Source: an uncultured delta proteobacterium
GTDB lineage: Bacteria; Desulfobacterota; Binatia; UBA9968
Direction: 5' to 3'
DNA: 64,000 bases
NCBI GenBank assembly: GCA_963745035.1
Contig: CAVUVW010000014.1
Span: forward strand, 608,001-672,000
Part shown: positions 1-64,000 of the stretch, piece after piece
Numbering within the stretch: position 1 is the stretch's first letter
How the letters are laid out: each line of letters begins with the position of its first letter
Made by a program: the position numbers and the translations under genes
The notes under the pieces: generated by a model
What the model was told of the DNA's origin: nothing
Databases searched by the model: none
Seen by the model: only the letters and a program-made list of their open reading frames with translations

Positions 1-2
1 TG

Positions 3-419
3 GGCGATCTTTTTTATCGTGGTGCTGCTGACGCTATGTTCATCAGTTCATGGTTCGCCGTTTCCTTTTGGGTCGAGATCGTTTTCGGCCTGATGCTCCC
101 CTTTGTTCTACTGATGATGCCGGAAGTCCGCGAAACGCGGCGGGCGCTCGCCACAGCGTGTGCTTTGGTGATTGCGGGCGTGTTGCTGCATCGCCTCAAT
201 GTGGCGGTCATCGGTCTGCGGGCACGTCACTGGGAAACCTATGTGCCTTCGTTGGGCGAGGTCACGATCACTCTCGGCATTACTGCAGCGGCAATATTTG
301 CGTTCGGCTGGCTCGCGCGCATTCTTCCCATTCACGAAGAATTGCCTGCGCCCGAGACAAGGCCTCTTCCTGCGGGTCAAGTTGCCGGCACATGGCGCGG
401 CGCCGAAGGAGTGTCTTGA
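3..419 (+). CDS. NrfD/PsrC/HybB-family integral membrane subunit of a redox complex, C-terminal part (5' end outside window)
   Basis: Frame is open from the window edge; hydrophobic helices with the RLNV...YVPSLGE..ITLGI...LPI C-terminal pattern typical of NrfD/HybB/HmcC proteins. Confidence 0.75.
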   Translation, partial: GDLFYRGAADAMFISSWFAVSFWVEIVFGLMLPFVLLMMPEVRETRRALATACALVIAGVLLHRLNVAVIGLRARHWETYVPSLGEVTITLGITAAAIFAFGWLARILPIHEELPAPETRPLPAGQVAGTWRGAEGVS

Positions 420-978
420 TGACCACAGAACCACCTCCGCGGTTTCCCACTTTTCGCGTCATCGTCCTGCTCGTGCTGCTCGTCAATCTCATCCTCACCG
501 TAGCCCTGGTGAGCCAGGTGCGCGAGCTGCAGCAGCGCGTTGCGAGCTTGCCTCCCGATCTCGCCGTCAAGCGCGACGTGGCCATGCTGCGGCCGCTCCG
601 GATTCGCGAGATCATCACGCAGAACTGCGTGGAGTGTCACAGCACCCGGCGTCTCGGCGTGACGGTGTCCATGGAACCGTCAGAGGTCCAGCGCACAGTA
701 GAGCGCATGCAAAACCACCCGGGCGCCAATATCCCGCCAGCGGAATTCGAGCGCATCACCGCTTCCCTGCTGGTGGCTCGCTGCGCGCGCTGCCACGGCG
801 AGGAGACGCTTAACCTGATGGTCCTCAAGACCAGCCTGAGCGCTTGGCCACGATCCGTCGCATGGCGGCGCTCCCCGGCTCGGGCGTGCGGCACGATCAG
901 GCGCTCGCCATTGCAGAAGCGTTCGAGAAGCTGATGAGCGACGGTGGCGACCGTGGTCGGACGGATGAGAAAAATAAT
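419..978 (+). CDS. Membrane-anchored diheme c-type cytochrome (probable 1-bp frameshift near 831)
   Basis: ATG overlaps the upstream stop (TGATG); N-terminal TM helix; CVECH and CARCH motifs; alternate frame continues QPERLATIRRMAALPGSGV...EKK to TAA at 978. Confidence 0.7.
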
Positions 979-1020
979 TTGTCGACGGTTCAGCCGTCCC
1001 GGTAGTCACACGGGAGCAGC

Positions 1021-1590
1021 GTGCCAATTGAGATCCATGATGCTGTTCGAGGAAAAGTGACTTCTCGACAACATCTGTTACGGCTACCCGTGTCGCGATG
1101 GCGAGTCTTCGCCGTTCTCCTGCTGATGGCCGCGTGCCGCCCGCCCGCCGATCCCACGACACAGACTCCTGCCGGCGAATGGCGCGCGTTCGAGGGCACG
1201 TGGACCGCAGCAGGTACGCGCCGGACGCTGCACCTGGGCACGAATGACCGTGCGGCGATCTTCGAAATGACGGGATCCGTACTGCTCACCGGCGCACAAC
1301 GGCCGGCGGTCGGTTTCAGAGCACAGGCGATCGGCTTCTCCGACAGCCGCACAGGCATGCAAGGGCGCTCCGTCTGGACCGACGAGCGCGGCGACATGGT
1401 TTACAGCGAGTTGAAGGGCGAGTTCGTCGGCACCGGTAACCAGATCACAGGCACGTTCATCGGCGGGACGGGCCGTTACGCCGGCATGACTGGCGACTAC
1501 AGTTTTAAGTGGCAGTACCTGATCGATGCAGAAGACGGCGCGGTGAACGGGCGAGTCGTTGATTTCAAGGGCCGCGCGCGGTTCGGCTAG
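1021..1590 (+). CDS. Hypothetical lipoprotein, predicted beta-rich
   Basis: 189-aa ORF; LLLMAAC lipobox-like segment; GGTGRYAG motif; true start may lie further downstream. Confidence 0.6.
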   Translation: MPIEIHDAVRGKVTSRQHLLRLPVSRWRVFAVLLLMAACRPPADPTTQTPAGEWRAFEGTWTAAGTRRTLHLGTNDRAAIFEMTGSVLLTGAQRPAVGFRAQAIGFSDSRTGMQGRSVWTDERGDMVYSELKGEFVGTGNQITGTFIGGTGRYAGMTGDYSFKWQYLIDAEDGAVNGRVVDFKGRARFG

Positions 1591-1622
1591 GCCGCGATCG
1601 AGCCTGCAGAAGATCCCGCCAG

Positions 1623-3038
1623 ATGAATGTCGCCGCCGTCCATCGCCGCGAGCTAGGAAAACGAGCCCTGTCATTCGCCCTGGCACTCGGCATCTGGTTC
1701 GCGCCCATCCCGGCAGGCTTGACCCGTGAGGCCTGGCACCTCTTCGCGGTTTTCGCGGCAGCGATCTTCTCGGTCGTCGTGAATGCATTTCCGCTCCTGA
1801 CGGCCTCGCTGCTCGCCGTAGGCGCAGTCGTGCTGACTGGCACTGTCGAGCCGGCCAAGGCCTTTGCCGGCTTCGCGAACTCGAGCGTGCTCCTCGTCAT
1901 AGTGGCGTTCCTGGTAGCCCATGCGGTGGTGAAGTCCGGACTCGGTCGTCGCATCAGTCTGCTTGTGGTGAGCGCATTCGGACGATCCACGCTCGGACTG
2001 GGGTACAGCATCTTTCTAACGGACGCGTTGATCGCGCCGGCGTTTCCGAGCAATACGGCGCGCGCCGGCGTGCTCTACCCGATCATTCTTTCCCTGGCTC
2101 AGAGCGCTGGTTCCAAGCCGGATGATGCCAGCGGGCGCCGCATGGGCGGTTACCTCATGTTCTGCGGCATGGCGAGCCTGAGCGTCTCGTCGGCTCTATG
2201 GCTCACCGCCACCTCCGCCAACCCCATCGGAGTATCGCTTGCGGCGCAAGCCGGGATAAAAATCACCTTCGGCACGTGGCTGCTGGCTGCGTCGGTGCCG
2301 GCGCTGGCCGCCATAATTCTGCTGCCCCCGCTTCTTTGCTGGTGGTTTCCACCAGGAGGAACCGCCACGCCCGATGCGCCCGGGTTGGCGCGTAAGGAGC
2401 TCCACAGCATGGGGGCGCTCGCACGCGACGAGTGGATCGTCGCGGTGACTTTTGCAGTCATGGTGACCGGATGGGTGATGGCGGACAGCCTGCACCTGAG
2501 TCTTACTGCAGTGGCCTTTGCCGGCCTGGGAGTGCTCCTCGCAACCAATGTCCTCACGCTCGAGGACATCAACCTGCAGGGCAGCACGCTGGCCACCTTC
2601 CTCTGGCTGGCGGTACTTTTCGCGTTGAGCGGCCAGCTGAACGAGCTCGGTTTCATGGGTTACGTCGGCGGGAGGCTTACCACGATGCTCGGAGGCGTAG
2701 CCTGGCCGGTCGCGTATGTCGTTTTGCTGGTGCTCTACGTGCTGATGCACTATATGTTCGTGAGCCAGGCGGCGCAGGTCCTCGCGCTCTTCGGTGTATT
2801 TCTCGACGTCGCCGTGCGCACCGGCGTCCCCGCATCGCTGATGTCCTTTGCGCTGCTCTTCGCAAGCAGCTACTTCTCCACCATCACTCCGCAGGGCGGC
2901 AGCCAGAACGTCATCTTCGTAGGCAGCAACTACCTAACACAGGGCGAGCTCTACTGGCTTGGCCTGCTGACTACGGGGTTTTGCCTACTCGTGTTCCTGG
3001 TGCTGGGAACGCCCTGGTTACTGTTCATCGCAAGGTGA
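1623..3038 (+). CDS. DASS-family (CitT/TtdT-like) di/tricarboxylate transporter
   Basis: 471 aa, multi-TM; KSGLGRRI, PAFPSNTARAG and LTATSANP motifs. Confidence 0.9.
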   Translation: MNVAAVHRRELGKRALSFALALGIWFAPIPAGLTREAWHLFAVFAAAIFSVVVNAFPLLTASLLAVGAVVLTGTVEPAKAFAGFANSSVLLVIVAFLVAHAVVKSGLGRRISLLVVSAFGRSTLGLGYSIFLTDALIAPAFPSNTARAGVLYPIILSLAQSAGSKPDDASGRRMGGYLMFCGMASLSVSSALWLTATSANPIGVSLAAQAGIKITFGTWLLAASVPALAAIILLPPLLCWWFPPGGTATPDAPGLARKELHSMGALARDEWIVAVTFAVMVTGWVMADSLHLSLTAVAFAGLGVLLATNVLTLEDINLQGSTLATFLWLAVLFALSGQLNELGFMGYVGGRLTTMLGGVAWPVAYVVLLVLYVLMHYMFVSQAAQVLALFGVFLDVAVRTGVPASLMSFALLFASSYFSTITPQGGSQNVIFVGSNYLTQGELYWLGLLTTGFCLLVFLVLGTPWLLFIAR

Positions 3039-3143
3039 CGCCGGTGGGCATAACACTACGACAGCGCCAAGCATTCGAGAGTCTGATCGTCGCAACGGCA
3101 CCGGAGACGAGCCACTTCTGGAGGTGATCTGGAGGTGATATAG

Positions 3144-3453
3144 ATGCGTGCTCGAAAATACAAAAGAGATTGCGCGCTTGAAGCCAAGCTCACCGTTGCT
3201 GAGGAACGCGTCCTGACGCTGATTTCTCAATCGATGACGAACCGAAGCTGCTCATAAATTGGGGACCAGCCCTGCCACGGTAAAGCGGCACCTGGAAAAT
3301 ATTCTGCGCAAGCTACCAGTGCGTAATCGCTTCGAAGCGGCGATATATCGCATGAGCATGGATCGGTCTTGCGCGCGCAACAAAAGCGATTGTCCACTCG
3401 CTAAATGGCGAAAATCTTACGATGACAAGGTAAATGGACCGATCGGCCGATAG
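3144..3453 (+). pseudogene. Stand-alone LuxR/NarL-type HTH transcription factor, interrupted near 3245 (pseudogene or assembly error)
   Basis: GGAGG at 3131 and ATG at 3144; LTVAEERVLTLISQSMTNR, then after a frame break HKLGTSPATVKRHLENILRKLPVRNRFEAA, a LuxR HTH; no receiver domain. Confidence 0.75.
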
Positions 3454-3635
3454 ATTGAACTTTCACATCAATGCTATAAGCCCATCCTAAAAAGCCCATC
3501 CTCAGCCTTTCGCTACCTGTAGCAGGCCTGAAAAAAAAGAGAGAAGTCCAATATTCCTTTGCAGCATTGAACTGATGGACGCTTCAATTTGATATCACCG
3601 GAGATTGGATTGATGGAGAATTCAATTCAATTACA

Positions 3636-3728
3636 CGGTAACGACAAAAGCTCAGCGACCCGGCCCGCGAGGGCGTGCGATTGCAACCAGAGCGCGATGG
3701 CCGGGTTCGCTGCAGCGCCTGGTTAGGC
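3636..3728 (-). mobile_element. Integron attC recombination site
   Basis: Minus strand reads GCCTAAC-CAGGC-GCTGCAGCGAACCCGGCC...GGCCGGGTCGCTGAGC-TTTTGTC-GTTACCG: R'', L'', L' and R' boxes, an imperfect stem with two extrahelical bases, 30 bp after a co-oriented stop codon. Confidence 0.88.
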
Positions 3729-4938
3729 GTTGTTGCGGTCATATGCCGAAGATTGAACTCAGGGCACGAACGCGAGAAAAAGATACGCGGCAAACAGGAC
3801 TAGATGGACTGCCCCCTGCATCAGGTAAGTGCGCCCGGTGCCGAGAGTGACGGCGCTCACCAGAAACGTGAGCATGAGCATCGCGATGTCCTTGGACTCC
3901 AAGCCCAAAACCAGGGGCAGACCGAAGGCAGCCGACGCCAGCACCACCACGGGAACCGTGAGACCGATGCAGGCGAGCGCGGAGCCGATCGCCAGATTCA
4001 TGCTGCTCTGCAGTCGATCCGCCCGGGCAGCGCGCACCGCGGCCCACGTTTCCGGCAGCAAGACCAGCGCAGCAATCACGATTCCGACCACGGCCCTCGG
4101 CGCATTGGCCGCCTCGACGGCGCGCTCGATGGTCGGCGAAAGCATTCTTGGCCAGGCCTACGACCGCCACGAGCGAGACGAGGAGCATCCCGAAGCTCAC
4201 CCACGCCTCCCGAGTCGTCGGCGGCTCGGCATGCGCGTCCGGGTTGGCCGCGTCGGTCACGGGAATGAAATAGTCGCGATGGCGGACGGTCTGAACGAAG
4301 ATGAAGATCGCCCAGAGTGCGGCCGAGCTTACCGCCACGAACGCGAGTTGTGAGCTGCTGTAAGTGCCGCCCGGCGTGGTGGTCGTAAACACCGGCAGGA
4401 CGAGCGTGAGCGTCGACATCACGATCAGCGCGGCAAGGCCTGCTCCAGCGCCCTCGACGCGGAAGGTCTGCTCACGGTGCGCAAGACCGCCGAGCAGAAT
4501 GCAGATACCGACAACACCGGTGCAGATGATCATCACGGCAGCGTAGATCGAGTCGCGCGCCAGGACCGCCATGTCATTGCCGCCTGCGATCACCATCGAG
4601 AGAATGAGCGCCGTCTCAATCACCGTCACGGCCACGCGCAAGAACGAGGGTGCCAAAGGGCTCACCGACGCGATGAGCGACGACTTCGGCATGGTGGACG
4701 GCGGCGATGACCGTCCCCATCAGCACGACGCCGCACAGCACGGTGAGCCACGTTCCCACGCCTGCCACGAGCGCAGCAACGAGCGAAGCGAGCGCCAACA
4801 CAGGGATAAGCCAGGTCCAGATAGGCATGTTGTCGGTTGTAGCTCAGAAAGCGGTCATCCCGAAGATTAATCGCGAAGGACCGCAACCGGCCCGCAGTCG
4901 TCGTCGCGCCACGATGTGACGTGCGCCCCGTAGCCTAA
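3642..4938 (-). mobile_element. Integron gene cassette (about 1.3 kb) carrying a chaA-like gene; no integrase in the window
   Basis: Starts at core site G/TTAGGC (4939-4933), the exact complement of the attC R'' box GCCTAAC; holds one co-oriented gene; ends at the attC G/TT crossover. Confidence 0.78.
3759..4828 (-). CDS. chaA: ChaA-like Ca2+(Na+)/H+ antiporter, CaCA family; two frameshifts (about 4637 and 4146)
   Basis: Three ORF pieces join into one protein: AVHHAEVVAHRVGEPFGTLVLA / AVTVIE...QTVRHRDYF / VLLPE...LGSALACIGLT...QGAVHLVLF. Confidence 0.8.
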
Positions 4939-4990
4939 CTATTAAGTGAGCCGCCGTAGCTGGCAACAAATGCCGGTCGGCTTATCCCGG
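4933..4990 (-). mobile_element. attI-like or secondary integration site at the left end of the cassette
   Basis: Minus strand GGCTCAC-TTAATA-GTTAGGC: a core site with a degenerate inverse box and no attC-type stem upstream. Confidence 0.4.
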
Positions 4991-5425
4991 CGACAGCTTG
5001 GCAGTAAAAGTTCAAGTTGCCGTGGAATATCCATCAGCTCACCTGGATTGTCAACGTAGAGTTTTTCGTTAAAAAGCCGACCGGCGCGGCAGCTTTTTTA
5101 CCTAACGATCGGCGGCCTATTTCGGCCAGACCATCGCAAAACTTCCGCAGGATTGAACTGTACGACGCTTCAATCGCCAGATGCAATTTCTCCGATAGGC
5201 TAATAGCGCAATGTTGAGAGCGAACGCGCCATACACCACTTGCTCATAACAATCGCTAGAAATGCCGATTGGCTGATGCTAAACGTTGACTGTTTCGAAC
5301 GCAGTGTTTATGACGCGATATATAGGCATCGTATCGGGTATGTTTGAACTAGCCTTAGCTCTGCTGCCCAACGCGACCTAGGAACTCTGCATCGCCCGCA
5401 CGGAACAACGTTCGAGGATAAGCCA

Positions 5426-6028
5426 TTGGCAGAGCACGCCGTTACGATTCTCATTATTCTGAGCGTTGTTCTTATCGGTCTGCTGATCGTTCGGCCGTCG
5501 CTTACCGCGGTCACCGGCGGCAAGATTCTAGCCTTTATCGCCCTATTTATTTTGCCGATCACCGCGCTAGCATTGGGCTCGGCGGTTCATCTCAAAGAGG
5601 CCACATCCACCAGCTTCTGTCTATCCTGCCATCCGATGGAGGCCTACGGAAATAGTCTGCGCATTGACGATCCAACCTATCTTCCCGCCTTCCACTTCCA
5701 AAACAATCTCATTTCGCGAAGTGAAGCTTGTTATACCTGTCATACTAACTACGCGATGTTTGGCGGCTTACACGCCAAGCTCGGCGGCCTCAAGCATCTC
5801 TACGTCTACTACTTCGGGACGGTCCCGGAAAAGCTCGCTCTTTATGAGCCTTACAACAATCGTGAATGCCTGCACTGCCACGACGGCGCGAGATCGTTTG
5901 AAGAAACCTCGCCTCACAAAGAAATGCGGGAGCAGCTGGGCACCAATGACATGTCATGTCTGACCTGTCATAACAAGATCCATGACGTTCCGCAGGTGGA
6001 CACGATGAAGCTGTGGAAAGGACCGTGA
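5426..6028 (+). CDS. NapC/NirT-like membrane-anchored tetraheme cytochrome c
   Basis: Two N-terminal TM helices; TSTSFCLSCH, CYTCH, CLHCH and CLTCH motifs; GAGGA before the TTG start. Confidence 0.85.
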   Translation: MAEHAVTILIILSVVLIGLLIVRPSLTAVTGGKILAFIALFILPITALALGSAVHLKEATSTSFCLSCHPMEAYGNSLRIDDPTYLPAFHFQNNLISRSEACYTCHTNYAMFGGLHAKLGGLKHLYVYYFGTVPEKLALYEPYNNRECLHCHDGARSFEETSPHKEMREQLGTNDMSCLTCHNKIHDVPQVDTMKLWKGP

Positions 6029-6285
6029 TGATGGCCGAGATTACCTATCGATTGCAACGAAGGCTCAAGATCGCCGCTTACCTGCTGATTGCCGGGCTGC
6101 TGGTGGAAGCCGTGACGTTGTACTGGTCCAGCCCCCTGAGTTTCATGCTTTTCATCGGGGTCGGCGGAACTCTCATCGGTTTGGGCATCATCGTTTACCT
6201 CACGGCCATCGTTGACCCCATGAACCGGCCGAACGCGACGGCTGAAACAATGTTTCGAGGACGTAAAAGAACGAATTTCAAATGA
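6028..6285 (+). CDS. Small two-TM membrane protein
   Basis: ATG overlaps the cytochrome stop codon; two hydrophobic segments. Confidence 0.6.
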   Translation: MMAEITYRLQRRLKIAAYLLIAGLLVEAVTLYWSSPLSFMLFIGVGGTLIGLGIIVYLTAIVDPMNRPNATAETMFRGRKRTNFK

Positions 6286-6296
6286 GGAGAAAAGCA

Positions 6297-6495
6297 ATGA
6301 ACATAGCGCGTACATTAGCGATCAGCAGCATCGTTTGTTGTTCGGCTGGCCCGTTTCACGGGTTGTGGCCGCTGATGCCCAGGCGGGTAAGGTAGTGTAT
6401 GACAAAAATTGCGCGGGGTGCCACGGCGCCGACGGCAAAGGAAATCCGGTCTATGATCAAAGCTCCTCGGAGAAAAAGGCTTGAATATCGTCACT
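6297..6495 (+). pseudogene. Truncated, frameshifted class I monoheme cytochrome c
   Basis: GAGGAG and ATG at 6297; signal-like start; ADAQAGKVVYDKNCAGCHGADGKGNP from 6371; C-terminal half absent. Confidence 0.7.
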
Positions 6496-6668
6496 CTCAT
6501 GTGGATCGTCACGCGGAGATCTCCGTGACTAGCTCATAGTTTCTTACTTACTGGACTCGTGCCAAAACCCCCTCGCAGTCGGCCGATTACTGGCGACTGT
6601 GCACCATCTTTCGACTCTTTTTCTTCGCGATCTTCACCGCGGCCTTTCTGCCCTGGGTGCTCGCGCCA

Positions 6669-6688
6669 TGTTGGACTAAGGTCCAATA
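6669..6688 (+). promoter_or_regulatory. Palindromic operator, copy 1 (upstream of frdC)
   Basis: TGTTGGAC-TAAG-GTCCAATA; TG-A-TACGCG with the hexamer 21 nt downstream. Confidence 0.85.
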
Positions 6689-6785
6689 TGCGCCCCAGCG
6701 GCTTCCTGATACGCGTTTAAGAAAACTCATCCCGGGCTACCACGTCCAATACTGAATCGAGCGGCATAGAGATGGAGGAAGAGCC

Positions 6786-7559
6786 ATGAACGACCAAGTC
6801 GATGTCATTGCCGGAACCGGTCTCGACCTCAAGGCGCGAAAGAGTCACTGGCCGGCGCGTTTGGATTTTGCCCAGAGCGCGAGCGGATTGTTCTTGGGCC
6901 TCTTCATGTGGGGCCATATGGCTTTCGTATCGACGATTCTGATCAGCAACGATGCCATGTGGTGGGTGACCAAGATGTTCGAGGGACAGTTTATTTTCGG
7001 CAAAGCTTATCCCGGTATCGTGGCTGCAGTCGTCGCCGTGGTTTCGTTCCTGTTCGTGCTCCATGGCTTGCTCGCCATGAGAAAATTTCCTGCGAACTTT
7101 CAAGAATACAAAGGTTTCGCCAGCCACCGGCAAATGCTGCGCCATGAAGACACCACACTTTGGTGGGTGCAGGCGTGGACCGGCTTCGCGCTCTTCTTTC
7201 TGGCTTCGGTTCATCTCTACCAGATGCTCATGCATCCCGGCGACATCGGCCCTTACGAATCGGCGGAGCGCGTGTGGAGCGGCCGCTGGTGGCCGCTGTA
7301 TCTCGTCTTGTTGTTTGCCGTCGAGCTGCACGGTGGAGTCGGCTTGTATCGCTTGGCGGTAAAGTGGGGCTGGTTCGAAGGCAAAGATCCGAATCGGACG
7401 CGCAAGATGCTCAAGCGGCTCAAGTGGGCGATCACGATTTTCTTTCTCACGCTCGGGCTGCTCACCTTGGCCGCATACATGAAACTCGGCCACGAGCGCC
7501 GCGACCGGTTAGGCGAGCGCTATGTGCCATCCCACGCCGCGCCGGCCCAGCAACGCTAG
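6786..7559 (+). CDS. frdC: Quinol:fumarate reductase cytochrome b subunit (Wolinella-type, 5 TM, diheme)
   Basis: PARLDFAQSASGLFLGLFMWGHM, HGLLAMRKFP, SVHL and VELHGGVGLYRLAVKWGWF motifs. Confidence 0.93.
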   Translation: MNDQVDVIAGTGLDLKARKSHWPARLDFAQSASGLFLGLFMWGHMAFVSTILISNDAMWWVTKMFEGQFIFGKAYPGIVAAVVAVVSFLFVLHGLLAMRKFPANFQEYKGFASHRQMLRHEDTTLWWVQAWTGFALFFLASVHLYQMLMHPGDIGPYESAERVWSGRWWPLYLVLLFAVELHGGVGLYRLAVKWGWFEGKDPNRTRKMLKRLKWAITIFFLTLGLLTLAAYMKLGHERRDRLGERYVPSHAAPAQQR

Positions 7560-7567
7560 CGGGGCCA

Positions 7568-7725
7568 AAATTCGAAGCACGAAACCCGAAATCCGAAACA
7601 ATCTCAAATGATCAAAATACGGAAAATTCTAAACGAGAGGCATTCGGATTCGGTAATTTGGATTTGCCGGTTTTGAAAATTTTGTCTGTCTTTGTTTCGG
7701 ATTTCGATATTCGGATTTCGAATTT
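7568..7725. repeat. Palindromic intergenic element with 34-bp imperfect terminal inverted repeats built from AAATCCG-like heptamers
   Basis: 7568-7601 AAATTCGAAGCACGAAACCCGAAATCCGAAACAA pairs with 7692-7725 TTGTTTCGGATTTCGATATTCGGATTTCGAATTT; AT-rich interior. Confidence 0.8.
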
Positions 7726-7799
7726 GTTTCGCTGGTTGTTGGCAGGAGAAAATTCTTGAAGTGCTTCTGACGAACATTTCAAAAGGAAGAAGTTAAGCC

Positions 7800-9812
7800 A
7801 TGAAAATCATTTACACCGACGTTCTGGTTGTCGGCGGAGGTCTTGCCGGCCTGCGCATCGGCATCGGCGCCAAACGGCGCGGTCATGACGTGATCATTCT
7901 GTCTCTCGTGCCGCCGAAGCGCTCGCATTCCGCCGCGGCACAAGGCGGTATGCAGGCGAGCCTCGGCAACGTCATCAAGGGCGAGGGCGACAACGAAGAC
8001 GTGCACTTCGAAGACACGGTGCGCGGCAGCGACTGGGGCGCCGACCAGGAAGTCGTGCGCATGTTCGTCGACACCGCGCCCAAAGCGGTGCGCGAGCTGG
8101 CGGCTTGGGGTTTACCATGGAGCCGCGTCACCAGAGGCGACCGCGACGTGATCATCAACGGTCAGAAAGTCACGATCACCGAGCGCGATGAAGCCCATGG
8201 ATTGATCGCCCAGCGCGCCTTCGGCGGCACCAACAAGTGGCGCACTTGTTATGTCTCGGACGGCACGGGGCACGCGATGCTGTTTACGATGAGCGACCAA
8301 GCGATCGCTCATCAGATCCCGGTGCACGAGCGCGCCGAAGCGATCGCCTTGATCCATGACGGTGCTCGTTGTTATGGCACCATAGTTCGCAACTTGGTCA
8401 CCGGCGAGTTGGTAGCCTACGTCTCGAAAGCCACCGCGATTACCGGGGGCGGTGCAGGGCGGCTCTATCGCGTGACGACGAATGCGGTGATCTCCGAAGG
8501 TATTCCGACCGCCATCGCGCTGGAGACCGGCGTTGCCACCCTGGGGAACATGGAGGCGGTACAGTTCCATCCGACGCCTGCCTTTCCGGCAGGCATTCTT
8601 CTGACCGAGGGCGCGCGCGGTGACGGCGGCTTGCTGAAAGACGTCGACGGCCACCGTTTCATGCCCGACTATGAGCCGGAGAAAAAGGAGCTCGCCTCCC
8701 GCGACGTGGTTTCACGGCGCATGGAAGAGCACATCGCCAAGGGCAAAGGCGTCAAGTCGCGATTCGGCGACCATCTGTGGCTGGATATCACGCTATTGGG
8801 CGAGCACCACATCAAGCACAACCTGCGTGAGGTTTACGAGATCTGTCATTACTTTCTTGGCGTCGATCCGGTGAAAGACTGGGTGCCGGTGCGGCCGGCA
8901 CAGCACTACACCATGGGCGGCGTGCGCACGAATTATACCGGCGAAAGTCCGACCTTGAAGGGATTATTCTCGGCCGGCGAAGCGGCGTGCTGGGACATGC
9001 ATGGCTTCAACCGGTTGGGCGGTAACTCGGTGGCCGAGACAGTGGCAGCCGGCATGATCGTCGGCGAGTTTATCGCCGACTTCTGCGAGAGGGACAAGGC
9101 CGGGAATATTCCTACCGGCGTGATCGAGGAAGCGCTGCGCCGGGAGCAAGCCAAGATCGACGTATTGATCGACGGCCGCGGCACGGAAAACGCCGCGACG
9201 ATCATGGGCGAGATGCAGACGCTCATGACGAATAAAGTCGGCATTTTTCGTCGCGGCCCAGTGTTGGAGGAGGCGGTGCACGAGTTACAGCAACTCTTAT
9301 TGCGCAGCCGCAACATTGGCCTGCGCTATAAGGCGCGGGGCGCCAATCCTGAGCTGGTGACGGCCTATCGGGTGCAGAAAATGCTCAAGATGGCGCTGTG
9401 CGTCGCCTATGGCGCGCTCCAGCGAACCGAAAGCCGCGGCGCTCACTTCCGCGAGGACTTCCCGCGCCGCAACGACGCCGAGTGGCTGAACCGCACCTTG
9501 GCGACTTGGAAGTCGGAAAGCGACACCCTGCCGTCGCTCGCCTACGAAAAAATCGATGTCATGAAAATGGAATTGCCGCCGGGCTGGCGCGGCTACGGCG
9601 CCAAGGACCACATCGATCATGCCGACACGGCCAGACGCATGGCGGAGGTCGATGCGCTCAAGCAATCGCGAGATGGCGCGGATCGCTTTACGGTACAGGC
9701 GAAGCTGATGCCCTACGAGCATCTGTTGCCGAAGACCCTGCGCGGCAAGAATGAACGGCTTGGCGAAACGATTGCGGACCGTGGAGAGCCTCGCGACCTG
9801 CGAGCAGGATAA
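7800..9812 (+). CDS. frdA: Fumarate reductase flavoprotein subunit
   Basis: GGGLAG FAD-binding loop, [10 protein letters not shown] (covalent FAD His), [37 protein letters not shown]. Confidence 0.96.
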
Positions 9813-9951
9813 AATTTCGGACCCGAGTGAATGCGAGAGCGTTCAGCGTTGAACTAACGTTTCGCAATGCGCAATCGAGACGGATCACCTTGAAGCGGCT
9901 CGAGTCCCCCTTTTTGCGGTATTGTAGCGGGACACGAAAGGAGTATCCGCC

Positions 9952-11350
9952 ATGGCTGAGACTCGGATCGAGAAAGATACTATGGGCGATATTGCGGTCC
10001 CATCGGACCGTTACTGGGGCGCGCAGACACAGCGGTCTCTCAAATATTTTCAGGCGGGGGCGGGACGCGACACGATGCCGAGAGAGCTCATCAAGGCTTT
10101 CGGCATCCTCAAAAAGGCCGCCGCGATGGCCAATGTCGAGCTGGAACTTTTGCCTAAGGAAAAAGGCGATCTGATCATTCAGGTCGCCGACGAGGTCATC
10201 GCGGGCAAGCTCGACGAACATTTTCCGCTGGTCATTTGGCAGACCGGTTCGGGTACCCAGACCAACATGAACGTCAACGAGGTGATCAGCAACCGGGCCA
10301 TCGAAATTTCCGGCGGCGTAATGGGGAGCAAAAAACCCATCCATCCGAACGACGACGTCAACAAAGCGCAAAGCTCCAACGACACCTTTCCCACCGCCAT
10401 GCATATCGCTGCAGTGGAGGTGTTGGGCCGGCTGGTCGAAGCATTGAAGGATTTGAAGAAAACTCTTGAAAACAAGGCGAGCGCTCACGCCAACGTAATC
10501 AAGATCGGCCGCACTCACCTCATGGACGCCACGCCGCTCAGCCTGGGTCAAGAGATTTCGGGTTGGGCGCAGATGGTGGACCACGGATTACAGCGCATCG
10601 CCGCGACTCTGCCTCAACTGTACGAGCTGGCTCTCGGCGGCACGGCGGTTGGAACCGGCCTCAACACACATCCCGAGTTCGCCACCAAAGGGGCGGCAAA
10701 GATCGCATCGCTGACCAACCAACCCTTTGTCAGCGCTCCGAACAAATTCGAAGCTCTGGCCGGCCACGACGCGCTGGTTTTCGCCCATGGGGCGCTCAAA
10801 ACGTTGGCGTGCTCCCTGATGAAGATTGCCAACGACGTGCGCTGGCTCGCCTCGGGTCCGCGGGCGGGCCTGGGGGAAATCAGCATTCCGGAGAACGAGC
10901 CCGGCAGCTCGATCATGCCGGGCAAGGTCAACCCCACGCAGAGCGAGGCACTCACCATGATCTGCGCCCAGGTCTTGGGCAACGACGTGGCTGTCAACAT
11001 CGGCGGAGCCAGCGGCAACTTCGAGCTTAATGTCTTCAAGCCGCTGATGATCCACAACTTCATTCACTCGGCGAAGCTTTTGGCCAAGGGGGTCGAGGGT
11101 TTCACTCGATCATTGTGTCGCCGGCCTCCAGCCCAACGCCGCCCGCATCGACGAGCTGATGAAGAAAAGCTTGATGCTGGTGACCGCGCTCAACCCGCAC
11201 ATCGGTTACGACAACGCGGCCAAGATCGCCAAAAAGGCTCACGCCGACGGCACGACCCTCAAAGAAGCCGCGCTGGCGCTTGGGTTGGTGAAAGCGGAGG
11301 ACTTCGACAAGTGGATCAAGCCCGAAGAAATGATCACTCCGGGAATGTGA
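9952..11350 (+). CDS. fumC: Class II fumarate hydratase (1-bp frameshift near 11105)
   Basis: [20 protein letters not shown] and [13 protein letters not shown]; C-terminus [25 protein letters not shown] lies in the next frame and ends at 11350. Confidence 0.92.
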
Positions 11351-11386
11351 GCCTGGTCTCGCAGTGGTGTGCGTAGGGTGACCGGC

Positions 11387-11457
11387 TTGAACGGAGCGAA
11401 GCGATTGAACGGAGGCGCTGCAGCGCCGGTTGAACGAAGCGCGAAGCGCGATTGAAC
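11387..11457 (+). repeat. Short array of TTGAAC units separated by mini-hairpins
   Basis: TTGAAC at 11387, 11405, 11430 and 11452; spacers contain GC-GAA-GC, GGCGCT-GC-AGCGCC and GCGC-GAA-GCGC. Confidence 0.65.
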
Positions 11458-11484
11458 CTAGGTTTAATTGAAGGAGAGTTGAAA

Positions 11485-12225
11485 ATGGAAAATAAAGCCG
11501 TGCCCCGCAAGCTGAAGATCAGCGTTCTGCGCTTCAATCCGCAGGAGCCGGGAAGCGTGCCGCGCATGCAGACGTACGAGATCGAAGAAGCCGAAGGCAT
11601 GACGCTGTTCATCGCGCTCATGGAGATTCGCGAGAAACAAGATCCATCACTGGAGTTCGACTTCGTCTGCCGCGCCGGCATCTGCGGCAGCTGCGGCATG
11701 TTGATTAACGGCAGTCCGACCCTCGCCTGCCGCATGTTGACGAAAGACTTGGGTACTGAGATCTCGTTGGCGCCGCTGCCGGTTTTCGAGCTGATCGCCG
11801 ATCTCTCGGTCAACACCGGCAAGTGGATGCGCGGCATGAGCGAGCATCTAGAGACCTGGTTGCATATGAAGCAGCCGGAGGTCGATCTGCGCAGGTTCGA
11901 AGAGAAGATGGAGCCGGAGCTTGCCGAAAAAATCTACGAGCTCGATCGCTGCATCGAGTGCGGCTGTTGCGTCGCCGCCTGCGGCACGGCGCGCATGCGC
12001 GAGGATTTCGTCGGCGCAGTGGGACTCAACAAAATCGCGCGCTTCCGTCTCGATCCGCGCGACCGGCGCAACGATGACGATTATTTCGAGTTGATCGGCG
12101 ATGACGACGGCGTTTTCGGCTGCATGTCGCTTATTGCTTGTCACGACGTCTGTCCGAAGGAGCTGCCACTGGCGACTCAAATCGCGTTTCTCAGACGTAA
12201 AATGGTTTCGGTTGGATTGAAATAG
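11485..12225 (+). CDS. frdB: Fumarate reductase iron-sulfur subunit
   Basis: CRAGICGSC...LAC, CIECGCCVAAC and CMSLIACHDVCP cluster motifs; AAGGAG before ATG at 11485. Confidence 0.95.
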   Translation: MENKAVPRKLKISVLRFNPQEPGSVPRMQTYEIEEAEGMTLFIALMEIREKQDPSLEFDFVCRAGICGSCGMLINGSPTLACRMLTKDLGTEISLAPLPVFELIADLSVNTGKWMRGMSEHLETWLHMKQPEVDLRRFEEKMEPELAEKIYELDRCIECGCCVAACGTARMREDFVGAVGLNKIARFRLDPRDRRNDDDYFELIGDDDGVFGCMSLIACHDVCPKELPLATQIAFLRRKMVSVGLK

Positions 12226-12234
12226 CGTGGGAAA

Positions 12235-12253
12235 GCGGGTTGTAACAACCCGC
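12235..12253. other. Perfect short inverted repeat between frdB and the DASS gene (RNA hairpin or binding site)
   Basis: GCGGGTTGT-A-ACAACCCGC; no U-tract. Confidence 0.45.
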
Positions 12254-12275
12254 AGCGGCGGAAAAGGAGGCTCAT

Positions 12276-13787
12276 ATGAGTAAGGTAGAAACCGGGACGG
12301 TAACGCCCGCCGTAAGTGCCAAGAAAGAGAGCTCTAAAAAAATCGGCTGGAAACATTTCGCCCCGATTGTTGTGGCGCTCATTGTTGCGCTCATCCCTGC
12401 GCCGGCGGGGCTGCCACAGTATGCGTGGTACTACTTCGCCATTTTTGCCGGCGTCATCGTCGGTCTGATGTTCGAACCTTTGCCCGGTGGCGCAATCGGC
12501 TTGATCGCCGTGACTTTGGTCGCGCGACTATCCGAGTACGTCCTCTACTCGCCGGAGCAACTCGCCAAGCCCGGTTTTAACGCGCTTAACGCCTCCTTGA
12601 GCTGGGCGCTTTCGGGCTTCTCGAATAGCACGGTTTGGCTGATCTTCGGCGCGTTCATGTTTGCTCTCGGTTATGAAAAGACCGGCCTCGGCCGGCGCAT
12701 CGCGCTGATGCTGGTAAAGGCGATGGGGCGAAAGACACTGACTCTCGGCTACGCGGTAGTGATTGCCGATACGATTCTGGCGCCGTTCACTCCTTCCAGC
12801 ACCGCGCGCAGCGGCGGGACGATCTATCCGGTAATCAAAAATTTGCCGCCCCTCTATGATTCGAACCCCAACGACCCATCCATGCGGCGCATGGGCTCCT
12901 ATCTTATGTGGGTGGCGATCGCGGCGACTTGCATAACCAGCTCAATGTTTCTCACCGCTCTGGCCCCCAACCTGCTCGCCGTCGAGCTGGTGCGAAAGAC
13001 CGCGCAGATCGAGATCGCGTGGATCGACTGGTTTAAATACTTCGCTCCCGTCGGCATCCTTCTGCTCGCGGTGTTGCCGCTGCTGGTCTACTGGATCTAT
13101 CCGCCCCAGGTGAAGGAGGGAGCGGAGGTCCAGAGCTGGGCGGCCAAGGAGCTGGAGAAAATGGGCTCGTTCACGAAGCGAGAGATTATCCTGGCAGTTC
13201 TAGTCCTGATCGCTCTGGTGATGTGGATTTTTCGAGGGGATGAAGTGAACGCCACCACCGCTGCGCTCATCGTCATCTCATTGATGCTGCTGACCAGCGT
13301 GGTAACCTGGGATGACATCGTCAAAAATTCCGCGGCTTGGAACACGTTGGCGTGGTTCGCGACCTTGGTCGCGCTCGCCGACGGCCTGACTCGCGTGGGG
13401 TTCGTGAAGTGGTTTGCGGAGACCGTCGCGAGTCAACTGACCGGCACTCCGCCGGCAATAGCGGTTGCGATGCTGCTGCTGATCAATTTTTTCGGCCACT
13501 ATTTGTTTGCCAGCGTCACGGCCCACGTTACCGCAATGATTCCGGTGCTGCTCGCGGTCGCGTCGACGATTCCCGGAGTCAACATGCATACGCTCGCTCT
13601 CGGTCTCTGCTTGCAGCTCGGCATCATGGGCATCATCACGCCATACGCGAGCGGGCCAAGCCCGGTGTACTACGGCAGCGGGTATCTGCCGGCCGCCGAC
13701 TACTGGCGCCTCGGCGCGATTTTCGGCGTGATCTTCTTCGCCGTATTTCTGGCCATCGGCGTGCCTTGGATGCTGGTCATACGGTAA
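12276..13787 (+). CDS. DASS-family anion permease (TtdT/CitT-like, probable dicarboxylate:succinate antiporter)
   Basis: YEKTGLGRRIAL, PSSTARSGG, FLTALAPN and TPYASGPSPVYYGSGY motifs. Confidence 0.92.
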   Translation: MSKVETGTVTPAVSAKKESSKKIGWKHFAPIVVALIVALIPAPAGLPQYAWYYFAIFAGVIVGLMFEPLPGGAIGLIAVTLVARLSEYVLYSPEQLAKPGFNALNASLSWALSGFSNSTVWLIFGAFMFALGYEKTGLGRRIALMLVKAMGRKTLTLGYAVVIADTILAPFTPSSTARSGGTIYPVIKNLPPLYDSNPNDPSMRRMGSYLMWVAIAATCITSSMFLTALAPNLLAVELVRKTAQIEIAWIDWFKYFAPVGILLLAVLPLLVYWIYPPQVKEGAEVQSWAAKELEKMGSFTKREIILAVLVLIALVMWIFRGDEVNATTAALIVISLMLLTSVVTWDDIVKNSAAWNTLAWFATLVALADGLTRVGFVKWFAETVASQLTGTPPAIAVAMLLLINFFGHYLFASVTAHVTAMIPVLLAVASTIPGVNMHTLALGLCLQLGIMGIITPYASGPSPVYYGSGYLPAADYWRLGAIFGVIFFAVFLAIGVPWMLVIR

Positions 13788-13788
13788 A
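13725..13788 (+). repeat. 64-bp direct repeat, copy 1 (3' end of the DASS gene)
   Basis: 61 of 64 bases identical to 15228-15291. Confidence 0.9.
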
Positions 13789-13810
13789 CCGCGAATTTTG
13801 AGATACCAGG

Positions 13811-14518
13811 ATGATTCAAATTCAGCTCACGAGGAGATTTCGCGGAATAATCCCGCCATTGGCGGCAGCGCTCATTGTTGGTTGCACACCTTTATATTTG
13901 GCGGATACACACACCACGTCTACTCCGAGGCCACCGTCTTTCAATGTCACCGAACTGGCGCACGAGCAGGTGGCAACACTTGGCCTTCTCACGCCGGCCG
14001 GTCTCCAGGGCTTCAACCCGCCTCTGTCTCACGCCCTCAACGCGGCGCTCTCGGAAACGTCCCCTCCCATCCGCGGAATTGCGGCTCATGAGGCAGTGAA
14101 TGTGCTCAATCAACAGGGCCTGGCCGCGGAGTACGGCACCTTGATCGCGGGCTTTGGTCGCGGGGGCATTCTGGAGAGCAAGCCGCTACGGCAGATCGGA
14201 TCGGCCCTTTCCTCCCGTTACGTGCTGCTACCAGGGCTCGCGGAGTTCAATCAAGTCATCATCGACCGGCTTTCGATTTACGGCTGGAACTTTATTCAGA
14301 GTCGGGTCACGACGCTGAGACTGTGGCTGCAGCTATGGGACACGCAGACGGGAAAGATTGTTTGGGAGTCAGCTGGGGAAGTCACCGTGGCGACCAAGCT
14401 CCTAAGTTCGGAGCAGACCGTCGCTCTTGACGAGATCGCGCGGAAGCTGTGGCTGCGCATGATCCAGGATAACTTGCTCGAAGGGAAAACTGGATCGCAT
14501 TTTTTCTTCACCAGTTGA
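13811..14518 (+). CDS. Hypothetical lipoprotein (possibly LpoB/CsgG-like fold)
   Basis: LIVGC lipobox; LQLWDTQTGKIVWE motif. Confidence 0.65.
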   Translation: MIQIQLTRRFRGIIPPLAAALIVGCTPLYLADTHTTSTPRPPSFNVTELAHEQVATLGLLTPAGLQGFNPPLSHALNAALSETSPPIRGIAAHEAVNVLNQQGLAAEYGTLIAGFGRGGILESKPLRQIGSALSSRYVLLPGLAEFNQVIIDRLSIYGWNFIQSRVTTLRLWLQLWDTQTGKIVWESAGEVTVATKLLSSEQTVALDEIARKLWLRMIQDNLLEGKTGSHFFFTS

Positions 14519-14533
14519 GAGAGAGAAGTCTAG

Positions 14534-15187
14534 ATGGATATCCACGCTTTAAACTACTTGGTGCATTTCTCGAACATCCTGCTGGTTGTATCGTACTCGG
14601 TGCGGGAGATTTTGTGGCTGCGCTGGTTTGCGGTTGCCGCCGCCCTCACCAACATCCCCTACTTCCTCCTTCAGGATACTGTGCTCTGGCCACCGGTTCT
14701 CTGGGCGCTCGTATTCACCGCGATCAATCTCTATCAGATTGTGCGCATCTATCTCGAGCGACGTCCGATCGTGCTATCCCAGGACGAACAGAAGCTTTAC
14801 GATCTAGGGTTCCGTTCGCTTCGTCCGCGCGAGTTCGTTTCACTGTCGCTCGTGGGCGAGTGGAAGAGCGCCGAGGCCGGCGAGAGGATCGTAACCGAAG
14901 GGGAGCCGGTTTCGTGCGTCTGCATCCCGATCACCGGGAGCGCAGACGTACGCAAGCAGGGTGCGAGTATCGGGGCGCTGAGACCGGGGCACATCATCGG
15001 CACCGCGCTGGCCCTCACGGGCGATCCATCACCGGTGGAAGTGACCTTCACCGAACCCGCACGTTACATGCGCTGGTCGCTTCCGAGCCTGCGAAGTTTC
15101 ATGGACAAGCGGCCGGACCTGCGCGCCACGCTGCAAGGTCTCGTGAACCGCGACTTGGCCGGAAAACTGGAACGACTGTTCACGTGA
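14534..15187 (+). CDS. Popeye-domain-like membrane protein (3 TM plus cyclic-nucleotide-binding domain)
   Basis: SYSVREILWLR, INLYQIVRIYLERRPIVL and LYDLGFRSLRPREF followed by a CRP-type beta-barrel (GERIVTEGE...LRPGHIIG). Confidence 0.75.
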   Translation: MDIHALNYLVHFSNILLVVSYSVREILWLRWFAVAAALTNIPYFLLQDTVLWPPVLWALVFTAINLYQIVRIYLERRPIVLSQDEQKLYDLGFRSLRPREFVSLSLVGEWKSAEAGERIVTEGEPVSCVCIPITGSADVRKQGASIGALRPGHIIGTALALTGDPSPVEVTFTEPARYMRWSLPSLRSFMDKRPDLRATLQGLVNRDLAGKLERLFT

Positions 15188-15227
15188 AAGAACATAGCGG
15201 TGGTCGAGAAAGCGGCCCGCGGTTGTT

Positions 15228-15291
15228 GGCGTGATCTTCTGCGCCGTATTTCTGGCCATCGGCGTTCCTTGGATGCTGGCCATACGGTAAA
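15228..15291 (+). repeat. 64-bp direct repeat, copy 2 (orphan copy of the DASS 3' end, just before the aspA RBS)
   Basis: 61 of 64 bases identical to 13725-13788. Confidence 0.9.
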
Positions 15292-15318
15292 ACCCACGAA
15301 CCACAGAAGGAGAAGGCT

Positions 15319-16767
<1,449 letters not shown>

Positions 16768-16897
16768 CGGTTGCCATTTTGCTGCAATCCATGGTCGTAC
16801 TTGCGGGAATTTGGGTCCGCGCCCGCTTGAGCGGCATCGGCTTGGGACTATCGGACGCTGTGGGACTGGTGATTGTTCTAGCCATGAGCCTCTCCGC

Positions 16898-18403
16898 ATG
16901 ACGGCCGCGAATTTCACACGCATCGGTTTACTCGGCGGGCCAGTGCTGGGGCTGTTTTGCTATCATCTGCTGCCGCTTCAGTACTCGACCGGGTCCGGGC
17001 AGTGGGTCGAGTTCACGGCCGCGGGCCGCGCTACCCTCGGCATGATGGTCTGGATGGCGACATGGTGGATCACCGAGGCGGTGGATATCGAGGTTACGGC
17101 GTTGCTGCCGATCGCGACATTCCCGCTGTTCGGCATTGCGCCTTTGAGTAAAGTTCTCCCGCCTTATGCCGCAGACGTGATCTTCCTCTTCATGGGTGGT
17201 TTTATCATCGGCCTCGCCATCGAGCGCTGGGGCCTCGACCGGCGCATCGCCTTCTTCACTCTTCGGTTGGTCGGCGCGCGCCCGAGCGCGATCGTCGGCG
17301 GCTTCATGGCCGTCACCGCGTTCCTGAGCATGTGGGTTTCGAATACCGCGTGTGCAGCCATGATGGTGCCGATCGCGTTGAGCATCATCGACCTCGTGTT
17401 GCGCAGCCGTGGCGGGGCCGGTCTGAAGGAATCCGGGGGCATACCGCAGGACCGCATTCCCGAGCGCAATTTTGCCACGGGTCTGCTACTTTGCGTCGCC
17501 TACGCGGCATCGATCGGCGGGGTCGCGACCATCATCGGCTCTCCGCCCAACGGCATCGCGGTACGCTACCTGCAGCAGACGTTTCAGCAGGAAGTGAGTT
17601 TTTTCGACTGGCTGCTGGTGGGCGGGCCGTTCACGCTGATCTTCCTCCCGATCGCCTGGTTGCTGATTACCCGCGTGTTATTTCGCGCTGACATCGGCGA
17701 AATTGCGGGCGGCCGGAAGCATTTCGACGAAGAGTACCGCAAGCTGGGCCCGCTCACCCGAGGCGAGAAGGTGGTCTTGGCCGTATTTTCCCTGAGCGCG
17801 CTTCTCTGGACCTGCAGCCCGTTGCTCAAACCGATCGCGATCGCGGGCATGAAGCCGCTGGCTGGGCTCTCCGACACCGGCATTGCCATGCTGGCAGCGA
17901 TGGCGCTGTTTTTGATTCCGGTGGACCGCGCCAACTGCGTCCGCGCAATGGACTGGGGCACGGCTGTGAAACTGCCCTGGGGTGTGCTGATGTTGTTCGG
18001 CGGCGGCCTCACGCTCGCAGCTTCGATCGAAGCGAACGGCGTCTCAGATTTCATCGGCAACGCGAGTCGCGGCTTTGCCGGCTTGCACCCCGTTCTACTC
18101 CTGCTTGCGATTACGACCATGACCGTATTCCTTTCCGAGCTCACCTCCAACACAGCGCAGGTGGCGACCATGCTTCCGGTGCTTGCTGCTATGGCGCCAA
18201 AACTCGGAATCGATCCTTATGCCCTGGTCATCGCGTGCACCTTGGGTGCGAGCAGCGCCTACATGATGCCGGTGGGCACGCCGCCGAATGCAATCGTGTT
18301 CGGAACCGGGCTGGTGCGCATGCCGCAGATGATGAAGGCGGGAATCTGGCTGAACCTATCCGGCATCCTGGTCATAACGGCGCTGTGCGCGCTGTTACTC
18401 TAA
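16898..18403 (+). CDS. SLC13/DASS Na+:dicarboxylate symporter (SdcS-like)
   Basis: LSMWVSNTA, IGSPPN, ELTSNTA and PVGTPPNAIVFG motifs; start reassigned to ATG at 16898. Confidence 0.9.
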   Translation: MTAANFTRIGLLGGPVLGLFCYHLLPLQYSTGSGQWVEFTAAGRATLGMMVWMATWWITEAVDIEVTALLPIATFPLFGIAPLSKVLPPYAADVIFLFMGGFIIGLAIERWGLDRRIAFFTLRLVGARPSAIVGGFMAVTAFLSMWVSNTACAAMMVPIALSIIDLVLRSRGGAGLKESGGIPQDRIPERNFATGLLLCVAYAASIGGVATIIGSPPNGIAVRYLQQTFQQEVSFFDWLLVGGPFTLIFLPIAWLLITRVLFRADIGEIAGGRKHFDEEYRKLGPLTRGEKVVLAVFSLSALLWTCSPLLKPIAIAGMKPLAGLSDTGIAMLAAMALFLIPVDRANCVRAMDWGTAVKLPWGVLMLFGGGLTLAASIEANGVSDFIGNASRGFAGLHPVLLLLAITTMTVFLSELTSNTAQVATMLPVLAAMAPKLGIDPYALVIACTLGASSAYMMPVGTPPNAIVFGTGLVRMPQMMKAGIWLNLSGILVITALCALLL

Positions 18404-18480
18404 AGATAAAAGCTATGCCGGTTACTAACTCTCCTGCAACGAACAAGGCCCGCGCACCGCTACAAGAAAGGAAACTAGCC

Positions 18481-19698
18481 ATGCATCGGTCGCGACAACT
18501 CCGGCACATCGCGTGTGTGCTCCCGATACTTGTAATCGTGATGATGGGGGCGGCGCCCGATCTGGGGCCGCTCCGAGCCGAGCCGGAATCTCTCGAACAA
18601 GCGAAGCCCGAGCTGATCGAGCGAATCCGAGCCGACCAGTACGATTATTTCCGATTCGTCAACCGCTCCTGGATCGCGCGTGCCTGCGACATATTCGAGG
18701 CAGATGTGCGGGACCTGCCAGTCGTGCGGTTGCACGGCGACGCGCATGTCGAACAGTTCGCGGTAGCGCAGGATGAATGGGGGCTCGACGACTTCGACGA
18801 CTCCGCTCGAGGCCCGGCCGCTATCGATATCGTGCGGTTTCTGGGCTCCATCGATCTCGCGGTTCGTCAGCGTTCCTGGGAAAGAGATCGTGACAGGTTG
18901 TTTGATCGATTTATCGAAGGTTATAAGCGGGGTCTCACCGAGCCTAACTATCGGCCCCCTCCGCCCGACATCGTGCGTCGGCTACGCGCCCAGGCGCCAC
19001 CGACACGCGCGGCGTTCCTTGCGTGGGGCGAGACCAGGATGCAACCTCTGGCCGATGAGTCAATGAAGGCTGTCATCGCAGGGATCGAAGCGTCTGCGCA
19101 GGTCCTGCTGCGCGAGCGGCCCGATGTTGCGCCGGAGTATTTTCGTGTGGTTCGCGCCGGCTCGCTTTCAGGCGGAGTCGGCAGCGCCGTGAATCCGAAA
19201 ATCATGGTGCGCGTGCAGGGGCCGTCGGACGATCCAGCCGACGATGAGCTCCTCGAGATGAAAAAGATCGGAGATCTCAGCGGCCTACGTTGCCTTCAGA
19301 CGCCTACGGTTCAACCAACGCTGCGCATCGTCGAGGGAAGCAAAAAGATCGGTCGGCTGCAGTACAGCATACTGGCCGCTGGACCCGAGCTAGTTGTCCC
19401 TGAGGTGATGTCCCGTGGGGAGCGGTTGCAGGATTGGTGGGTCCGCAGTTTGGATCCGTCCTACCGTCAGATTCGTTTGGCCGAACTCCAGTCCGTCGCA
19501 GACCTCGCCGCCATCGTCTACGATTCCGGCGTGCAGCTCGGCGCGGCCCGCTTTCAGGGCCAGACGGTGCAGCTGAGCGAATACGACCGGAAACGCATAC
19601 TCGGCGGGACGGGCAGGCTCGAGAAACGGTATCGCGAGGAAACGTCGAAAATGGTCGGTGACCTGCTCCGCGGATGGCGTGAGCTCGGAGCACGATGA
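18481..19698 (+). CDS. DUF2252-like protein with an N-terminal hydrophobic segment
   Basis: YFRF, LHGDAHVEQF, DDFDDS, GGVGS and LLEMK motifs match the kinase-like DUF2252 pattern; start could be 18415. Confidence 0.65.
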   Translation: MHRSRQLRHIACVLPILVIVMMGAAPDLGPLRAEPESLEQAKPELIERIRADQYDYFRFVNRSWIARACDIFEADVRDLPVVRLHGDAHVEQFAVAQDEWGLDDFDDSARGPAAIDIVRFLGSIDLAVRQRSWERDRDRLFDRFIEGYKRGLTEPNYRPPPPDIVRRLRAQAPPTRAAFLAWGETRMQPLADESMKAVIAGIEASAQVLLRERPDVAPEYFRVVRAGSLSGGVGSAVNPKIMVRVQGPSDDPADDELLEMKKIGDLSGLRCLQTPTVQPTLRIVEGSKKIGRLQYSILAAGPELVVPEVMSRGERLQDWWVRSLDPSYRQIRLAELQSVADLAAIVYDSGVQLGAARFQGQTVQLSEYDRKRILGGTGRLEKRYREETSKMVGDLLRGWRELGAR

Positions 19699-19829
19699 GA
19701 GAACTATCGTGCCCAAACGTCCGGCTGGGGCAACAGACGCTGCTCTGCTTAGAGGTCAGCTTTCGGTATCAATCGCTGCGCACATTTGATTTGAGTAACG
19801 ATCAAATATGAAGCGTCTTCGGATCATGC

Positions 19830-22230
19830 TTGAAATCGTTCCTCATGTTTAACAGCCAACGCAGTTTTTTGATGCTCTCCGGTTCCTTCTCACAGCGCGC
19901 TTATGGTGCGCTGTTATTGGTGTTCGGCCTGATTGCCATCATTACGGCTTTTAGTGCAGGCGCTTGGGCGATTTCCATACTGGGCCTCATCCTGCTGCTC
20001 GCCGGCGTTGTCCAGATCGTCCACGGCCTACAAACACAATTGCCGTCTTCGACCTGGGCAACCTATCTCACGGGCGTGTTGATGATACTCGGCGGGTTAC
20101 TGCTTTTCGCCCGGCCGGTCATGGTCATTGGCGGACTGTTGGCGCTCATCGCGCTACTCATGGTGGCAGACGGCGTCGCGAAGATCGTCAGAGCATTCAA
20201 GGGTAAGGCCGGTCAAGCGCGCTGGTGGACAATTTTCAACGGCATCGTCAATTTCCTCCTCGCGTTGCTGATTTGGCGGCAGGGCGCCTCCACGGGAGCC
20301 GTTGTTCTTGGGGTCGGCCTCGGACTTTACATCATGTCTACCGGGTGGACGGCGCTCTTCGCTCCAGACGAAGGCATCGAAAACGTCGATGTCGCTCAGG
20401 CGGCCAATGAACATCCGGATGAACGACTGGGCCTGCCGCCGCACGCCGAATTCGGCCGGCTCCGTGTAGCCGCCGTCGAGCGCGAACTGGCGGCGCTGCC
20501 GATCGATACCTTCTGGATCATCGTTATGATCTTGGTGTTCTTCGCTATCCACGCCGGACGTCTGCAAGCAGATTGGACCTGGCTTGGCCTGATTTCGCCG
20601 CTGGTCGCCGTCATCGGCGATGTACTGACGGCGTTGCTTGTCGCGGTGCTTCTGCTTCCCCTCTGGCTCACGCTGCGGCGGCTTACGCGGCCCATCGAAC
20701 GGCGCGCTTGGGAACAGCGCCTCTCGGATCAGACCCAGGAGAAGAGCTTGGGTCTCGGTGAGCGCGCCGTGAATTGGTGGCTCGATAGCCGGCTGCGCTG
20801 GGGCGTGCGCTTGCGGCTCACGCGCGGTTCGTTGCGCGCCGCTGTCTCACAGTGGCTCCGCACGGGCCTACCCATCGTCGCCGTGGTCGTCGCCATCAAT
20901 CCGATCTGGGGCTTCAGCTGGTACTTCAACACCGAGAACTGGGCAAGCGCCTTCTGGGAGAAGGTCGCCGAAGCGCGCACCGACGCCTGGCGCGAGGCGA
21001 TGATCGCGGCAGTCGAGCGCGAGGTGCTGCCGACCGGCGTGGCCAAGGATTCCTTGTTCGAAGTACGGCCCGAGGGCGTCGGCGACTCCACGGATTTCAG
21101 CTTCCTCGTCATCGGCGATCCCGGCGAAGGCGATCCGTCGCAGGCGTCTTTGCGCGACCGCTATCTGGACCTTGGCCGGCGCCCGGACGTGAAGATTTTT
21201 GGTTGTATCGTCGGACGTGATTTATCCCGGCGGGGCGATGCGTGATTACGAGTTCAACTTCTATCTGCCGTTCAAAGGCTTTGCCAAGTCGATCTATGCC
21301 ATCCCCGGCAACCACGACTGGTTCGGCGCACTCGACGGTTTTGCGGCGAACTTAATGGAACCGGTCGCGGCGCAGGCGGCGATGAATGCGCGCGAGAAGT
21401 TAACCGAACTGGTTACGCCGCCTGACCGCCAGGGCGTCGTCAGCGCGATAAACGAGGCTGCGCGGTTGCGGAGTGAATATGGCATTCGAACCGCCGAGCA
21501 GCGCGCTCCGTTCTTCGAAATCCAAGGACGCGAGTTTGCCTTGATTGCCGCCGACACCGGCATTCTGCGCCGTTTCGATCCCGCGCAGTTGGCATGGTTC
21601 GAACGCGCCTTGGCGCGAGCGCAGGGCCGATTCACGATGGTCATCCTCGGCCATCCGTTCTATGCCGGGGGCGCTTACCAGGGCGTTGATGAAACTTTTG
21701 GCAGAATCCATCGTCTCCTGCGGCAATATAAGGTTCCGATCGTAATGGCGGGAGACACTCACGACTTCGAATTCTACCGGGAAGAATATAATAACGGCGA
21801 CGGTCCGCGAGTGATGCATCACTTCGTCAACGGCGGCGGCGGCGCCTATCTCAGCATTGGCACCGCGCTCGACTGGCCTTCAGCGGCGCCGGTACGGGAC
21901 TGGGCGTTTTACCCGAGCACAGAGGCCGTCCGCGCCAAGCTGGAGAGCGAGACCGGCCGGTGGAAATGGCCAGTGTGGTGGTGGATCAAGCGCTTCAAAG
22001 CCTGGCCGGCTTCGGTGGAAGCGCTGTCGGGGATGTTTGACTTCAATCATACGCCGTTTTTTCAGAGCTTCATGGAAGTTCGCGTGGAAGGCTCCGCGCG
22101 ACGGGTGCGATTGATACTGCATGGCGTCCACGGACCGCTCCAGTGGCGCGACCTGCAGATCGGCGGCGCGACTCGTCCAAAGGGAGCAAGGCCGGACGAT
22201 TTGGCCGAGTGGGTCGTGGCGATGGAGTGA
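19830..22230 (+). CDS. HdeD/DUF308 membrane domain fused to a calcineurin-like metallophosphoesterase (frameshift in T-run near 21198)
   Basis: N-terminal HdeD-like TM repeats; IGDPGEGD, SSDVIYP, PGNHDW, GHP and GDTHD metal motifs split across two frames. Confidence 0.75.
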
Positions 22231-22411
22231 ACGCTATCAGGGAATTGGACGAGGGAATTTCGAAATCCAAAATAGGGGAATTCCCGATTAGAAAAAGTCT
22301 TACGAGATTATAACTTCGCTGCAGAGAAGGATTTGCGTTGCGCGTCATTGTCGAGCAAATCCACGACGATCGATATCCAGATTTTGGCACAGTAACGAGC
22401 GGGAGGTTGAT

Positions 22412-22843
22412 ATGACAAGATTCGTTCGGGTTTTACAATTCGGTATCATGATTATCGCGTTTCAAGCCTGTAGCTCGGGCGTTTCTCAGGATACGCGCCA
22501 ATGGGCGCCGACCGCTGTGACGGACTTCAAAAGCGTCGCGGGAACCTGGGAGGGCATCTTGTCCGGAGTCGCGGGGCCGCGCGCGGATGAAGACTGGGTT
22601 CGTCTGACCATTTCGGAGACCGGCGCTTACGAATTTGCCAGCTATAGGACAATCGGCGTGTTCAGTGGGAAGGGCAAGTTCAACTTGACCGACGGAAAAC
22701 TCACGGCGCAGTCCGATAAGGGCAAAATGGCGCTCCAGCTTTTCAGAGAGCCCGCAAAGGGTGAGCATATGCTCCGAGCCGAGGCGGCAACCAGCGACGG
22801 GCAAAAGTACTTGGCGCAGCTCAACCGGCGTGGAAGCAGTTGA
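22412..22843 (+). CDS. Hypothetical lipoprotein
   Basis: GGAGG RBS; FQAC lipobox; VAGTWEG motif. Confidence 0.7.
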   Translation: MTRFVRVLQFGIMIIAFQACSSGVSQDTRQWAPTAVTDFKSVAGTWEGILSGVAGPRADEDWVRLTISETGAYEFASYRTIGVFSGKGKFNLTDGKLTAQSDKGKMALQLFREPAKGEHMLRAEAATSDGQKYLAQLNRRGSS

Positions 22844-22986
22844 AAATAACGACGGCACGATCGCTCGGAATCCCCGGTCGATTTGATCAACGATCGTAAA
22901 GCCGCGAAGGCGGCCTCCAAGACGGATGCGTCTATCTGCCCTCGAATAACAGACGCGCTCCCGTGAGATGATAGGAACCTCGCGCC

Positions 22987-24084
22987 ATGAAACTGTCGCT
23001 GCGGCCTTCAGTCAATTGGCTGTTTGTATTTGTGCCCATCACGGTCGCGCTGGAGCACATTAGAGGTCTCCCCGCTCCGCTCGTGTTTTTCGCCGCGGCG
23101 CTTGCCATCGTTCCGATTGCGAGCTTGCTCGTTCACGCGACGGAACAGCTTGCGACTCGGACCGGTGACGCGGTCGGTGGCCTGCTGAACGCGACGTTCG
23201 GCAACGCGCCCGAACTCATCATCGCCGTGGTGGCGCTGCAGGCCGGTCTGCTCGACATGGTGCGCGCTTCCCTCATCGGCGCGATCCTCGCCAACCTCCT
23301 GCTCGCGCTCGGCATCGCATTCCTGCTCGGCGGCATCCGCTTCCATGACCAACGCTACAACCCCGGCGCCGCTCGGGTCTACAGTTCGATGATGCTTATC
23401 GCCGTCATAAGCCTGGGCGTGCCGAGCGCGTTCAGCCGCTTCTTTTCGCCCGAGGAGACCATTCGCCAGGAGGTGCTGCTCAATGTTGGCCTTGCCGTGG
23501 CGCTGCTGCTCACCTATGCGCTGTATCTCGTGTTCATGCTCAAGACGCATCCAGGCGCGTTTGCGACAGAGGGCGGCCACGAAGCGAACGCCGAAGAGGG
23601 CGCGCGCTGGAGTCTCCCGCGCGCAATCGGGAGCCTCGTGGCCGCTTCCGTGCTTGCGGCGTGGATGAGCGAGATCCTCGTCGGCGCGGCCGAGGGCACC
23701 GGCCGGGCGCTCGGCATGTCGCAGGTCTTTATCGGCATCGTGTTTCTCGCCATCGTCGGCGGCGCCGCCGAGAGCGGCTCGGCGATCGCGACAGCGCGGA
23801 AAAATAAGATGGACCTCGCGGTGGGGATTGCGCTCGGGAGTTGCATCCAGATCGCGCTCTTTGTGGCTCCGGTACTGGTCTTGGCGAGTTACTTCATTGC
23901 ACCAGCGCCGTTCGAACTCTCATTTAGCCGCGCGGAAGTCGGCTCGCTGTTCCTCGCCGTATTGATCGGTACCCTGGTTTGCGGCGACGGTCAGTCCAAC
24001 TGGTTCAAGGGCGTGCAGCTCACCACGGTGTACTTAATCATGGCGTTGTTATTTTACTTTATGCCTGAGGTGACGCCGGGATGA
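22987..24084 (+). CDS. Ca2+/H+ antiporter (CAX/YfkE-like)
   Basis: GGLLNATFGNAPE, IVGGAAE and GSCIQIALFVAP alpha-repeat motifs. Confidence 0.92.
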   Translation: MKLSLRPSVNWLFVFVPITVALEHIRGLPAPLVFFAAALAIVPIASLLVHATEQLATRTGDAVGGLLNATFGNAPELIIAVVALQAGLLDMVRASLIGAILANLLLALGIAFLLGGIRFHDQRYNPGAARVYSSMMLIAVISLGVPSAFSRFFSPEETIRQEVLLNVGLAVALLLTYALYLVFMLKTHPGAFATEGGHEANAEEGARWSLPRAIGSLVAASVLAAWMSEILVGAAEGTGRALGMSQVFIGIVFLAIVGGAAESGSAIATARKNKMDLAVGIALGSCIQIALFVAPVLVLASYFIAPAPFELSFSRAEVGSLFLAVLIGTLVCGDGQSNWFKGVQLTTVYLIMALLFYFMPEVTPG

Positions 24085-24764
24085 ACAGAGCCAGCGAGGT
24101 CGGAGCCGCCAGTCCACGCACGCTCGGAAACGCGTACCTCTGCCGGCGTTACGAGATCTTGTTTTACACCCTCATCCTTACAATGGTGGCGGCTCCGCTT
24201 GTAGCCGCTTTAGAGTTGAACGGAGCGCTGCTCGAGTTCCTGCTAGCCGCCAATCTGCTCGCGGCGGTGATGCCGGTTAGCACCGGCAGAGGTCGCCGCG
24301 TCTTGCTGGCCATTGTAGCCGTGCTATGGCTGGCGCGTGCGGCGACCGCTTGGTTGGGTCATCCGGCAGTCTCGGCTCTGACACTTGGACTGTGGACACT
24401 GCTCGCGATGTTCGCAGCAGGCGGCGCTTTACGTTTTGCAATGCGAGCCACAACGGTAGATGCGGAGCATCTGTACGCGGCGCTTAGCGCCTATCTGCTC
24501 GCGGGAATTTTCTTCGGCATTTTCTATTGGGTTATTGAGCGCGCCGGACCGGGCACATTCGCCGCCCCCGCTGAGTTCTCGCGCATGAGCGCGATCTATT
24601 TTAGTTTCGTCACGTTGGCGACTCTTGGCTACGGCGATATCGTCCCGCGCACAGATGTGGCGCGCGGTCTCGCAATCGTCGAGGGAGTCGGCGGGCAGCT
24701 TTTCCTGGCCGTCTTGATTGCACGTTTGGTCAGCCTTTATGGTCGCGGCAAAGAAACCAACTAG
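24081..24764 (+). CDS. Potassium channel family protein
   Basis: YFSFVTLATLGYGDIVP selectivity filter. Confidence 0.9.
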   Translation: MNRASEVGAASPRTLGNAYLCRRYEILFYTLILTMVAAPLVAALELNGALLEFLLAANLLAAVMPVSTGRGRRVLLAIVAVLWLARAATAWLGHPAVSALTLGLWTLLAMFAAGGALRFAMRATTVDAEHLYAALSAYLLAGIFFGIFYWVIERAGPGTFAAPAEFSRMSAIYFSFVTLATLGYGDIVPRTDVARGLAIVEGVGGQLFLAVLIARLVSLYGRGKETN

Positions 24765-24935
24765 ATCGTCGCCCCTCGCCAGAAAAGACTCCAAAACGCA
24801 CGGTCCAAGAGTTTGCGCCGGTGCGGCTGGCGTACTGCCCCATGTCGCAAACGGTATCGTCGAAAATTGTTCAAACAAGATCTGCATTAAGGATAGGGAG
24901 TCTGGGACGAGGACCAGACAGAAAGAGGTGAAGCG

Positions 24936-25847
24936 GTGGACGACAAAAAAATGAAAAATTTCATCAAGGCGGCGCGCAAAATCGCGAAGCCTTTCCGCGT
25001 CACGAACGACCGCTTTCGTCTGAAGGACTTTGACCCAGACGACACGCTGGGATTTGACTCTGAAGACAAACCGCGCGCCAAGGAAGCGCTTGCCATGGGC
25101 GTCGATCTCCTGGCGGAGATGCAAGATATGCTCTACGCTCAGGACCGTTGGGCCGTACTGCTCATCTTTCAGGCCATGGACGCCGCCGGAAAGGACGGCG
25201 CCATCAAGCATGTCATGTCCGGTATCAATCCGCAGGGCTGCCAGGTCTTTTCATTCAAGGCGCCGACCAGCGAAGATCTCGATCACGATTATCTTTGGCG
25301 GTGCATCAAATGTCTGCCCGAGCGCGGCCGCATTGGCATCTTTAATCGCAGCTATTATGAAGAGACGCTGGTGGTGCGGGTACATCGGGACTTCTTGGAG
25401 AAGCAGAAGCTGCCGGCTGAACTGATCACCAAGGACATCTGGAAGGAGCGTTTTCAAGACATCCGCAGCTTCGAGAGCTACCTGGCGCGCAACGGCGTTG
25501 CCATTCGCAAATTTTTTCTCCACGTCTCGAAGAAGGAGCAGAAGAAACGCTTCCTCGGGCGCATCGAGGAGCCCGAGAAGAACTGGAAGTTTTCGGCCAA
25601 TGACGCCAAGGAGCGCGAATACTGGGACGACTACATGGAAGCATACGAAGACATGATTCAGAACACCGCCACCAAAGCGGCGCCCTGGTACGTCGTGCCC
25701 GCGAATAACAAGTGGTTTACGCGCGTGGTCGTCGCCGCTGCGGTGATCGATGCGCTGGACGATTTGAACCTGCATTATCCCAAAGTGGACGATGCAAAAT
25801 TAAAAGAGCTGGCGGCGGCGAAGCGCGCGTTGCAAGCCGGAAAATGA
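24936..25847 (+). CDS. ppk2: Polyphosphate kinase 2 (class III-like)
   Basis: QAMDAAGKDG Walker A, FNRSYYEE, KNWKFS, PWYVVPANNKW. Confidence 0.93.
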   Translation: MDDKKMKNFIKAARKIAKPFRVTNDRFRLKDFDPDDTLGFDSEDKPRAKEALAMGVDLLAEMQDMLYAQDRWAVLLIFQAMDAAGKDGAIKHVMSGINPQGCQVFSFKAPTSEDLDHDYLWRCIKCLPERGRIGIFNRSYYEETLVVRVHRDFLEKQKLPAELITKDIWKERFQDIRSFESYLARNGVAIRKFFLHVSKKEQKKRFLGRIEEPEKNWKFSANDAKEREYWDDYMEAYEDMIQNTATKAAPWYVVPANNKWFTRVVVAAAVIDALDDLNLHYPKVDDAKLKELAAAKRALQAGK

Positions 25848-25854
25848 TGGCAAA

Positions 25855-27114
25855 ATGTTTGATCTGGATTTGGCGCTCCGGTTCGGTGCCGCCCTCGGTC
25901 TCGGCTTATTGCTCGGCCTGGAGCGCGAGCGAAAGCGCGATGCCGAAGCCGAACTATTGTTCGGTGGGATCAGGACTTTCGCGCTGATCGCTTTATTGGG
26001 TGCCCTTGGTGCTTTCATGGAACGCGAGTTGAACCAAGGCTGGCTTGGTCTCGCCGCCTTCATTGCATTAAGCGCTCTGGTGATCGTCTCCTATGCGACG
26101 ACGGCGGCGCGCGGCGAACTGGGAATTACCACTGAAGTCACCGCACTGCTCGCTTTCATTGTCGGCGCGTTGTGCGGCTGGCGGCACGTGGGGGTAGCCA
26201 GCGTCGCAACCGTGGTTTGCCTGCTGCTTCTCACCCTGAAGGATTTCTTGCACAGTCTGGCGCGGCGGGTGGAGGTCGCGGACGTCGAAGCGACGCTTAC
26301 CTTTGCCGTCATCAGCGTGATTATCCTGCCGCTGCTTCCCAATCAGAATTTTGGGCCGCCGCCTTTGGACGTAATCAATCCTTACAAAATCTGGTTGATG
26401 GTGGTGCTGATCGCCGGGCTGAATTTTTTGGGTTATCTGCTGGTGAAAGTTCTCGGCAATGAACACGGCTTTCTTCTTACCGGCGTCCTCGGCGGTCTCG
26501 TGTCGAGCACGGCCGTCACCTTGAGTTTTTCTCAACGCAGCCGTCAGGAACCTGCCATGTCGTCGGCGTTTGTCCTGGCGATCGTGGTCGCGTGGACGAT
26601 TATGTTTCTTCGAGTCCTAGTCATGGTGGGGGTGGTCAATAGGGCATTGGCAGCAAGCCTCGCCTTGGCGCTCGGATGCATGGCGGCGGTGGGACTGATT
26701 GTTTCCCTTGTTCTTTGGCGGCGCGCAAGAACACACGAGAAGGGAGTGGTGGCTGCGGGTGCAAACCCATTTGAGCTCAGCGAAGCGATTAAGTTTGGCT
26801 TGCTGTTCGGTATTGTCACGGTCGTAGCCAAAGCCGCGCAGACCTACTTCGGGGCAGCGGGACTTTATCTCGCCGGCGCACTTGCCGGACTCACCGACGT
26901 GGATGCCATTTCGCTGTCCATGGCTAATCTCGCTACAACCAATCCGGACAGCCTGGCAGTCGCGGCTCGTACCATTGTCATAGCCATTCTTGCGAATACG
27001 CTGGTGAAGGCCGGAATGGCCGTGTTTATGGGGGCTCCCCCGCTGCGCCGCACCGTCCTCTTGGCCACGGTTCTATTACTGATCGCGGGAACGGCCGGAA
27101 GCTGGCTCGCATGA
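25855..27114 (+). CDS. MgtC/SapB plus DUF4010 membrane protein
   Basis: GLERE, GGIRTF, GITTEV, GGLVSSTAVT, GLTDVDAI. Confidence 0.88.
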   Translation: MFDLDLALRFGAALGLGLLLGLERERKRDAEAELLFGGIRTFALIALLGALGAFMERELNQGWLGLAAFIALSALVIVSYATTAARGELGITTEVTALLAFIVGALCGWRHVGVASVATVVCLLLLTLKDFLHSLARRVEVADVEATLTFAVISVIILPLLPNQNFGPPPLDVINPYKIWLMVVLIAGLNFLGYLLVKVLGNEHGFLLTGVLGGLVSSTAVTLSFSQRSRQEPAMSSAFVLAIVVAWTIMFLRVLVMVGVVNRALAASLALALGCMAAVGLIVSLVLWRRARTHEKGVVAAGANPFELSEAIKFGLLFGIVTVVAKAAQTYFGAAGLYLAGALAGLTDVDAISLSMANLATTNPDSLAVAARTIVIAILANTLVKAGMAVFMGAPPLRRTVLLATVLLLIAGTAGSWLA

Positions 27115-27275
27115 CCCATTGCATTGACCGGCGGAAAGACGGAAACGACAGTGCCGGAACCAGTTGTTTGAAAGAATCGCATGAACGAAGGAACAAGCGC
27201 GACGATGCAAGACCGGACCGTGCGCCTGGCGCGGCGCTTGGCGCTGTGTGAATTTTAGCGAAGCGAACGGGGAGC

Positions 27276-28961
27276 ATGAATCACTATCCGACAGCTACAA
27301 AGGAAAACCAGTCCGCTACTGCCCCGCTGCGCTTCGACATAGTCGCCGGCCTGACAGCGGCGGCGGTGGTGCTGCCAAAGGCGATGGCCTATGCGACGGT
27401 TGCCGGCTTGCCCGTTGCGGTCGGCCTGTATACGGCGTTCGTACCCATGGTGATCTACGCACTGCTCGGTTCGTCGCGGGTACTAAGCGTGAGCTCCACC
27501 ACCACGCTTGCCATCCTAGCAGGCACGCAGCTCGGTCTTGCCGTGCCGGATGGCGATCCTGGGAAGCTCGTGACGGCGACAACTACGCTGACCCTATTGG
27601 TTGGCGCGATGCTGCTCCTGGCGCGGGTGATGCGTCTAGGATTTGCCGCCAACTTTATTTCCGTGCCGGTGCTGACGGGCTTCAAAGCGGGAATTGGGCT
27701 TGTAATCGTGCTGGATCAGATGCCGAAGCTCCTAGGAATTCATATCGAGAAGCAAGGCTTCTTCCGCGATCTTCTCAGCGTCGCGGGTCATGTGCCGGAG
27801 ACTTCGATGTTGACGCTTGCCATCGCCGCCGCGACGCTGCTCGTGCTAATCGGAATGGAGCGACTCATACCGCATTCTCCGGCTCCGCTGGTCGCGATTG
27901 GCGGCGGTATTGCTGCGGCATGGCTCTTCGGGCTACAGGCACTCGGGGTCTCAACGGTCGGCTCGATCCCGCAGGGCTTTCCTGCGCTGACGCTGCCGGA
28001 CCTCGCGCTGGTCGAGGCAATGGTGCCGGGCGCGCTCGGAATGGCCCTGATGAGTTTCACGGAAACGATTGCGGCGGGTCGTGCGTTTGCGCGACCTGAC
28101 GATCCGCCCATCGATGCCAACCGCGAGCTAGTCGCCACCGGAGCAGCCAATCTCGGCGGCGCGCTATTCGGCGCAATGCCCGCCGGCGGCGGCACCTCGC
28201 AGACCGCGGTCGTCCGCGCTGCGGGAGGTCGGTCGCAGAAAGCGTCGCTGGTCACCGCGGGCACGGCGGCGGCGACAATGCTGTTGCTCGCGCCGTTGCT
28301 GGCCTTGCTGCCCAATGCCACGCTGGCGGCGGTGGTCATCGTGTACTCGGTCGGATTGATCCAGCCGTTGGAATTTCTTGCCATTCGCAAAGTGCGGACA
28401 ATGGAATTTCGGTGGGCGCTCATCGCCGCGCTAGGGGTACTGCTGTTCGGGACGCTCAAGGGCATCGTGGTGGCGATCATCGCGTCCCTGATCGGCCTTG
28501 CCAGCCAGGTCGCCTACCCGCGCGTGTCCATCATTGGGCGCAAGCGCGGAGCCGATGTGCTGCGACCGCTCTCGCCCGAGCATCCGGACGACGAGACCTT
28601 CGATGGCCTGTTGATCGTACGCCCCGAGGGACGTCTTTTCTTTGTAAATGCGCAGTATGTGGCGGAGCAGATCGGCGCGTTGATCGCGCAGCACAAGCCG
28701 CGTGTACTGGTGGTGGACATGAGCCGGGTTCCCGATATCGAGTACTCGGCGCTGCAAATGTTGATCGAGAGCGACAAGCGCTCCACCGAGCGCGGCGCCG
28801 TTGCGTGGCTTGTCGGCTTGAATCCCGGCGCGCTGGAGGTCGTGCGCAATGCTGGGCTAGACGAGCGACTCGGGCGTGAGCGGATGCTGTTTAACACCCG
28901 CGTCGCGATCGAACGCTACCAGGCGCTGCAGCGGAAGCCGGGCGCGCCCGAAGCTGACTAA
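27276..28961 (+). CDS. SulP/SLC26 anion transporter with STAS domain
   Basis: PKAMAYATVAGLP..GLY, GSSR, DANRELVATG; C-terminal LFFVNA STAS domain. Confidence 0.92.
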   Translation: MNHYPTATKENQSATAPLRFDIVAGLTAAAVVLPKAMAYATVAGLPVAVGLYTAFVPMVIYALLGSSRVLSVSSTTTLAILAGTQLGLAVPDGDPGKLVTATTTLTLLVGAMLLLARVMRLGFAANFISVPVLTGFKAGIGLVIVLDQMPKLLGIHIEKQGFFRDLLSVAGHVPETSMLTLAIAAATLLVLIGMERLIPHSPAPLVAIGGGIAAAWLFGLQALGVSTVGSIPQGFPALTLPDLALVEAMVPGALGMALMSFTETIAAGRAFARPDDPPIDANRELVATGAANLGGALFGAMPAGGGTSQTAVVRAAGGRSQKASLVTAGTAAATMLLLAPLLALLPNATLAAVVIVYSVGLIQPLEFLAIRKVRTMEFRWALIAALGVLLFGTLKGIVVAIIASLIGLASQVAYPRVSIIGRKRGADVLRPLSPEHPDDETFDGLLIVRPEGRLFFVNAQYVAEQIGALIAQHKPRVLVVDMSRVPDIEYSALQMLIESDKRSTERGAVAWLVGLNPGALEVVRNAGLDERLGRERMLFNTRVAIERYQALQRKPGAPEAD

Positions 28962-28986
28962 GAATGGCGGACAGCACGTGAAGTCG

Positions 28987-29393
28987 ATGGCGATTAGACA
29001 GAACGACAACGAGAAGCGCCAAGCTCATCAAGTACTGGCTGGAAGTCAGCCACGAGGAACAAAAGCGCCGTTTCGAAGCGCGTATCGTCGATCCGCTGCG
29101 GCAGGGGAAGCTGAGTCCCACGGATCTGCCGTCGCGCAGCCGCTGGTACGACTATTCGCGGGCGCGCGACATCATGGCTCGAGGCCACCGATACGAAAAT
29201 TGCGTCGTGGTACATCCTGCGTTCGGACGACAAACGCCGCGCGCGCCTCAACTGCATCTCGCGTCTCCTGAGTCTCATTCCCTACGAGACGGTGCCGCGG
29301 GAAAAAGTGAAACTGCTCGAGCGCATCGAGACCGGCGCCTACGATGACCAAGCCACCTTGAGCGGCCGGAGCTTCGTCCCCGAGAAGTACTGA
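28987..29393 (+). pseudogene. Internally deleted class I PPK2 remnant
   Basis: Short N-terminus joined directly to LIKYWLEVSHEEQKRRFEARIVDPLRQGKLSPTD...WYDYSRARD...SDDKRRARLNCI...FVPEKY*; Walker A/B region absent. Confidence 0.8.
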
Positions 29394-29470
29394 GGGGAGC
29401 GCCGATATGACCGAGCAATGATTTCCGTGCCGATGCAAAATTTCGGCACGCACCACAAGGAGGAACTCTG

Positions 29471-30901
29471 ATGGCACAGGATACAAACGCGACGAAAGCG
29501 GTGGGTCTTGCAATGGAGGTCGCCAATGCGGACACGGTGTATCGAGACTTCTATCTTAGGCGGGCGAGACAGCTTTTGAGCCCCACGCTGGATGAATCCG
29601 CCTACCGATCGATCGGCTCGACGGAAACGGAAATAGAAGAGGTCCTGCGCCGCAGCCGAACTGCGGTGCTCCAGCGCGACTGGGGGCATGCCGCCGAGCT
29701 GTCGGGACAGATCGACAGCATGCGCCAGCGGTTAGCGAAGATGGGCAAACTTGCCGCAATCGGGAAAGACGTGTATGAGGCTGAACCAATTGTCTTTGAC
29801 CCATTTTCACCGGGAAAACACTTGGGGCCGAATGCACAGGCGTCTCAAGCAAGCCAGCGCACGCACGCGATGGATGCGCTCGCGTCGCTGGCCAAACTGG
29901 ACGGCGGCGCGAAGCCATTTTATGAGAAGCGGCGCAGTTATTTTTCCGGACTGGAAGTGAAGACTGCGGCGGTTTCGCAAAAGGGCGCGCAGCGCGACCG
30001 GGCGCAAGCGGAGAAGCTCGCGATGGAAGCCGCCGAGCGCGGCGACACTGCGGCGCTACAGCGGCTGGCGAAAGAATTGCGCGACTGGAAAGAGAGCAAA
30101 ACCGCCGTGACGAGCGGAAGCGCGCCGGTTACGTCAGGTCGCTACGAATCTCCCATCGATCTCGCTGCGCCGTTCGCGCCGAAAGTGGTCGAACGGGCTC
30201 GGGCTTTTGGCCTTGCGGAGGCGCGGACCGCGCCTTATGCCGAATTCGCAAAGGCGCGCGAAATTATCTATATGCATGTCGACCAGCCTCTTCCGGCCCG
30301 TCCGGATATGGAGCGTGAAGGCGTGCTGCATGCCAGGACCATGGCCGAGAAAGAGCTTCCGGTCGGGTTCGACTCCGAAGAGCCTCGAATTCTGGCGGGT
30401 CAGTTCATTCAGCAGATCTTTGTCAATTCGGGAGGAGCGCGCTACCTTCCTCCGCTCGCCAACGAAACGGTGCTGGTGGAGGACTTCGACGAAAATGAAT
30501 CGGCGGCTGACGCGCCGTCAAATCTGCTGGCGGCGTTGGGGCTGGCGAAGCACAGCGGCCTTTCCCGCCTGGAGATCGAGGCTGCGCTCATGCGCGCCGG
30601 TGCGGAAATTCTTGAGAATAGCCTGGGCTTGGATCCCCTAGAGTTTCGCCTGGTCTGTATTCCCTACGATCTCTACGCGCGCTTCGGCCGGGAACGGGGC
30701 TTTGGAAAATGGCACCATTGGACGCATTTCGATGGGTACCAGGTCATGGCCGGCAACCGGCTGCGCGCTCTGGCCGGCGGCGACGGCCGGTTCGGCGGGC
30801 TCTACGATCTCGTCAGCATCAGTCCGAGCGATGGGCGGGAAGGCGTCTATGCACGCTTCGCGGTCGTGCGCCGCGCGCGTATGACCTTGCGCTGGCGATA
30901 A
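29471..30901 (+). CDS. Hypothetical protein, 476 aa, soluble
   Basis: Long ORF with AAGGAGG RBS; no family recognised. Confidence 0.8.
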   Translation: MAQDTNATKAVGLAMEVANADTVYRDFYLRRARQLLSPTLDESAYRSIGSTETEIEEVLRRSRTAVLQRDWGHAAELSGQIDSMRQRLAKMGKLAAIGKDVYEAEPIVFDPFSPGKHLGPNAQASQASQRTHAMDALASLAKLDGGAKPFYEKRRSYFSGLEVKTAAVSQKGAQRDRAQAEKLAMEAAERGDTAALQRLAKELRDWKESKTAVTSGSAPVTSGRYESPIDLAAPFAPKVVERARAFGLAEARTAPYAEFAKAREIIYMHVDQPLPARPDMEREGVLHARTMAEKELPVGFDSEEPRILAGQFIQQIFVNSGGARYLPPLANETVLVEDFDENESAADAPSNLLAALGLAKHSGLSRLEIEAALMRAGAEILENSLGLDPLEFRLVCIPYDLYARFGRERGFGKWHHWTHFDGYQVMAGNRLRALAGGDGRFGGLYDLVSISPSDGREGVYARFAVVRRARMTLRWR

Positions 30902-31106
30902 TCGGACCGAGCGCGCGCGGTTTCAGGTTCAGGTTCAGAAGAAATCGGCAGACCTGGAAAAATGAAAGACTGAATTAATCGTTCCATCCTTCCATCTGGC
31001 GATAGAAGTAATAAGACTAAAAGCTGAAACTCGACGCTGAACCGGAAACCGGAAAGCAAGATTTCTTAGCGCTCGAGAGTCCGGTGCTTTATTCCATGGA
31101 GAACCT

Positions 31107-33626
31107 ATGACAGCCATCAAGGACAATCTGTCCGAGGCCTTCGCTGGAAATCGTCAGCAAAACATTCGCACCGGACTCGCGGCGGATGCCATCGCCGAGG
31201 CGCTGATCGACAACTTGCACTATCTCCAAGCCAAACTGCCGAAACACGCCACGCGCAACGACTGGTATATGGCGTTGGCCTTCACGGTTCGTGACCGCAT
31301 GCTCGACCGCTATATCAAAACTGTGGAAGCGATTGCCCGCGCCGACATACCGGTCAAGGCTGTTGCTTATCTCTCGGCGGAATTTTTGACTGGACCTCAT
31401 CTCGGCAACAGCCTGATCAATCTCGGTATCTGGCATGCGACAGAAAAGGCAGTCGCCCAAGTCGGCCAGAATCTTGGCGAGCTTCTCGAGCAGGAAGAAG
31501 AGCCGGGTTTGGGCAACGGCGGCCTAGGCCGCTTGGCCGCTTGCTACATGGATTCGCTGGCGACGCTCAACGTTCCGGCGATCGGTTACGGCATCCGTTA
31601 CGAGTTCGGCATCTTCGACCAAGCGATTCGCGACGGCTGGCAAGTGGAACTGACCGACAAGTGGCTGCGCTTCGGCAACCCGTGGGAGATCGTGCGTTCG
31701 GAAATCGCCTTCGAGGTGAAGTTCGGCGGTTGCACCGAAAGCTATTGTGACGAACAGGGCCGCTATCGCGTCCGATGGATTCCGGAAAAAGTTGTCAAAG
31801 GCGTCGCCTACGACACTCCCGTGCCCGGCTATCAGGTTCCGACTACGAACCTGCTGCGACTGTGGAAGGCGGAAGCCGCCGAATCGTTCGATTTCGAAGC
31901 ATTCAACGTCGGTGATTACTATGGCGCGGTGGACGAAAAGATCCTATCGGAAACTATCTCCAAGGTTCTCTATCCCAATGACGAGCCCGAAGCGGGCAAG
32001 CGACTGCGCCTTGCGCAGCAGTATTTTTTCGTCTCCTGCTCGCTGCAGGACATGATTCGTTTGCACTTGATACAGGGAAAAAATCTCGACGAGTTCGATT
32101 CCTGTTGGGCGGCTCAGTTGAACGACACCCATCCCTCGATTGCGGTTGCGGAATTGATGCGGCTTCTGGTCGACGAGCACGTGATGGATTGGGATCGAGC
32201 CTGGACAATTACCCAGCGGACTTGCGGCTATACCAACCATACGCTGCTTTCCGAGGCCCTGGAGAAATGGCCGCTGGCGCTTTTCGCCAAGCTTCTGCCG
32301 CGTCATCTGGAGATCATTTATGAAATCAACCGCCGTTTCCTCGATGAGTTGCGATCGCGTTATCGAGCCGACGATGAGCTTCTCCGGAGTCTTTCGCTGA
32401 TCGATGAAGCGGGAGAAAAATATGTGCGCATGGCGCATCTTGCCAGCGTCGGCAGTCACGCGATCAATGGAGTCGCGGCGCTCCACACCGAGCTGCTCAA
32501 ACAGACCGTGCTGCGCGATTTCTACGCAGTCGCGCCGGAAAAATTTTTTAACGTGACCAATGGCGTAACGCCGAGACGCTGGATCGTGCTCAGCAATCCG
32601 AAGCTGAGCGCGCTGATCACCAGTAAAATCGGCGATCAGTGGATTGCGGATCTTGAAGAAGAGCTGGAACGCATCGAGCCGTTCGCCGTCGATCCCGCTT
32701 TTCAGCGCGAGTGGCAAGCGATCAAGGCCGAGAACAAGTGCGCCTTGGCCGGCTTTATCAAGGAGCGGGCGGGCATCGTTGTCGATCCCCAGTCGCTCTT
32801 CGATATTCAGGTAAAGCGCTTGCACGAGTATAAACGGCAGCATTTGAACGTACTCTACGCGATCACTCTTTATAACCAGCTCAAGCGCAGTTCCGGAGCG
32901 GCGGCCACGCCCCGGACGGTGATCTTCGGCGGCAAAGCGGCTCCCGGATACCGCATGGCCAAGCTGATCATCAAGCTGATCAACTCAGTTGCCGCGGTCA
33001 TCAATCAAGATCCAATAGCTTCTCAGGTCCTCAAGGTGGTCTTCCTGCCAGACTTCAACGTCAAAAACAGTCAGCGCGTCTATCCTGCCGCCGATCTTTC
33101 CGAACAGATCTCCACCGCAGGGAAGGAGGCTTCGGGCACGGGCAATATGAAATTTGCCATGAACGGTGCCTTGACGATCGGCACGTTGGACGGCGCCAAC
33201 GTTGAAATCCGCGACGCCGTGGGCCATGAAAATTTCTTTTTCTTCGGTCTTGACGGCGGAAGAAGTTGCAAAGCGCAAGACCGAGCGGCTACAGCCCGCG
33301 CGATCATTTATGAAGCCAACCCAGCTCTCCGCGAGGCCATCGACCTGATCGATTCGGGATTTTTCTCCAACGGCGACCGCGAGCTTTTTCGCCCGCTTGT
33401 GGAATCGCTGCTCAATCGCGACGACTACATGCTCTTCGCCGACTATCAGGCCTACGTGGACTGCCAGCAGCGAGTGAGCGAAGCGTACCGAGATCAGAAA
33501 AACTGGACGCGCATGTCGATCCTCAACAGCGCGCGCGTCGGCCGCTTCTCTTCGGATCGCTCGGTGCGCGAATATTGCCGCGACATCTGGAATGTAAGCC
33601 CGATCACAACAACAGAGGAGAAATAA
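31107..33626 (+). CDS. glgP: Glycogen/alpha-glucan phosphorylase (probable compensating frameshifts near 33240-33300)
   Basis: GLGNGGLGRLAAC, QLNDTHP, KRLHEYKRQ and EASGTGNMK (PLP lysine). Confidence 0.96.
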   Translation: MTAIKDNLSEAFAGNRQQNIRTGLAADAIAEALIDNLHYLQAKLPKHATRNDWYMALAFTVRDRMLDRYIKTVEAIARADIPVKAVAYLSAEFLTGPHLGNSLINLGIWHATEKAVAQVGQNLGELLEQEEEPGLGNGGLGRLAACYMDSLATLNVPAIGYGIRYEFGIFDQAIRDGWQVELTDKWLRFGNPWEIVRSEIAFEVKFGGCTESYCDEQGRYRVRWIPEKVVKGVAYDTPVPGYQVPTTNLLRLWKAEAAESFDFEAFNVGDYYGAVDEKILSETISKVLYPNDEPEAGKRLRLAQQYFFVSCSLQDMIRLHLIQGKNLDEFDSCWAAQLNDTHPSIAVAELMRLLVDEHVMDWDRAWTITQRTCGYTNHTLLSEALEKWPLALFAKLLPRHLEIIYEINRRFLDELRSRYRADDELLRSLSLIDEAGEKYVRMAHLASVGSHAINGVAALHTELLKQTVLRDFYAVAPEKFFNVTNGVTPRRWIVLSNPKLSALITSKIGDQWIADLEEELERIEPFAVDPAFQREWQAIKAENKCALAGFIKERAGIVVDPQSLFDIQVKRLHEYKRQHLNVLYAITLYNQLKRSSGAAATPRTVIFGGKAAPGYRMAKLIIKLINSVAAVINQDPIASQVLKVVFLPDFNVKNSQRVYPAADLSEQISTAGKEASGTGNMKFAMNGALTIGTLDGANVEIRDAVGHENFFFFGLDGGRSCKAQDRAATARAIIYEANPALREAIDLIDSGFFSNGDRELFRPLVESLLNRDDYMLFADYQAYVDCQQRVSEAYRDQKNWTRMSILNSARVGRFSSDRSVREYCRDIWNVSPITTTEEK

Positions 33627-33649
33627 AGATAGGGCTCAGCGGTATTCAT

Positions 33650-33752
33650 CTCTCGCAAAGACGCAAAGAATGGAGATTAAAGGTGCCAAACCAATTGTAA
33701 GAGATTTTGTTGTTCTCCTCTTAAACTTGGCGTCTTTGCGCCTTGGCGAGAG
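33650..33752. repeat. Palindromic intergenic element with CGCAAAG/CGCCAAG-type arms
   Basis: CTCTCGCAAAGACGCAAAGA (33650-33669) pairs 18 of 20 with TCTTTGCGCCTTGGCGAGAG (33733-33752); AT-rich interior. Confidence 0.7.
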
Positions 33753-33820
33753 GTATTTTCGTATTTCCGGTTCATGTCGCGCGTGGTGAGTTTGGACTTC
33801 GTGCTGACTGGAGAACTTCA

Positions 33821-33982
33821 ATGAACGGCTCTGCGGTCAAAACAGGCTCGAGCGCTCCGCTCCGCGCTACTGTTTATCCGAGCGGTGTCAACTTTAGTAT
33901 TTTCTCGAAGAACTCCACCTCGATCGAACTTTTGCTGTTCGATGATGAGAGCGCCGCATGACCGGCAAGGGTCATCGCCTGA
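33821..33982 (+). pseudogene. N-terminal remnant of a glycogen debranching enzyme (GlgX-like)
   Basis: [39 protein letters not shown] matches the GlgX N-terminal domain; the rest is missing. Confidence 0.75.
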
Positions 33983-34001
33983 AGAAAAAAAGGAGGGCGA
34001 A

Positions 34002-36389
34002 ATGAGCCTATTACCGAATGAAATGAAAAGTCCGTTAACCAGTAAAGAGCTGGAACTGATGAACGCCTATTGGCGAGCGTGTAATTACCTTTCCGTGGGC
34101 ATGATCTATCTGAAGGACAATCCACTGCTCAAAGAGCCCTTGAAGACAGAACATGTAAAGCACCGGTTACTCGGCCACTGGGGCACGAGCCCGGCGCTTT
34201 CCTTTGTGTGGGTTCACTTAAATCGGATGATTGTCAAAGAGGATCTTGACATGATTTTCGTGGCCGGCCCGGGCCACGGCGCGCCCGGGGTGTTAGGGCC
34301 GGCCTATCTCGAAGGCACTTATTCCGAGATCTATACGGACAAAAGCGAGGACGCGGAAGGAATGCAGAAGTTTTTCAAACAGTTCTCCTTTCCCGGCCAT
34401 ATCGGAAGCCATGTCACTCCCGAAACTCCTGGCTCCATCCACGAGGGCGGCGAGCTCGGTTACAGTCTCTCGCACGCCTACGGCATGGTGCTCGACAGCC
34501 CCGATCTCATCGTCGCCTGTGTGGTCGGCGATGGTGAGGCGGAGACCGGGCCGCTCGCGACGGCGTGGCACTCCAACAAATTCATCAACCCCGTTCGAGA
34601 CGGCGCAGTACTGCCGATCCTAAATTTGAACGGCTACAAGATTGCCAATCCAACTATTCTTGCAAGGATCAGCCACGAAGAGCTTGAGGCGCTGTTTGTC
34701 GGCTATGGTTACAAGCCGTATTTCGTCGAAGGCGATGATCCTACGCAGATGCACCAAAAAATGGCCGCCACGTTGGAAGAGGCCATCGGCGAGATCCGCG
34801 CGCAGCAGAAAAGCGCGCGCGAATCGAAAAACCCCGTCCGTCCGCGCTGGCCGATGATTGTGCTGCGATCACCCAAAGGTTGGACCGGGCCGAAGGATAT
34901 CGGGGGTCACAAGGTGGAAGGCTTCTGGCGCTCGCACCAGGTGCCGTTTTCCGACGTGCGGGACAACCCCGCGAACTTAAAACTTCTCGAAGACTGGATG
35001 CGCAGCTACAAACCCGAGGAGTTGTTCGATGCAGGCGGCAAACTTAAGCCCGAACTCAAGGCGCTGGCGCCCAAGGGCAATCGGCGCATGAGCGCCAACC
35101 CGCGCGCCAACGGCGGGCTCCTGCGCAAAGAACTCAAGCTTCCCGATTTCCGCACTTATGCCGTCGAGGTTCCGACCCGCGGCACGATCGAATACGAGAA
35201 TACGAAACCACTCGGCGAATTTCTGCGCGACGTGATGAAGCAGAACATGACCAACTTCCGCGTTTTCGGCCCCGACGAGACTGCCTCCAACCGGCTCCAG
35301 GCGGTTTACGGCGCAAGCAAGAAAACCTGGATGGCAGAAATGCTGCCGGAAGACGCCGATGGCGGCGAGTTATCGCGCGACGGCCGCGTCATGGAGATGC
35401 TTTCCGAGCACACCCTGCTGGGCTGGTTGGAGGGATATCTGCTCACCGGGCGGCACGGATTTTTTCACACCTACGAAGCCTTTTCCCACGTCATCGATTC
35501 CATGTTCAACCAGCACGCCAAGTGGCTCGACATCTGCAAGAACCACGTGCCCTGGCGCGCCTCGGTCGCCTCCGAGAACATCCTGCTATCGTCCACCGTC
35601 TGGCGTCAGGACCACAATGGCTTTTCGCATCAGGACCCCGGTTTCATCGACCTGGTCACCAACAAAAGCGCAAGTGTGACGCGAGTCTATTTGCCGCCTG
35701 ACGCCAATACGCTGTTGTCCGTTGCAGATCATTGCCTGCGGTCAACCGACTACATCAACGTCATCGTGGCCGATAAACAGAAACATCTGCAATTCACCAC
35801 CATCGATGAGGCGGTCGTGCATTGCGCCAAGGGCGTCGGCATATGGGCGCGAGCGAGCACCGATGCGGGCGAGGAGCCCGATGTGGTTTTAGCTTCCTGC
35901 GGCGACATCGCCACGATGGAGGCCTTGGCGGCGGCCGCGATCTTGCGCGAGCGTGCGGCGGATCTGAAGCTCCGCTTCGTCAACGTCGTGGATCTATTCA
36001 AGCTACAGCCGTCGTCCGAGCATCCGCACGGCTCCAGCGAGCGCGAGTTCGACAGCCTGTTCACCACCGACAAGCCGATCATCTTCAACTTCCATGGTTA
36101 TCCCTGGCTGATTCACAAACTCTCCTACCGTTTCAAAGGGCACGACAACCTGCACGTGCGCGGCTACAAGGAAAGAGGCAATATCAACACGCCGCTCGAG
36201 CTTGCGATGCTGAACGAAACTTCCCGGTTTCACTTGGTAATCGACGTGATCGATCGGGTGCCAAAGCTGCGCACCAAAGCGGCGCATTTAAAAGAGGAGA
36301 TGAAGAACGCGATCATCGACAATATGCGCTATGCGCATGAGCACGGCACCGATCGGCCGGAGATTGCCAACTGGACTTGGCCGTATTAG
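34002..36389 (+). CDS. xfp: Xylulose-5-phosphate/fructose-6-phosphate phosphoketolase
   Basis: [53 protein letters not shown]; AGGAGG RBS before ATG at 34002. Confidence 0.96.
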
Positions 36390-36505
36390 GAATGCGGAGT
36401 TCGAAATGATCGTGTTGTCGGCGCCCCTCGCGGCCTTCCCGGCGCCGACCGGTTGCGCGTCCGGTGTCGAAGCAGCCGGAAACTCGACTACGGGAGAACC
36501 TGACC

Positions 36506-37882
36506 ATGAATCCTGAACAGGCAGACGCGCTGGTGTTTTTCGGAGCCACCGGCGATCTCGCGCACAAGAAAATATTTCCCGCCCTTCAAGCGCTCGCCCA
36601 AAAGGGCAATCTCGAGATGCCGGTCATCGGCGTGGCGAAAGCCGGCTGGACGCTCGAGCAACTGAAGGCGCGCGCCAAGGACAGCGTCGAGCGGTACGGC
36701 GGGCTCAAGCCGGACGGTTTTGCCCGCCTGAGCGGCAGCTTGAGGTACATTGACGGCGACTACGGCGATGCGGCGACTTTCCAGCTGCTGCGCCACCAAC
36801 TGGGCGGGGCGCGGCATCCGCTTCACTATCTTGCCATCCCGCCAAACTTGTTTTCGACCGTGATTCGCCATCTCGGGGAATCGGGTTGTGCCTCGGGCGG
36901 CCGCGTTGTCATCGAGAAGCCTTTCGGGCACGATCTCGCGTCGGCGCGGACGCTGAGCGCCGCGGTGCACGACAGCTTCCGCGAAGCAGACGTGTTTCGC
37001 ATCGATCATTATCTGGGCAAGAACACGGTCCAGAACCTGCTTTTTTTCCGCTTCGCCAACTCGTTCCTCGAGCCGCTTTGGAATCGGCAGTTTATCGAAA
37101 GCGTCCAGATCACCATGGCGGAAGACTTCGGCGTCGAGGGACGCGGCAAGTTTTACGATGAAACGGGCGCGCTGCGCGATGTCGTGCAGAACCACCTGTT
37201 GCAAGTTCTTTCGAACATCGCCATGGAGCCGCCGCCGGGCCTGGATAGCGAAATGCTGCGCGACGAAAAGGCGAAAGTGCTGAAAGGGATTCGGGCGCTC
37301 GAGCCGCGCGATGTGGTATGCGGCCAGTTTCGCGGGTATCGCGACGAGCCAGGCGTCGGCGTGGACTCGCGGGTCGAGACCTTCGTGGCGCTCAGGCTGG
37401 AAATCAACTCCTGGCGCTGGAAGGGTGTGCCGTTTTACATCCGCGCGGGGAAGCGCCTGCCGGTCACAGCCACCGAAGTCATCGTGAAGCTGCGGCAACC
37501 GCCGGCGGTCTTTTCGCCGCTACCGCCGCCGCCCAACTACTTCCGCTTCCGCGTGACGCCGAATCTGGTGATCGCAATCGGCGCATCGGTCAAAAAGGCG
37601 GGTGATCGGGCCGAAGGGCAACGGGTGGAGCTCGTGATCAGCGAGGAATCCGATCCTGCGGAGATGGGCGCCTACGAGGAGCTTTTATTCGACGCCATGC
37701 GGGGAAATCCGGCGCGTTTTGCGCGTCAAGACTATGACGAGGAGGCCTGGCGCATCGTTGATCCGATCTTGGGCCAACTCGTTTCGGTTTTCGACTACGA
37801 CCCTGGAACCTGGGGACCACTCCAGGCGGACGCTCTGGTCGCACCCGACGGCGGATGGTTCGATCCTGCGGCGGGTCGATAA
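36506..37882 (+). CDS. zwf: Glucose-6-phosphate 1-dehydrogenase
   Basis: [27 protein letters not shown]. Confidence 0.96.
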
Positions 37883-38022
37883 TCGCAAGCGGCAGCCGGT
37901 TAGAAGTAGCGCCGACTGCGATCCGCAGCGAGCTCTTGAACATGCTTGGCGAGGAAGGTGCTAGACTAAACGGCGTTACTTCTTCAAGGTTGATTGGCGC
38001 GTCTTGTGCTCGGTTTGATTCG

Positions 38023-38050
38023 GGTATATTGGACCAAAGTCCAATATACC
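38023..38050 (+). promoter_or_regulatory. Palindromic operator, copy 2 (12-bp perfect arms)
   Basis: GGTATATTGGAC-CAAA-GTCCAATATACC; TAGAAA 21 nt after GTCCAATA. Confidence 0.85.
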
Positions 38051-38382
38051 AGGTTTGGACGGTGCGCTAGAAAAATTTATCCGGACTATGAAGATATGCG
38101 GCGGCCGCGTCAAGGCGTGCCTATGAACAGCGGGATCATCGATGTCACTTAACAAAAGCGCTTGACCGACGCGCGCGAGGCATTGCGAAATTGCCAAAAA
38201 TTCAGATATGTTTGGCGCACAGTTGGAAGAGCGTGGGGCACAGCAGCGTGTTGATCGCTGCTATTTCCGGCATTGATGTTGCGCCGAACGCAGCTGTTGC
38301 GCGAGAGTGACGCTCTTTCATCTTCGAAGACCCCAAACGGTGTAGTGCAAGAGTCGCCATGCGAAGCGACAAGGGGGAAACG

Positions 38383-39529
38383 ATGAGCTCAACAAAAAAC
38401 GCGTGCGGGTTGCCTCTCGTCCTTTTGCTCGGGGGTTGCGCCACCGTTTCGGGGAGTTACCCTTTCCTCAACCCTACTCAGCCTACTTCCCTCTTTGGCG
38501 CTCTGACCCCCTCCACCAGCGCCTCGGTCCAGGGGCCGACGAGTTCTCAGCGCAGTTCATACGCGTGGGAAAAGGCAATGGAAGGCATGGTGATGGGCGC
38601 CGCCATGGGCGGGATTTATGGCGCCGGCGGCGGATTGGTGCTCGGCCTGCTCACCGGTCTTTTTACCGCCGACTCGCATTACACTCAGCGCAACACGCAA
38701 ATCTCGTCAGAACAGGAAAAAGATAAGCTGCTCGAAGCGAAGATCGAACAGGAGCTGGAACGACACAGACAGCTCGAGGCGCAGCTGGTCAATCCCGCCG
38801 TCGGATCAAAGTCGGCAAACCCAAGCGGGACCATCGCCACGCTCCGGAGAGTTGGCTTCTCCGGTGCTCACCCCCGTCGCCTCGACCTCGCCCAATCGCG
38901 TCGCTTCCTTGAGTCGGGCCGAAGCCCCTGCCCAGTCGCCAAGTAGGCCGTTTAAAAACGTCGAGGTCAAAGACATGAACGGCGACGGCATACCCGACCT
39001 GTGGATATATTACAGCCCCGCAAAGCCTGGCGAGATCGTTCGGCAGGAAGAAGCAACGCACGGAGATGGCAGAGTCGACACCTGGAGCTATTTCAGAGAC
39101 GGCAAACTGGTGCGTCGGGAGATCGATAGCCGAGGCAAGGGTGTGGCAGACACGGTCTACTTTTATGAAAACGATCAGTTGGTCCGGGAGGATCGTGATG
39201 AACTCGGCACAGGCCACGCTAACTTCCGTGCCTTTTACCAAGGTGGTCGCCTTGCGAAGGTGGAGAAAAATAGTAATGGCAGCGGCAGGACAGATCGGTG
39301 GATCTACTACGATACCAGCCAAAACGGCGAGATCGTACTAAGGGAAGAACAGGACCTGAACGGCGACGGCATCATCGATGTGTGGTCCCACTACGAAAAT
39401 GGACGTCTCGCGCGGCGCGATTTAAACGCCGTTGGACTGGAAGTGCTCTCTCAGAAGGATCAGCCTCCCCCTTCTCATGCCGTTCCCAAACAGACTTACC
39501 AACCTAAGCCTCCAGGCAACAGAGGCTGA
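38383..39529 (+). CDS. Lipoprotein with glycine zipper, coiled coil and repeated DxNGDG/DxWxYY units (frameshift near 38800)
   Basis: LLGGC lipobox; GMVMGAAMGGIYGAGGG; second frame has DMNGDGIPDLWIYY, DGRVDTWSYF and DLNGDGIIDVWSHY. Confidence 0.65.
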
Positions 39530-39913
39530 CGAAAAACTCGGGGTTCCAAGAACAACTCCCACGCAAGCGCGTCACACATGGGAGTTGCCTCGAAACGTTC
39601 TCCTCATCAACCAAGCCTCGGCGCTTGAGACGCTGCAGGGGGTTCTCATTCTCGATGCTGCGCCACCCTCGTCAGGCGGCGCTGGCGATCAGCTGCCGGT
39701 GAATATGATTTTTTTATGAAGTTACGATTGTGTCACACGATCGTAACAAGACTCGGATACTGCGAGCTGAGGTTTGGAACAGGATTGGACAGGCGAGCCG
39801 AAAGGCGTGCGAAAGCGCGTACCACCCACCAAGCAACGGTTGTGCTCCGAGCTGGGCCCCCTCGGCTGGCACTGTTGAAACCGCGATCGACTCGAAATGG
39901 AAGCCGATCATGG

Positions 39914-39957
39914 CGAGGGTGACGAGGCTTCGGTCTACCGAAGCCTCGTCACCCTCG
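39914..39957. repeat. Perfect 21-bp inverted repeat
   Basis: CGAGGGTGACGAGGCTTCGGT-CT-ACCGAAGCCTCGTCACCCTCG. Confidence 0.85.
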
Positions 39958-40074
39958 TCCGTAGGACGTGAACGCCGCAGCCGTGCTCGACTCCAGCAAA
40001 CGTAAACCGTGATCGCTTCGCCCTTGCGTCGTTGATCGCGGCTACATGTCCGCTGGCCGGTGTTCATACCCCGC

Positions 40075-40482
40075 TCAGTCGTATCCCCAAACTTTGATGG
40101 TGGCCGTCGGTTTATTATCGAGGATCTTGTACTGGACCGCCACCGACGTGAGGGTCGCCTCGCGTCCTGGAGCGTCCTTCTCAGCCGTTTGTCCTCCCGA
40201 TTTCACGACTCCGACCTTCGTGATGGTGTCGTCCTTACGACCCTTCCAGCGGAGGACGACCTTCGTGATCTCCACGTCACCGCCCTCGACCGAGATCTTC
40301 ATCTTCTTGATGTCCTCCTTCCACATCTTCCCCGCTTCGGCCTTGATGTCCGTGTTTGGATCGGTGGCCTTGATCATCTTCTCGCTTAGCACAAACCACT
40401 CGTCAGCGCTGGCGCTGCCAAGGGCGACCAGCGAGAGGACCGATGCGAAGCCAACGGCCCTCCCTAGATATCCTATCTTCAT
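40075..40482 (-). CDS. Small secreted beta-rich protein (DUF2541/YaaI-like)
   Basis: Signal peptide ending ASA-D; CAGGAG RBS; lysine-rich mature domain. Confidence 0.7.
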   Translation of the reverse strand: MKIGYLGRAVGFASVLSLVALGSASADEWFVLSEKMIKATDPNTDIKAEAGKMWKEDIKKMKISVEGGDVEITKVVLRWKGRKDDTITKVGVVKSGGQTAEKDAPGREATLTSVAVQYKILDNKPTATIKVWGYD

Positions 40483-40493
40483 CGTTTCTCCTG

Positions 40494-40675
40494 TCCTTTC
40501 TGATCCCCGTTAGCCGGAGATCGTTGCGCCTACCGCTTGGTGCGAGTTATACAGCGGCGGGACTGTCTGTGGAATATTAAACAACCTTTATTGTTCCCCT
40601 CCTTTCTGATCCCCGTTCGCACGAGATCGCTATGCCTATCGCTTGATCGAGTTACATAGCGGTGGAGATATCTGT
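40494..40675 (-). repeat. Tandem imperfect duplication of a ~77-bp leader (40494-40570 and 40600-40675)
   Basis: Both copies read TCCTTTCTGATCCCCGTT..GAGATCG...GCCTA.CGCTTG...CGAGTTA.A.AGCGG.GG....TCTGT on the + strand. Confidence 0.75.
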
Positions 40676-40870
40676 AATTCTGGCTCGATCATTAGACTGT
40701 CTGAAAGCGTTGAGCATAGAAGTGTCAACTTGCCTGCGTCTACTCTTCTGCAGCGCGCGGCTTAACTTTATTGGATGGCAGACAAACCATTTCGCCACCT
40801 GAAAGGAAGATAATCTCCCGGGCAGTATTGGGGTCCACCAGCGTTCTACCAAAACCGGTGAGCCTGTGTG

Positions 40871-40890
40871 TATTGGCCTTTGGTCCAATG
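40871..40890 (-). promoter_or_regulatory. Palindromic operator, copy 3 (one core mismatch)
   Basis: Minus strand CATTGGAC-CAAA-GGCCAATA; TG-G-TAGAAC with the hexamer 22 nt downstream. Confidence 0.75.
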
Positions 40891-40996
40891 GTCTTTTATC
40901 CATCGCGCCTTTCGCTCCATACGTCGATTCTTGTCGAAAGACTCCGAGAACATTTTGAAGCCGGCTAATGTGATATTTCCTTTTCGCTGGACATCT

Positions 40997-41644
40997 TTAC
41001 GGAGTTCTTAATGCCTTGCCACTAACGCTCTCATGCAAATCTACGTTGCTATTGAGAGCAGTCTCGGTTTCCATCGCTGCCACAAGTTCTTTCGAACCTG
41101 AGCCCCAGCGGGAGACAGAACTGAGCGCCTGGGTGAAGGGAATGTTTAGAGGGTGCACGCGTTCGCGGGTGAGAATGTAGACCGCTCCAGCGAAGGGCGT
41201 CGGCACTGAGGGCACAAAAACCGTGAAGCGCCCGTCCTCTAGTTCTTCGATAATAAACGCGGGGACGAGGGCCTCCTCAATCTCGACTAGCGCCGGCTTC
41301 CACGCGGTCTCCTCGTTCTCGCCCGCCAGGCGTTGAGTCAAACTCCGAAAAAGCGCATAACCCGGCATTCTTTCAAAAAAAGCTTTCTCGATTCGCTCCC
41401 GCATCGCTCGCCCTGCGCGCGTACGGACGGCAATGCCAATGAGACAACAGAGAATCACGACGAGGAGAAGAGAGAGAAGGCGCTCAGCGGGGAGCCACTC
41501 CGGGAGCAACATGGCGAATGGCCGCACAAAGCCGACTACCGATTGCATCGCCTTGAGTAGCAGCAGAATCGTGAGATAAAGGGGCACGACGACGAGCAAG
41601 CCGGTAACAAACGCGCTCACAACGAATTCACCGTACTTTTTCAT
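40997..41644 (-). CDS. DUF502-family membrane protein
   Basis: FVTGLLVVVPLYLT and VFVPSVPTPFAG motifs. Confidence 0.85.
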   Translation of the reverse strand: MKKYGEFVVSAFVTGLLVVVPLYLTILLLLKAMQSVVGFVRPFAMLLPEWLPAERLLSLLLVVILCCLIGIAVRTRAGRAMRERIEKAFFERMPGYALFRSLTQRLAGENEETAWKPALVEIEEALVPAFIIEELEDGRFTVFVPSVPTPFAGAVYILTRERVHPLNIPFTQALSSVSRWGSGSKELVAAMETETALNSNVDLHESVSGKALRTP

Positions 41645-41736
41645 AGCCGGCCTTTCTCGGTATGGAGATCAGCGATCAGAAACAAAATATCCGAGTTGAT
41701 GACTCGCCTTACTCTCATAATCCCGCCACGGCTCCT

Positions 41737-43287
41737 CTATAATTGGTCCTCAATCGGCAGCATGCCGATGACGCCGATGAGAACCCTGTACAAGAAACCT
41801 GTTTCCGGATCTCTGTCGTACTCTACTTTTTCCTCGTTGTTCTCAGCGCTCCACACCAGATTATCGTCCTTGTCGAGCGTGACGCGAAAGGCGCTGCCGG
41901 GGGAGATCACTTCATCCATCAACTCTCCCACCCGGCCGGCAATCTCCGGACTGTCGATCATCACACCGATCTCGGTGTTGAGGACCGCCGATCGAGGATC
42001 GAGATTGAAACTGCCGATGAACACGGACTTGCGGTCGAACACCAGGGACTTGGCATGCAACGCAGCTCGCGATTTACCCGCCAACACCGACCAGATCCGT
42101 GGGATATCGGTATCCGCACGCAGCTCGTAGAGCTCGACGCCGGCATTGAGCAGTTTCTTGCGCGTATTGACATAGCCCGCAAGCGCAGGGATCACGTCAT
42201 GAGAGGCCGCGGAATTGGTCAACACGCGCACCTTGACACCGCGCGCCGTGAGTTGTCGCACCCTTTCGATCGTCGGGTCGCCCAGCACGAAATACGGCGA
42301 CTCGATCAACAGTTCGCGCTCCACCTCATTGGCCCGTTGGCGCAGTGCCGTAGTGATGACGGCGTCCGCATCGGCGGTAACCCTGGAGGGATTCTCGACG
42401 AAAACTTTGCCCGGGGCCCAGGTGAATGTGTCCCGGATCTCGACCAGACGCGAGCGAAGGTCGGCGAAATGTTCGTCGATGGGATAGGGATAGCCGGTGG
42501 CAGTGAGTTTTTCCTCTAATCGTTTCCTGAAGCCCTGCAAATGCCGTTCGGTCGCGCGCTCTTCCACGACCGCAGCGACGGGTAGTGCCCACTCGCTGTT
42601 CCAGAACCGATCGAAGCTCGCCGATAACTCGTTGACGATCGGACCGGCGCTCATAACATCGAGATCCACATAGTTATGGTCCTTGAGCACGCCAAAATAG
42701 ACGTCTGCGATGTTGCGTCCGCCGACAATTCCCACGGCGTTGTCCATGACGAACAGCTTGTTGTGCATCCGGTGGTTGACGCGGCCAAATTCGGCCAAGA
42801 AGCTCATGATGCGCCAACGCCGGTTCCTGACCGGGTTGAAGAAACGAATCTCGATGTTGGGATGGGCGTCGAGCGCCGCAATGTTGGCGTCTCTGGTTTC
42901 CGACATATAATGGTCGTCGATCAACAAGCGCACACGCACGCCGCGGTCCGCGGCACGCAGCAGCCGGTCGGCCAAGATCAGGCCGGTGGTATCGCCATCC
43001 CAGATGTAGTACTGCCCATCGAGCGTCTTTTCGGCTAAGTCGGCCATCGCCAGCCGAGCCATAAACGCCGGACCGCCTTGCCGAATAACAGCGAAGCCGG
43101 ATAACCCCGGATGTTTGTCGGCCGCTTCCTGAAACAGCGCGCCGACGCTAGTGGCTTGCGGATATGCGAAGGTATTTGACGGCGTGCGCGGATAATCCCA
43201 GATTATCGTCGGACTGCACGCGCTCGCAAGCAAGGCAACTGCGAGAATCAGGAACGTGCTTTTGGACAAGTAACATTGAGTAAACAT
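41737..43287 (-). CDS. Phospholipase D family lipoprotein (ClsC/YmdC-like)
   Basis: Two HKD motifs (HNKLFVMD, HAKSLVFD), GGRNI, GSFNLDPRS; ASAC lipobox. Confidence 0.92.
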   Translation of the reverse strand: MFTQCYLSKSTFLILAVALLASACSPTIIWDYPRTPSNTFAYPQATSVGALFQEAADKHPGLSGFAVIRQGGPAFMARLAMADLAEKTLDGQYYIWDGDTTGLILADRLLRAADRGVRVRLLIDDHYMSETRDANIAALDAHPNIEIRFFNPVRNRRWRIMSFLAEFGRVNHRMHNKLFVMDNAVGIVGGRNIADVYFGVLKDHNYVDLDVMSAGPIVNELSASFDRFWNSEWALPVAAVVEERATERHLQGFRKRLEEKLTATGYPYPIDEHFADLRSRLVEIRDTFTWAPGKVFVENPSRVTADADAVITTALRQRANEVERELLIESPYFVLGDPTIERVRQLTARGVKVRVLTNSAASHDVIPALAGYVNTRKKLLNAGVELYELRADTDIPRIWSVLAGKSRAALHAKSLVFDRKSVFIGSFNLDPRSAVLNTEIGVMIDSPEIAGRVGELMDEVISPGSAFRVTLDKDDNLVWSAENNEEKVEYDRDPETGFLYRVLIGVIGMLPIEDQL

Positions 43288-43361
43288 GTTTCACTCTCCT
43301 GGTAAGACACACGCCCCAACAGATGGGGCACCAGTAATTTAGCAGGGAGTAAATACAGAGC

Positions 43362-43381
43362 TATTGGACTTTGGTCCAATA
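43362..43381 (-). promoter_or_regulatory. Palindromic operator, copy 4 (faces the PLD gene)
   Basis: Minus strand TATTGGAC-CAAA-GTCCAATA; TG-C-TAAATT with the hexamer 20 nt downstream. Confidence 0.85.
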
Positions 43382-43389
43382 CGGCGGCT

Positions 43390-43409
43390 TGTTGGACCAA
43401 AGTCCAATA
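43390..43409 (+). promoter_or_regulatory. Palindromic operator, copy 5 (faces the glucosidase gene)
   Basis: TGTTGGAC-CAAA-GTCCAATA; TG-A-TAGGCC with the hexamer 21 nt downstream. Confidence 0.85.
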
Positions 43410-43615
43410 GAGCGGAAGTCACCCCGCTGATAGGCCGTATCTGGACCTAGTGATGCTTCGATTGACTGCAACGGAGGCGGAGCTGGTCGGAAAGAACTGT
43501 GCCCTACACGTGCAGCGGCAAAAACAATTCGCAAACCGGCTTCAAACCCTAGCACCAAATCCAAGTCACGATGAAGTCGCGAATCTCAGCGCAGGGTAAG
43601 CTACAGGAGGTAGAA

Positions 43616-46372
43616 ATGGTCACTAACATCGTCGATGTCACCGAGCAGAAGCGGCTCAACGAGGCACGTGAGGTGGGAATCCCGTGGAAGAAATGGGGGC
43701 CCTATCTCAGTGAACGCCAGTGGGGGACCGTGCGCGAGGACTACAGCCAGGACGGCAACGCTTGGGACTATTTTTCCCATGACCAGGCGCGCTCACGGGC
43801 TTACAGGTGGGGTGAAGACGGGCTTGGCGGACTGTCTGATGACAAGCAACGGTTGTGCTTTGCGCTGGCGCTGTGGAACGAGCGCGACCCAATTTTGAAA
43901 GAACGCCTATTCGGACTCACCAACAGCGAGGCGAACCATGGCGAGGACGTCAAGGAGTACTACTTTTATCTCGACAGCACGCCGACGCACTCGTACATGA
44001 AGTACCTCTACAAGTACCCGCAGCGGGAGTATCCCTATCGGGATCTTATCGAGACCAACCGGAGGCGCTCGCGGGAAGATTTTGAGTACGAGCTGCTTGA
44101 TACCGGCATCTTTGACGACGATCGGTATTTTGACGTGTTTGTGGAGTACGCCAAGGAAGGGCCGGAAGACATTCTTATCCGGATCAGCGTCCACAATCGG
44201 GGGCCCGAAGCGGCCCGGCTGCGTGTTTTGCCGACGCTGTGGTTCCGCAACACTTGGTCTTGGGGCGATGACGATCGCAAGCCTGCGCTGCGCAAAGCGG
44301 GACCTGCCGCTATTCAGACTTCCCACGATGAACTCGGTGAGTATCGGCTTTATTGTGACGGCGAGCCGGAGTTGCTCTTCACCGAAAACGAGAGCAATGC
44401 GCACCGTCTGTCGGGTCAACCGAACGGCTCTCCCTACGTCAAGGACGCATTCCACCAATACGTCATCTCGGGACGCAGCGACGCGGTGAATCCGGCCAAG
44501 ACGGGAACCAAGGCTGCGGCCCACTATGTTCTCGAGGTGCCCGGCGGCGGCGACAAGACCGTTCGCCTGCGTTTGGCCGCCGGCGAGACAAAAGATCCGT
44601 TTAGCGGTTTCGAGAAAATATTCACAAGCCGCATCGCCGACGCCGACGAATTTTACGAGCGGGTTACGCCGACGTCGCTGAACGAAGATCAGCGCCGAGT
44701 GCATCGCCAGGCGCTGGCGGGAATGCTGTGGAGCAAGCAGTTCTACTACTTCGACCTGGAACAGTGGCTGCGTGAGCACAAAAGTCATCCGCTGCTGGAG
44801 TCTGCCCGTAACAACGTGCGCAATACCGAGTGGTTCCACATGCTCAATGCCGACGTGATCTCGATGCCGGACAAGTGGGAGTATCCGTGGTATGCGGCCT
44901 GGGATCTGGCTTTTCATACGATTGCCCTGTCTCAGGTGGATTTTGATTTCGCCAAAGAGCAGTTGCTGCTTATGCTGCGCAGCCTGTACTTCCACCCGAG
45001 CGGGCAGATTCCGGCCTACGAGTGGAACTTCAGCGACGTCAATCCGCCGGTGCACGCCTGGGCTACGCTCTGGCTATACAGCTACGAGCGGCAGCTGGGC
45101 CGGGCCGACCTGCGGTTTCTGGAACGTTCGTTTCAGGGCTTGATGCTGAACTTCAACTGGTGGGTCAATCGTAAGGATCCTGCGGGACGTAACGTCTTCG
45201 CGGGAGGATTTCTGGGACTGGACAACATCGGCGTCTTCGACCGCAGCGCGCAGCTCCCCACGGGCGGCTCGCTGGAGCAGGCGGACGGCACCGCCTGGAT
45301 GGCGTTTTACTGCCAGAACATGTTGGAGATGGCGCTGATACTTTGCGAATACGACCCGATGTACGAAGAGATCGCCTTCAAGTTCCTCCAGCATTTCATG
45401 TGGATCGCCTATGCGATGGACCGGGTCGGTGAGCATCACGACGAGATGTGGGATGAGCAGGATGGCTTTTTCTATGATCTGCTGCGGTTGCCGGACGGGC
45501 AGGCGATGCGTTTAAAAGTAAGGTCGCTGGTCGGGCTGTTGCCGCTGTGCGCGTCGACGGTGATCGAGGCGAGCGATGCGACTCGATTTCCAAAACTTAC
45601 GGAAATGATCGCGCTGTTCCGCAAACGCCATCCCGAGTTGATTTCCCAGGTTGCCCCAACCGACGCCGGGTTTATCGGCTATAAAGAACGCCGGCTGTTA
45701 TCGATCTTCAACAAGAAAAAACTCGAGCGTGTGCTTGCTTACATGCTCGATGAGAACGAGTTTCTCGGGCCCCACGGCATACGCTCGGTGTCGCGCTATC
45801 ACCTGGAGCATCCGTTTGTGTTTCATGTCGGCGGTCAGGAATACAAAGTCCAGTACCTGCCGGCCGAATCGAATACCGGGATGTTCGGCGGCAACTCCAA
45901 CTGGCGCGGTCCGGTATGGATGCCGGTCAATGGGCTGATCGTCCGGGCGTTGTTAAACCTGTACACCTTCTACGGCGACGAATTCAAAGTTCAATGCCCG
46001 ACGGGTTCCGGGCGCTACATGACGTTGTTCGAGGTGGCCCAAGAAATCTCCCGCCGGCTGACCAGCACATTTCTCCGTGATAAGAACGGACAACGGCCGG
46101 TGTACGGCGGTACAGCCAAGTTCCAGGAAGATCCGTACTGGCGCGATCTGATTTTATTTTTCGAGTACTTCCACGGCGACAATGGCGCAGGGCTGGGCGC
46201 GAGCCACCAGACGGGATGGACGGGTCTGGTGGCGCCCCTGCTAGATTTGTTTGGGCGTCTCGATGCTAAGACCGTGCTTGAGACCGAACGCGGGCACGTG
46301 TTCGCCCGGGTCGTAAGGGAGCAGGTGGGCGGAGAAAAAACGGACGGGAAGGAAGCAGGGGCAATGCGCTAA
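43616..46372 (+). CDS. GH63-like (MGH1-like) glycoside hydrolase
   Basis: WGPYLSERQWGTVREDYS, SMPDKWEYPWYAAWDLAFH, NSNWRGPVW, GASHQTGWT; AGGAGG RBS before 43616. Confidence 0.88.
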   Translation: MVTNIVDVTEQKRLNEAREVGIPWKKWGPYLSERQWGTVREDYSQDGNAWDYFSHDQARSRAYRWGEDGLGGLSDDKQRLCFALALWNERDPILKERLFGLTNSEANHGEDVKEYYFYLDSTPTHSYMKYLYKYPQREYPYRDLIETNRRRSREDFEYELLDTGIFDDDRYFDVFVEYAKEGPEDILIRISVHNRGPEAARLRVLPTLWFRNTWSWGDDDRKPALRKAGPAAIQTSHDELGEYRLYCDGEPELLFTENESNAHRLSGQPNGSPYVKDAFHQYVISGRSDAVNPAKTGTKAAAHYVLEVPGGGDKTVRLRLAAGETKDPFSGFEKIFTSRIADADEFYERVTPTSLNEDQRRVHRQALAGMLWSKQFYYFDLEQWLREHKSHPLLESARNNVRNTEWFHMLNADVISMPDKWEYPWYAAWDLAFHTIALSQVDFDFAKEQLLLMLRSLYFHPSGQIPAYEWNFSDVNPPVHAWATLWLYSYERQLGRADLRFLERSFQGLMLNFNWWVNRKDPAGRNVFAGGFLGLDNIGVFDRSAQLPTGGSLEQADGTAWMAFYCQNMLEMALILCEYDPMYEEIAFKFLQHFMWIAYAMDRVGEHHDEMWDEQDGFFYDLLRLPDGQAMRLKVRSLVGLLPLCASTVIEASDATRFPKLTEMIALFRKRHPELISQVAPTDAGFIGYKERRLLSIFNKKKLERVLAYMLDENEFLGPHGIRSVSRYHLEHPFVFHVGGQEYKVQYLPAESNTGMFGGNSNWRGPVWMPVNGLIVRALLNLYTFYGDEFKVQCPTGSGRYMTLFEVAQEISRRLTSTFLRDKNGQRPVYGGTAKFQEDPYWRDLILFFEYFHGDNGAGLGASHQTGWTGLVAPLLDLFGRLDAKTVLETERGHVFARVVREQVGGEKTDGKEAGAMR

Positions 46373-46506
46373 CTTGTGAAATGCTGCCCTATTTCAGAGT
46401 AACATCCATGCTTATCGTGCGAATCTATTTGCACGCTCGCGTCCAGGCAAGCTGAGAAAGAGCGACTTTAGAAGTTGCCGGCGTGAATATGAATTACTCC
46501 AACGGA

Positions 46507-46873
46507 ATGAGGCCCAGTGTTCTTCTCTTGCTGAGCGTTCTTACACTTTATGGCTGTGAGGACCTGATTATACGCGACACGTCGAGCCTGCTCATCCCCA
46601 GGTTTCACCGGTCTGAGATCCTTGGCTTTGTGGCAGGATTTGGAACGACCTTTGCCGGCCGTACCAGACTTACTCGAAATGCTCAGGCGGCGGTCAAGCG
46701 CGGGGATGAACCCGAGGATGGCGGGTATCATCGGCGTCTTTCAAATCGCCTGGGTCTACTACGGTTTGTTGATTGCTTCGCGGCCGGTGATCGTCTGGAA
46801 CGTGATCGGGGTAGTGATCAATTTCGTCAACGTCGGCGCGTACCTATATTTCGTCCGCAACGCAAGGCAGTGA
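46507..46873 (+). CDS. SemiSWEET/PQ-loop sugar transporter with an N-terminal extension (frameshift near 46659)
   Basis: GFVAGFGTTFA / AVPDL...RRRSSAGMN...WVYYGLL...PVIVWN. Confidence 0.7.
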
Positions 46874-47428
46874 GCACTGGAGTGATCGCGCCGACGGGCC
46901 GAGCGATGGAAGTTATTCTCAGATCGCGCAAGACATCAAGAACGTGGCAGGGAAGGAGGATATTGATACTGAACTGATGCAGCTGGTTCTGGCCATCTTG
47001 AACTCGGCTGAAAATCTCAGGACCAACGGTCATCCCAAATGGAAGACCTCCATCATTCAAACCTATTTTCTCTACCGCGGTTATGAGCCGACCAATCAGG
47101 TGATTGAGACTTTCAATTTTCTCGACAGCCGGGGATACAAAATAACAAGGAAGTAAAAGCGTGCATGGATTTTCGCAGCGACCTTGCAATAAATTCGAAG
47201 TCGGCCCTTAAGAGCGGGGATTCGTCCGTATTACTTTCGTCTACAAATCTGTTCGCCGGAGCGCTGCAGGTCGCCCGCTTCTCGTCGTATAGAGGCCCGA
47301 AGGTTCAACGTGCCGAAATGTAATTGCCGCGCTGCGCTGCCCCCATCGGAGGGCAGCAAAGTCCAGGCGTGAAAGCTGGACGAGGAATCTGCGGTGAAAG
47401 ACTGCTATGAAGAAATGAAACGCAGATC

Positions 47429-48910
47429 ATGACGCAGCCTCACTATTGCTCGCTGTATCAAATCAACACACGTGTCTGGCTCACCGAATTGTCACAGAAG
47501 CTCGGGCGGCAAGCGACGCTGGATGACATTCCCGATGGCGAGCTGGACCGGATCGCCGAAATGGGTTTTGACTGGGTTTGGTTCCTGAGCGTTTGGCAGA
47601 CCGGCCCGGTTGCGCAGGCGATCTCGCGCGCGAACCCGGAATGGCGTCGCGATTTCGCCGAAACGCTGTCGGACCTTAAAGACGAGGACATCGCCGGTTC
47701 CGGGTTCGCCATCCAAAACTACACGGTGCATCGCGATCTCGGCGGTAATCCGGCACTGGCGCGTTTGCGCCAGCGGCTGCAAAAACGCGAACTGAAGGTG
47801 ATGCTCGACTTCGTGCCAAACCACATGGCGCCGGATCATCCATGGATCGACACGCATCCGGACTACTTTGTTCACGGCAGTGAGAGTGACTTGGCGCGAT
47901 CACCACGCAACTACTGCCGCGCGCAAACCAAAAACGGCTCGCTCGTGCTCGCCTACGGACGCGACCCCTACTTTGACGGCTGGCCCGATACGCTCCAGCT
48001 CAACTATGGCAATACGGCATTGCAGCAGGCGATGATCGGCGAACTGGAGAGGATCGCCGGTCAATGCGACGGCCTGCGCTGCGATATGGCGATGCTTGTC
48101 TTGCCGGAGGTGTTTGAACGAACCTGGGGTATCTCGTCGCAGCCATTCTGGCCCAGGGCCACCGACTCCGTGCGACGCAAGCACCCGAACTTTCAGTTCA
48201 TGGCCGAGGTCTACTGGGACCTGGAATGGACAATGCAGCAGCAGGGTTTCGATTACGCCTACGACAAACGGCTTTACGATCGGCTGCGCGAAGGTCATGC
48301 TCGGCCGGTGCGCGAGCATTTTCACGCCGGATTGGATTATCAAAACAAGCTGGCTCGATTCCTCGAAAACCACGACGAGCCACGGGCGGCTGCGACGTTT
48401 GCCCCAGAGATCCACCGAGCAGCGGCCGTGATCACGTTTCTCGCACCGGGGCTGCGGTTTTTTCATGAAGGCCAGTTCGAGGGCCGCAGGAAACGGATCT
48501 CGCCGCATCTGGTGCGCGCACCGGAGGAGCCGATCGATCAAGACGTCCATCAGTTTTACCAGCGTCTGCTTGCCGCACTGCGCGATCCCGCGGTGCGCAG
48601 CGGCGGCTGGCAATTGCTTGAATGCGCGCCAGCCTGGGAAGGGAACTGGACGTGGGATGGTTTTGTAGCCTTTGCCTGGCACGGACCCGGTGATGAGCGA
48701 TTGCTGGCGGTCGTGAATTATGCGCCGAATCAGAGCCAGTGCTACGCTCGACTGTGCTTTCCCGGGCTCCGTGGCCAGCAGTGGCGCTTTGAAGATTTGC
48801 TAGGTGACGCGCAGTACGAACGCGATGGGAACGACCTTGAGTCACGCGGGCTCTATCTCGATGTCGGCCCATGGTGCTATCACGTGTTTCGGCTTGAAAA
48901 ATTGTCGTGA
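47429..48910 (+). CDS. GH13 alpha-amylase-family glycosidase
   Basis: LDFVPNH, DGLRCDMAML, MAEVYW and FLENHDE conserved regions. Confidence 0.92.
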   Translation: MTQPHYCSLYQINTRVWLTELSQKLGRQATLDDIPDGELDRIAEMGFDWVWFLSVWQTGPVAQAISRANPEWRRDFAETLSDLKDEDIAGSGFAIQNYTVHRDLGGNPALARLRQRLQKRELKVMLDFVPNHMAPDHPWIDTHPDYFVHGSESDLARSPRNYCRAQTKNGSLVLAYGRDPYFDGWPDTLQLNYGNTALQQAMIGELERIAGQCDGLRCDMAMLVLPEVFERTWGISSQPFWPRATDSVRRKHPNFQFMAEVYWDLEWTMQQQGFDYAYDKRLYDRLREGHARPVREHFHAGLDYQNKLARFLENHDEPRAAATFAPEIHRAAAVITFLAPGLRFFHEGQFEGRRKRISPHLVRAPEEPIDQDVHQFYQRLLAALRDPAVRSGGWQLLECAPAWEGNWTWDGFVAFAWHGPGDERLLAVVNYAPNQSQCYARLCFPGLRGQQWRFEDLLGDAQYERDGNDLESRGLYLDVGPWCYHVFRLEKLS

Positions 48911-48985
48911 GGCGCAGTTTGAGAATTTATTTTAGCGCTCGCTTGTACCTTTTGACGCGCCGACGACCGTCCTGCTGGCGCGCGA

Positions 48986-49789
48986 ATGTCATGCAACGGG
49001 AGCTCTATGACTGTTCCGACACCTCGCCAGATTGCCAGGCAGTTTACCGCTCACTATCAGCCGATCGTTGACCTCAACACCGGCGCCGTCTCCGGCTTCG
49101 AAGCCCTCGCGCGGGTGGTCGGCTCCGATGGAGCCACTAAAACCGCCGGCGTGATCATCGAAAAAATCGAGCGCCGCCCCGATACTTTGAAGGCGTTGAT
49201 CCGCACGATTCTGGCTTGTATCCGGCGCGATATGGTTCCGCTGTTCGAACGACACGACCATTTTTACGTGAGTGTTAACATTCCTCCGGTGATCCTGGGC
49301 AGCGGGGAGGTATTGCGGCTCGTGGAAGAACTGAAACTAGCGCCGTACCTGAGTAGAATTGCCTGCGAGGTGACCGAGCGGCAAGCGTTGACTTCGGTCG
49401 GACGCTCGGCGCTGGAGCGCGCCCGCCGTTCGGGAATCAAAATCGCCATCGATGATTTCGGCACCGGTCACAGCGGCTTGATGCAAATTGCCGGCCTCGA
49501 TTTCGACGTGCTGAAAATCGATCATTCGCTAATCGCGTCGATATTGACCAATCAGACAGCGGCAAGAATGCTGCGCGGCATAGTCGCGCTCGCCGCCGCG
49601 CTGCGTCTTCATACCGTGGCTGAAGGGGTGGAGACTTGGGAGGAAGCCTTTTTTCTGCGCGCCGCCGGTGTCGACGGCGGCCAAGGCTGGTTTTGGAGTA
49701 AAGCGGTGGCGGCTACGCAAGCGGCGCAGATGTTGGAGCACGGTTTTTTCTCTGCAGCGGATTCCCGAGCCGCCGCAGCAAAACACTGA
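48986..49789 (+). CDS. Stand-alone EAL-domain protein (putative c-di-GMP phosphodiesterase)
   Basis: YQPIV, FEALAR, SVNI, EVTE, DDFGTGHS, LKID, AEGVE, QGW. Confidence 0.9.
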   Translation: MSCNGSSMTVPTPRQIARQFTAHYQPIVDLNTGAVSGFEALARVVGSDGATKTAGVIIEKIERRPDTLKALIRTILACIRRDMVPLFERHDHFYVSVNIPPVILGSGEVLRLVEELKLAPYLSRIACEVTERQALTSVGRSALERARRSGIKIAIDDFGTGHSGLMQIAGLDFDVLKIDHSLIASILTNQTAARMLRGIVALAAALRLHTVAEGVETWEEAFFLRAAGVDGGQGWFWSKAVAATQAAQMLEHGFFSAADSRAAAAKH

Positions 49790-49799
49790 AAGGATTGGC

Positions 49800-50639
49800 A
49801 TGGCAGAACAAGCGACATTGGTCGCGCCTTTCGTCCGGTCGGTTTTTCATCCATCGGATTTTTCCAAGGCGAGTGAGTTAGCCTTCGCCCACGCCCTCGC
49901 CATCGCGCTCATCCGGAGAACGCAGTTAGTAATCATGCACGCGGGGCGCGGCACTATTGGCGACTGGGCTCGCTTTCCACCGGTCCGAGAAACTCTCGAG
50001 CATTGGCAGGTGCTTGCTCCGGGAAGTCCCCGCTCGGCGGTGTTTGAAAAGCTTGCGATAAGCGTCACGAAAGTGAATGCGCGCGGTGATCCGGTTCGAG
50101 CGAGCATCGATCAAATCAAGCAACAAAGGCCGGACCTGGTCGTACTCGCAACGCGCGGACGGCATGGTTTGCCGCTTTGGCTCAAGCCATCGGTAGCTCA
50201 GGCGATCGCCCGCCGGACCGAGGCAATGACGCTTTTTGTGCCGCGCGGCTGCCGCGGCATCGTGTCGGTGGACGGCGTCATTTGCCTGCGCCGCATCCTA
50301 TTGCCCGTCGATCACCAGCCAGATGCGCAGGAGGCCGTGATTCGCGCGGTCCGTGCCGCCGAGGCGTTCGGCGACGAGCCTGTAGAGCTCGTCCTGCTTC
50401 ACGTGAATGGCAGCGCAGTACCGCAACTCAGTCGGCCGCGAAGTCGGGCATGTGTCTGGAAGGAAGTACGGCGCCAGGGGGACGTCGTGCAGGCAATCCT
50501 CGATACTGCACAGGAAGCCGACCTGATTGTCATGGCCACCGACGGTCGGCAAGGATTTGTCGATGCGTTGCGGGGTAGTGTCACCGAGCGTGTTGTTCGT
50601 GCAGCACCCTGTCCGGTTTTGGCAGTACCGGCTGGATAA
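49800..50639 (+). CDS. Tandem universal stress protein
   Basis: PSDFS, DLVVLATRGRHG, DLIVMATDGR and GSVTERVVRAAPCPVL. Confidence 0.9.
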   Translation: MAEQATLVAPFVRSVFHPSDFSKASELAFAHALAIALIRRTQLVIMHAGRGTIGDWARFPPVRETLEHWQVLAPGSPRSAVFEKLAISVTKVNARGDPVRASIDQIKQQRPDLVVLATRGRHGLPLWLKPSVAQAIARRTEAMTLFVPRGCRGIVSVDGVICLRRILLPVDHQPDAQEAVIRAVRAAEAFGDEPVELVLLHVNGSAVPQLSRPRSRACVWKEVRRQGDVVQAILDTAQEADLIVMATDGRQGFVDALRGSVTERVVRAAPCPVLAVPAG

Positions 50640-50753
50640 GAAAATTTTCTGCGCTCTTTTTACTCACGCCGTTAGAAGCACCTCGTTTCGAAAGCTTTCG
50701 ATCCTGTCATTCAAGTTTCGCTGGCATCGAAAACCAGCGCGCAGGGAGCTTCC

Positions 50754-50773
50754 TATTGGACTAAGGTCTAATA
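50754..50773 (+). promoter_or_regulatory. Palindromic operator, copy 6 (one core mismatch)
   Basis: TATTGGAC-TAAG-GTCTAATA; TATTCT 22 nt downstream. Confidence 0.8.
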
Positions 50774-51024
50774 GATGGATCTCCGAGCCGTCCGGTATTC
50801 TTCCGTACCGATACAATCGCTAAAAGGTTTCGAGCTCACGTGTTTGGGGACGTAAAGGTGTTCTATACGTGCTGGTGTACAGCGGTGATCTGGACTGCGG
50901 AAATTGCTGGGCATCTTTCTAACGATGAACGCGTGCCAAGCCAAGATTGAGCGAAAGACACGCGCGAGGCTGTGATCCCTAAAGCCCATCACTTAGCGGG
51001 CAAACTGCGAGTTCGATCCGGGGA

Positions 51025-52089
51025 ATGTTGATGCAAATCTCCGATGTAGGCGAGCAGCGCCTCTGGCTTTTTTCGCCGCGGTTGGACCTTTGGCTGGCCT
51101 CAGCCGGAGCATCCGTCGGCTTGGTGGTGGCACTGCTGGTGGTTCACTTTCTGGGTGACCGGGAAATCGATGCTGTCGATTTTGTGCTCTCGGAGTTCCA
51201 TTTAGGAGCGACCTACCACGCCGTCATACAACGGCGACTTTGGCGCCGCCTGCCGCTGGACGTGCTGCTTGTGCCTTTGGCGATATTGACGATCACCTAT
51301 GCTCTTTCGATCAGCGGCCATGCGGTCTTGCTCACGTCCATTGCCATGTATGCCGCCGTCTGGCATCGAGGGCGACAGAGTGTGGGCGTTGCGCGTTTCT
51401 ACCAGCGCGCGATGGGCGGACCGGAATCGCGCGCGCATGCAGTGTTGTTTCGCGGCGCCATCTATCTGCCCATGCTGGCGGCGGCACTCGCCTATACGCA
51501 TCTGGCGCCGACACTCTACGAAGGCGAACCCTATTTCGCACTCGATAGCGGTGCGCAATTTACCAGCTTAGCCGGTATAGCCGCGGTTCTTTGGGTGATC
51601 TCGTACCTTGTGTATGCCGTTCGGCGCAACCGGCACGAGATAGCGGGCAAGCTCGGCGAAACGGTGGGCGGTATTCATTCCGGCGAGTGGTGGGTGGTGC
51701 TGGCGCATGCGGTTGCCTTCGGCAGCGGTTACGTACTCGGCGCATCCAACGCGTCGTTTCTGTTGGTACTCGCCGTGCATCACGAAGTGCAATACCTGTA
51801 TTTCACTTATGCGGTGAGTCGTGTAGCCAGTTCCTCTGATCAAAGCCTGACGAACAGGAATCCGGCCGTGAACCTTCCTCCGGCCCACTCGACGAAACCG
51901 CAGCGCCGTCTGCAATCCGAATGGAGGCATGCGGCAGCGTTTTCTATTTGGCCCGTGCTGGGTTTTGCCGGAGCCGCCGCTGGTGGTTGGTTGAACCTCC
52001 CGTGGCTGACTCCACTGGGAGCGGGCGGTCTCTTTTGCCACTACTGGCTTGACGGTCGCATTTGGACGCGGCGCTCGCTGAATGCCTAA
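51025..52089 (+). CDS. Polytopic membrane protein with conserved-looking His motifs
   Basis: HLGATY, WHRGRQ, HHEVQYL and HYWLDGRIW segments among TM helices. Confidence 0.7.
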   Translation: MLMQISDVGEQRLWLFSPRLDLWLASAGASVGLVVALLVVHFLGDREIDAVDFVLSEFHLGATYHAVIQRRLWRRLPLDVLLVPLAILTITYALSISGHAVLLTSIAMYAAVWHRGRQSVGVARFYQRAMGGPESRAHAVLFRGAIYLPMLAAALAYTHLAPTLYEGEPYFALDSGAQFTSLAGIAAVLWVISYLVYAVRRNRHEIAGKLGETVGGIHSGEWWVVLAHAVAFGSGYVLGASNASFLLVLAVHHEVQYLYFTYAVSRVASSSDQSLTNRNPAVNLPPAHSTKPQRRLQSEWRHAAAFSIWPVLGFAGAAAGGWLNLPWLTPLGAGGLFCHYWLDGRIWTRRSLNA

Positions 52090-52182
52090 GGAGACTGGAT
52101 TATCAGGTGTTGGCATTCACAATCTGTAAAGAACATTTCGGCACAGAGTTGCGGGAGAGTCTCAATCGCTGAGGACAAGAGG

Positions 52183-53250
52183 ATGGGTGGAAAAATATTT
52201 TCAACGATAGCTCTGGTAACGCTCGGGTTGAGCGGCTGCGCCAGCATCGGACCGGGTACAGTCGCGCGCGATCGCTTCGATTACATTTCGGCGATTTCCG
52301 ATTCGTGGAAAGCGCAGATGCTTTTCAACCTAGTCAAGCTTCGCTACGGGGATGCGCCGGTGTTTCTCGATGTCGCCTCGGTGATCACCCAGACTGGTGT
52401 CCAAAGCACAGTAGGAGTTTCAGGTTCCTGGTGGCAAAATCCCTCTTTCTCATCCGCGGCTGTCAATGCCCTGGGAACTTATGGAGAAAAGCCCACGGTA
52501 ACTTACCTCCCGATGAGCGGCGAAAAGTTCGCTCGCAGTTTAATGACACCGATCCCACCTGCGGCGATTCTAAGTTTTCTCCAAGCCGGCTATCCGGCGG
52601 ATGTCGTGCTACGACTCACCGTGCATACCATCAATGGCATCCGTAGCCGCTACGGTTACGGTGCACGAATGCGCGAAGCTGATCCGGAGTTTTTTACATT
52701 GGTCGAGAAGCTGCGTAATCTTCAGCAGTCCGGACAAATCGGACTGCGGATCAAAAGGAGCGGCAGCGAGGCGGCGACGGCCATCGTATTTAGCAAGAAG
52801 TTGTCCCCGGCGATAGCGGCGGATCGCGACGACCTACGCCAACTCCTCGGTCTTAGTCCTGAGGCCGATGAATTCGAGGTAGTTTACGGCTCGGTGGCTG
52901 CGAACGACAGGGAGATCGCGGTGCTTACCCGTTCCGTTCTCGAAATCCTTACCGATCTCTCTGCGTATACCGATGTCCCAGCCGCCGACGTCGAACAAAA
53001 GCGCACGTTTCCGTCTCCTGCGCCGGAGATCGTCAAAGGTGCTCCCGTGCCACCGCTTATCCGAATTCTCAACTCCCCAAAAAAACCCGACGACGCGTTT
53101 GTTGCTGTGCCGTACGGTCAAACCTGGTACTGGATCGACGACAAGGACTTCGCCTCCAAGAGGCTTTTTTCTTTTATCATGTTCATCTTCACGCTCACCG
53201 AACCTGGAGACAAGCAAGGCGCGCCGATCATTACGGTTCCCGTCGGATAA
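52183..53250 (+). CDS. Hypothetical lipoprotein
   Basis: LSGC lipobox; NLVKLRYGDAPVFLDV and WYWIDDKD motifs. Confidence 0.8.
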   Translation: MGGKIFSTIALVTLGLSGCASIGPGTVARDRFDYISAISDSWKAQMLFNLVKLRYGDAPVFLDVASVITQTGVQSTVGVSGSWWQNPSFSSAAVNALGTYGEKPTVTYLPMSGEKFARSLMTPIPPAAILSFLQAGYPADVVLRLTVHTINGIRSRYGYGARMREADPEFFTLVEKLRNLQQSGQIGLRIKRSGSEAATAIVFSKKLSPAIAADRDDLRQLLGLSPEADEFEVVYGSVAANDREIAVLTRSVLEILTDLSAYTDVPAADVEQKRTFPSPAPEIVKGAPVPPLIRILNSPKKPDDAFVAVPYGQTWYWIDDKDFASKRLFSFIMFIFTLTEPGDKQGAPIITVPVG

Positions 53251-53357
53251 ACGAGAGAAGCGGCGCAAAGGCTCAGCAACATTGATCTGGTCGGTGGCGT
53301 CTGGCCTCGGCTAAACGGCAGTGTTGCGGCGAGTCAATAATTGAAGGGAGGCCAGAT

Positions 53358-54433
53358 ATGAGCGAACAAGAGAGCGACGTCACCCGCGTCGTTCTGGCGG
53401 TGCTGTTCATCGTCGCTTTGATCGGCTCTTCAGTGTGGATCTTGCGGCCGTTTATCGGCGCCATTGTCTGGGCGGCGACTATCGTGGTCGCCACTTGGCC
53501 CTTAATGATTGTTCTTGGCATGCCGACTGTGGAATAAGCGGTCTTTGCGGTCGCAGTGATGACGCTTTTGCTATTGTGTGTTCTGGTGCTGCCGATAACC
53601 TTTGCCGTGGTTACCGTCGTGTCTCATGTCGATGAAATCGTCGCCTGGGCTGGATCGCTGTCGTCATTGCAAGATTCCTGCACCCCCGGACTGGGTCGCC
53701 AACCTCCCTATGATCGGTGCCAAAGCCGTTGAGTTGTGGCAAAGCACCGCTGCGGCAGGAATTCAAGGATGCCACAATGAAAGCGGCGCCTTACGCGGGC
53801 GGCGTGATCCGCTGGCTTGCCACACAACTGGGTAGCGTAGGTGTGTTGCTTGCAGAACTCTTGTTGACGATTATTCTCGCGGCCGCCATGTACGCCGGCG
53901 GCGAGTCGGCGATGGCACGGCTGCTTCGATTCGGCCGGCGCTTGGCCGGTCGCGGCGGTGAGAACGCAGTACTTCTCGCCGGACAAACCATCCGCGGAGT
54001 CGCTCTGGGTGTCGTGGTAACGGCCATTACCCAAGCGCTTTTCGGCGGTCTCGGTCTCTTCATTGCTGGTGTTCCTTTCGCGAGTCTGCTCACTGCGGCG
54101 ATGTTCCTACTGGCGATCGCGCAGATCGGCGTGGTTCCGATTCTTGGCTCGGCGGTGGTGTGGGTCTACTGGACGGGCGAGTCGGTTTGGGGAACTTTCC
54201 TCCTGATTTGGACCCTCGTTGCCGCACCATGGACAACTTTCTGCGTCCCATTCTGATCCGCAAAGGTGCGGACTTGCCATTGCTCCTGATCTTTGCCGGC
54301 GTCATCGGGGGCTCTGATCGCCTTCGGACTGATCGGCATCTTCGTGGGTCCGGTTGTGCTCGCGGTAGCCGATAAGCTGCTGATGGCGTGGATCGACGGA
54401 GAAGCCAAAGAACAGATTCCCGAGTCCTCCTAG
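53358..54433 (+). CDS. AI-2E family transporter (YdiK-like), several frameshifts
   Basis: WILRPF..IVWAATIVVATWPL, IRGVALGVVVTA, DNFLRPILIRKGADLPLLLIFAGVIGG and FGLIGIFVGPVVLAV pieces in different frames. Confidence 0.8.
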
Positions 54434-54517
54434 CCCGCTTATTTCTGCATCGTAGTGCGCATGGCACCTTTTTGGTTCTCCGCCCTGGGGTTGAGCCATC
54501 GCGGTGCTGCTTCGGCG

Positions 54518-54537
54518 TATTGGACTAAAGTCCAATA
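54518..54537 (+). promoter_or_regulatory. Palindromic operator, copy 7
   Basis: TATTGGAC-TAAA-GTCCAATA; TG-T-TATCAA with the hexamer 22 nt downstream. Confidence 0.85.
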
Positions 54538-54641
54538 TCCGTTGGCCGGTCTGTTCTGTTATCAAAGTCGGCATTGTTCAGGAACTGGCGATTCGGGTCG
54601 GATGAAAGTGAAGTGTTTTGCGAGGAGGAGGAGAAGAAGCC

Positions 54642-55151
54642 ATGCATATAAATAAGGTCTGCCAGTTGGCTGCGGCCGGATGGCTGGTTGCTTTGACTGG
54701 GTTCATCCAGCCCGGTTGGGCTCAGAGTAAATCAGCCCCGGGCGATAAGCCGGCAAGCAATTTGGAAATCATCCACGAGAAGCTTAAGGCGGATAAAAAA
54801 TTGATCGTCGCCAAGTATATGGAATTAACCGAGTCGGAGGCGAAGAAGTTCTGGCCGGTCTTTGAGGAATATCAAAGCGATCTTCAGAAAACCAACGAGC
54901 GTCTGCGGCGTTTGCTCGAAAGCTACGCTGCGGATTACCGGAACAAATCTTTGACGGATGAGAAGGCGAAGAAGCTCCTCGACGAATGGATTGTGATCGA
55001 GCAGGAGGAGGGAAAACGCCGCAGCACGTTCGCGCCGAAGGTGCTGCAAACGTTACCGGCAAAAAAGGCTGCCCGCTACCTGCAGATTGAAAACGAGTAC
55101 CGGACTTTGTTGCGATACGATCTTGCGGAGACGGTGCCGCTGGTCCGTTAG
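54642..55151 (+). CDS. Secreted alpha-helical protein (paralog of 55923-56408)
   Basis: Signal peptide; MELTESEAKKFWP and RYLQIEN motifs. Confidence 0.8.
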   Translation: MHINKVCQLAAAGWLVALTGFIQPGWAQSKSAPGDKPASNLEIIHEKLKADKKLIVAKYMELTESEAKKFWPVFEEYQSDLQKTNERLRRLLESYAADYRNKSLTDEKAKKLLDEWIVIEQEEGKRRSTFAPKVLQTLPAKKAARYLQIENEYRTLLRYDLAETVPLVR

Positions 55152-55227
55152 AAACGAAATAAAATTGACTCGAAATCGTTGCAACCGGTGATTCCACTGC
55201 CGATCCGCAGTTTCAAGGGAGAAAAAG

Positions 55228-55821
55228 ATGAGATTCGCTTATTGTAAAGCAAAGAGAATGCGCGCTGTGGCGGCTCTCCGGTGCGGTATCTTAATAGCGG
55301 CCGTCGCTCTGGGCATCAGTATTACGAGTCCGGTTCTGTCCTGGGCCGGGAGCGCTGCACAGATCGACCGCGACGCCACGCAGTCGTTAAACGCGCTGTA
55401 CAAAAACAATCCCGGTGCTAAAGCGCTGGCTGACAAGTCCGTGGCTGTGTTGGTCTTTCCCAGCATCGTCAAAGGGGGGTTTATCATTGCCGGCCAATTC
55501 GGTGACGGAGCATTGCGTAAAAACGGCAAGACCGTGGGATATTATCGATCGCTGGCTGGTTCGTATGGATTTCAGGCCGGAGCGCAAGCATTCGGCTATG
55601 TTCTATTCTTCATGGATGACGCCTCGGTTGCGTATCTCGATAAGAGCGATGGTTGGGAGCTCGGCACCGGACCCAGTCTGGTCGTGCTGGATGAGGGCTT
55701 TGGCAGAAACTTTACGACAACTACGCTGCAGAAGGGGGTTTACGCGTTCATCTTCGATCAGAAGGGATTGATGGGCGGTATTGGCATTCAAGGATCGAAG
55801 ATTACCAAAATCAATCCGTAG
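55228..55821 (+). CDS. Ysc84/SYLF lipid-binding domain protein
   Basis: AVLVFPSIVKGGFIIAGQFGDG, SYGFQAGAQ, KGLMGGIGIQGSKITKI. Confidence 0.85.
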   Translation: MRFAYCKAKRMRAVAALRCGILIAAVALGISITSPVLSWAGSAAQIDRDATQSLNALYKNNPGAKALADKSVAVLVFPSIVKGGFIIAGQFGDGALRKNGKTVGYYRSLAGSYGFQAGAQAFGYVLFFMDDASVAYLDKSDGWELGTGPSLVVLDEGFGRNFTTTTLQKGVYAFIFDQKGLMGGIGIQGSKITKINP

Positions 55822-55922
55822 TGGAATCAACGGTGAGTGTGAATGTCAGTCGCGAGTGCTCGACTCCAGAGATAGGGTTGGTGTTAGTGTAACACCTGCA
55901 CTGAAACAAAAAGGAGAAATTG

Positions 55923-56408
55923 ATGAGTAGAGTTTATGCCACAGGAATCGGCGCTGCGTTGGCCATAATGTTTTGCTTTGCACCACTCGGCACGGCGCAG
56001 GACAAGCCCGCCGACAATATGCAAATACTGCGCGATAAAATCAGGGCCGACAAAAAGTTGGTCGTGGCGACAAATATGGAACTGACCGAGTCGGAGGCGA
56101 AAAACTTTTGGCCGATCTATGAGCAGTACCAAAAAGATCTGCAAAAGATCAATCAACGGTTGGTCAATGTGCTGGAGAGCTACGCCGACGATTTTAAGAA
56201 GAAATCGCTTACCGACGATAAGGCGAAAAAATTGATCGATGAAGCGTTGGCCATTGACCAGCGAGAGGCCGCCCTGAAGGGCACCTATGCTCCGAAACTC
56301 AGCAAGGCGCTGCCGACGATTAAAGTCGTCCGTTACCTGCAGATCGAGAATAAGATCAGGGCGGTCGTCCGATATGAAATCGCCTCGGGTGTACCGCTGG
56401 TGCGATAG
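55923..56408 (+). CDS. Secreted alpha-helical protein (paralog of 54642-55151)
   Basis: AAGGAG RBS; signal peptide; MELTESEAKNFWP and RYLQIEN motifs. Confidence 0.8.
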   Translation: MSRVYATGIGAALAIMFCFAPLGTAQDKPADNMQILRDKIRADKKLVVATNMELTESEAKNFWPIYEQYQKDLQKINQRLVNVLESYADDFKKKSLTDDKAKKLIDEALAIDQREAALKGTYAPKLSKALPTIKVVRYLQIENKIRAVVRYEIASGVPLVR

Positions 56409-56615
56409 AGAGTGGCTGAGCGTCGCGGAGCGAGCGTCGGCTGATGAAGTGCAGAGAGAACCAAAGGGTTACTTACAAAATTTTTGTCGGAACCCTCACC
56501 CGACACCGACACGCGAAAACTGAAACCTCATCCCCCGTGCCTGATAGACACACGATGGACACGAACTGCGTGTGTCGGATCGCTGCACGGGCGTTCAGTT
56601 AGATAGGATACTGTT

Positions 56616-57479
56616 GTGAATTCAAAAAAGATCGCTTCTGGTTTACTGTTCGCGGTTCTGTCGCTTACTCAGTCGGTGATGGCCCAGGAACTGGACGGGA
56701 CGCTCAAGAAGATTAAGACCTCGGGCGAGTTGACGCTGGGTTATCTTACTTCGGCGCCGCCATTTTCATTTCCGGGGCCGGACAAACGGCCTGTCGGTTA
56801 CTCTATCGATCTCTGCACCCATATCGCCAGCAGCATTCAGAAACAGCTTAGCGTCAATCTCAAACTGAACTGGGTTCCAGTAACGACGGACAACCGGCTC
56901 GAGATGGTCGCATCCGGTAAAGTCGATATCGAATGCGGCACCAGCACGCAGACTCTTTTGCGCCAAGAGCGGGTCGATTTCAGCCTGATGACTTTCGTCG
57001 ACGGCGGCGGGTTGTTGACCAAAAAAGATCTTAGTCTACGCGCCGTCGCCGATCTCACGGATAAACGTATCGCTGTCATCCCGGGGACAACCACCGAAAC
57101 TGCATTGAGCAAATTTCTCAAAGAAGAATTTGTCAGCGTGCAAGAAGTCAAAGTCAAAAACCACGTTGAGGGACTTGCGGCGATCGAGAAGGGAGCAGCG
57201 GATGCTTTTGCTTCCGACCGCGGTATCCTCATCGGCCTCGTGGTAACGTCCAAAGACCCCAGTCTGTTCGCCCTGCCGCCTATTCTGTTCTCTTACGAGC
57301 CGTATGGTTTCATGGTGCGGCGCAATGACGCGGCTTTTCGGCTTGCCATCAATCGGGCGCTGGCCGGGCTGTACCGTTCCGGCGGTATCGTGACCGTGTA
57401 CGATCGCTGGTTCGGCGCCTTCGGCAAACCGAGTCAAGCTATCCAAGCCATGTACCTCCTCCATGGCTTGCCCGAATAG
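56616..57479 (+). CDS. Glu/Asp-type amino-acid ABC substrate-binding protein (GltI-like); no permease genes adjacent
   Basis: GTLKKIK, PPFSF, GYSIDLC, DIECGTS, RQERVDFS, GTTTE, EPYG. Confidence 0.88.
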   Translation: MNSKKIASGLLFAVLSLTQSVMAQELDGTLKKIKTSGELTLGYLTSAPPFSFPGPDKRPVGYSIDLCTHIASSIQKQLSVNLKLNWVPVTTDNRLEMVASGKVDIECGTSTQTLLRQERVDFSLMTFVDGGGLLTKKDLSLRAVADLTDKRIAVIPGTTTETALSKFLKEEFVSVQEVKVKNHVEGLAAIEKGAADAFASDRGILIGLVVTSKDPSLFALPPILFSYEPYGFMVRRNDAAFRLAINRALAGLYRSGGIVTVYDRWFGAFGKPSQAIQAMYLLHGLPE

Positions 57480-57531
57480 CTGAACCTGTTCGACCGAAAT
57501 CGCGCGGTCGCATGCTTTCGGACGGAAAACA

Positions 57532-57852
57532 ATGTCGCGATCGCCTCAAGAAACTGGTTCATCTGACGGCAATCGACGTTCGATCGCTCTGATTGCATCT
57601 CTGTCGGCGTTCGCGAGTTTCTGGGTGCTCGCAGGGCTTGCTGCTGCACACTCGGGATGGGTCGACGGCTACGGCTGTCATCGCGCCCCGGACAAGGTGA
57701 GCTATCACTGCCATGAAGGTGAGTTCGTGGGTCGAACCTTCAAATCGAAGGAGGATTTCCTGCGCCGCCTGCGTCAAGGTAAGTCCGAGCAACTCACTCC
57801 GCGGGGCAACCCCGCGCAGCCAGCTCCGCCGCAAAAAAGGATCGAGGACTAG
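57532..57852 (+). CDS. Small secreted YHYH-like protein
   Basis: AHSGWVDGYGCH...YHCH after a signal-like helix. Confidence 0.7.
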   Translation: MSRSPQETGSSDGNRRSIALIASLSAFASFWVLAGLAAAHSGWVDGYGCHRAPDKVSYHCHEGEFVGRTFKSKEDFLRRLRQGKSEQLTPRGNPAQPAPPQKRIED

Positions 57853-57870
57853 GCCCGCGCGGGTAAACGG

Positions 57871-60800
57871 ATGAAATTGCTGCGCCGGTCGATCATCCTT
57901 TCTATCACCATCGGGTTTCTGTTTGCGGTCGGAGCGATTCTCGTTCCGCGCATCATCGACAGCCAGCTGATTCGCGATGCGATCAGGGCCGAATTATCCA
58001 AGCACTTCGACAACCACCTGGTGATCGGCCGAATCGCGGTGGCATGGTTCCCCCATCCGAGAGCGGTAGTCGAGGCTGCGGAACTCTCCTTCGGCGCAAA
58101 CCAGCAAGCCTCGATCCGTTCCCTCGAACTCTATCCGTCGTTTCTTGCTCTCCTCTCGGGTCGGCTGACGCCGGCGCGGGTGGTCTTGATCGAGCCTAAG
58201 CTCAAAATTCACTTACGGGTTGAGCCGGATCAATCGTTCGATCTCGACAGCATCGAGAAGAACATCGCTGCCGCACTCGCAGGACTCACCCGAGACCTCC
58301 GAACATCTCATATCGCCGTCATCGGCGGTTCGGCGGAGCTTGCCATCGACGCGAGACCTCCGGTCATTTTCGAAGATGTCTCGGCTCGAGCTGCTGCTTC
58401 ACCGGAAACATTAGAGTTCGAAATGAGCGCTCGCTCCAGCCTCTGGCAAGCCTTGGCCGTGAAGGGAAAGGTTTCGGCGGAAAGGCTGGCATTCCAACTC
58501 GACATCGCCGTCCAAAGACTGAAGATCAATGAGTCCCTGGCATTTTTCCCTTCCTCCGACTTCGGGTCCACGCCTGGCGGAAACGCGAGCTTTGAATTGG
58601 AGGTTTCCGGCGTGGGATTGCGCCGCGTGAAAGCTGCGCTTGGAAGTATCCCCGAGCCGTTGGTCATCGCGCGGCGCGGCCGTGGCGGTTTCTTTGAAAT
58701 CCAGCAATTAAAAGGCGCGATATCCTACGAAGAAGGCGGGTATGAACTCGACGTAGAGCAACTCGATCTCGCTTCACCGCGGCTCAGCGCATCAGGGAAG
58801 ATCCAATCTAAAGGTGACCGGATATCCGCAAGTATCAAAGCCCATGATCTGGATATCGCCGAGGTTCACCATCTCATACTTGGAATCGCCGATGGGAACG
58901 CGAATGTGGAGAATAGTCTCCGCTATGTTTCCAAGGGAACGATTGCTGATCTCTACATCCAAAGCGCTGGACGTTCGCTCGCCGAGTTAGCTTCCATCAA
59001 GAATATGGTTCTCTCTGGCAAGCTGCGAAATTGCAGTGTGGTGGTCCCTGGCTATGATCTGGAGCTGGAAAACGTCACTGCGAGCGTGCGCGTGGCCGAA
59101 AATCAGTTAAAGGCGGACAGCATAAGCGTAAGTCTCGGCGCCGTCCGCGGCCGCTCCGGCGCGCTCCGGCTCGGTCTGGAAGGGCGGCGAGCGCCCTTTC
59201 ATTTCGATGTCGAGGTTCAAGCCGGTGCACCCGAGCTGCTCGGCGTTTTGCACAAAGCCGCGCGCAGTGATGCCTTTCGAGCCGAGGTACGGAAGCTGCG
59301 TAACGTCGATGGCGTGCTCTCCGGCAGGTTGATCCTCGGCGAGACTCTCGATGCAATTTCCGTTGAGCTCTTGATCTCGGATGCCGACGTCCGTGCCGAA
59401 TACGAGCAGGTTCTGTTTCCCATCGCGATTCGAGATGGCCGGTTGAATTACGGGGGGAACGTTCTTCGCATCGAAGATCTCAGGGGCTCGGTGGGAAATT
59501 CCCGCTTCGATCTCGTTGGCATCACGTTCCATCATGACGGAAATCGCCGTCTCGATATCCAATCCAAGCGGACCTCATTGGATTTGCAGGAAGCGGAGGC
59601 TTTCGTTCGAATTGTTCCAGCTTTGCGGCGACAGTTCCAAAAGCTCAAGTCGGTGCGGGGGAGGGCCGAGTTGGCGGCTTTCACACTGACAGGGCCCTAT
59701 GATGATCCTTCGCAGTGGAGCTTTGCGAGCACGGGCAGTTTGGACCGAGTCGAGCTCCAGCACGACGATCTTCCTGCGCCCCTGACTGTGATCAGCGCGG
59801 GGTTCGACGCAAACCGGCAGCGGGTTCTGTTCTCCAATACGGACGCCACGATGTCGGACGCGAAATTATCTGCCGGCGGAAAAGTCGAATACCCGGCAGA
59901 ACAGCCGGTTCATGCCGAGATCAGCGGGCACGCAACCATTGGCGAACACGTGACCGAACAGCTCAGCCGCTCTGTCCAACTGCCGCAACAGCTACGGTTA
60001 CGCGCGCCGCTGGAGGTCGTTGCCGAGCGTCTCACATGGACCGCGGGCGGTGACACTTCATTCCTCGGCCAGGCTGCGTTGCCGGGCGGAGCGCTCCTGA
60101 AGGTCGATGCCGTGAAGCGGTCGCGGGAGCTCGTTTTGAACGATGTCACACTGGATGATCTCGAAAGACGCGCTCGGGTGACCCTTCACCTTGCCGATGA
60201 TCACTTTCTTTTCTCTTTCAACGGCGAGTTGACACAGGACACTATCGACAGCGTATTTGCCTCTCCGCCGATGCAAGCGGGTTTACTGCGCGGAGACTTC
60301 CAGGTCAGCGCTGTATGGGAAGATCCGATGACGATGTCCGCAACCGGCCAAGTGAGCGGCAGTAATCTATTCGTCCCGTTCGGAGACGAAAAAGCTCTGG
60401 TCGAAGAATTCAGCGTGGCGGCAAGTGGAGACCGCCTGCAGGTCCGATCGGCAGATTTGCTCTGGCGTGACAGTCGATTGCGGATGTCCGGCCAAGTGGG
60501 CATCGGCAAGGAGGTATTGCGCTTAGATTTAGATGCTACGGCGGACCGGCTCCGCCTGGAAGAGTTAAATCGGCTGTTCGACGACGCGAGGGACAAAAGC
60601 GTCCGCAGCGTTGCGCTGCCTCGTGTGGAAGGTAGAATCGGACTCAAGCTAGACAGTCTCGTGGCAGAAAGTTTCACCGTCGATGCCCTACAAATCGACA
60701 CTGCCTTCGCGCGGTCCTCCGTTAGAGCCGAAATCAAACGGGGCGTAGTCTGCGGCATCAACACCACCGGCCGTTTGGACCTCGGCGAGGGCGACATCGA

Positions 60801-61467
60801 TTTCGATCTCCGATTTATGGTCAAAGAGGGTGATCTTGAACCGACCACTGTCTGCCTGACCACTCAGCAAAGCGATGTAAAGGGTACTTATTCTTTAAGC
60901 GCACGGCTTTCCGGAAAGGGCAGCCGGCAGAACTTGCGATCGGCCCTCAAGGGCAATTTCCAACTGACGGCCCGAAAGGGCGAGTTCATCCGGTCCGCCG
61001 GTCTCGATGCGACGTTTGACTATTTGAATGACTCGGGCGACTTTGCGGTGGCGTTCCCGGATCTCAACAAGGAAGCCTTTGCTTATGAACTGCTCGCCGC
61101 AAAGGGAAGCATCGACGGCCAACGCTTGCAAACTGACGAAATTCTCATCCACGCCGCTCCGCTTATGATTGCCGGCCAGGGGACCTTTGATCTGCAGGAG
61201 AAACAGATGGATGCGAAGGGTCTGGTGTCGGTTGTATCGCCCGCCCGCCTGCTTATCAGACGCATTCCGGTGATCGGCGCGATCCTAGGCGGCTCACTCG
61301 TGGGCATCCCGATCCGGGTCAAAGGATCCTTTGATCGACCCGATATCAGTTATCTCTCGCCGGCAGACGTGGGCGCCGAGCTGGTGAATATTCCCTTGAG
61401 ACTTCTCGGAATGCCAATCGATGCGATCAAGGTATTCATCCCGAGCGGCACAAACGGCGACCCATAG
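57871..61467 (+). CDS. AsmA/YhdP-like large envelope protein
   Basis: 1198 aa; N-terminal TM anchor; beta-strand-rich; C-terminal IPVIGAILGG...VKGSFDRPDI AsmA_2-type end. Confidence 0.8.
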   Translation: MKLLRRSIILSITIGFLFAVGAILVPRIIDSQLIRDAIRAELSKHFDNHLVIGRIAVAWFPHPRAVVEAAELSFGANQQASIRSLELYPSFLALLSGRLTPARVVLIEPKLKIHLRVEPDQSFDLDSIEKNIAAALAGLTRDLRTSHIAVIGGSAELAIDARPPVIFEDVSARAAASPETLEFEMSARSSLWQALAVKGKVSAERLAFQLDIAVQRLKINESLAFFPSSDFGSTPGGNASFELEVSGVGLRRVKAALGSIPEPLVIARRGRGGFFEIQQLKGAISYEEGGYELDVEQLDLASPRLSASGKIQSKGDRISASIKAHDLDIAEVHHLILGIADGNANVENSLRYVSKGTIADLYIQSAGRSLAELASIKNMVLSGKLRNCSVVVPGYDLELENVTASVRVAENQLKADSISVSLGAVRGRSGALRLGLEGRRAPFHFDVEVQAGAPELLGVLHKAARSDAFRAEVRKLRNVDGVLSGRLILGETLDAISVELLISDADVRAEYEQVLFPIAIRDGRLNYGGNVLRIEDLRGSVGNSRFDLVGITFHHDGNRRLDIQSKRTSLDLQEAEAFVRIVPALRRQFQKLKSVRGRAELAAFTLTGPYDDPSQWSFASTGSLDRVELQHDDLPAPLTVISAGFDANRQRVLFSNTDATMSDAKLSAGGKVEYPAEQPVHAEISGHATIGEHVTEQLSRSVQLPQQLRLRAPLEVVAERLTWTAGGDTSFLGQAALPGGALLKVDAVKRSRELVLNDVTLDDLERRARVTLHLADDHFLFSFNGELTQDTIDSVFASPPMQAGLLRGDFQVSAVWEDPMTMSATGQVSGSNLFVPFGDEKALVEEFSVAASGDRLQVRSADLLWRDSRLRMSGQVGIGKEVLRLDLDATADRLRLEELNRLFDDARDKSVRSVALPRVEGRIGLKLDSLVAESFTVDALQIDTAFARSSVRAEIKRGVVCGINTTGRLDLGEGDIDFDLRFMVKEGDLEPTTVCLTTQQSDVKGTYSLSARLSGKGSRQNLRSALKGNFQLTARKGEFIRSAGLDATFDYLNDSGDFAVAFPDLNKEAFAYELLAAKGSIDGQRLQTDEILIHAAPLMIAGQGTFDLQEKQMDAKGLVSVVSPARLLIRRIPVIGAILGGSLVGIPIRVKGSFDRPDISYLSPADVGAELVNIPLRLLGMPIDAIKVFIPSGTNGDP

Positions 61468-61586
61468 ATTCTTCGACGGTCACGTTCCTAGGTGCAACAT
61501 CGAAAGTTAACGCACCGGAGCCACGCAAAGGCTATGTTGCACATTTTCAAAATAAGTGCCGAGCAGATTAGCGGAGGGAGGCGCTC

Positions 61587-61988
61587 ATGGACCGACACTT
61601 TACTCTAAAAATCATGGCGGTGTTGGCGGTCGCCCAAGGAATCGCCGGGATCCTGCGGGCATTTAATTGGATGCAAATCGGCGTCAATCTTTTTGGCCAA
61701 GGAATTTTGCTCCTGCCGCTCGTCGGTGCGGTGGCAGTCTTGCGCGGCCTTTTTATCTCTACCGTGGCGCTGTTTTACCTATTGTTTGCGGTCGGCGCGC
61801 TGCTCGGAAAACGCTGGTCTCGATGGCTCGGCTTAACTGCGGCAATCATCAACCTGCTGCTTGTCGCGAGCGTGCTCGTGCAGGGGGCAAATCTTGGAGA
61901 AGCGCTCGCTTGGTCGGTCATACCGGCGGTTCTCGTGATCTACCTGTTTTCAAAAGCCGGGGGGAAAGCCATCGACGCCGCATCATAG
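61587..61988 (+). CDS. Small four-TM membrane protein
   Basis: GGAGG RBS; hydrophobic 133-aa ORF. Confidence 0.7.
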   Translation: MDRHFTLKIMAVLAVAQGIAGILRAFNWMQIGVNLFGQGILLLPLVGAVAVLRGLFISTVALFYLLFAVGALLGKRWSRWLGLTAAIINLLLVASVLVQGANLGEALAWSVIPAVLVIYLFSKAGGKAIDAAS

Positions 61989-62000
61989 GGTGCCGGCTCG

Positions 62001-62020
62001 TGTTAGACCAACGTCCAATA
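62001..62020 (+). promoter_or_regulatory. Palindromic operator, copy 8 (one core mismatch)
   Basis: TGTTAGAC-CAAC-GTCCAATA; TAGTTT 21 nt downstream. Confidence 0.75.
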
Positions 62021-62075
62021 GCCGATCCTTGGATCCTGCGATAGTTTCACAGCGAGCCTGATAGACAGAACCGGA

Positions 62076-63134
62076 ATGCTCGTGACAACAGCCGAGTCAA
62101 AGGAACGCACCTCTACCCGCGCCATCGTCGGCAGAAATGCGGTGCGTACTGCAACCCGTTTTCTTGCCGGCGCGCTCGTCTTGTTCAGTGCGTTGTGGGC
62201 CGCGGGAGCGATCTACTACGCGCCCATCCCGGGAGAGCATTTACGCGCCGCGCTCGCCGCACTTTGGCTGATCGCCACCGCTCTGGCCTTTGCTTTCGTG
62301 CGGCCCGTCGGTCGCGCCTTGGGCGGCTACCTGATCGCTTTTGCCGCCCTGGTTGCACTTTGGTTTCAGATTCCCGCTTCGAACGATCGCGACTGGCAGC
62401 CGGACGTGTCGGTTACGCCCTATGCGACGATCACCGGAGAGTTGATTACGATTCACGGCGTGAGGAATTTTGACTATCGGACGGAAACGGACTTCATGCC
62501 GCGCTGGGAAACGCGCACCTACGATCTCCGCAACCTCGATTCCGTCGATCTCATCGCGGTGTACTGGGCCGGCAAGGCGATCGCGCATATCATGGTGAGC
62601 TTCGGCTTTGCCGGCAAGGATTATGTCACGGTCTCAATCGAGACCCGCAAGGAACGCGGCGAGAATTATTCGACACTGGCCGGTTTCTTTCGCCAATACG
62701 AGCTGGTTTATGTGGTAGCCGATGATCGTGATGTCATTGGCGTGCGGACGACTTATCGCCAGCCGCAGGAAGACGTCTACGTCTACCGCGTGAAGGCGTC
62801 GCTTGCGAATATCCGCAGGGTCTTTCTCGACTATGTGAAAACCATGAATGACATGCGCGAGCGGCCGCGCTTTTACAATACGCTGACGACCAACTGCACG
62901 ACGACCATTCTCATGCACACGCGAGTAAATCCCGAGTCGCCGCCGATGTCGTGGAAAATTTTGTTGAGCGGCTACGTGCCGGAGTATCTTTACGAGTTGG
63001 GCAAGCTCGACGGCAGCCGGCCGTTCGATGAGCTCGAGCGTCTTTCGCTGGTGAACGCGCGCGCCCACGCAGCCGGTCGCGACGAAAATTTTTCGCGGCT
63101 CATCAGGAAGGGGCTTCCCCTGATTGCGCAATAA
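62076..63134 (+). CDS. DUF4105 (Lnb N-terminal-like) membrane protein
   Basis: SNDRDWQPD, VRNFDYR, AHIMVSFGF, SIETRKE and FYNTLTTNCTT motifs. Confidence 0.85.
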   Translation: MLVTTAESKERTSTRAIVGRNAVRTATRFLAGALVLFSALWAAGAIYYAPIPGEHLRAALAALWLIATALAFAFVRPVGRALGGYLIAFAALVALWFQIPASNDRDWQPDVSVTPYATITGELITIHGVRNFDYRTETDFMPRWETRTYDLRNLDSVDLIAVYWAGKAIAHIMVSFGFAGKDYVTVSIETRKERGENYSTLAGFFRQYELVYVVADDRDVIGVRTTYRQPQEDVYVYRVKASLANIRRVFLDYVKTMNDMRERPRFYNTLTTNCTTTILMHTRVNPESPPMSWKILLSGYVPEYLYELGKLDGSRPFDELERLSLVNARAHAAGRDENFSRLIRKGLPLIAQ

Positions 63135-63321
63135 GACAAAAGGGTCATGCCATGAATTCTCCAAAACTTTCCGCTTCGTTTCGGCGGCGGCTGAGCGAGA
63201 TCGCCATCGGCGGTAGTGACTCATGAGTCACTACCTATGACGAACCGTCAATCGATCAACATTTAGACAGAAGCAAATCATCCAAACGGGAACAATGCTC
63301 GGTATTCCTGGTGACCTCGGC

Positions 63322-63491
63322 ATAGTCGCCGTGCTCAGCGACGGCCTGATTAAGACCGACGGCGTGGTCGCCTGCGAGAGCACGCACATCTTCGGAGTCG
63401 CCTCCGAGCTTTGTGGTCCGCTCCGGACACTCGCACCCAATCCCATCCGGAAACCATCGAAGAGGTCCGGCGCATCTTGCGGGAGCACGCC
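63322..63491 (+). pseudogene. C-terminal remnant of an alpha/beta hydrolase (lipase/esterase-like)
   Basis: IVAVL..TDGVVACESTHIFGVASEL / VVRSGHS / TQSHPETIEEVRRILREH across frames; N-terminal part absent. Confidence 0.6.
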
Positions 63492-64000
63492 GGCATGCGC
63501 CAGCGCCGAACTAACCCCGGCAGATCCAGCAATCTATACCTTCGGCTGCCGCGGAAACTGCGGCAGCTCCGACTCAGTAATCCCTGGACTGGTCGCTCGC
63601 GGTGAAAGAAGACATCGTCAGTTTGAACCGCTCGGATCGTCGAGACGTCCCGTCATGATCAACATGAATCGCGGAAAACCGTGTCGGCACCTCTCTTGCA
63701 TTTTGACCGCATTGGCTGCGCAGCGCAATTGACCGAAGGACTTTGGAATCAGAAACTGCGCATTTGTGGAATTCTACGGAACTTTTCTGTTTCGATCGAC
63801 TGCGCGCTAAACGCTGCCGAATTTACTATTTTTTCATACGCACGTAATTATTGCCGGCGAACACAAAACGAGAACCGGAGGAATAAGCTTCTATGGCGGC
63901 GTGGACCTACAAAAATTATTCGATTATTCAGAAAAACCGGCAGAAGGCCCGGCGCTGGCTTTCGACCGCTACCTTTCGCACCCGCCGAGGCGAATTTAGC

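Follow-up and report, generated by a model that had tools for sequence, protein, structure and literature searches.

An oriented palindromic box and its candidate FixJ-type regulator in a 160 kb gene island

In the FixL/FixJ systems of rhizobia and Caulobacter, a sensor kinase with PAS, HisKA and HATPase domains acts with a REC+GerE response regulator, and classical FixJ has few targets and acts via FixK. The palindrome of the aromatic-degradation regulators StyR and TodT consists of 6 bases, N4 and 6 bases ending ..AC/GT.., the same architecture as the box described below. In Mycobacterium tuberculosis, the NarL-family regulator DosR/DevR is paired with the GAF-domain kinases DosS/DosT, and its USP-rich, hypoxia-induced regulon is scattered round the chromosome rather than gathered in one island. 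The DosR box consensus string appears in PMC2275270 and PMC2703886, and the base contacts reported for DevR are Lys179, Lys182 and Asn183 (PMC4082495). An island arrangement is described for the low-oxygen-activated (lxa) locus of Burkholderia cenocepacia, one contiguous run of 50 genes that includes USPs, transporters and two-component systems, carries a motif at 17 intergenic points and is required for anoxic survival; the motif, TGA-N6-TCA, is of the Anr/FNR type (PMC3721108), and hence a CRP-family regulator is expected there. [quoted passage not shown]

The DNA analysed here is a stretch of 64,000 nucleotides (the window), which is also contained in DNA runs from soil, rhizosphere and winery metagenomes. 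It holds repeated copies of a box, TATTGGAC-YAAR-GTCCAATA, that was not found in the literature searched.

The island to which the window belongs is similar to FixL/FixJ in its kinase architecture, its heme-PAS-like domain and its REC+GerE regulator. However, the kinase is much larger than FixL and has a periplasmic domain, the recognition helix of the regulator contains EKT.K where FixJ of S. meliloti and B. japonicum has PRT.E, and the described FixJ sites (TAAGTAATTTCCCTTA, GTAGTTTCCC and GTAMGTAG; PMC4999443) are unrelated to the island box. In contrast to the few targets of classical FixJ, about 24 promoters here bear the regulator's own presumed box, and no fixK-like intermediary was recognised among the genes annotated in this analysis. 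The StyR/TodT helix reads EVT.K, and the StyR/TodT half-site sequence and gene set are unlike those of the island. Compared to lxa, our island is ∼3 times larger and has a GerE-type box.

The first-pass annotation saw in the box the same core as in the DosR box, and indeed GGAC-YWWR-GTCC is common to both. A NarL-family regulator, a kinase with a heme domain (putative in the island), a 20-bp palindrome (core GGAC-TWWA-GTCC in DosR) and the presence of USP genes are further points of likeness. Seven of ten half-site positions agree between the DosR box TTSGGGACTWWAGTCCCSAA and the island box (T1, G5, G6, A7, C8, spacer Y/T and W), whereas positions 2–4 are ATT in the island and TSG in DosR, so that the outer half-site is TATT versus TTSG. 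The label DosR-like does not fit the proteins. Among PDB entries, the regulator matches StyR best over its full length (5e-59), then FixJ (2e-43), compared to 2e-9 for DevR (3c3w), and the kinase combines PAS and HisKA domains with no GAF domain.

The box core, GGACYAARGTCC, satisfies the EL222 consensus at 12/12 positions, with the outer TATT/AATA lying outside that consensus, and the reverse complement of the EL222 C120 operator has TGGACTAAAG in common with box 7 of the window. The recognition helices are also alike (SEKTVKMHRGLVMEKL in EL222 against VEKTIKVHRARVMEKM in the island regulator). Thus, the box is related to a specificity already described, and the earlier statement that it could not be assigned to a described regulator needs revision. 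Since the island regulator is not a LOV protein and is of the phosphorylated-receiver type, what it has in common with EL222 would be specificity rather than membership of the LOV-HTH family.

The box in the window and in the genome

TTGGAC-N4-GTCCAA occurs perfectly at window positions 6671, 38029, 43364, 43392 and 54520 and with one mismatch at 40873, 50756 and 62003, exactly as first listed. In 100 dinucleotide-preserving shuffles, the mean number of matches was 0.09 and the maximum 1, with 0/100 reaching 8. The outer TA..TA of the 20-mer, too, is largely retained. Genes were called in this analysis from ORFs and codon usage, independently of any annotation. By these calls, seven of the eight sites lie between genes, as had been claimed for all of them; at 54520, the site overlaps a low-scoring call on the minus strand (54302-54574, score 11.1), which is likely to be spurious.

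Box 1 (6669..6688, plus strand; perfect core, spacer TAAG) lies 100 bases upstream of a fumarate reductase/succinate dehydrogenase operon and has a -10-like element on its AA side. This candidate target operon (6786..13787, plus strand) encodes, by Pfam, an Sdh/Frd cytochrome b (6786-7559), the flavoprotein (7800-9812), an aspartase/fumarase-class lyase (9952-11376), an Fe-S subunit (11452-12225) and a DASS dicarboxylate transporter (12276-13787). Box 2 (38027..38046, plus; perfect, spacer CAAA) is the top-scoring site of the genome, at 38.1 bits, and precedes a 195-aa ORF (38359-38946) with no Pfam or NCBIfam match. The statement that the copies stand upstream of gene starts required a correction at 40873. 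Box 3 (40871..40890; one mismatch) faces the minus strand, with the next minus-strand start (40482), that of a DUF2541-like ORF (40075-40482), 391 bases away.

Boxes 4 (43362..43381, minus) and 5 (43390..43409, plus), both perfect, form a divergent back-to-back pair with their spacers pointing outward. Box 4 is 77 bases upstream of a PLD/cardiolipin-synthase-like gene (41737-43287, minus), which is followed by a DUF502 gene (40997-41644, minus). Box 5 is 164 bases upstream of a GH63/MGH1-like glycosidase gene (43571-46372), and downstream on the same strand are an alpha-amylase-family gene (47429-48910), an EAL gene (48986-49789) and a tandem USP gene (49800-50639). Box 6 (50754..50773, plus; one mismatch) precedes two uncharacterised ORFs (51025-52089, 52183-53250). 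Box 7 (54518..54537, plus; perfect, spacer TAAA) is 83 bases upstream of an uncharacterised ORF (54618-55151), with which a plus-strand run of Ysc84-like, SBP_bac_3 and YhdP/AsmA-like (57871-61467) genes begins. Box 8 (62001..62020, plus; one mismatch), the weakest at 20.4 bits, is 58 bases upstream of a gene for an Lnb_N-domain protein (62076-63134).

The whole genome contains 20 perfect copies, 18 of them between 510,409 and 662,520 on C14, the contig of the window, with one on C13 and one, with an atypical spacer, on C5. We built a weight matrix from these copies and defined strong sites as those scoring ≥20 bits. There are 24 such sites, 23 on C14 (510,409-670,003) and one on C13, and the next-best score anywhere in the genome is 15.5. 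Thus 23 of the 24 strong sites lie on one contig in a segment of 160 kb, which makes up 2.2% of the 7.4 Mb genome. The regulon, first put at 55 kb, would accordingly be an island of ∼160 kb of which the window is only the right third. Gene orientation in the island is nearly uniform. One interval in the window (6671-38029) spans 31 kb with a single box, and other long box-free stretches occur elsewhere in the island, for which reason only genes directly downstream of boxes are regarded as candidate targets.

Spacer polarity and promoter geometry

Once oriented, the spacer reads Y-A-A-R at 24/24 strong sites, the central step being AA/TT at every one. On the AA side, [GC]nTA is found at +37..40 (±1) in 22 of the 24 sites, compared to 1/24 on the mirrored side, and at 20 of the 23 C14 sites the next gene start in the same direction is within 500 bases. 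No TTGACA-like hexamer was seen 17 bases upstream of the -10-like element at these sites. With that element ∼37 bases downstream on the AA side, the box would be centred near -43.5 of promoters that have no -35 element. Such a position and the fixed distance to the -10 element would match class II activator-dependent promoters, where the operator is centred at -41.5 to -43.5 over a missing -35 element.

Beyond the box and the -10 region, information content in the flanks is mostly <0.3 bit per column, apart from one column of 0.71 (position -22), and so there is no larger repeat. A mobile repeat (REP or MITE) was rejected because similarity does not extend into the flanks.

Candidate regulator and its linkage to the box

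The genome has 12 GerE matches, three of which are in or at the island: one full REC+GerE protein, one HTH-only ORF and one frameshifted remnant. The full protein (C14:519146-519871, 88 kb left of the window; L001:14146-14871) has Pfam matches to Response_reg (2.7e-26) and GerE (9.9e-21). Immediately before its gene is that of a FixL-like sensor kinase of 1259 aa (C14:515370-519149). Their best NCBIfam models are FixJ and FixL, respectively, at scores below the curated equivalog cut-offs (215.5 versus 255 bits for NF006900; 422 bits over residues 866-1246 versus 850 bits for NF041777). At its N-terminus the kinase carries an ABC_sub_bind-like (periplasmic binding-protein-like) domain, and it also contains several PAS domains, HisKA and HATPase. 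Its PAS domain at 757-878 aligns with the heme PAS domains of DosP and FixL (E 1e-13 to 1e-16), and in one alignment it has His and Arg at the positions of DosP His77 and Arg97, which we take to be the proximal His and distal Arg of heme-PAS oxygen sensing, and Ala at the Met95 equivalent.

Of 24 genomes of the genus, 12 encode an ortholog of the regulator (E ≤ 1e-30), each of them together with the box. The box is found in 18/24 genomes, and the six box-free genomes are all without the ortholog. Boxes also occur in six ortholog-free genomes at this threshold (G001, G006, G011, G013, G016 and G022). One of these, G006, is 99% complete and has three boxes; in another, G011, with 13 boxes, the 424 bases past the box of the REC gene contain no regulator. 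At 10 of 11 regulator loci in the genus, the regulator gene is followed by the box and then the single-REC gene, and in five relatives boxes again cluster on the regulator-bearing contig.

We then considered 80 homologue loci from outside the genus. Where the recognition helix reads xEKT[IV]K.HR, the GGAC-YWWR-GTCC core (≤1 mismatch) was present at 9/13 loci, compared to 2/67 for other helices (Fisher P = 1.5e-7, with kin among the loci not independent). At four out-of-genus loci (L030, L031, L032 and L098), a single REC gene again lies behind the box.

Gene order, co-occurrence, the match between helix and box across phyla and agreement with the EL222 consensus suggest that the likely binder of the box is the island-encoded, FixJ/StyR-like REC+GerE regulator. 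One caveat here is that this pairing is judged throughout from co-location and co-occurrence, a pattern also to be expected of genes and boxes inherited together as a cassette. The earlier proposal of one NarL/LuxR-type activator controlling the island finds a candidate in the same island, outside the window, and has to be narrowed to the box-proximal genes as its targets.

Proposed mechanism, alternatives and meaning

We consider it probable that the box is the operator of the island FixJ-type regulator, which would activate island promoters under low oxygen with class II geometry; binding by this regulator, activation and the low-oxygen signal are the parts of the explanation that we infer. 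A dimer of the phosphorylated regulator would bind the palindrome centred near -43.5 and recruit RNA polymerase to promoters that have a -10 element ([GC]nTA...) and no -35 element. The central AA/TT step, directed to the -10 element and the gene, is not palindromic; it makes the palindrome polar and would encode promoter direction. About 24 such promoters would be packed into the 160 kb island. Their targets would include fumarate reductase, a selenocysteine formate dehydrogenase, dicarboxylate transporters, USPs, porins, Mla-type lipid transport, phospholipases, cardiolipin synthase, glycosidases and many uncharacterised genes. One box lies between the regulator gene and the single-domain receiver gene, which makes self-feedback of the system probable. 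Such control of a single-domain receiver gene would resemble the FixT feedback of Caulobacter.

The gene content (fumarate reductase, formate dehydrogenase, USP and PPK2) suits low-oxygen life. Against the proposal stands the poor conservation of the candidate targets from one species to another. In five relatives, 18 loci have homologues of four window genes that lie next to boxes; within 1.5 kb flanks, a box of ≥20 bits was present at three of the 18, a weak one (15.3 bits) at one and none at 14, two loci being cut by a contig end upstream.

The same regulator and box might instead respond to a signal other than oxygen, such as another heme ligand (NO or CO), the redox state or a solute sensed in the periplasm by the binding-protein-like domain, or the regulator might repress; we regard this as unlikely, though deserving of attention. 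Given the periplasmic binding-protein-like domain, oxygen need not be the signal; the heme-PAS look-alike is accompanied by at least three more PAS domains, the heme assignment comes from one alignment, and FixJ repression is reported in R. palustris (PMC13327599). However, the top PDB matches of that PAS domain are all heme-PAS oxygen sensors, with the His and Arg equivalents kept, and the candidate targets have typical anaerobic functions. A box near -43.5 of promoters without a -35 element has the geometry of an activator site, and EL222 acts as an activator in E. coli when positioned over a -35 element (PMC5001607).

That another transcription factor binds the box seems improbable. The CRP/FNR-family candidate considered, a cNMP-binding protein of 215 aa from the island (C14:578905-579552), is of CRP-like size, its gene is divergent from two boxes and 198 bases from the box at 579750, and its N-terminus shows weak likeness to Dnr (E 0.002). 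CRP/FNR boxes likewise have G and A at -5 and -4 from the dyad, and the low-oxygen lxa island uses an Anr/FNR-type motif (PMC3721108). Against this, no HTH domain was detected in the protein, and across phyla the box accompanies the GerE cassette, in which the regulator is the sole recognised DNA-binding protein among the annotated genes (kinase, regulator and single REC). An FNR/FixK/Anr box is ruled out by the TTGGAC half-site, which departs from TTGAT-N4-ATCAA as noted at the outset, together with the presence of the cNMP-binding protein in 2/24 genus genomes versus 18/24 for the box.

Barely credible is the idea that the palindromes are RNA or DNA hairpins (REP-like elements, transcript-stabilising stem-loops or terminators) or a mobile promoter cassette: as RNA the 24-mers form 9–10 bp hairpins of -10.2 to -12.9 kcal/mol and several boxes lie between co-directional genes, but the sequence itself is conserved across phyla beyond pairing, four of five one-mismatch sites break a pair uncompensated (the fifth gives G-U), no T-run follows the stems, Rfam has no match in the window, the flanks hold no larger repeat, and the one-sided -10-like element is a property of promoters.

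Returning to activation by the FixJ-type regulator, we give roughly even chances to a broader proposition, that the system is an undescribed FixL/FixJ-type subfamily. Its cassette (kinase, regulator, box and single receiver) would be patchily spread over several phyla, and its EL222/DosR-like EKT.K helix would read TATTGGAC-YAAR-GTCCAATA, with the AA/TT dyad step giving direction. Unlike classical FixLJ, the system would work in a single tier. In this genus, it would serve dozens of -35-less promoters in a self-contained anaerobic-survival island of 100–160 kb.

These data provide a testable regulator–operator pair for a soil and rhizosphere genus known chiefly from metagenome bins. They point to routes by which its members may survive anoxia, namely formate and fumarate respiration, glycogen and phosphoketolase metabolism, envelope remodelling and USPs. 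So strict a polarity in a near-perfect palindrome is unusual, and the case is clean enough to serve for asking how directional promoters arise from a symmetric dimer. The data also suggest that FixJ-family regulators with an EKT.K helix may have the same DNA code as the optogenetic tool EL222. If so, regulons would be predictable for this helix class in other phyla that bear the cassette, and the island would be a possible source of natural, orthogonal promoter parts.

Occurrence, polarity and context of the box

A pattern search for TTGGAC-N4-GTCCAA, allowing at most one mismatch, recovered in place all eight sites that the first-pass annotation had listed in the window. In dinucleotide-preserving shuffles of the window the pattern occurred 0.09 times on average, and 0 of 100 shuffles reached eight. 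In the flanks, conservation extends to a 20-mer, TATTGGAC-YAAR-GTCCAATA. The sites had also been called intergenic, and all eight do lie between called genes, except that the one at 54520 is overlapped by a minus-strand ORF, which is weak and probably spurious; gene positions here come from our own ORF and codon-usage calls, not from annotation.

The genome (7.43 Mb, 28 contigs, 92.6% complete) holds 20 perfect copies, 18 of which fall on one contig, C14, between 510,409 and 662,520; the window corresponds to C14:608001–672000. A weight matrix, circular for the perfect copies because it was built from them, gave 24 sites of at least 20 bits: 23 on C14 (510,409–670,003) and one at C13:352,883, which precedes an OmpA-domain gene. 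No other site in the genome scored above 15.5. The five additional one-mismatch sites recovered by the matrix all lie within the same 160 kb of C14, a stretch that makes up 2.2% of the genome and in which nearly all genes are on the plus strand. The box pattern is highly non-random and larger in extent than the 55 kb first proposed, since the cluster spans 160 kb and the window covers one third of it. No paper was found for the box strings or their degenerate forms in literature searched largely outside subscription journals and supplements. In a draw of 200 genomes at the phylum level, four had a single 18-mer match, at most one or two of them with a YWWR-like spacer.

The central two bases are AA on one strand at 24 of 24 sites, and never AT or TA. 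When each site is oriented by this AA step alone, a –10-like element ([GC]nTA) lies at +37 to +40 (±1), counting from the first T, in 22 of the 24 sites, compared to 1 of 24 for the mirrored side of the box. Counting the –10 hexamer as –12 to –7, the dyad falls near –43.5. At the position 17 bases ahead of the –10 element, where a –35-like hexamer would be expected, there is none, as the right half-site fills the space. In the direction set by the AA step, the next start codon comes within 500 bases at 20 of the 23 C14 sites, and one outlier is due to an over-long ORF call (a DUF3604 gene with its Tat signal at residues 166–186). At the divergent pair 43364/43392 of the window, the spacers face outward, to PLD-like and GH63-like genes.

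Outside the box and the –10 region, most flank columns hold less than 0.3 bit of information; a single isolated column reaches 0.71. As the flanks are nearly uninformative, the boxes are not part of a larger repeat, such as the mobile one that the first-pass annotation had named as an outcome against its reading. Box RNA would fold into stable hairpins (–10 to –13 kcal/mol), and the boxes might act at that level. We rank this reading low, because it is sequence and not pairing that is conserved, single mismatches are uncompensated in four of five cases, no T-run follows the stems, and the –10 element is one-sided.

A candidate regulator and its linkage to the box

There are 12 GerE-domain matches in the genome, three of them in or at the island (the ∼160 kb of C14 with nearly all boxes). 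One of these, 241 aa long, is a complete response regulator (REC plus GerE) at C14:519146–519871. The start of its gene overlaps the end of the gene for a kinase of 1259 aa, which carries an ABC_sub_bind-like region at its N terminus along with several PAS domains, HisKA and HATPase. In the PDB the regulator matches StyR (5e-59) and B. japonicum FixJ (2e-43) best, and DevR far more weakly (2e-9). The best NCBIfam models are FixJ for the regulator (215 bits versus a cut-off of 255) and FixL for the kinase (422 versus 850); these scores do not reach the curated thresholds, and hence neither protein is an equivalog. Kinase residues 757–878 match heme PAS domains, namely those of DosP and FixL. 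At the positions of DosP His77 and Arg97 the kinase has His and Arg, whose roles we take to be those familiar from the EcDOS and FixL literature, and at that of Met95 it has Ala. Bins labelled Acidobacteriota, 'delta proteobacterium' and others supplied the nearest named homologues of the regulator.

The original proposal of a NarL/LuxR-type activator governing a low-oxygen regulon is thus borne out in part: a REC plus GerE regulator is encoded in the island, but it is not DosR-like. The candidate is not a DosR orthologue; it is FixJ-like, with a recognition helix resembling that of EL222. The DosR consensus quoted with the proposal corresponds to the published one, as far as the available text goes, and DosR reads bases through Lys179, Lys182 and Asn183 (PMC4082495, in the portion available). 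FixJ sites described in the accessible sections of two papers differ from the box (PMC4999443; PMC13327599).

Several other genes in the island deserve mention. A 97-aa ORF at L001:5082–5375 (C14:510082–510375) consists of a GerE HTH only, with an EKT-type helix (MEKTIKVDR) and without a receiver domain; it sits at the island's left margin, immediately ahead of box 510409 and overlapping a DUF983 gene at that gene's end, and may be the remnant of a second regulator–box cassette or a stand-alone HTH able to compete for boxes. Window 3100–3453 contains a frameshifted LuxR-type HTH gene remnant (GerE 31.7 bits, two reading frames) with the helix SPATVKRH, which falls outside the EKT type. L002:6566–8641 encodes a second sensor kinase (MASE1-PAS-HisKA). 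A cNMP-binding protein flanked by two boxes was considered as the regulator and rejected, as it is present in only 2 of 24 genus genomes. It is of CRP-like size (215 aa; L005:13905–14552, C14:578905–579552, minus strand) with no detectable HTH, NCBIfam gives it a single, weak match (1.9e-6), to the cNMP-binding part of family 2B encapsulin shells, and one of its two boxes (579750) is without a –10-like element. A single-domain POPDC/cNMP protein (window 14534–15187) does not have the architecture of a transcription factor.

The gene for the FixJ-like regulator is followed, after 68 bases, by a box, and a single-domain receiver gene begins 42 bases beyond the box. This order of regulator, box and receiver gene recurs at 10 of the 11 regulator loci of genus relatives, and the eleventh (L020) has the variant CTGGAC..GTCCAG. 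We surveyed 24 genomes of the genus, scoring the box as a perfect 16-mer and the regulator ortholog at E ≤ 1e-30. The box was found in 18 genomes and the ortholog in 12; all 12 ortholog-containing genomes have the box, and the six box-less genomes are all without the ortholog. The other six have the box and no ortholog. Five of these are fragmented and 65–93% complete; G006 (99% complete, 3 boxes) and G011 (13 boxes) count against the pairing of box and regulator. Looser searches gave nothing convincing in G006, G011, G013 and G022, and in G016 only a contig-end fragment with the helix TERTIKAHR. Boxes also cluster on the contig of the regulator gene in G003, G004, G014, G018 and G019; in G003, all eight fall within C12:263–360 kb, with the regulator gene at 360 kb. 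An unpublished genome, G005, is counted among the 18 box-positive and 12 regulator-positive genomes, and its locus L015 is one of the 10–11 in-genus cassette loci; the conclusions are unchanged without it.

Recognition helix and box across phyla

We sorted 80 homologue loci from outside the genus, representing many phyla, by recognition helix. Of the loci with the helix xEKT[IV]K.HR, 9 of 13 contained a GGAC-YWWR-GTCC core (at most one mismatch), compared to 2 of 67 for all other helices (EIT, EST, ENT, EVT etc., including Bradyrhizobium FixJ loci), both of these with poor flanks (Fisher P = 1.5e-7, the relatives not being independent). Bins labelled Hylemonella, Pyrinomonadaceae, Gammaproteobacteria and 'delta proteobacterium' are among the box-positive EKT loci. 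At four box-positive out-of-genus loci the box is once more followed by a gene for a lone receiver, and in most of the positives a PAS kinase is encoded immediately upstream. The same pattern would also be expected from a cassette inherited as a unit. In two regulator homologues, L037 and L110 (G016:C479), the helix is TERT.KAHR, with Arg replacing Lys; the box adjacent to L037 reads TTGAAC-CAAA-GTACAA, which may reflect covariation of helix and half-site.

The HTH helix of the candidate is very like that of EL222, for which a measured consensus, RGNCYWWRGNCY, is given in the available part of PMC10521638, a second-hand source for the primary EL222 work. The box core satisfies this consensus at 12 of 12 positions, and the C120 operator of EL222, reversed, has TGGACTAAAG in common with box 7 (PMC10521638, same portion). 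EL222 acts as a transcriptional activator in E. coli when positioned over a –35 element (PMC5001607, accessible text). By analogy, the EL222 data are an independent experimental anchor for the predicted regulator–box pairing. From sequence, we infer that the FixJ-like protein would bind the box, activate transcription from it and respond to an oxygen signal.

Genes behind the boxes and variation between species

Box-neighbour genes were assigned by Pfam and NCBIfam. Since 31 kb follow box 1 without a second box, only box-proximal genes are candidate targets. In the window, boxes precede a fumarate reductase/succinate dehydrogenase operon, which includes genes for an aspartase/fumarase-class lyase and DASS transporters, and a PLD/cardiolipin-synthase-like gene. 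One box stands before a GH63-like glycosidase gene, after which come amylase-family, EAL and tandem-USP genes; others precede an Lnb_N gene, a gene run whose last member is YhdP/AsmA-like, and several ORFs without a family. Left of the window, boxes precede an Mla-like ABC system, patatin phospholipases, OprB porins, and sulfatase, DUF3604 and DUF3300/DUF2950 genes. A periplasmic molybdopterin oxidoreductase also has a box ahead of it, and behind it come NrfD- and NapC/NirT-type genes. The oxidoreductase (L007:8364–11435, C14:603364–606435) lies just left of the window, 190 bases downstream of box 603159, and carries a Tat-like leader (RRQFLKG). An in-frame TGA (L007:8976–8978; VEHQARL-TGA-HSSTVAGL) divides it in ORF calls, and given this context it is very likely the alpha subunit of a selenocysteine formate dehydrogenase.

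PPK2, glycogen phosphorylase, phosphoketolase and G6PD genes have no box of their own. The last three form a run at window 31107–37882 (glycogen phosphorylase, XFP phosphoketolase, glucose-6-phosphate dehydrogenase), which suggests that the island's repertoire includes substrate-level ATP formation fed by glycogen. The island also encodes two PPK2 polyphosphate kinases (window 24936–25847 and L003:13851–14666) and a PIN/RHH toxin–antitoxin pair (L003:5946–6682). MlaA is divided into two frames (L004:2599–4507, minus strand), the AcrB-family gene is a 347-aa fragment only (L006:14815–15858), and one OprB porin is a C-terminal half only (L005:2868–3599); these are either pseudogenes or assembly errors, with bin contamination at 5.8%. 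Between the frd cytochrome b and flavoprotein genes, window 7560–7799 shows an AT-rich inverted arrangement of TTCGGATTTCG and its complement. This word has 35 and 29 copies on the two strands of the genome, versus ∼1.3 expected per strand, and many metatranscriptome contigs match window 7691–7725 only, with unlike flanks; it looks like a dispersed intergenic repeat of soil bacteria. Neither Rfam nor a tRNA scan gave a match in the window. We compared four RNA runs (Logan contigs) with window 6400–9900. Their contigs are short pieces that overlie portions of the frd genes, in a few cases with no differences, and none spans window 6634–6750; as they show neither transcript starts nor expression level, we draw no claim from them.

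To gauge target conservation, four products of genes next to window boxes (Frd cytochrome b, the GH63 N-terminus, orf177 and orf354) were searched in five relatives. Only 3 of 18 homologous loci had a box of at least 20 bits within the fetched 1.5 kb flanks; one carried a weak, half-conserved site, 14 lacked a box, and at two a contig end cuts off the upstream side. Since most orthologues have no box nearby, we do not claim conserved regulon membership. The orf177 orthologues lie ∼4 kb downstream of the regulator–box–receiver unit on the same strand, and operon context may substitute there for a box of their own.

The system is predicted to work like the low-oxygen switches DosR and FixLJ. Its layout is similar to that of the lxa island of B. 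cenocepacia, a 50-gene low-oxygen locus with one motif, of the Anr type (TGA-N6-TCA), at 17 intergenic points (PMC3721108, in the text available). The putative regulon extends over 160 kb and differs from one species to another, and the gene content of the island fits anaerobic respiration and survival.
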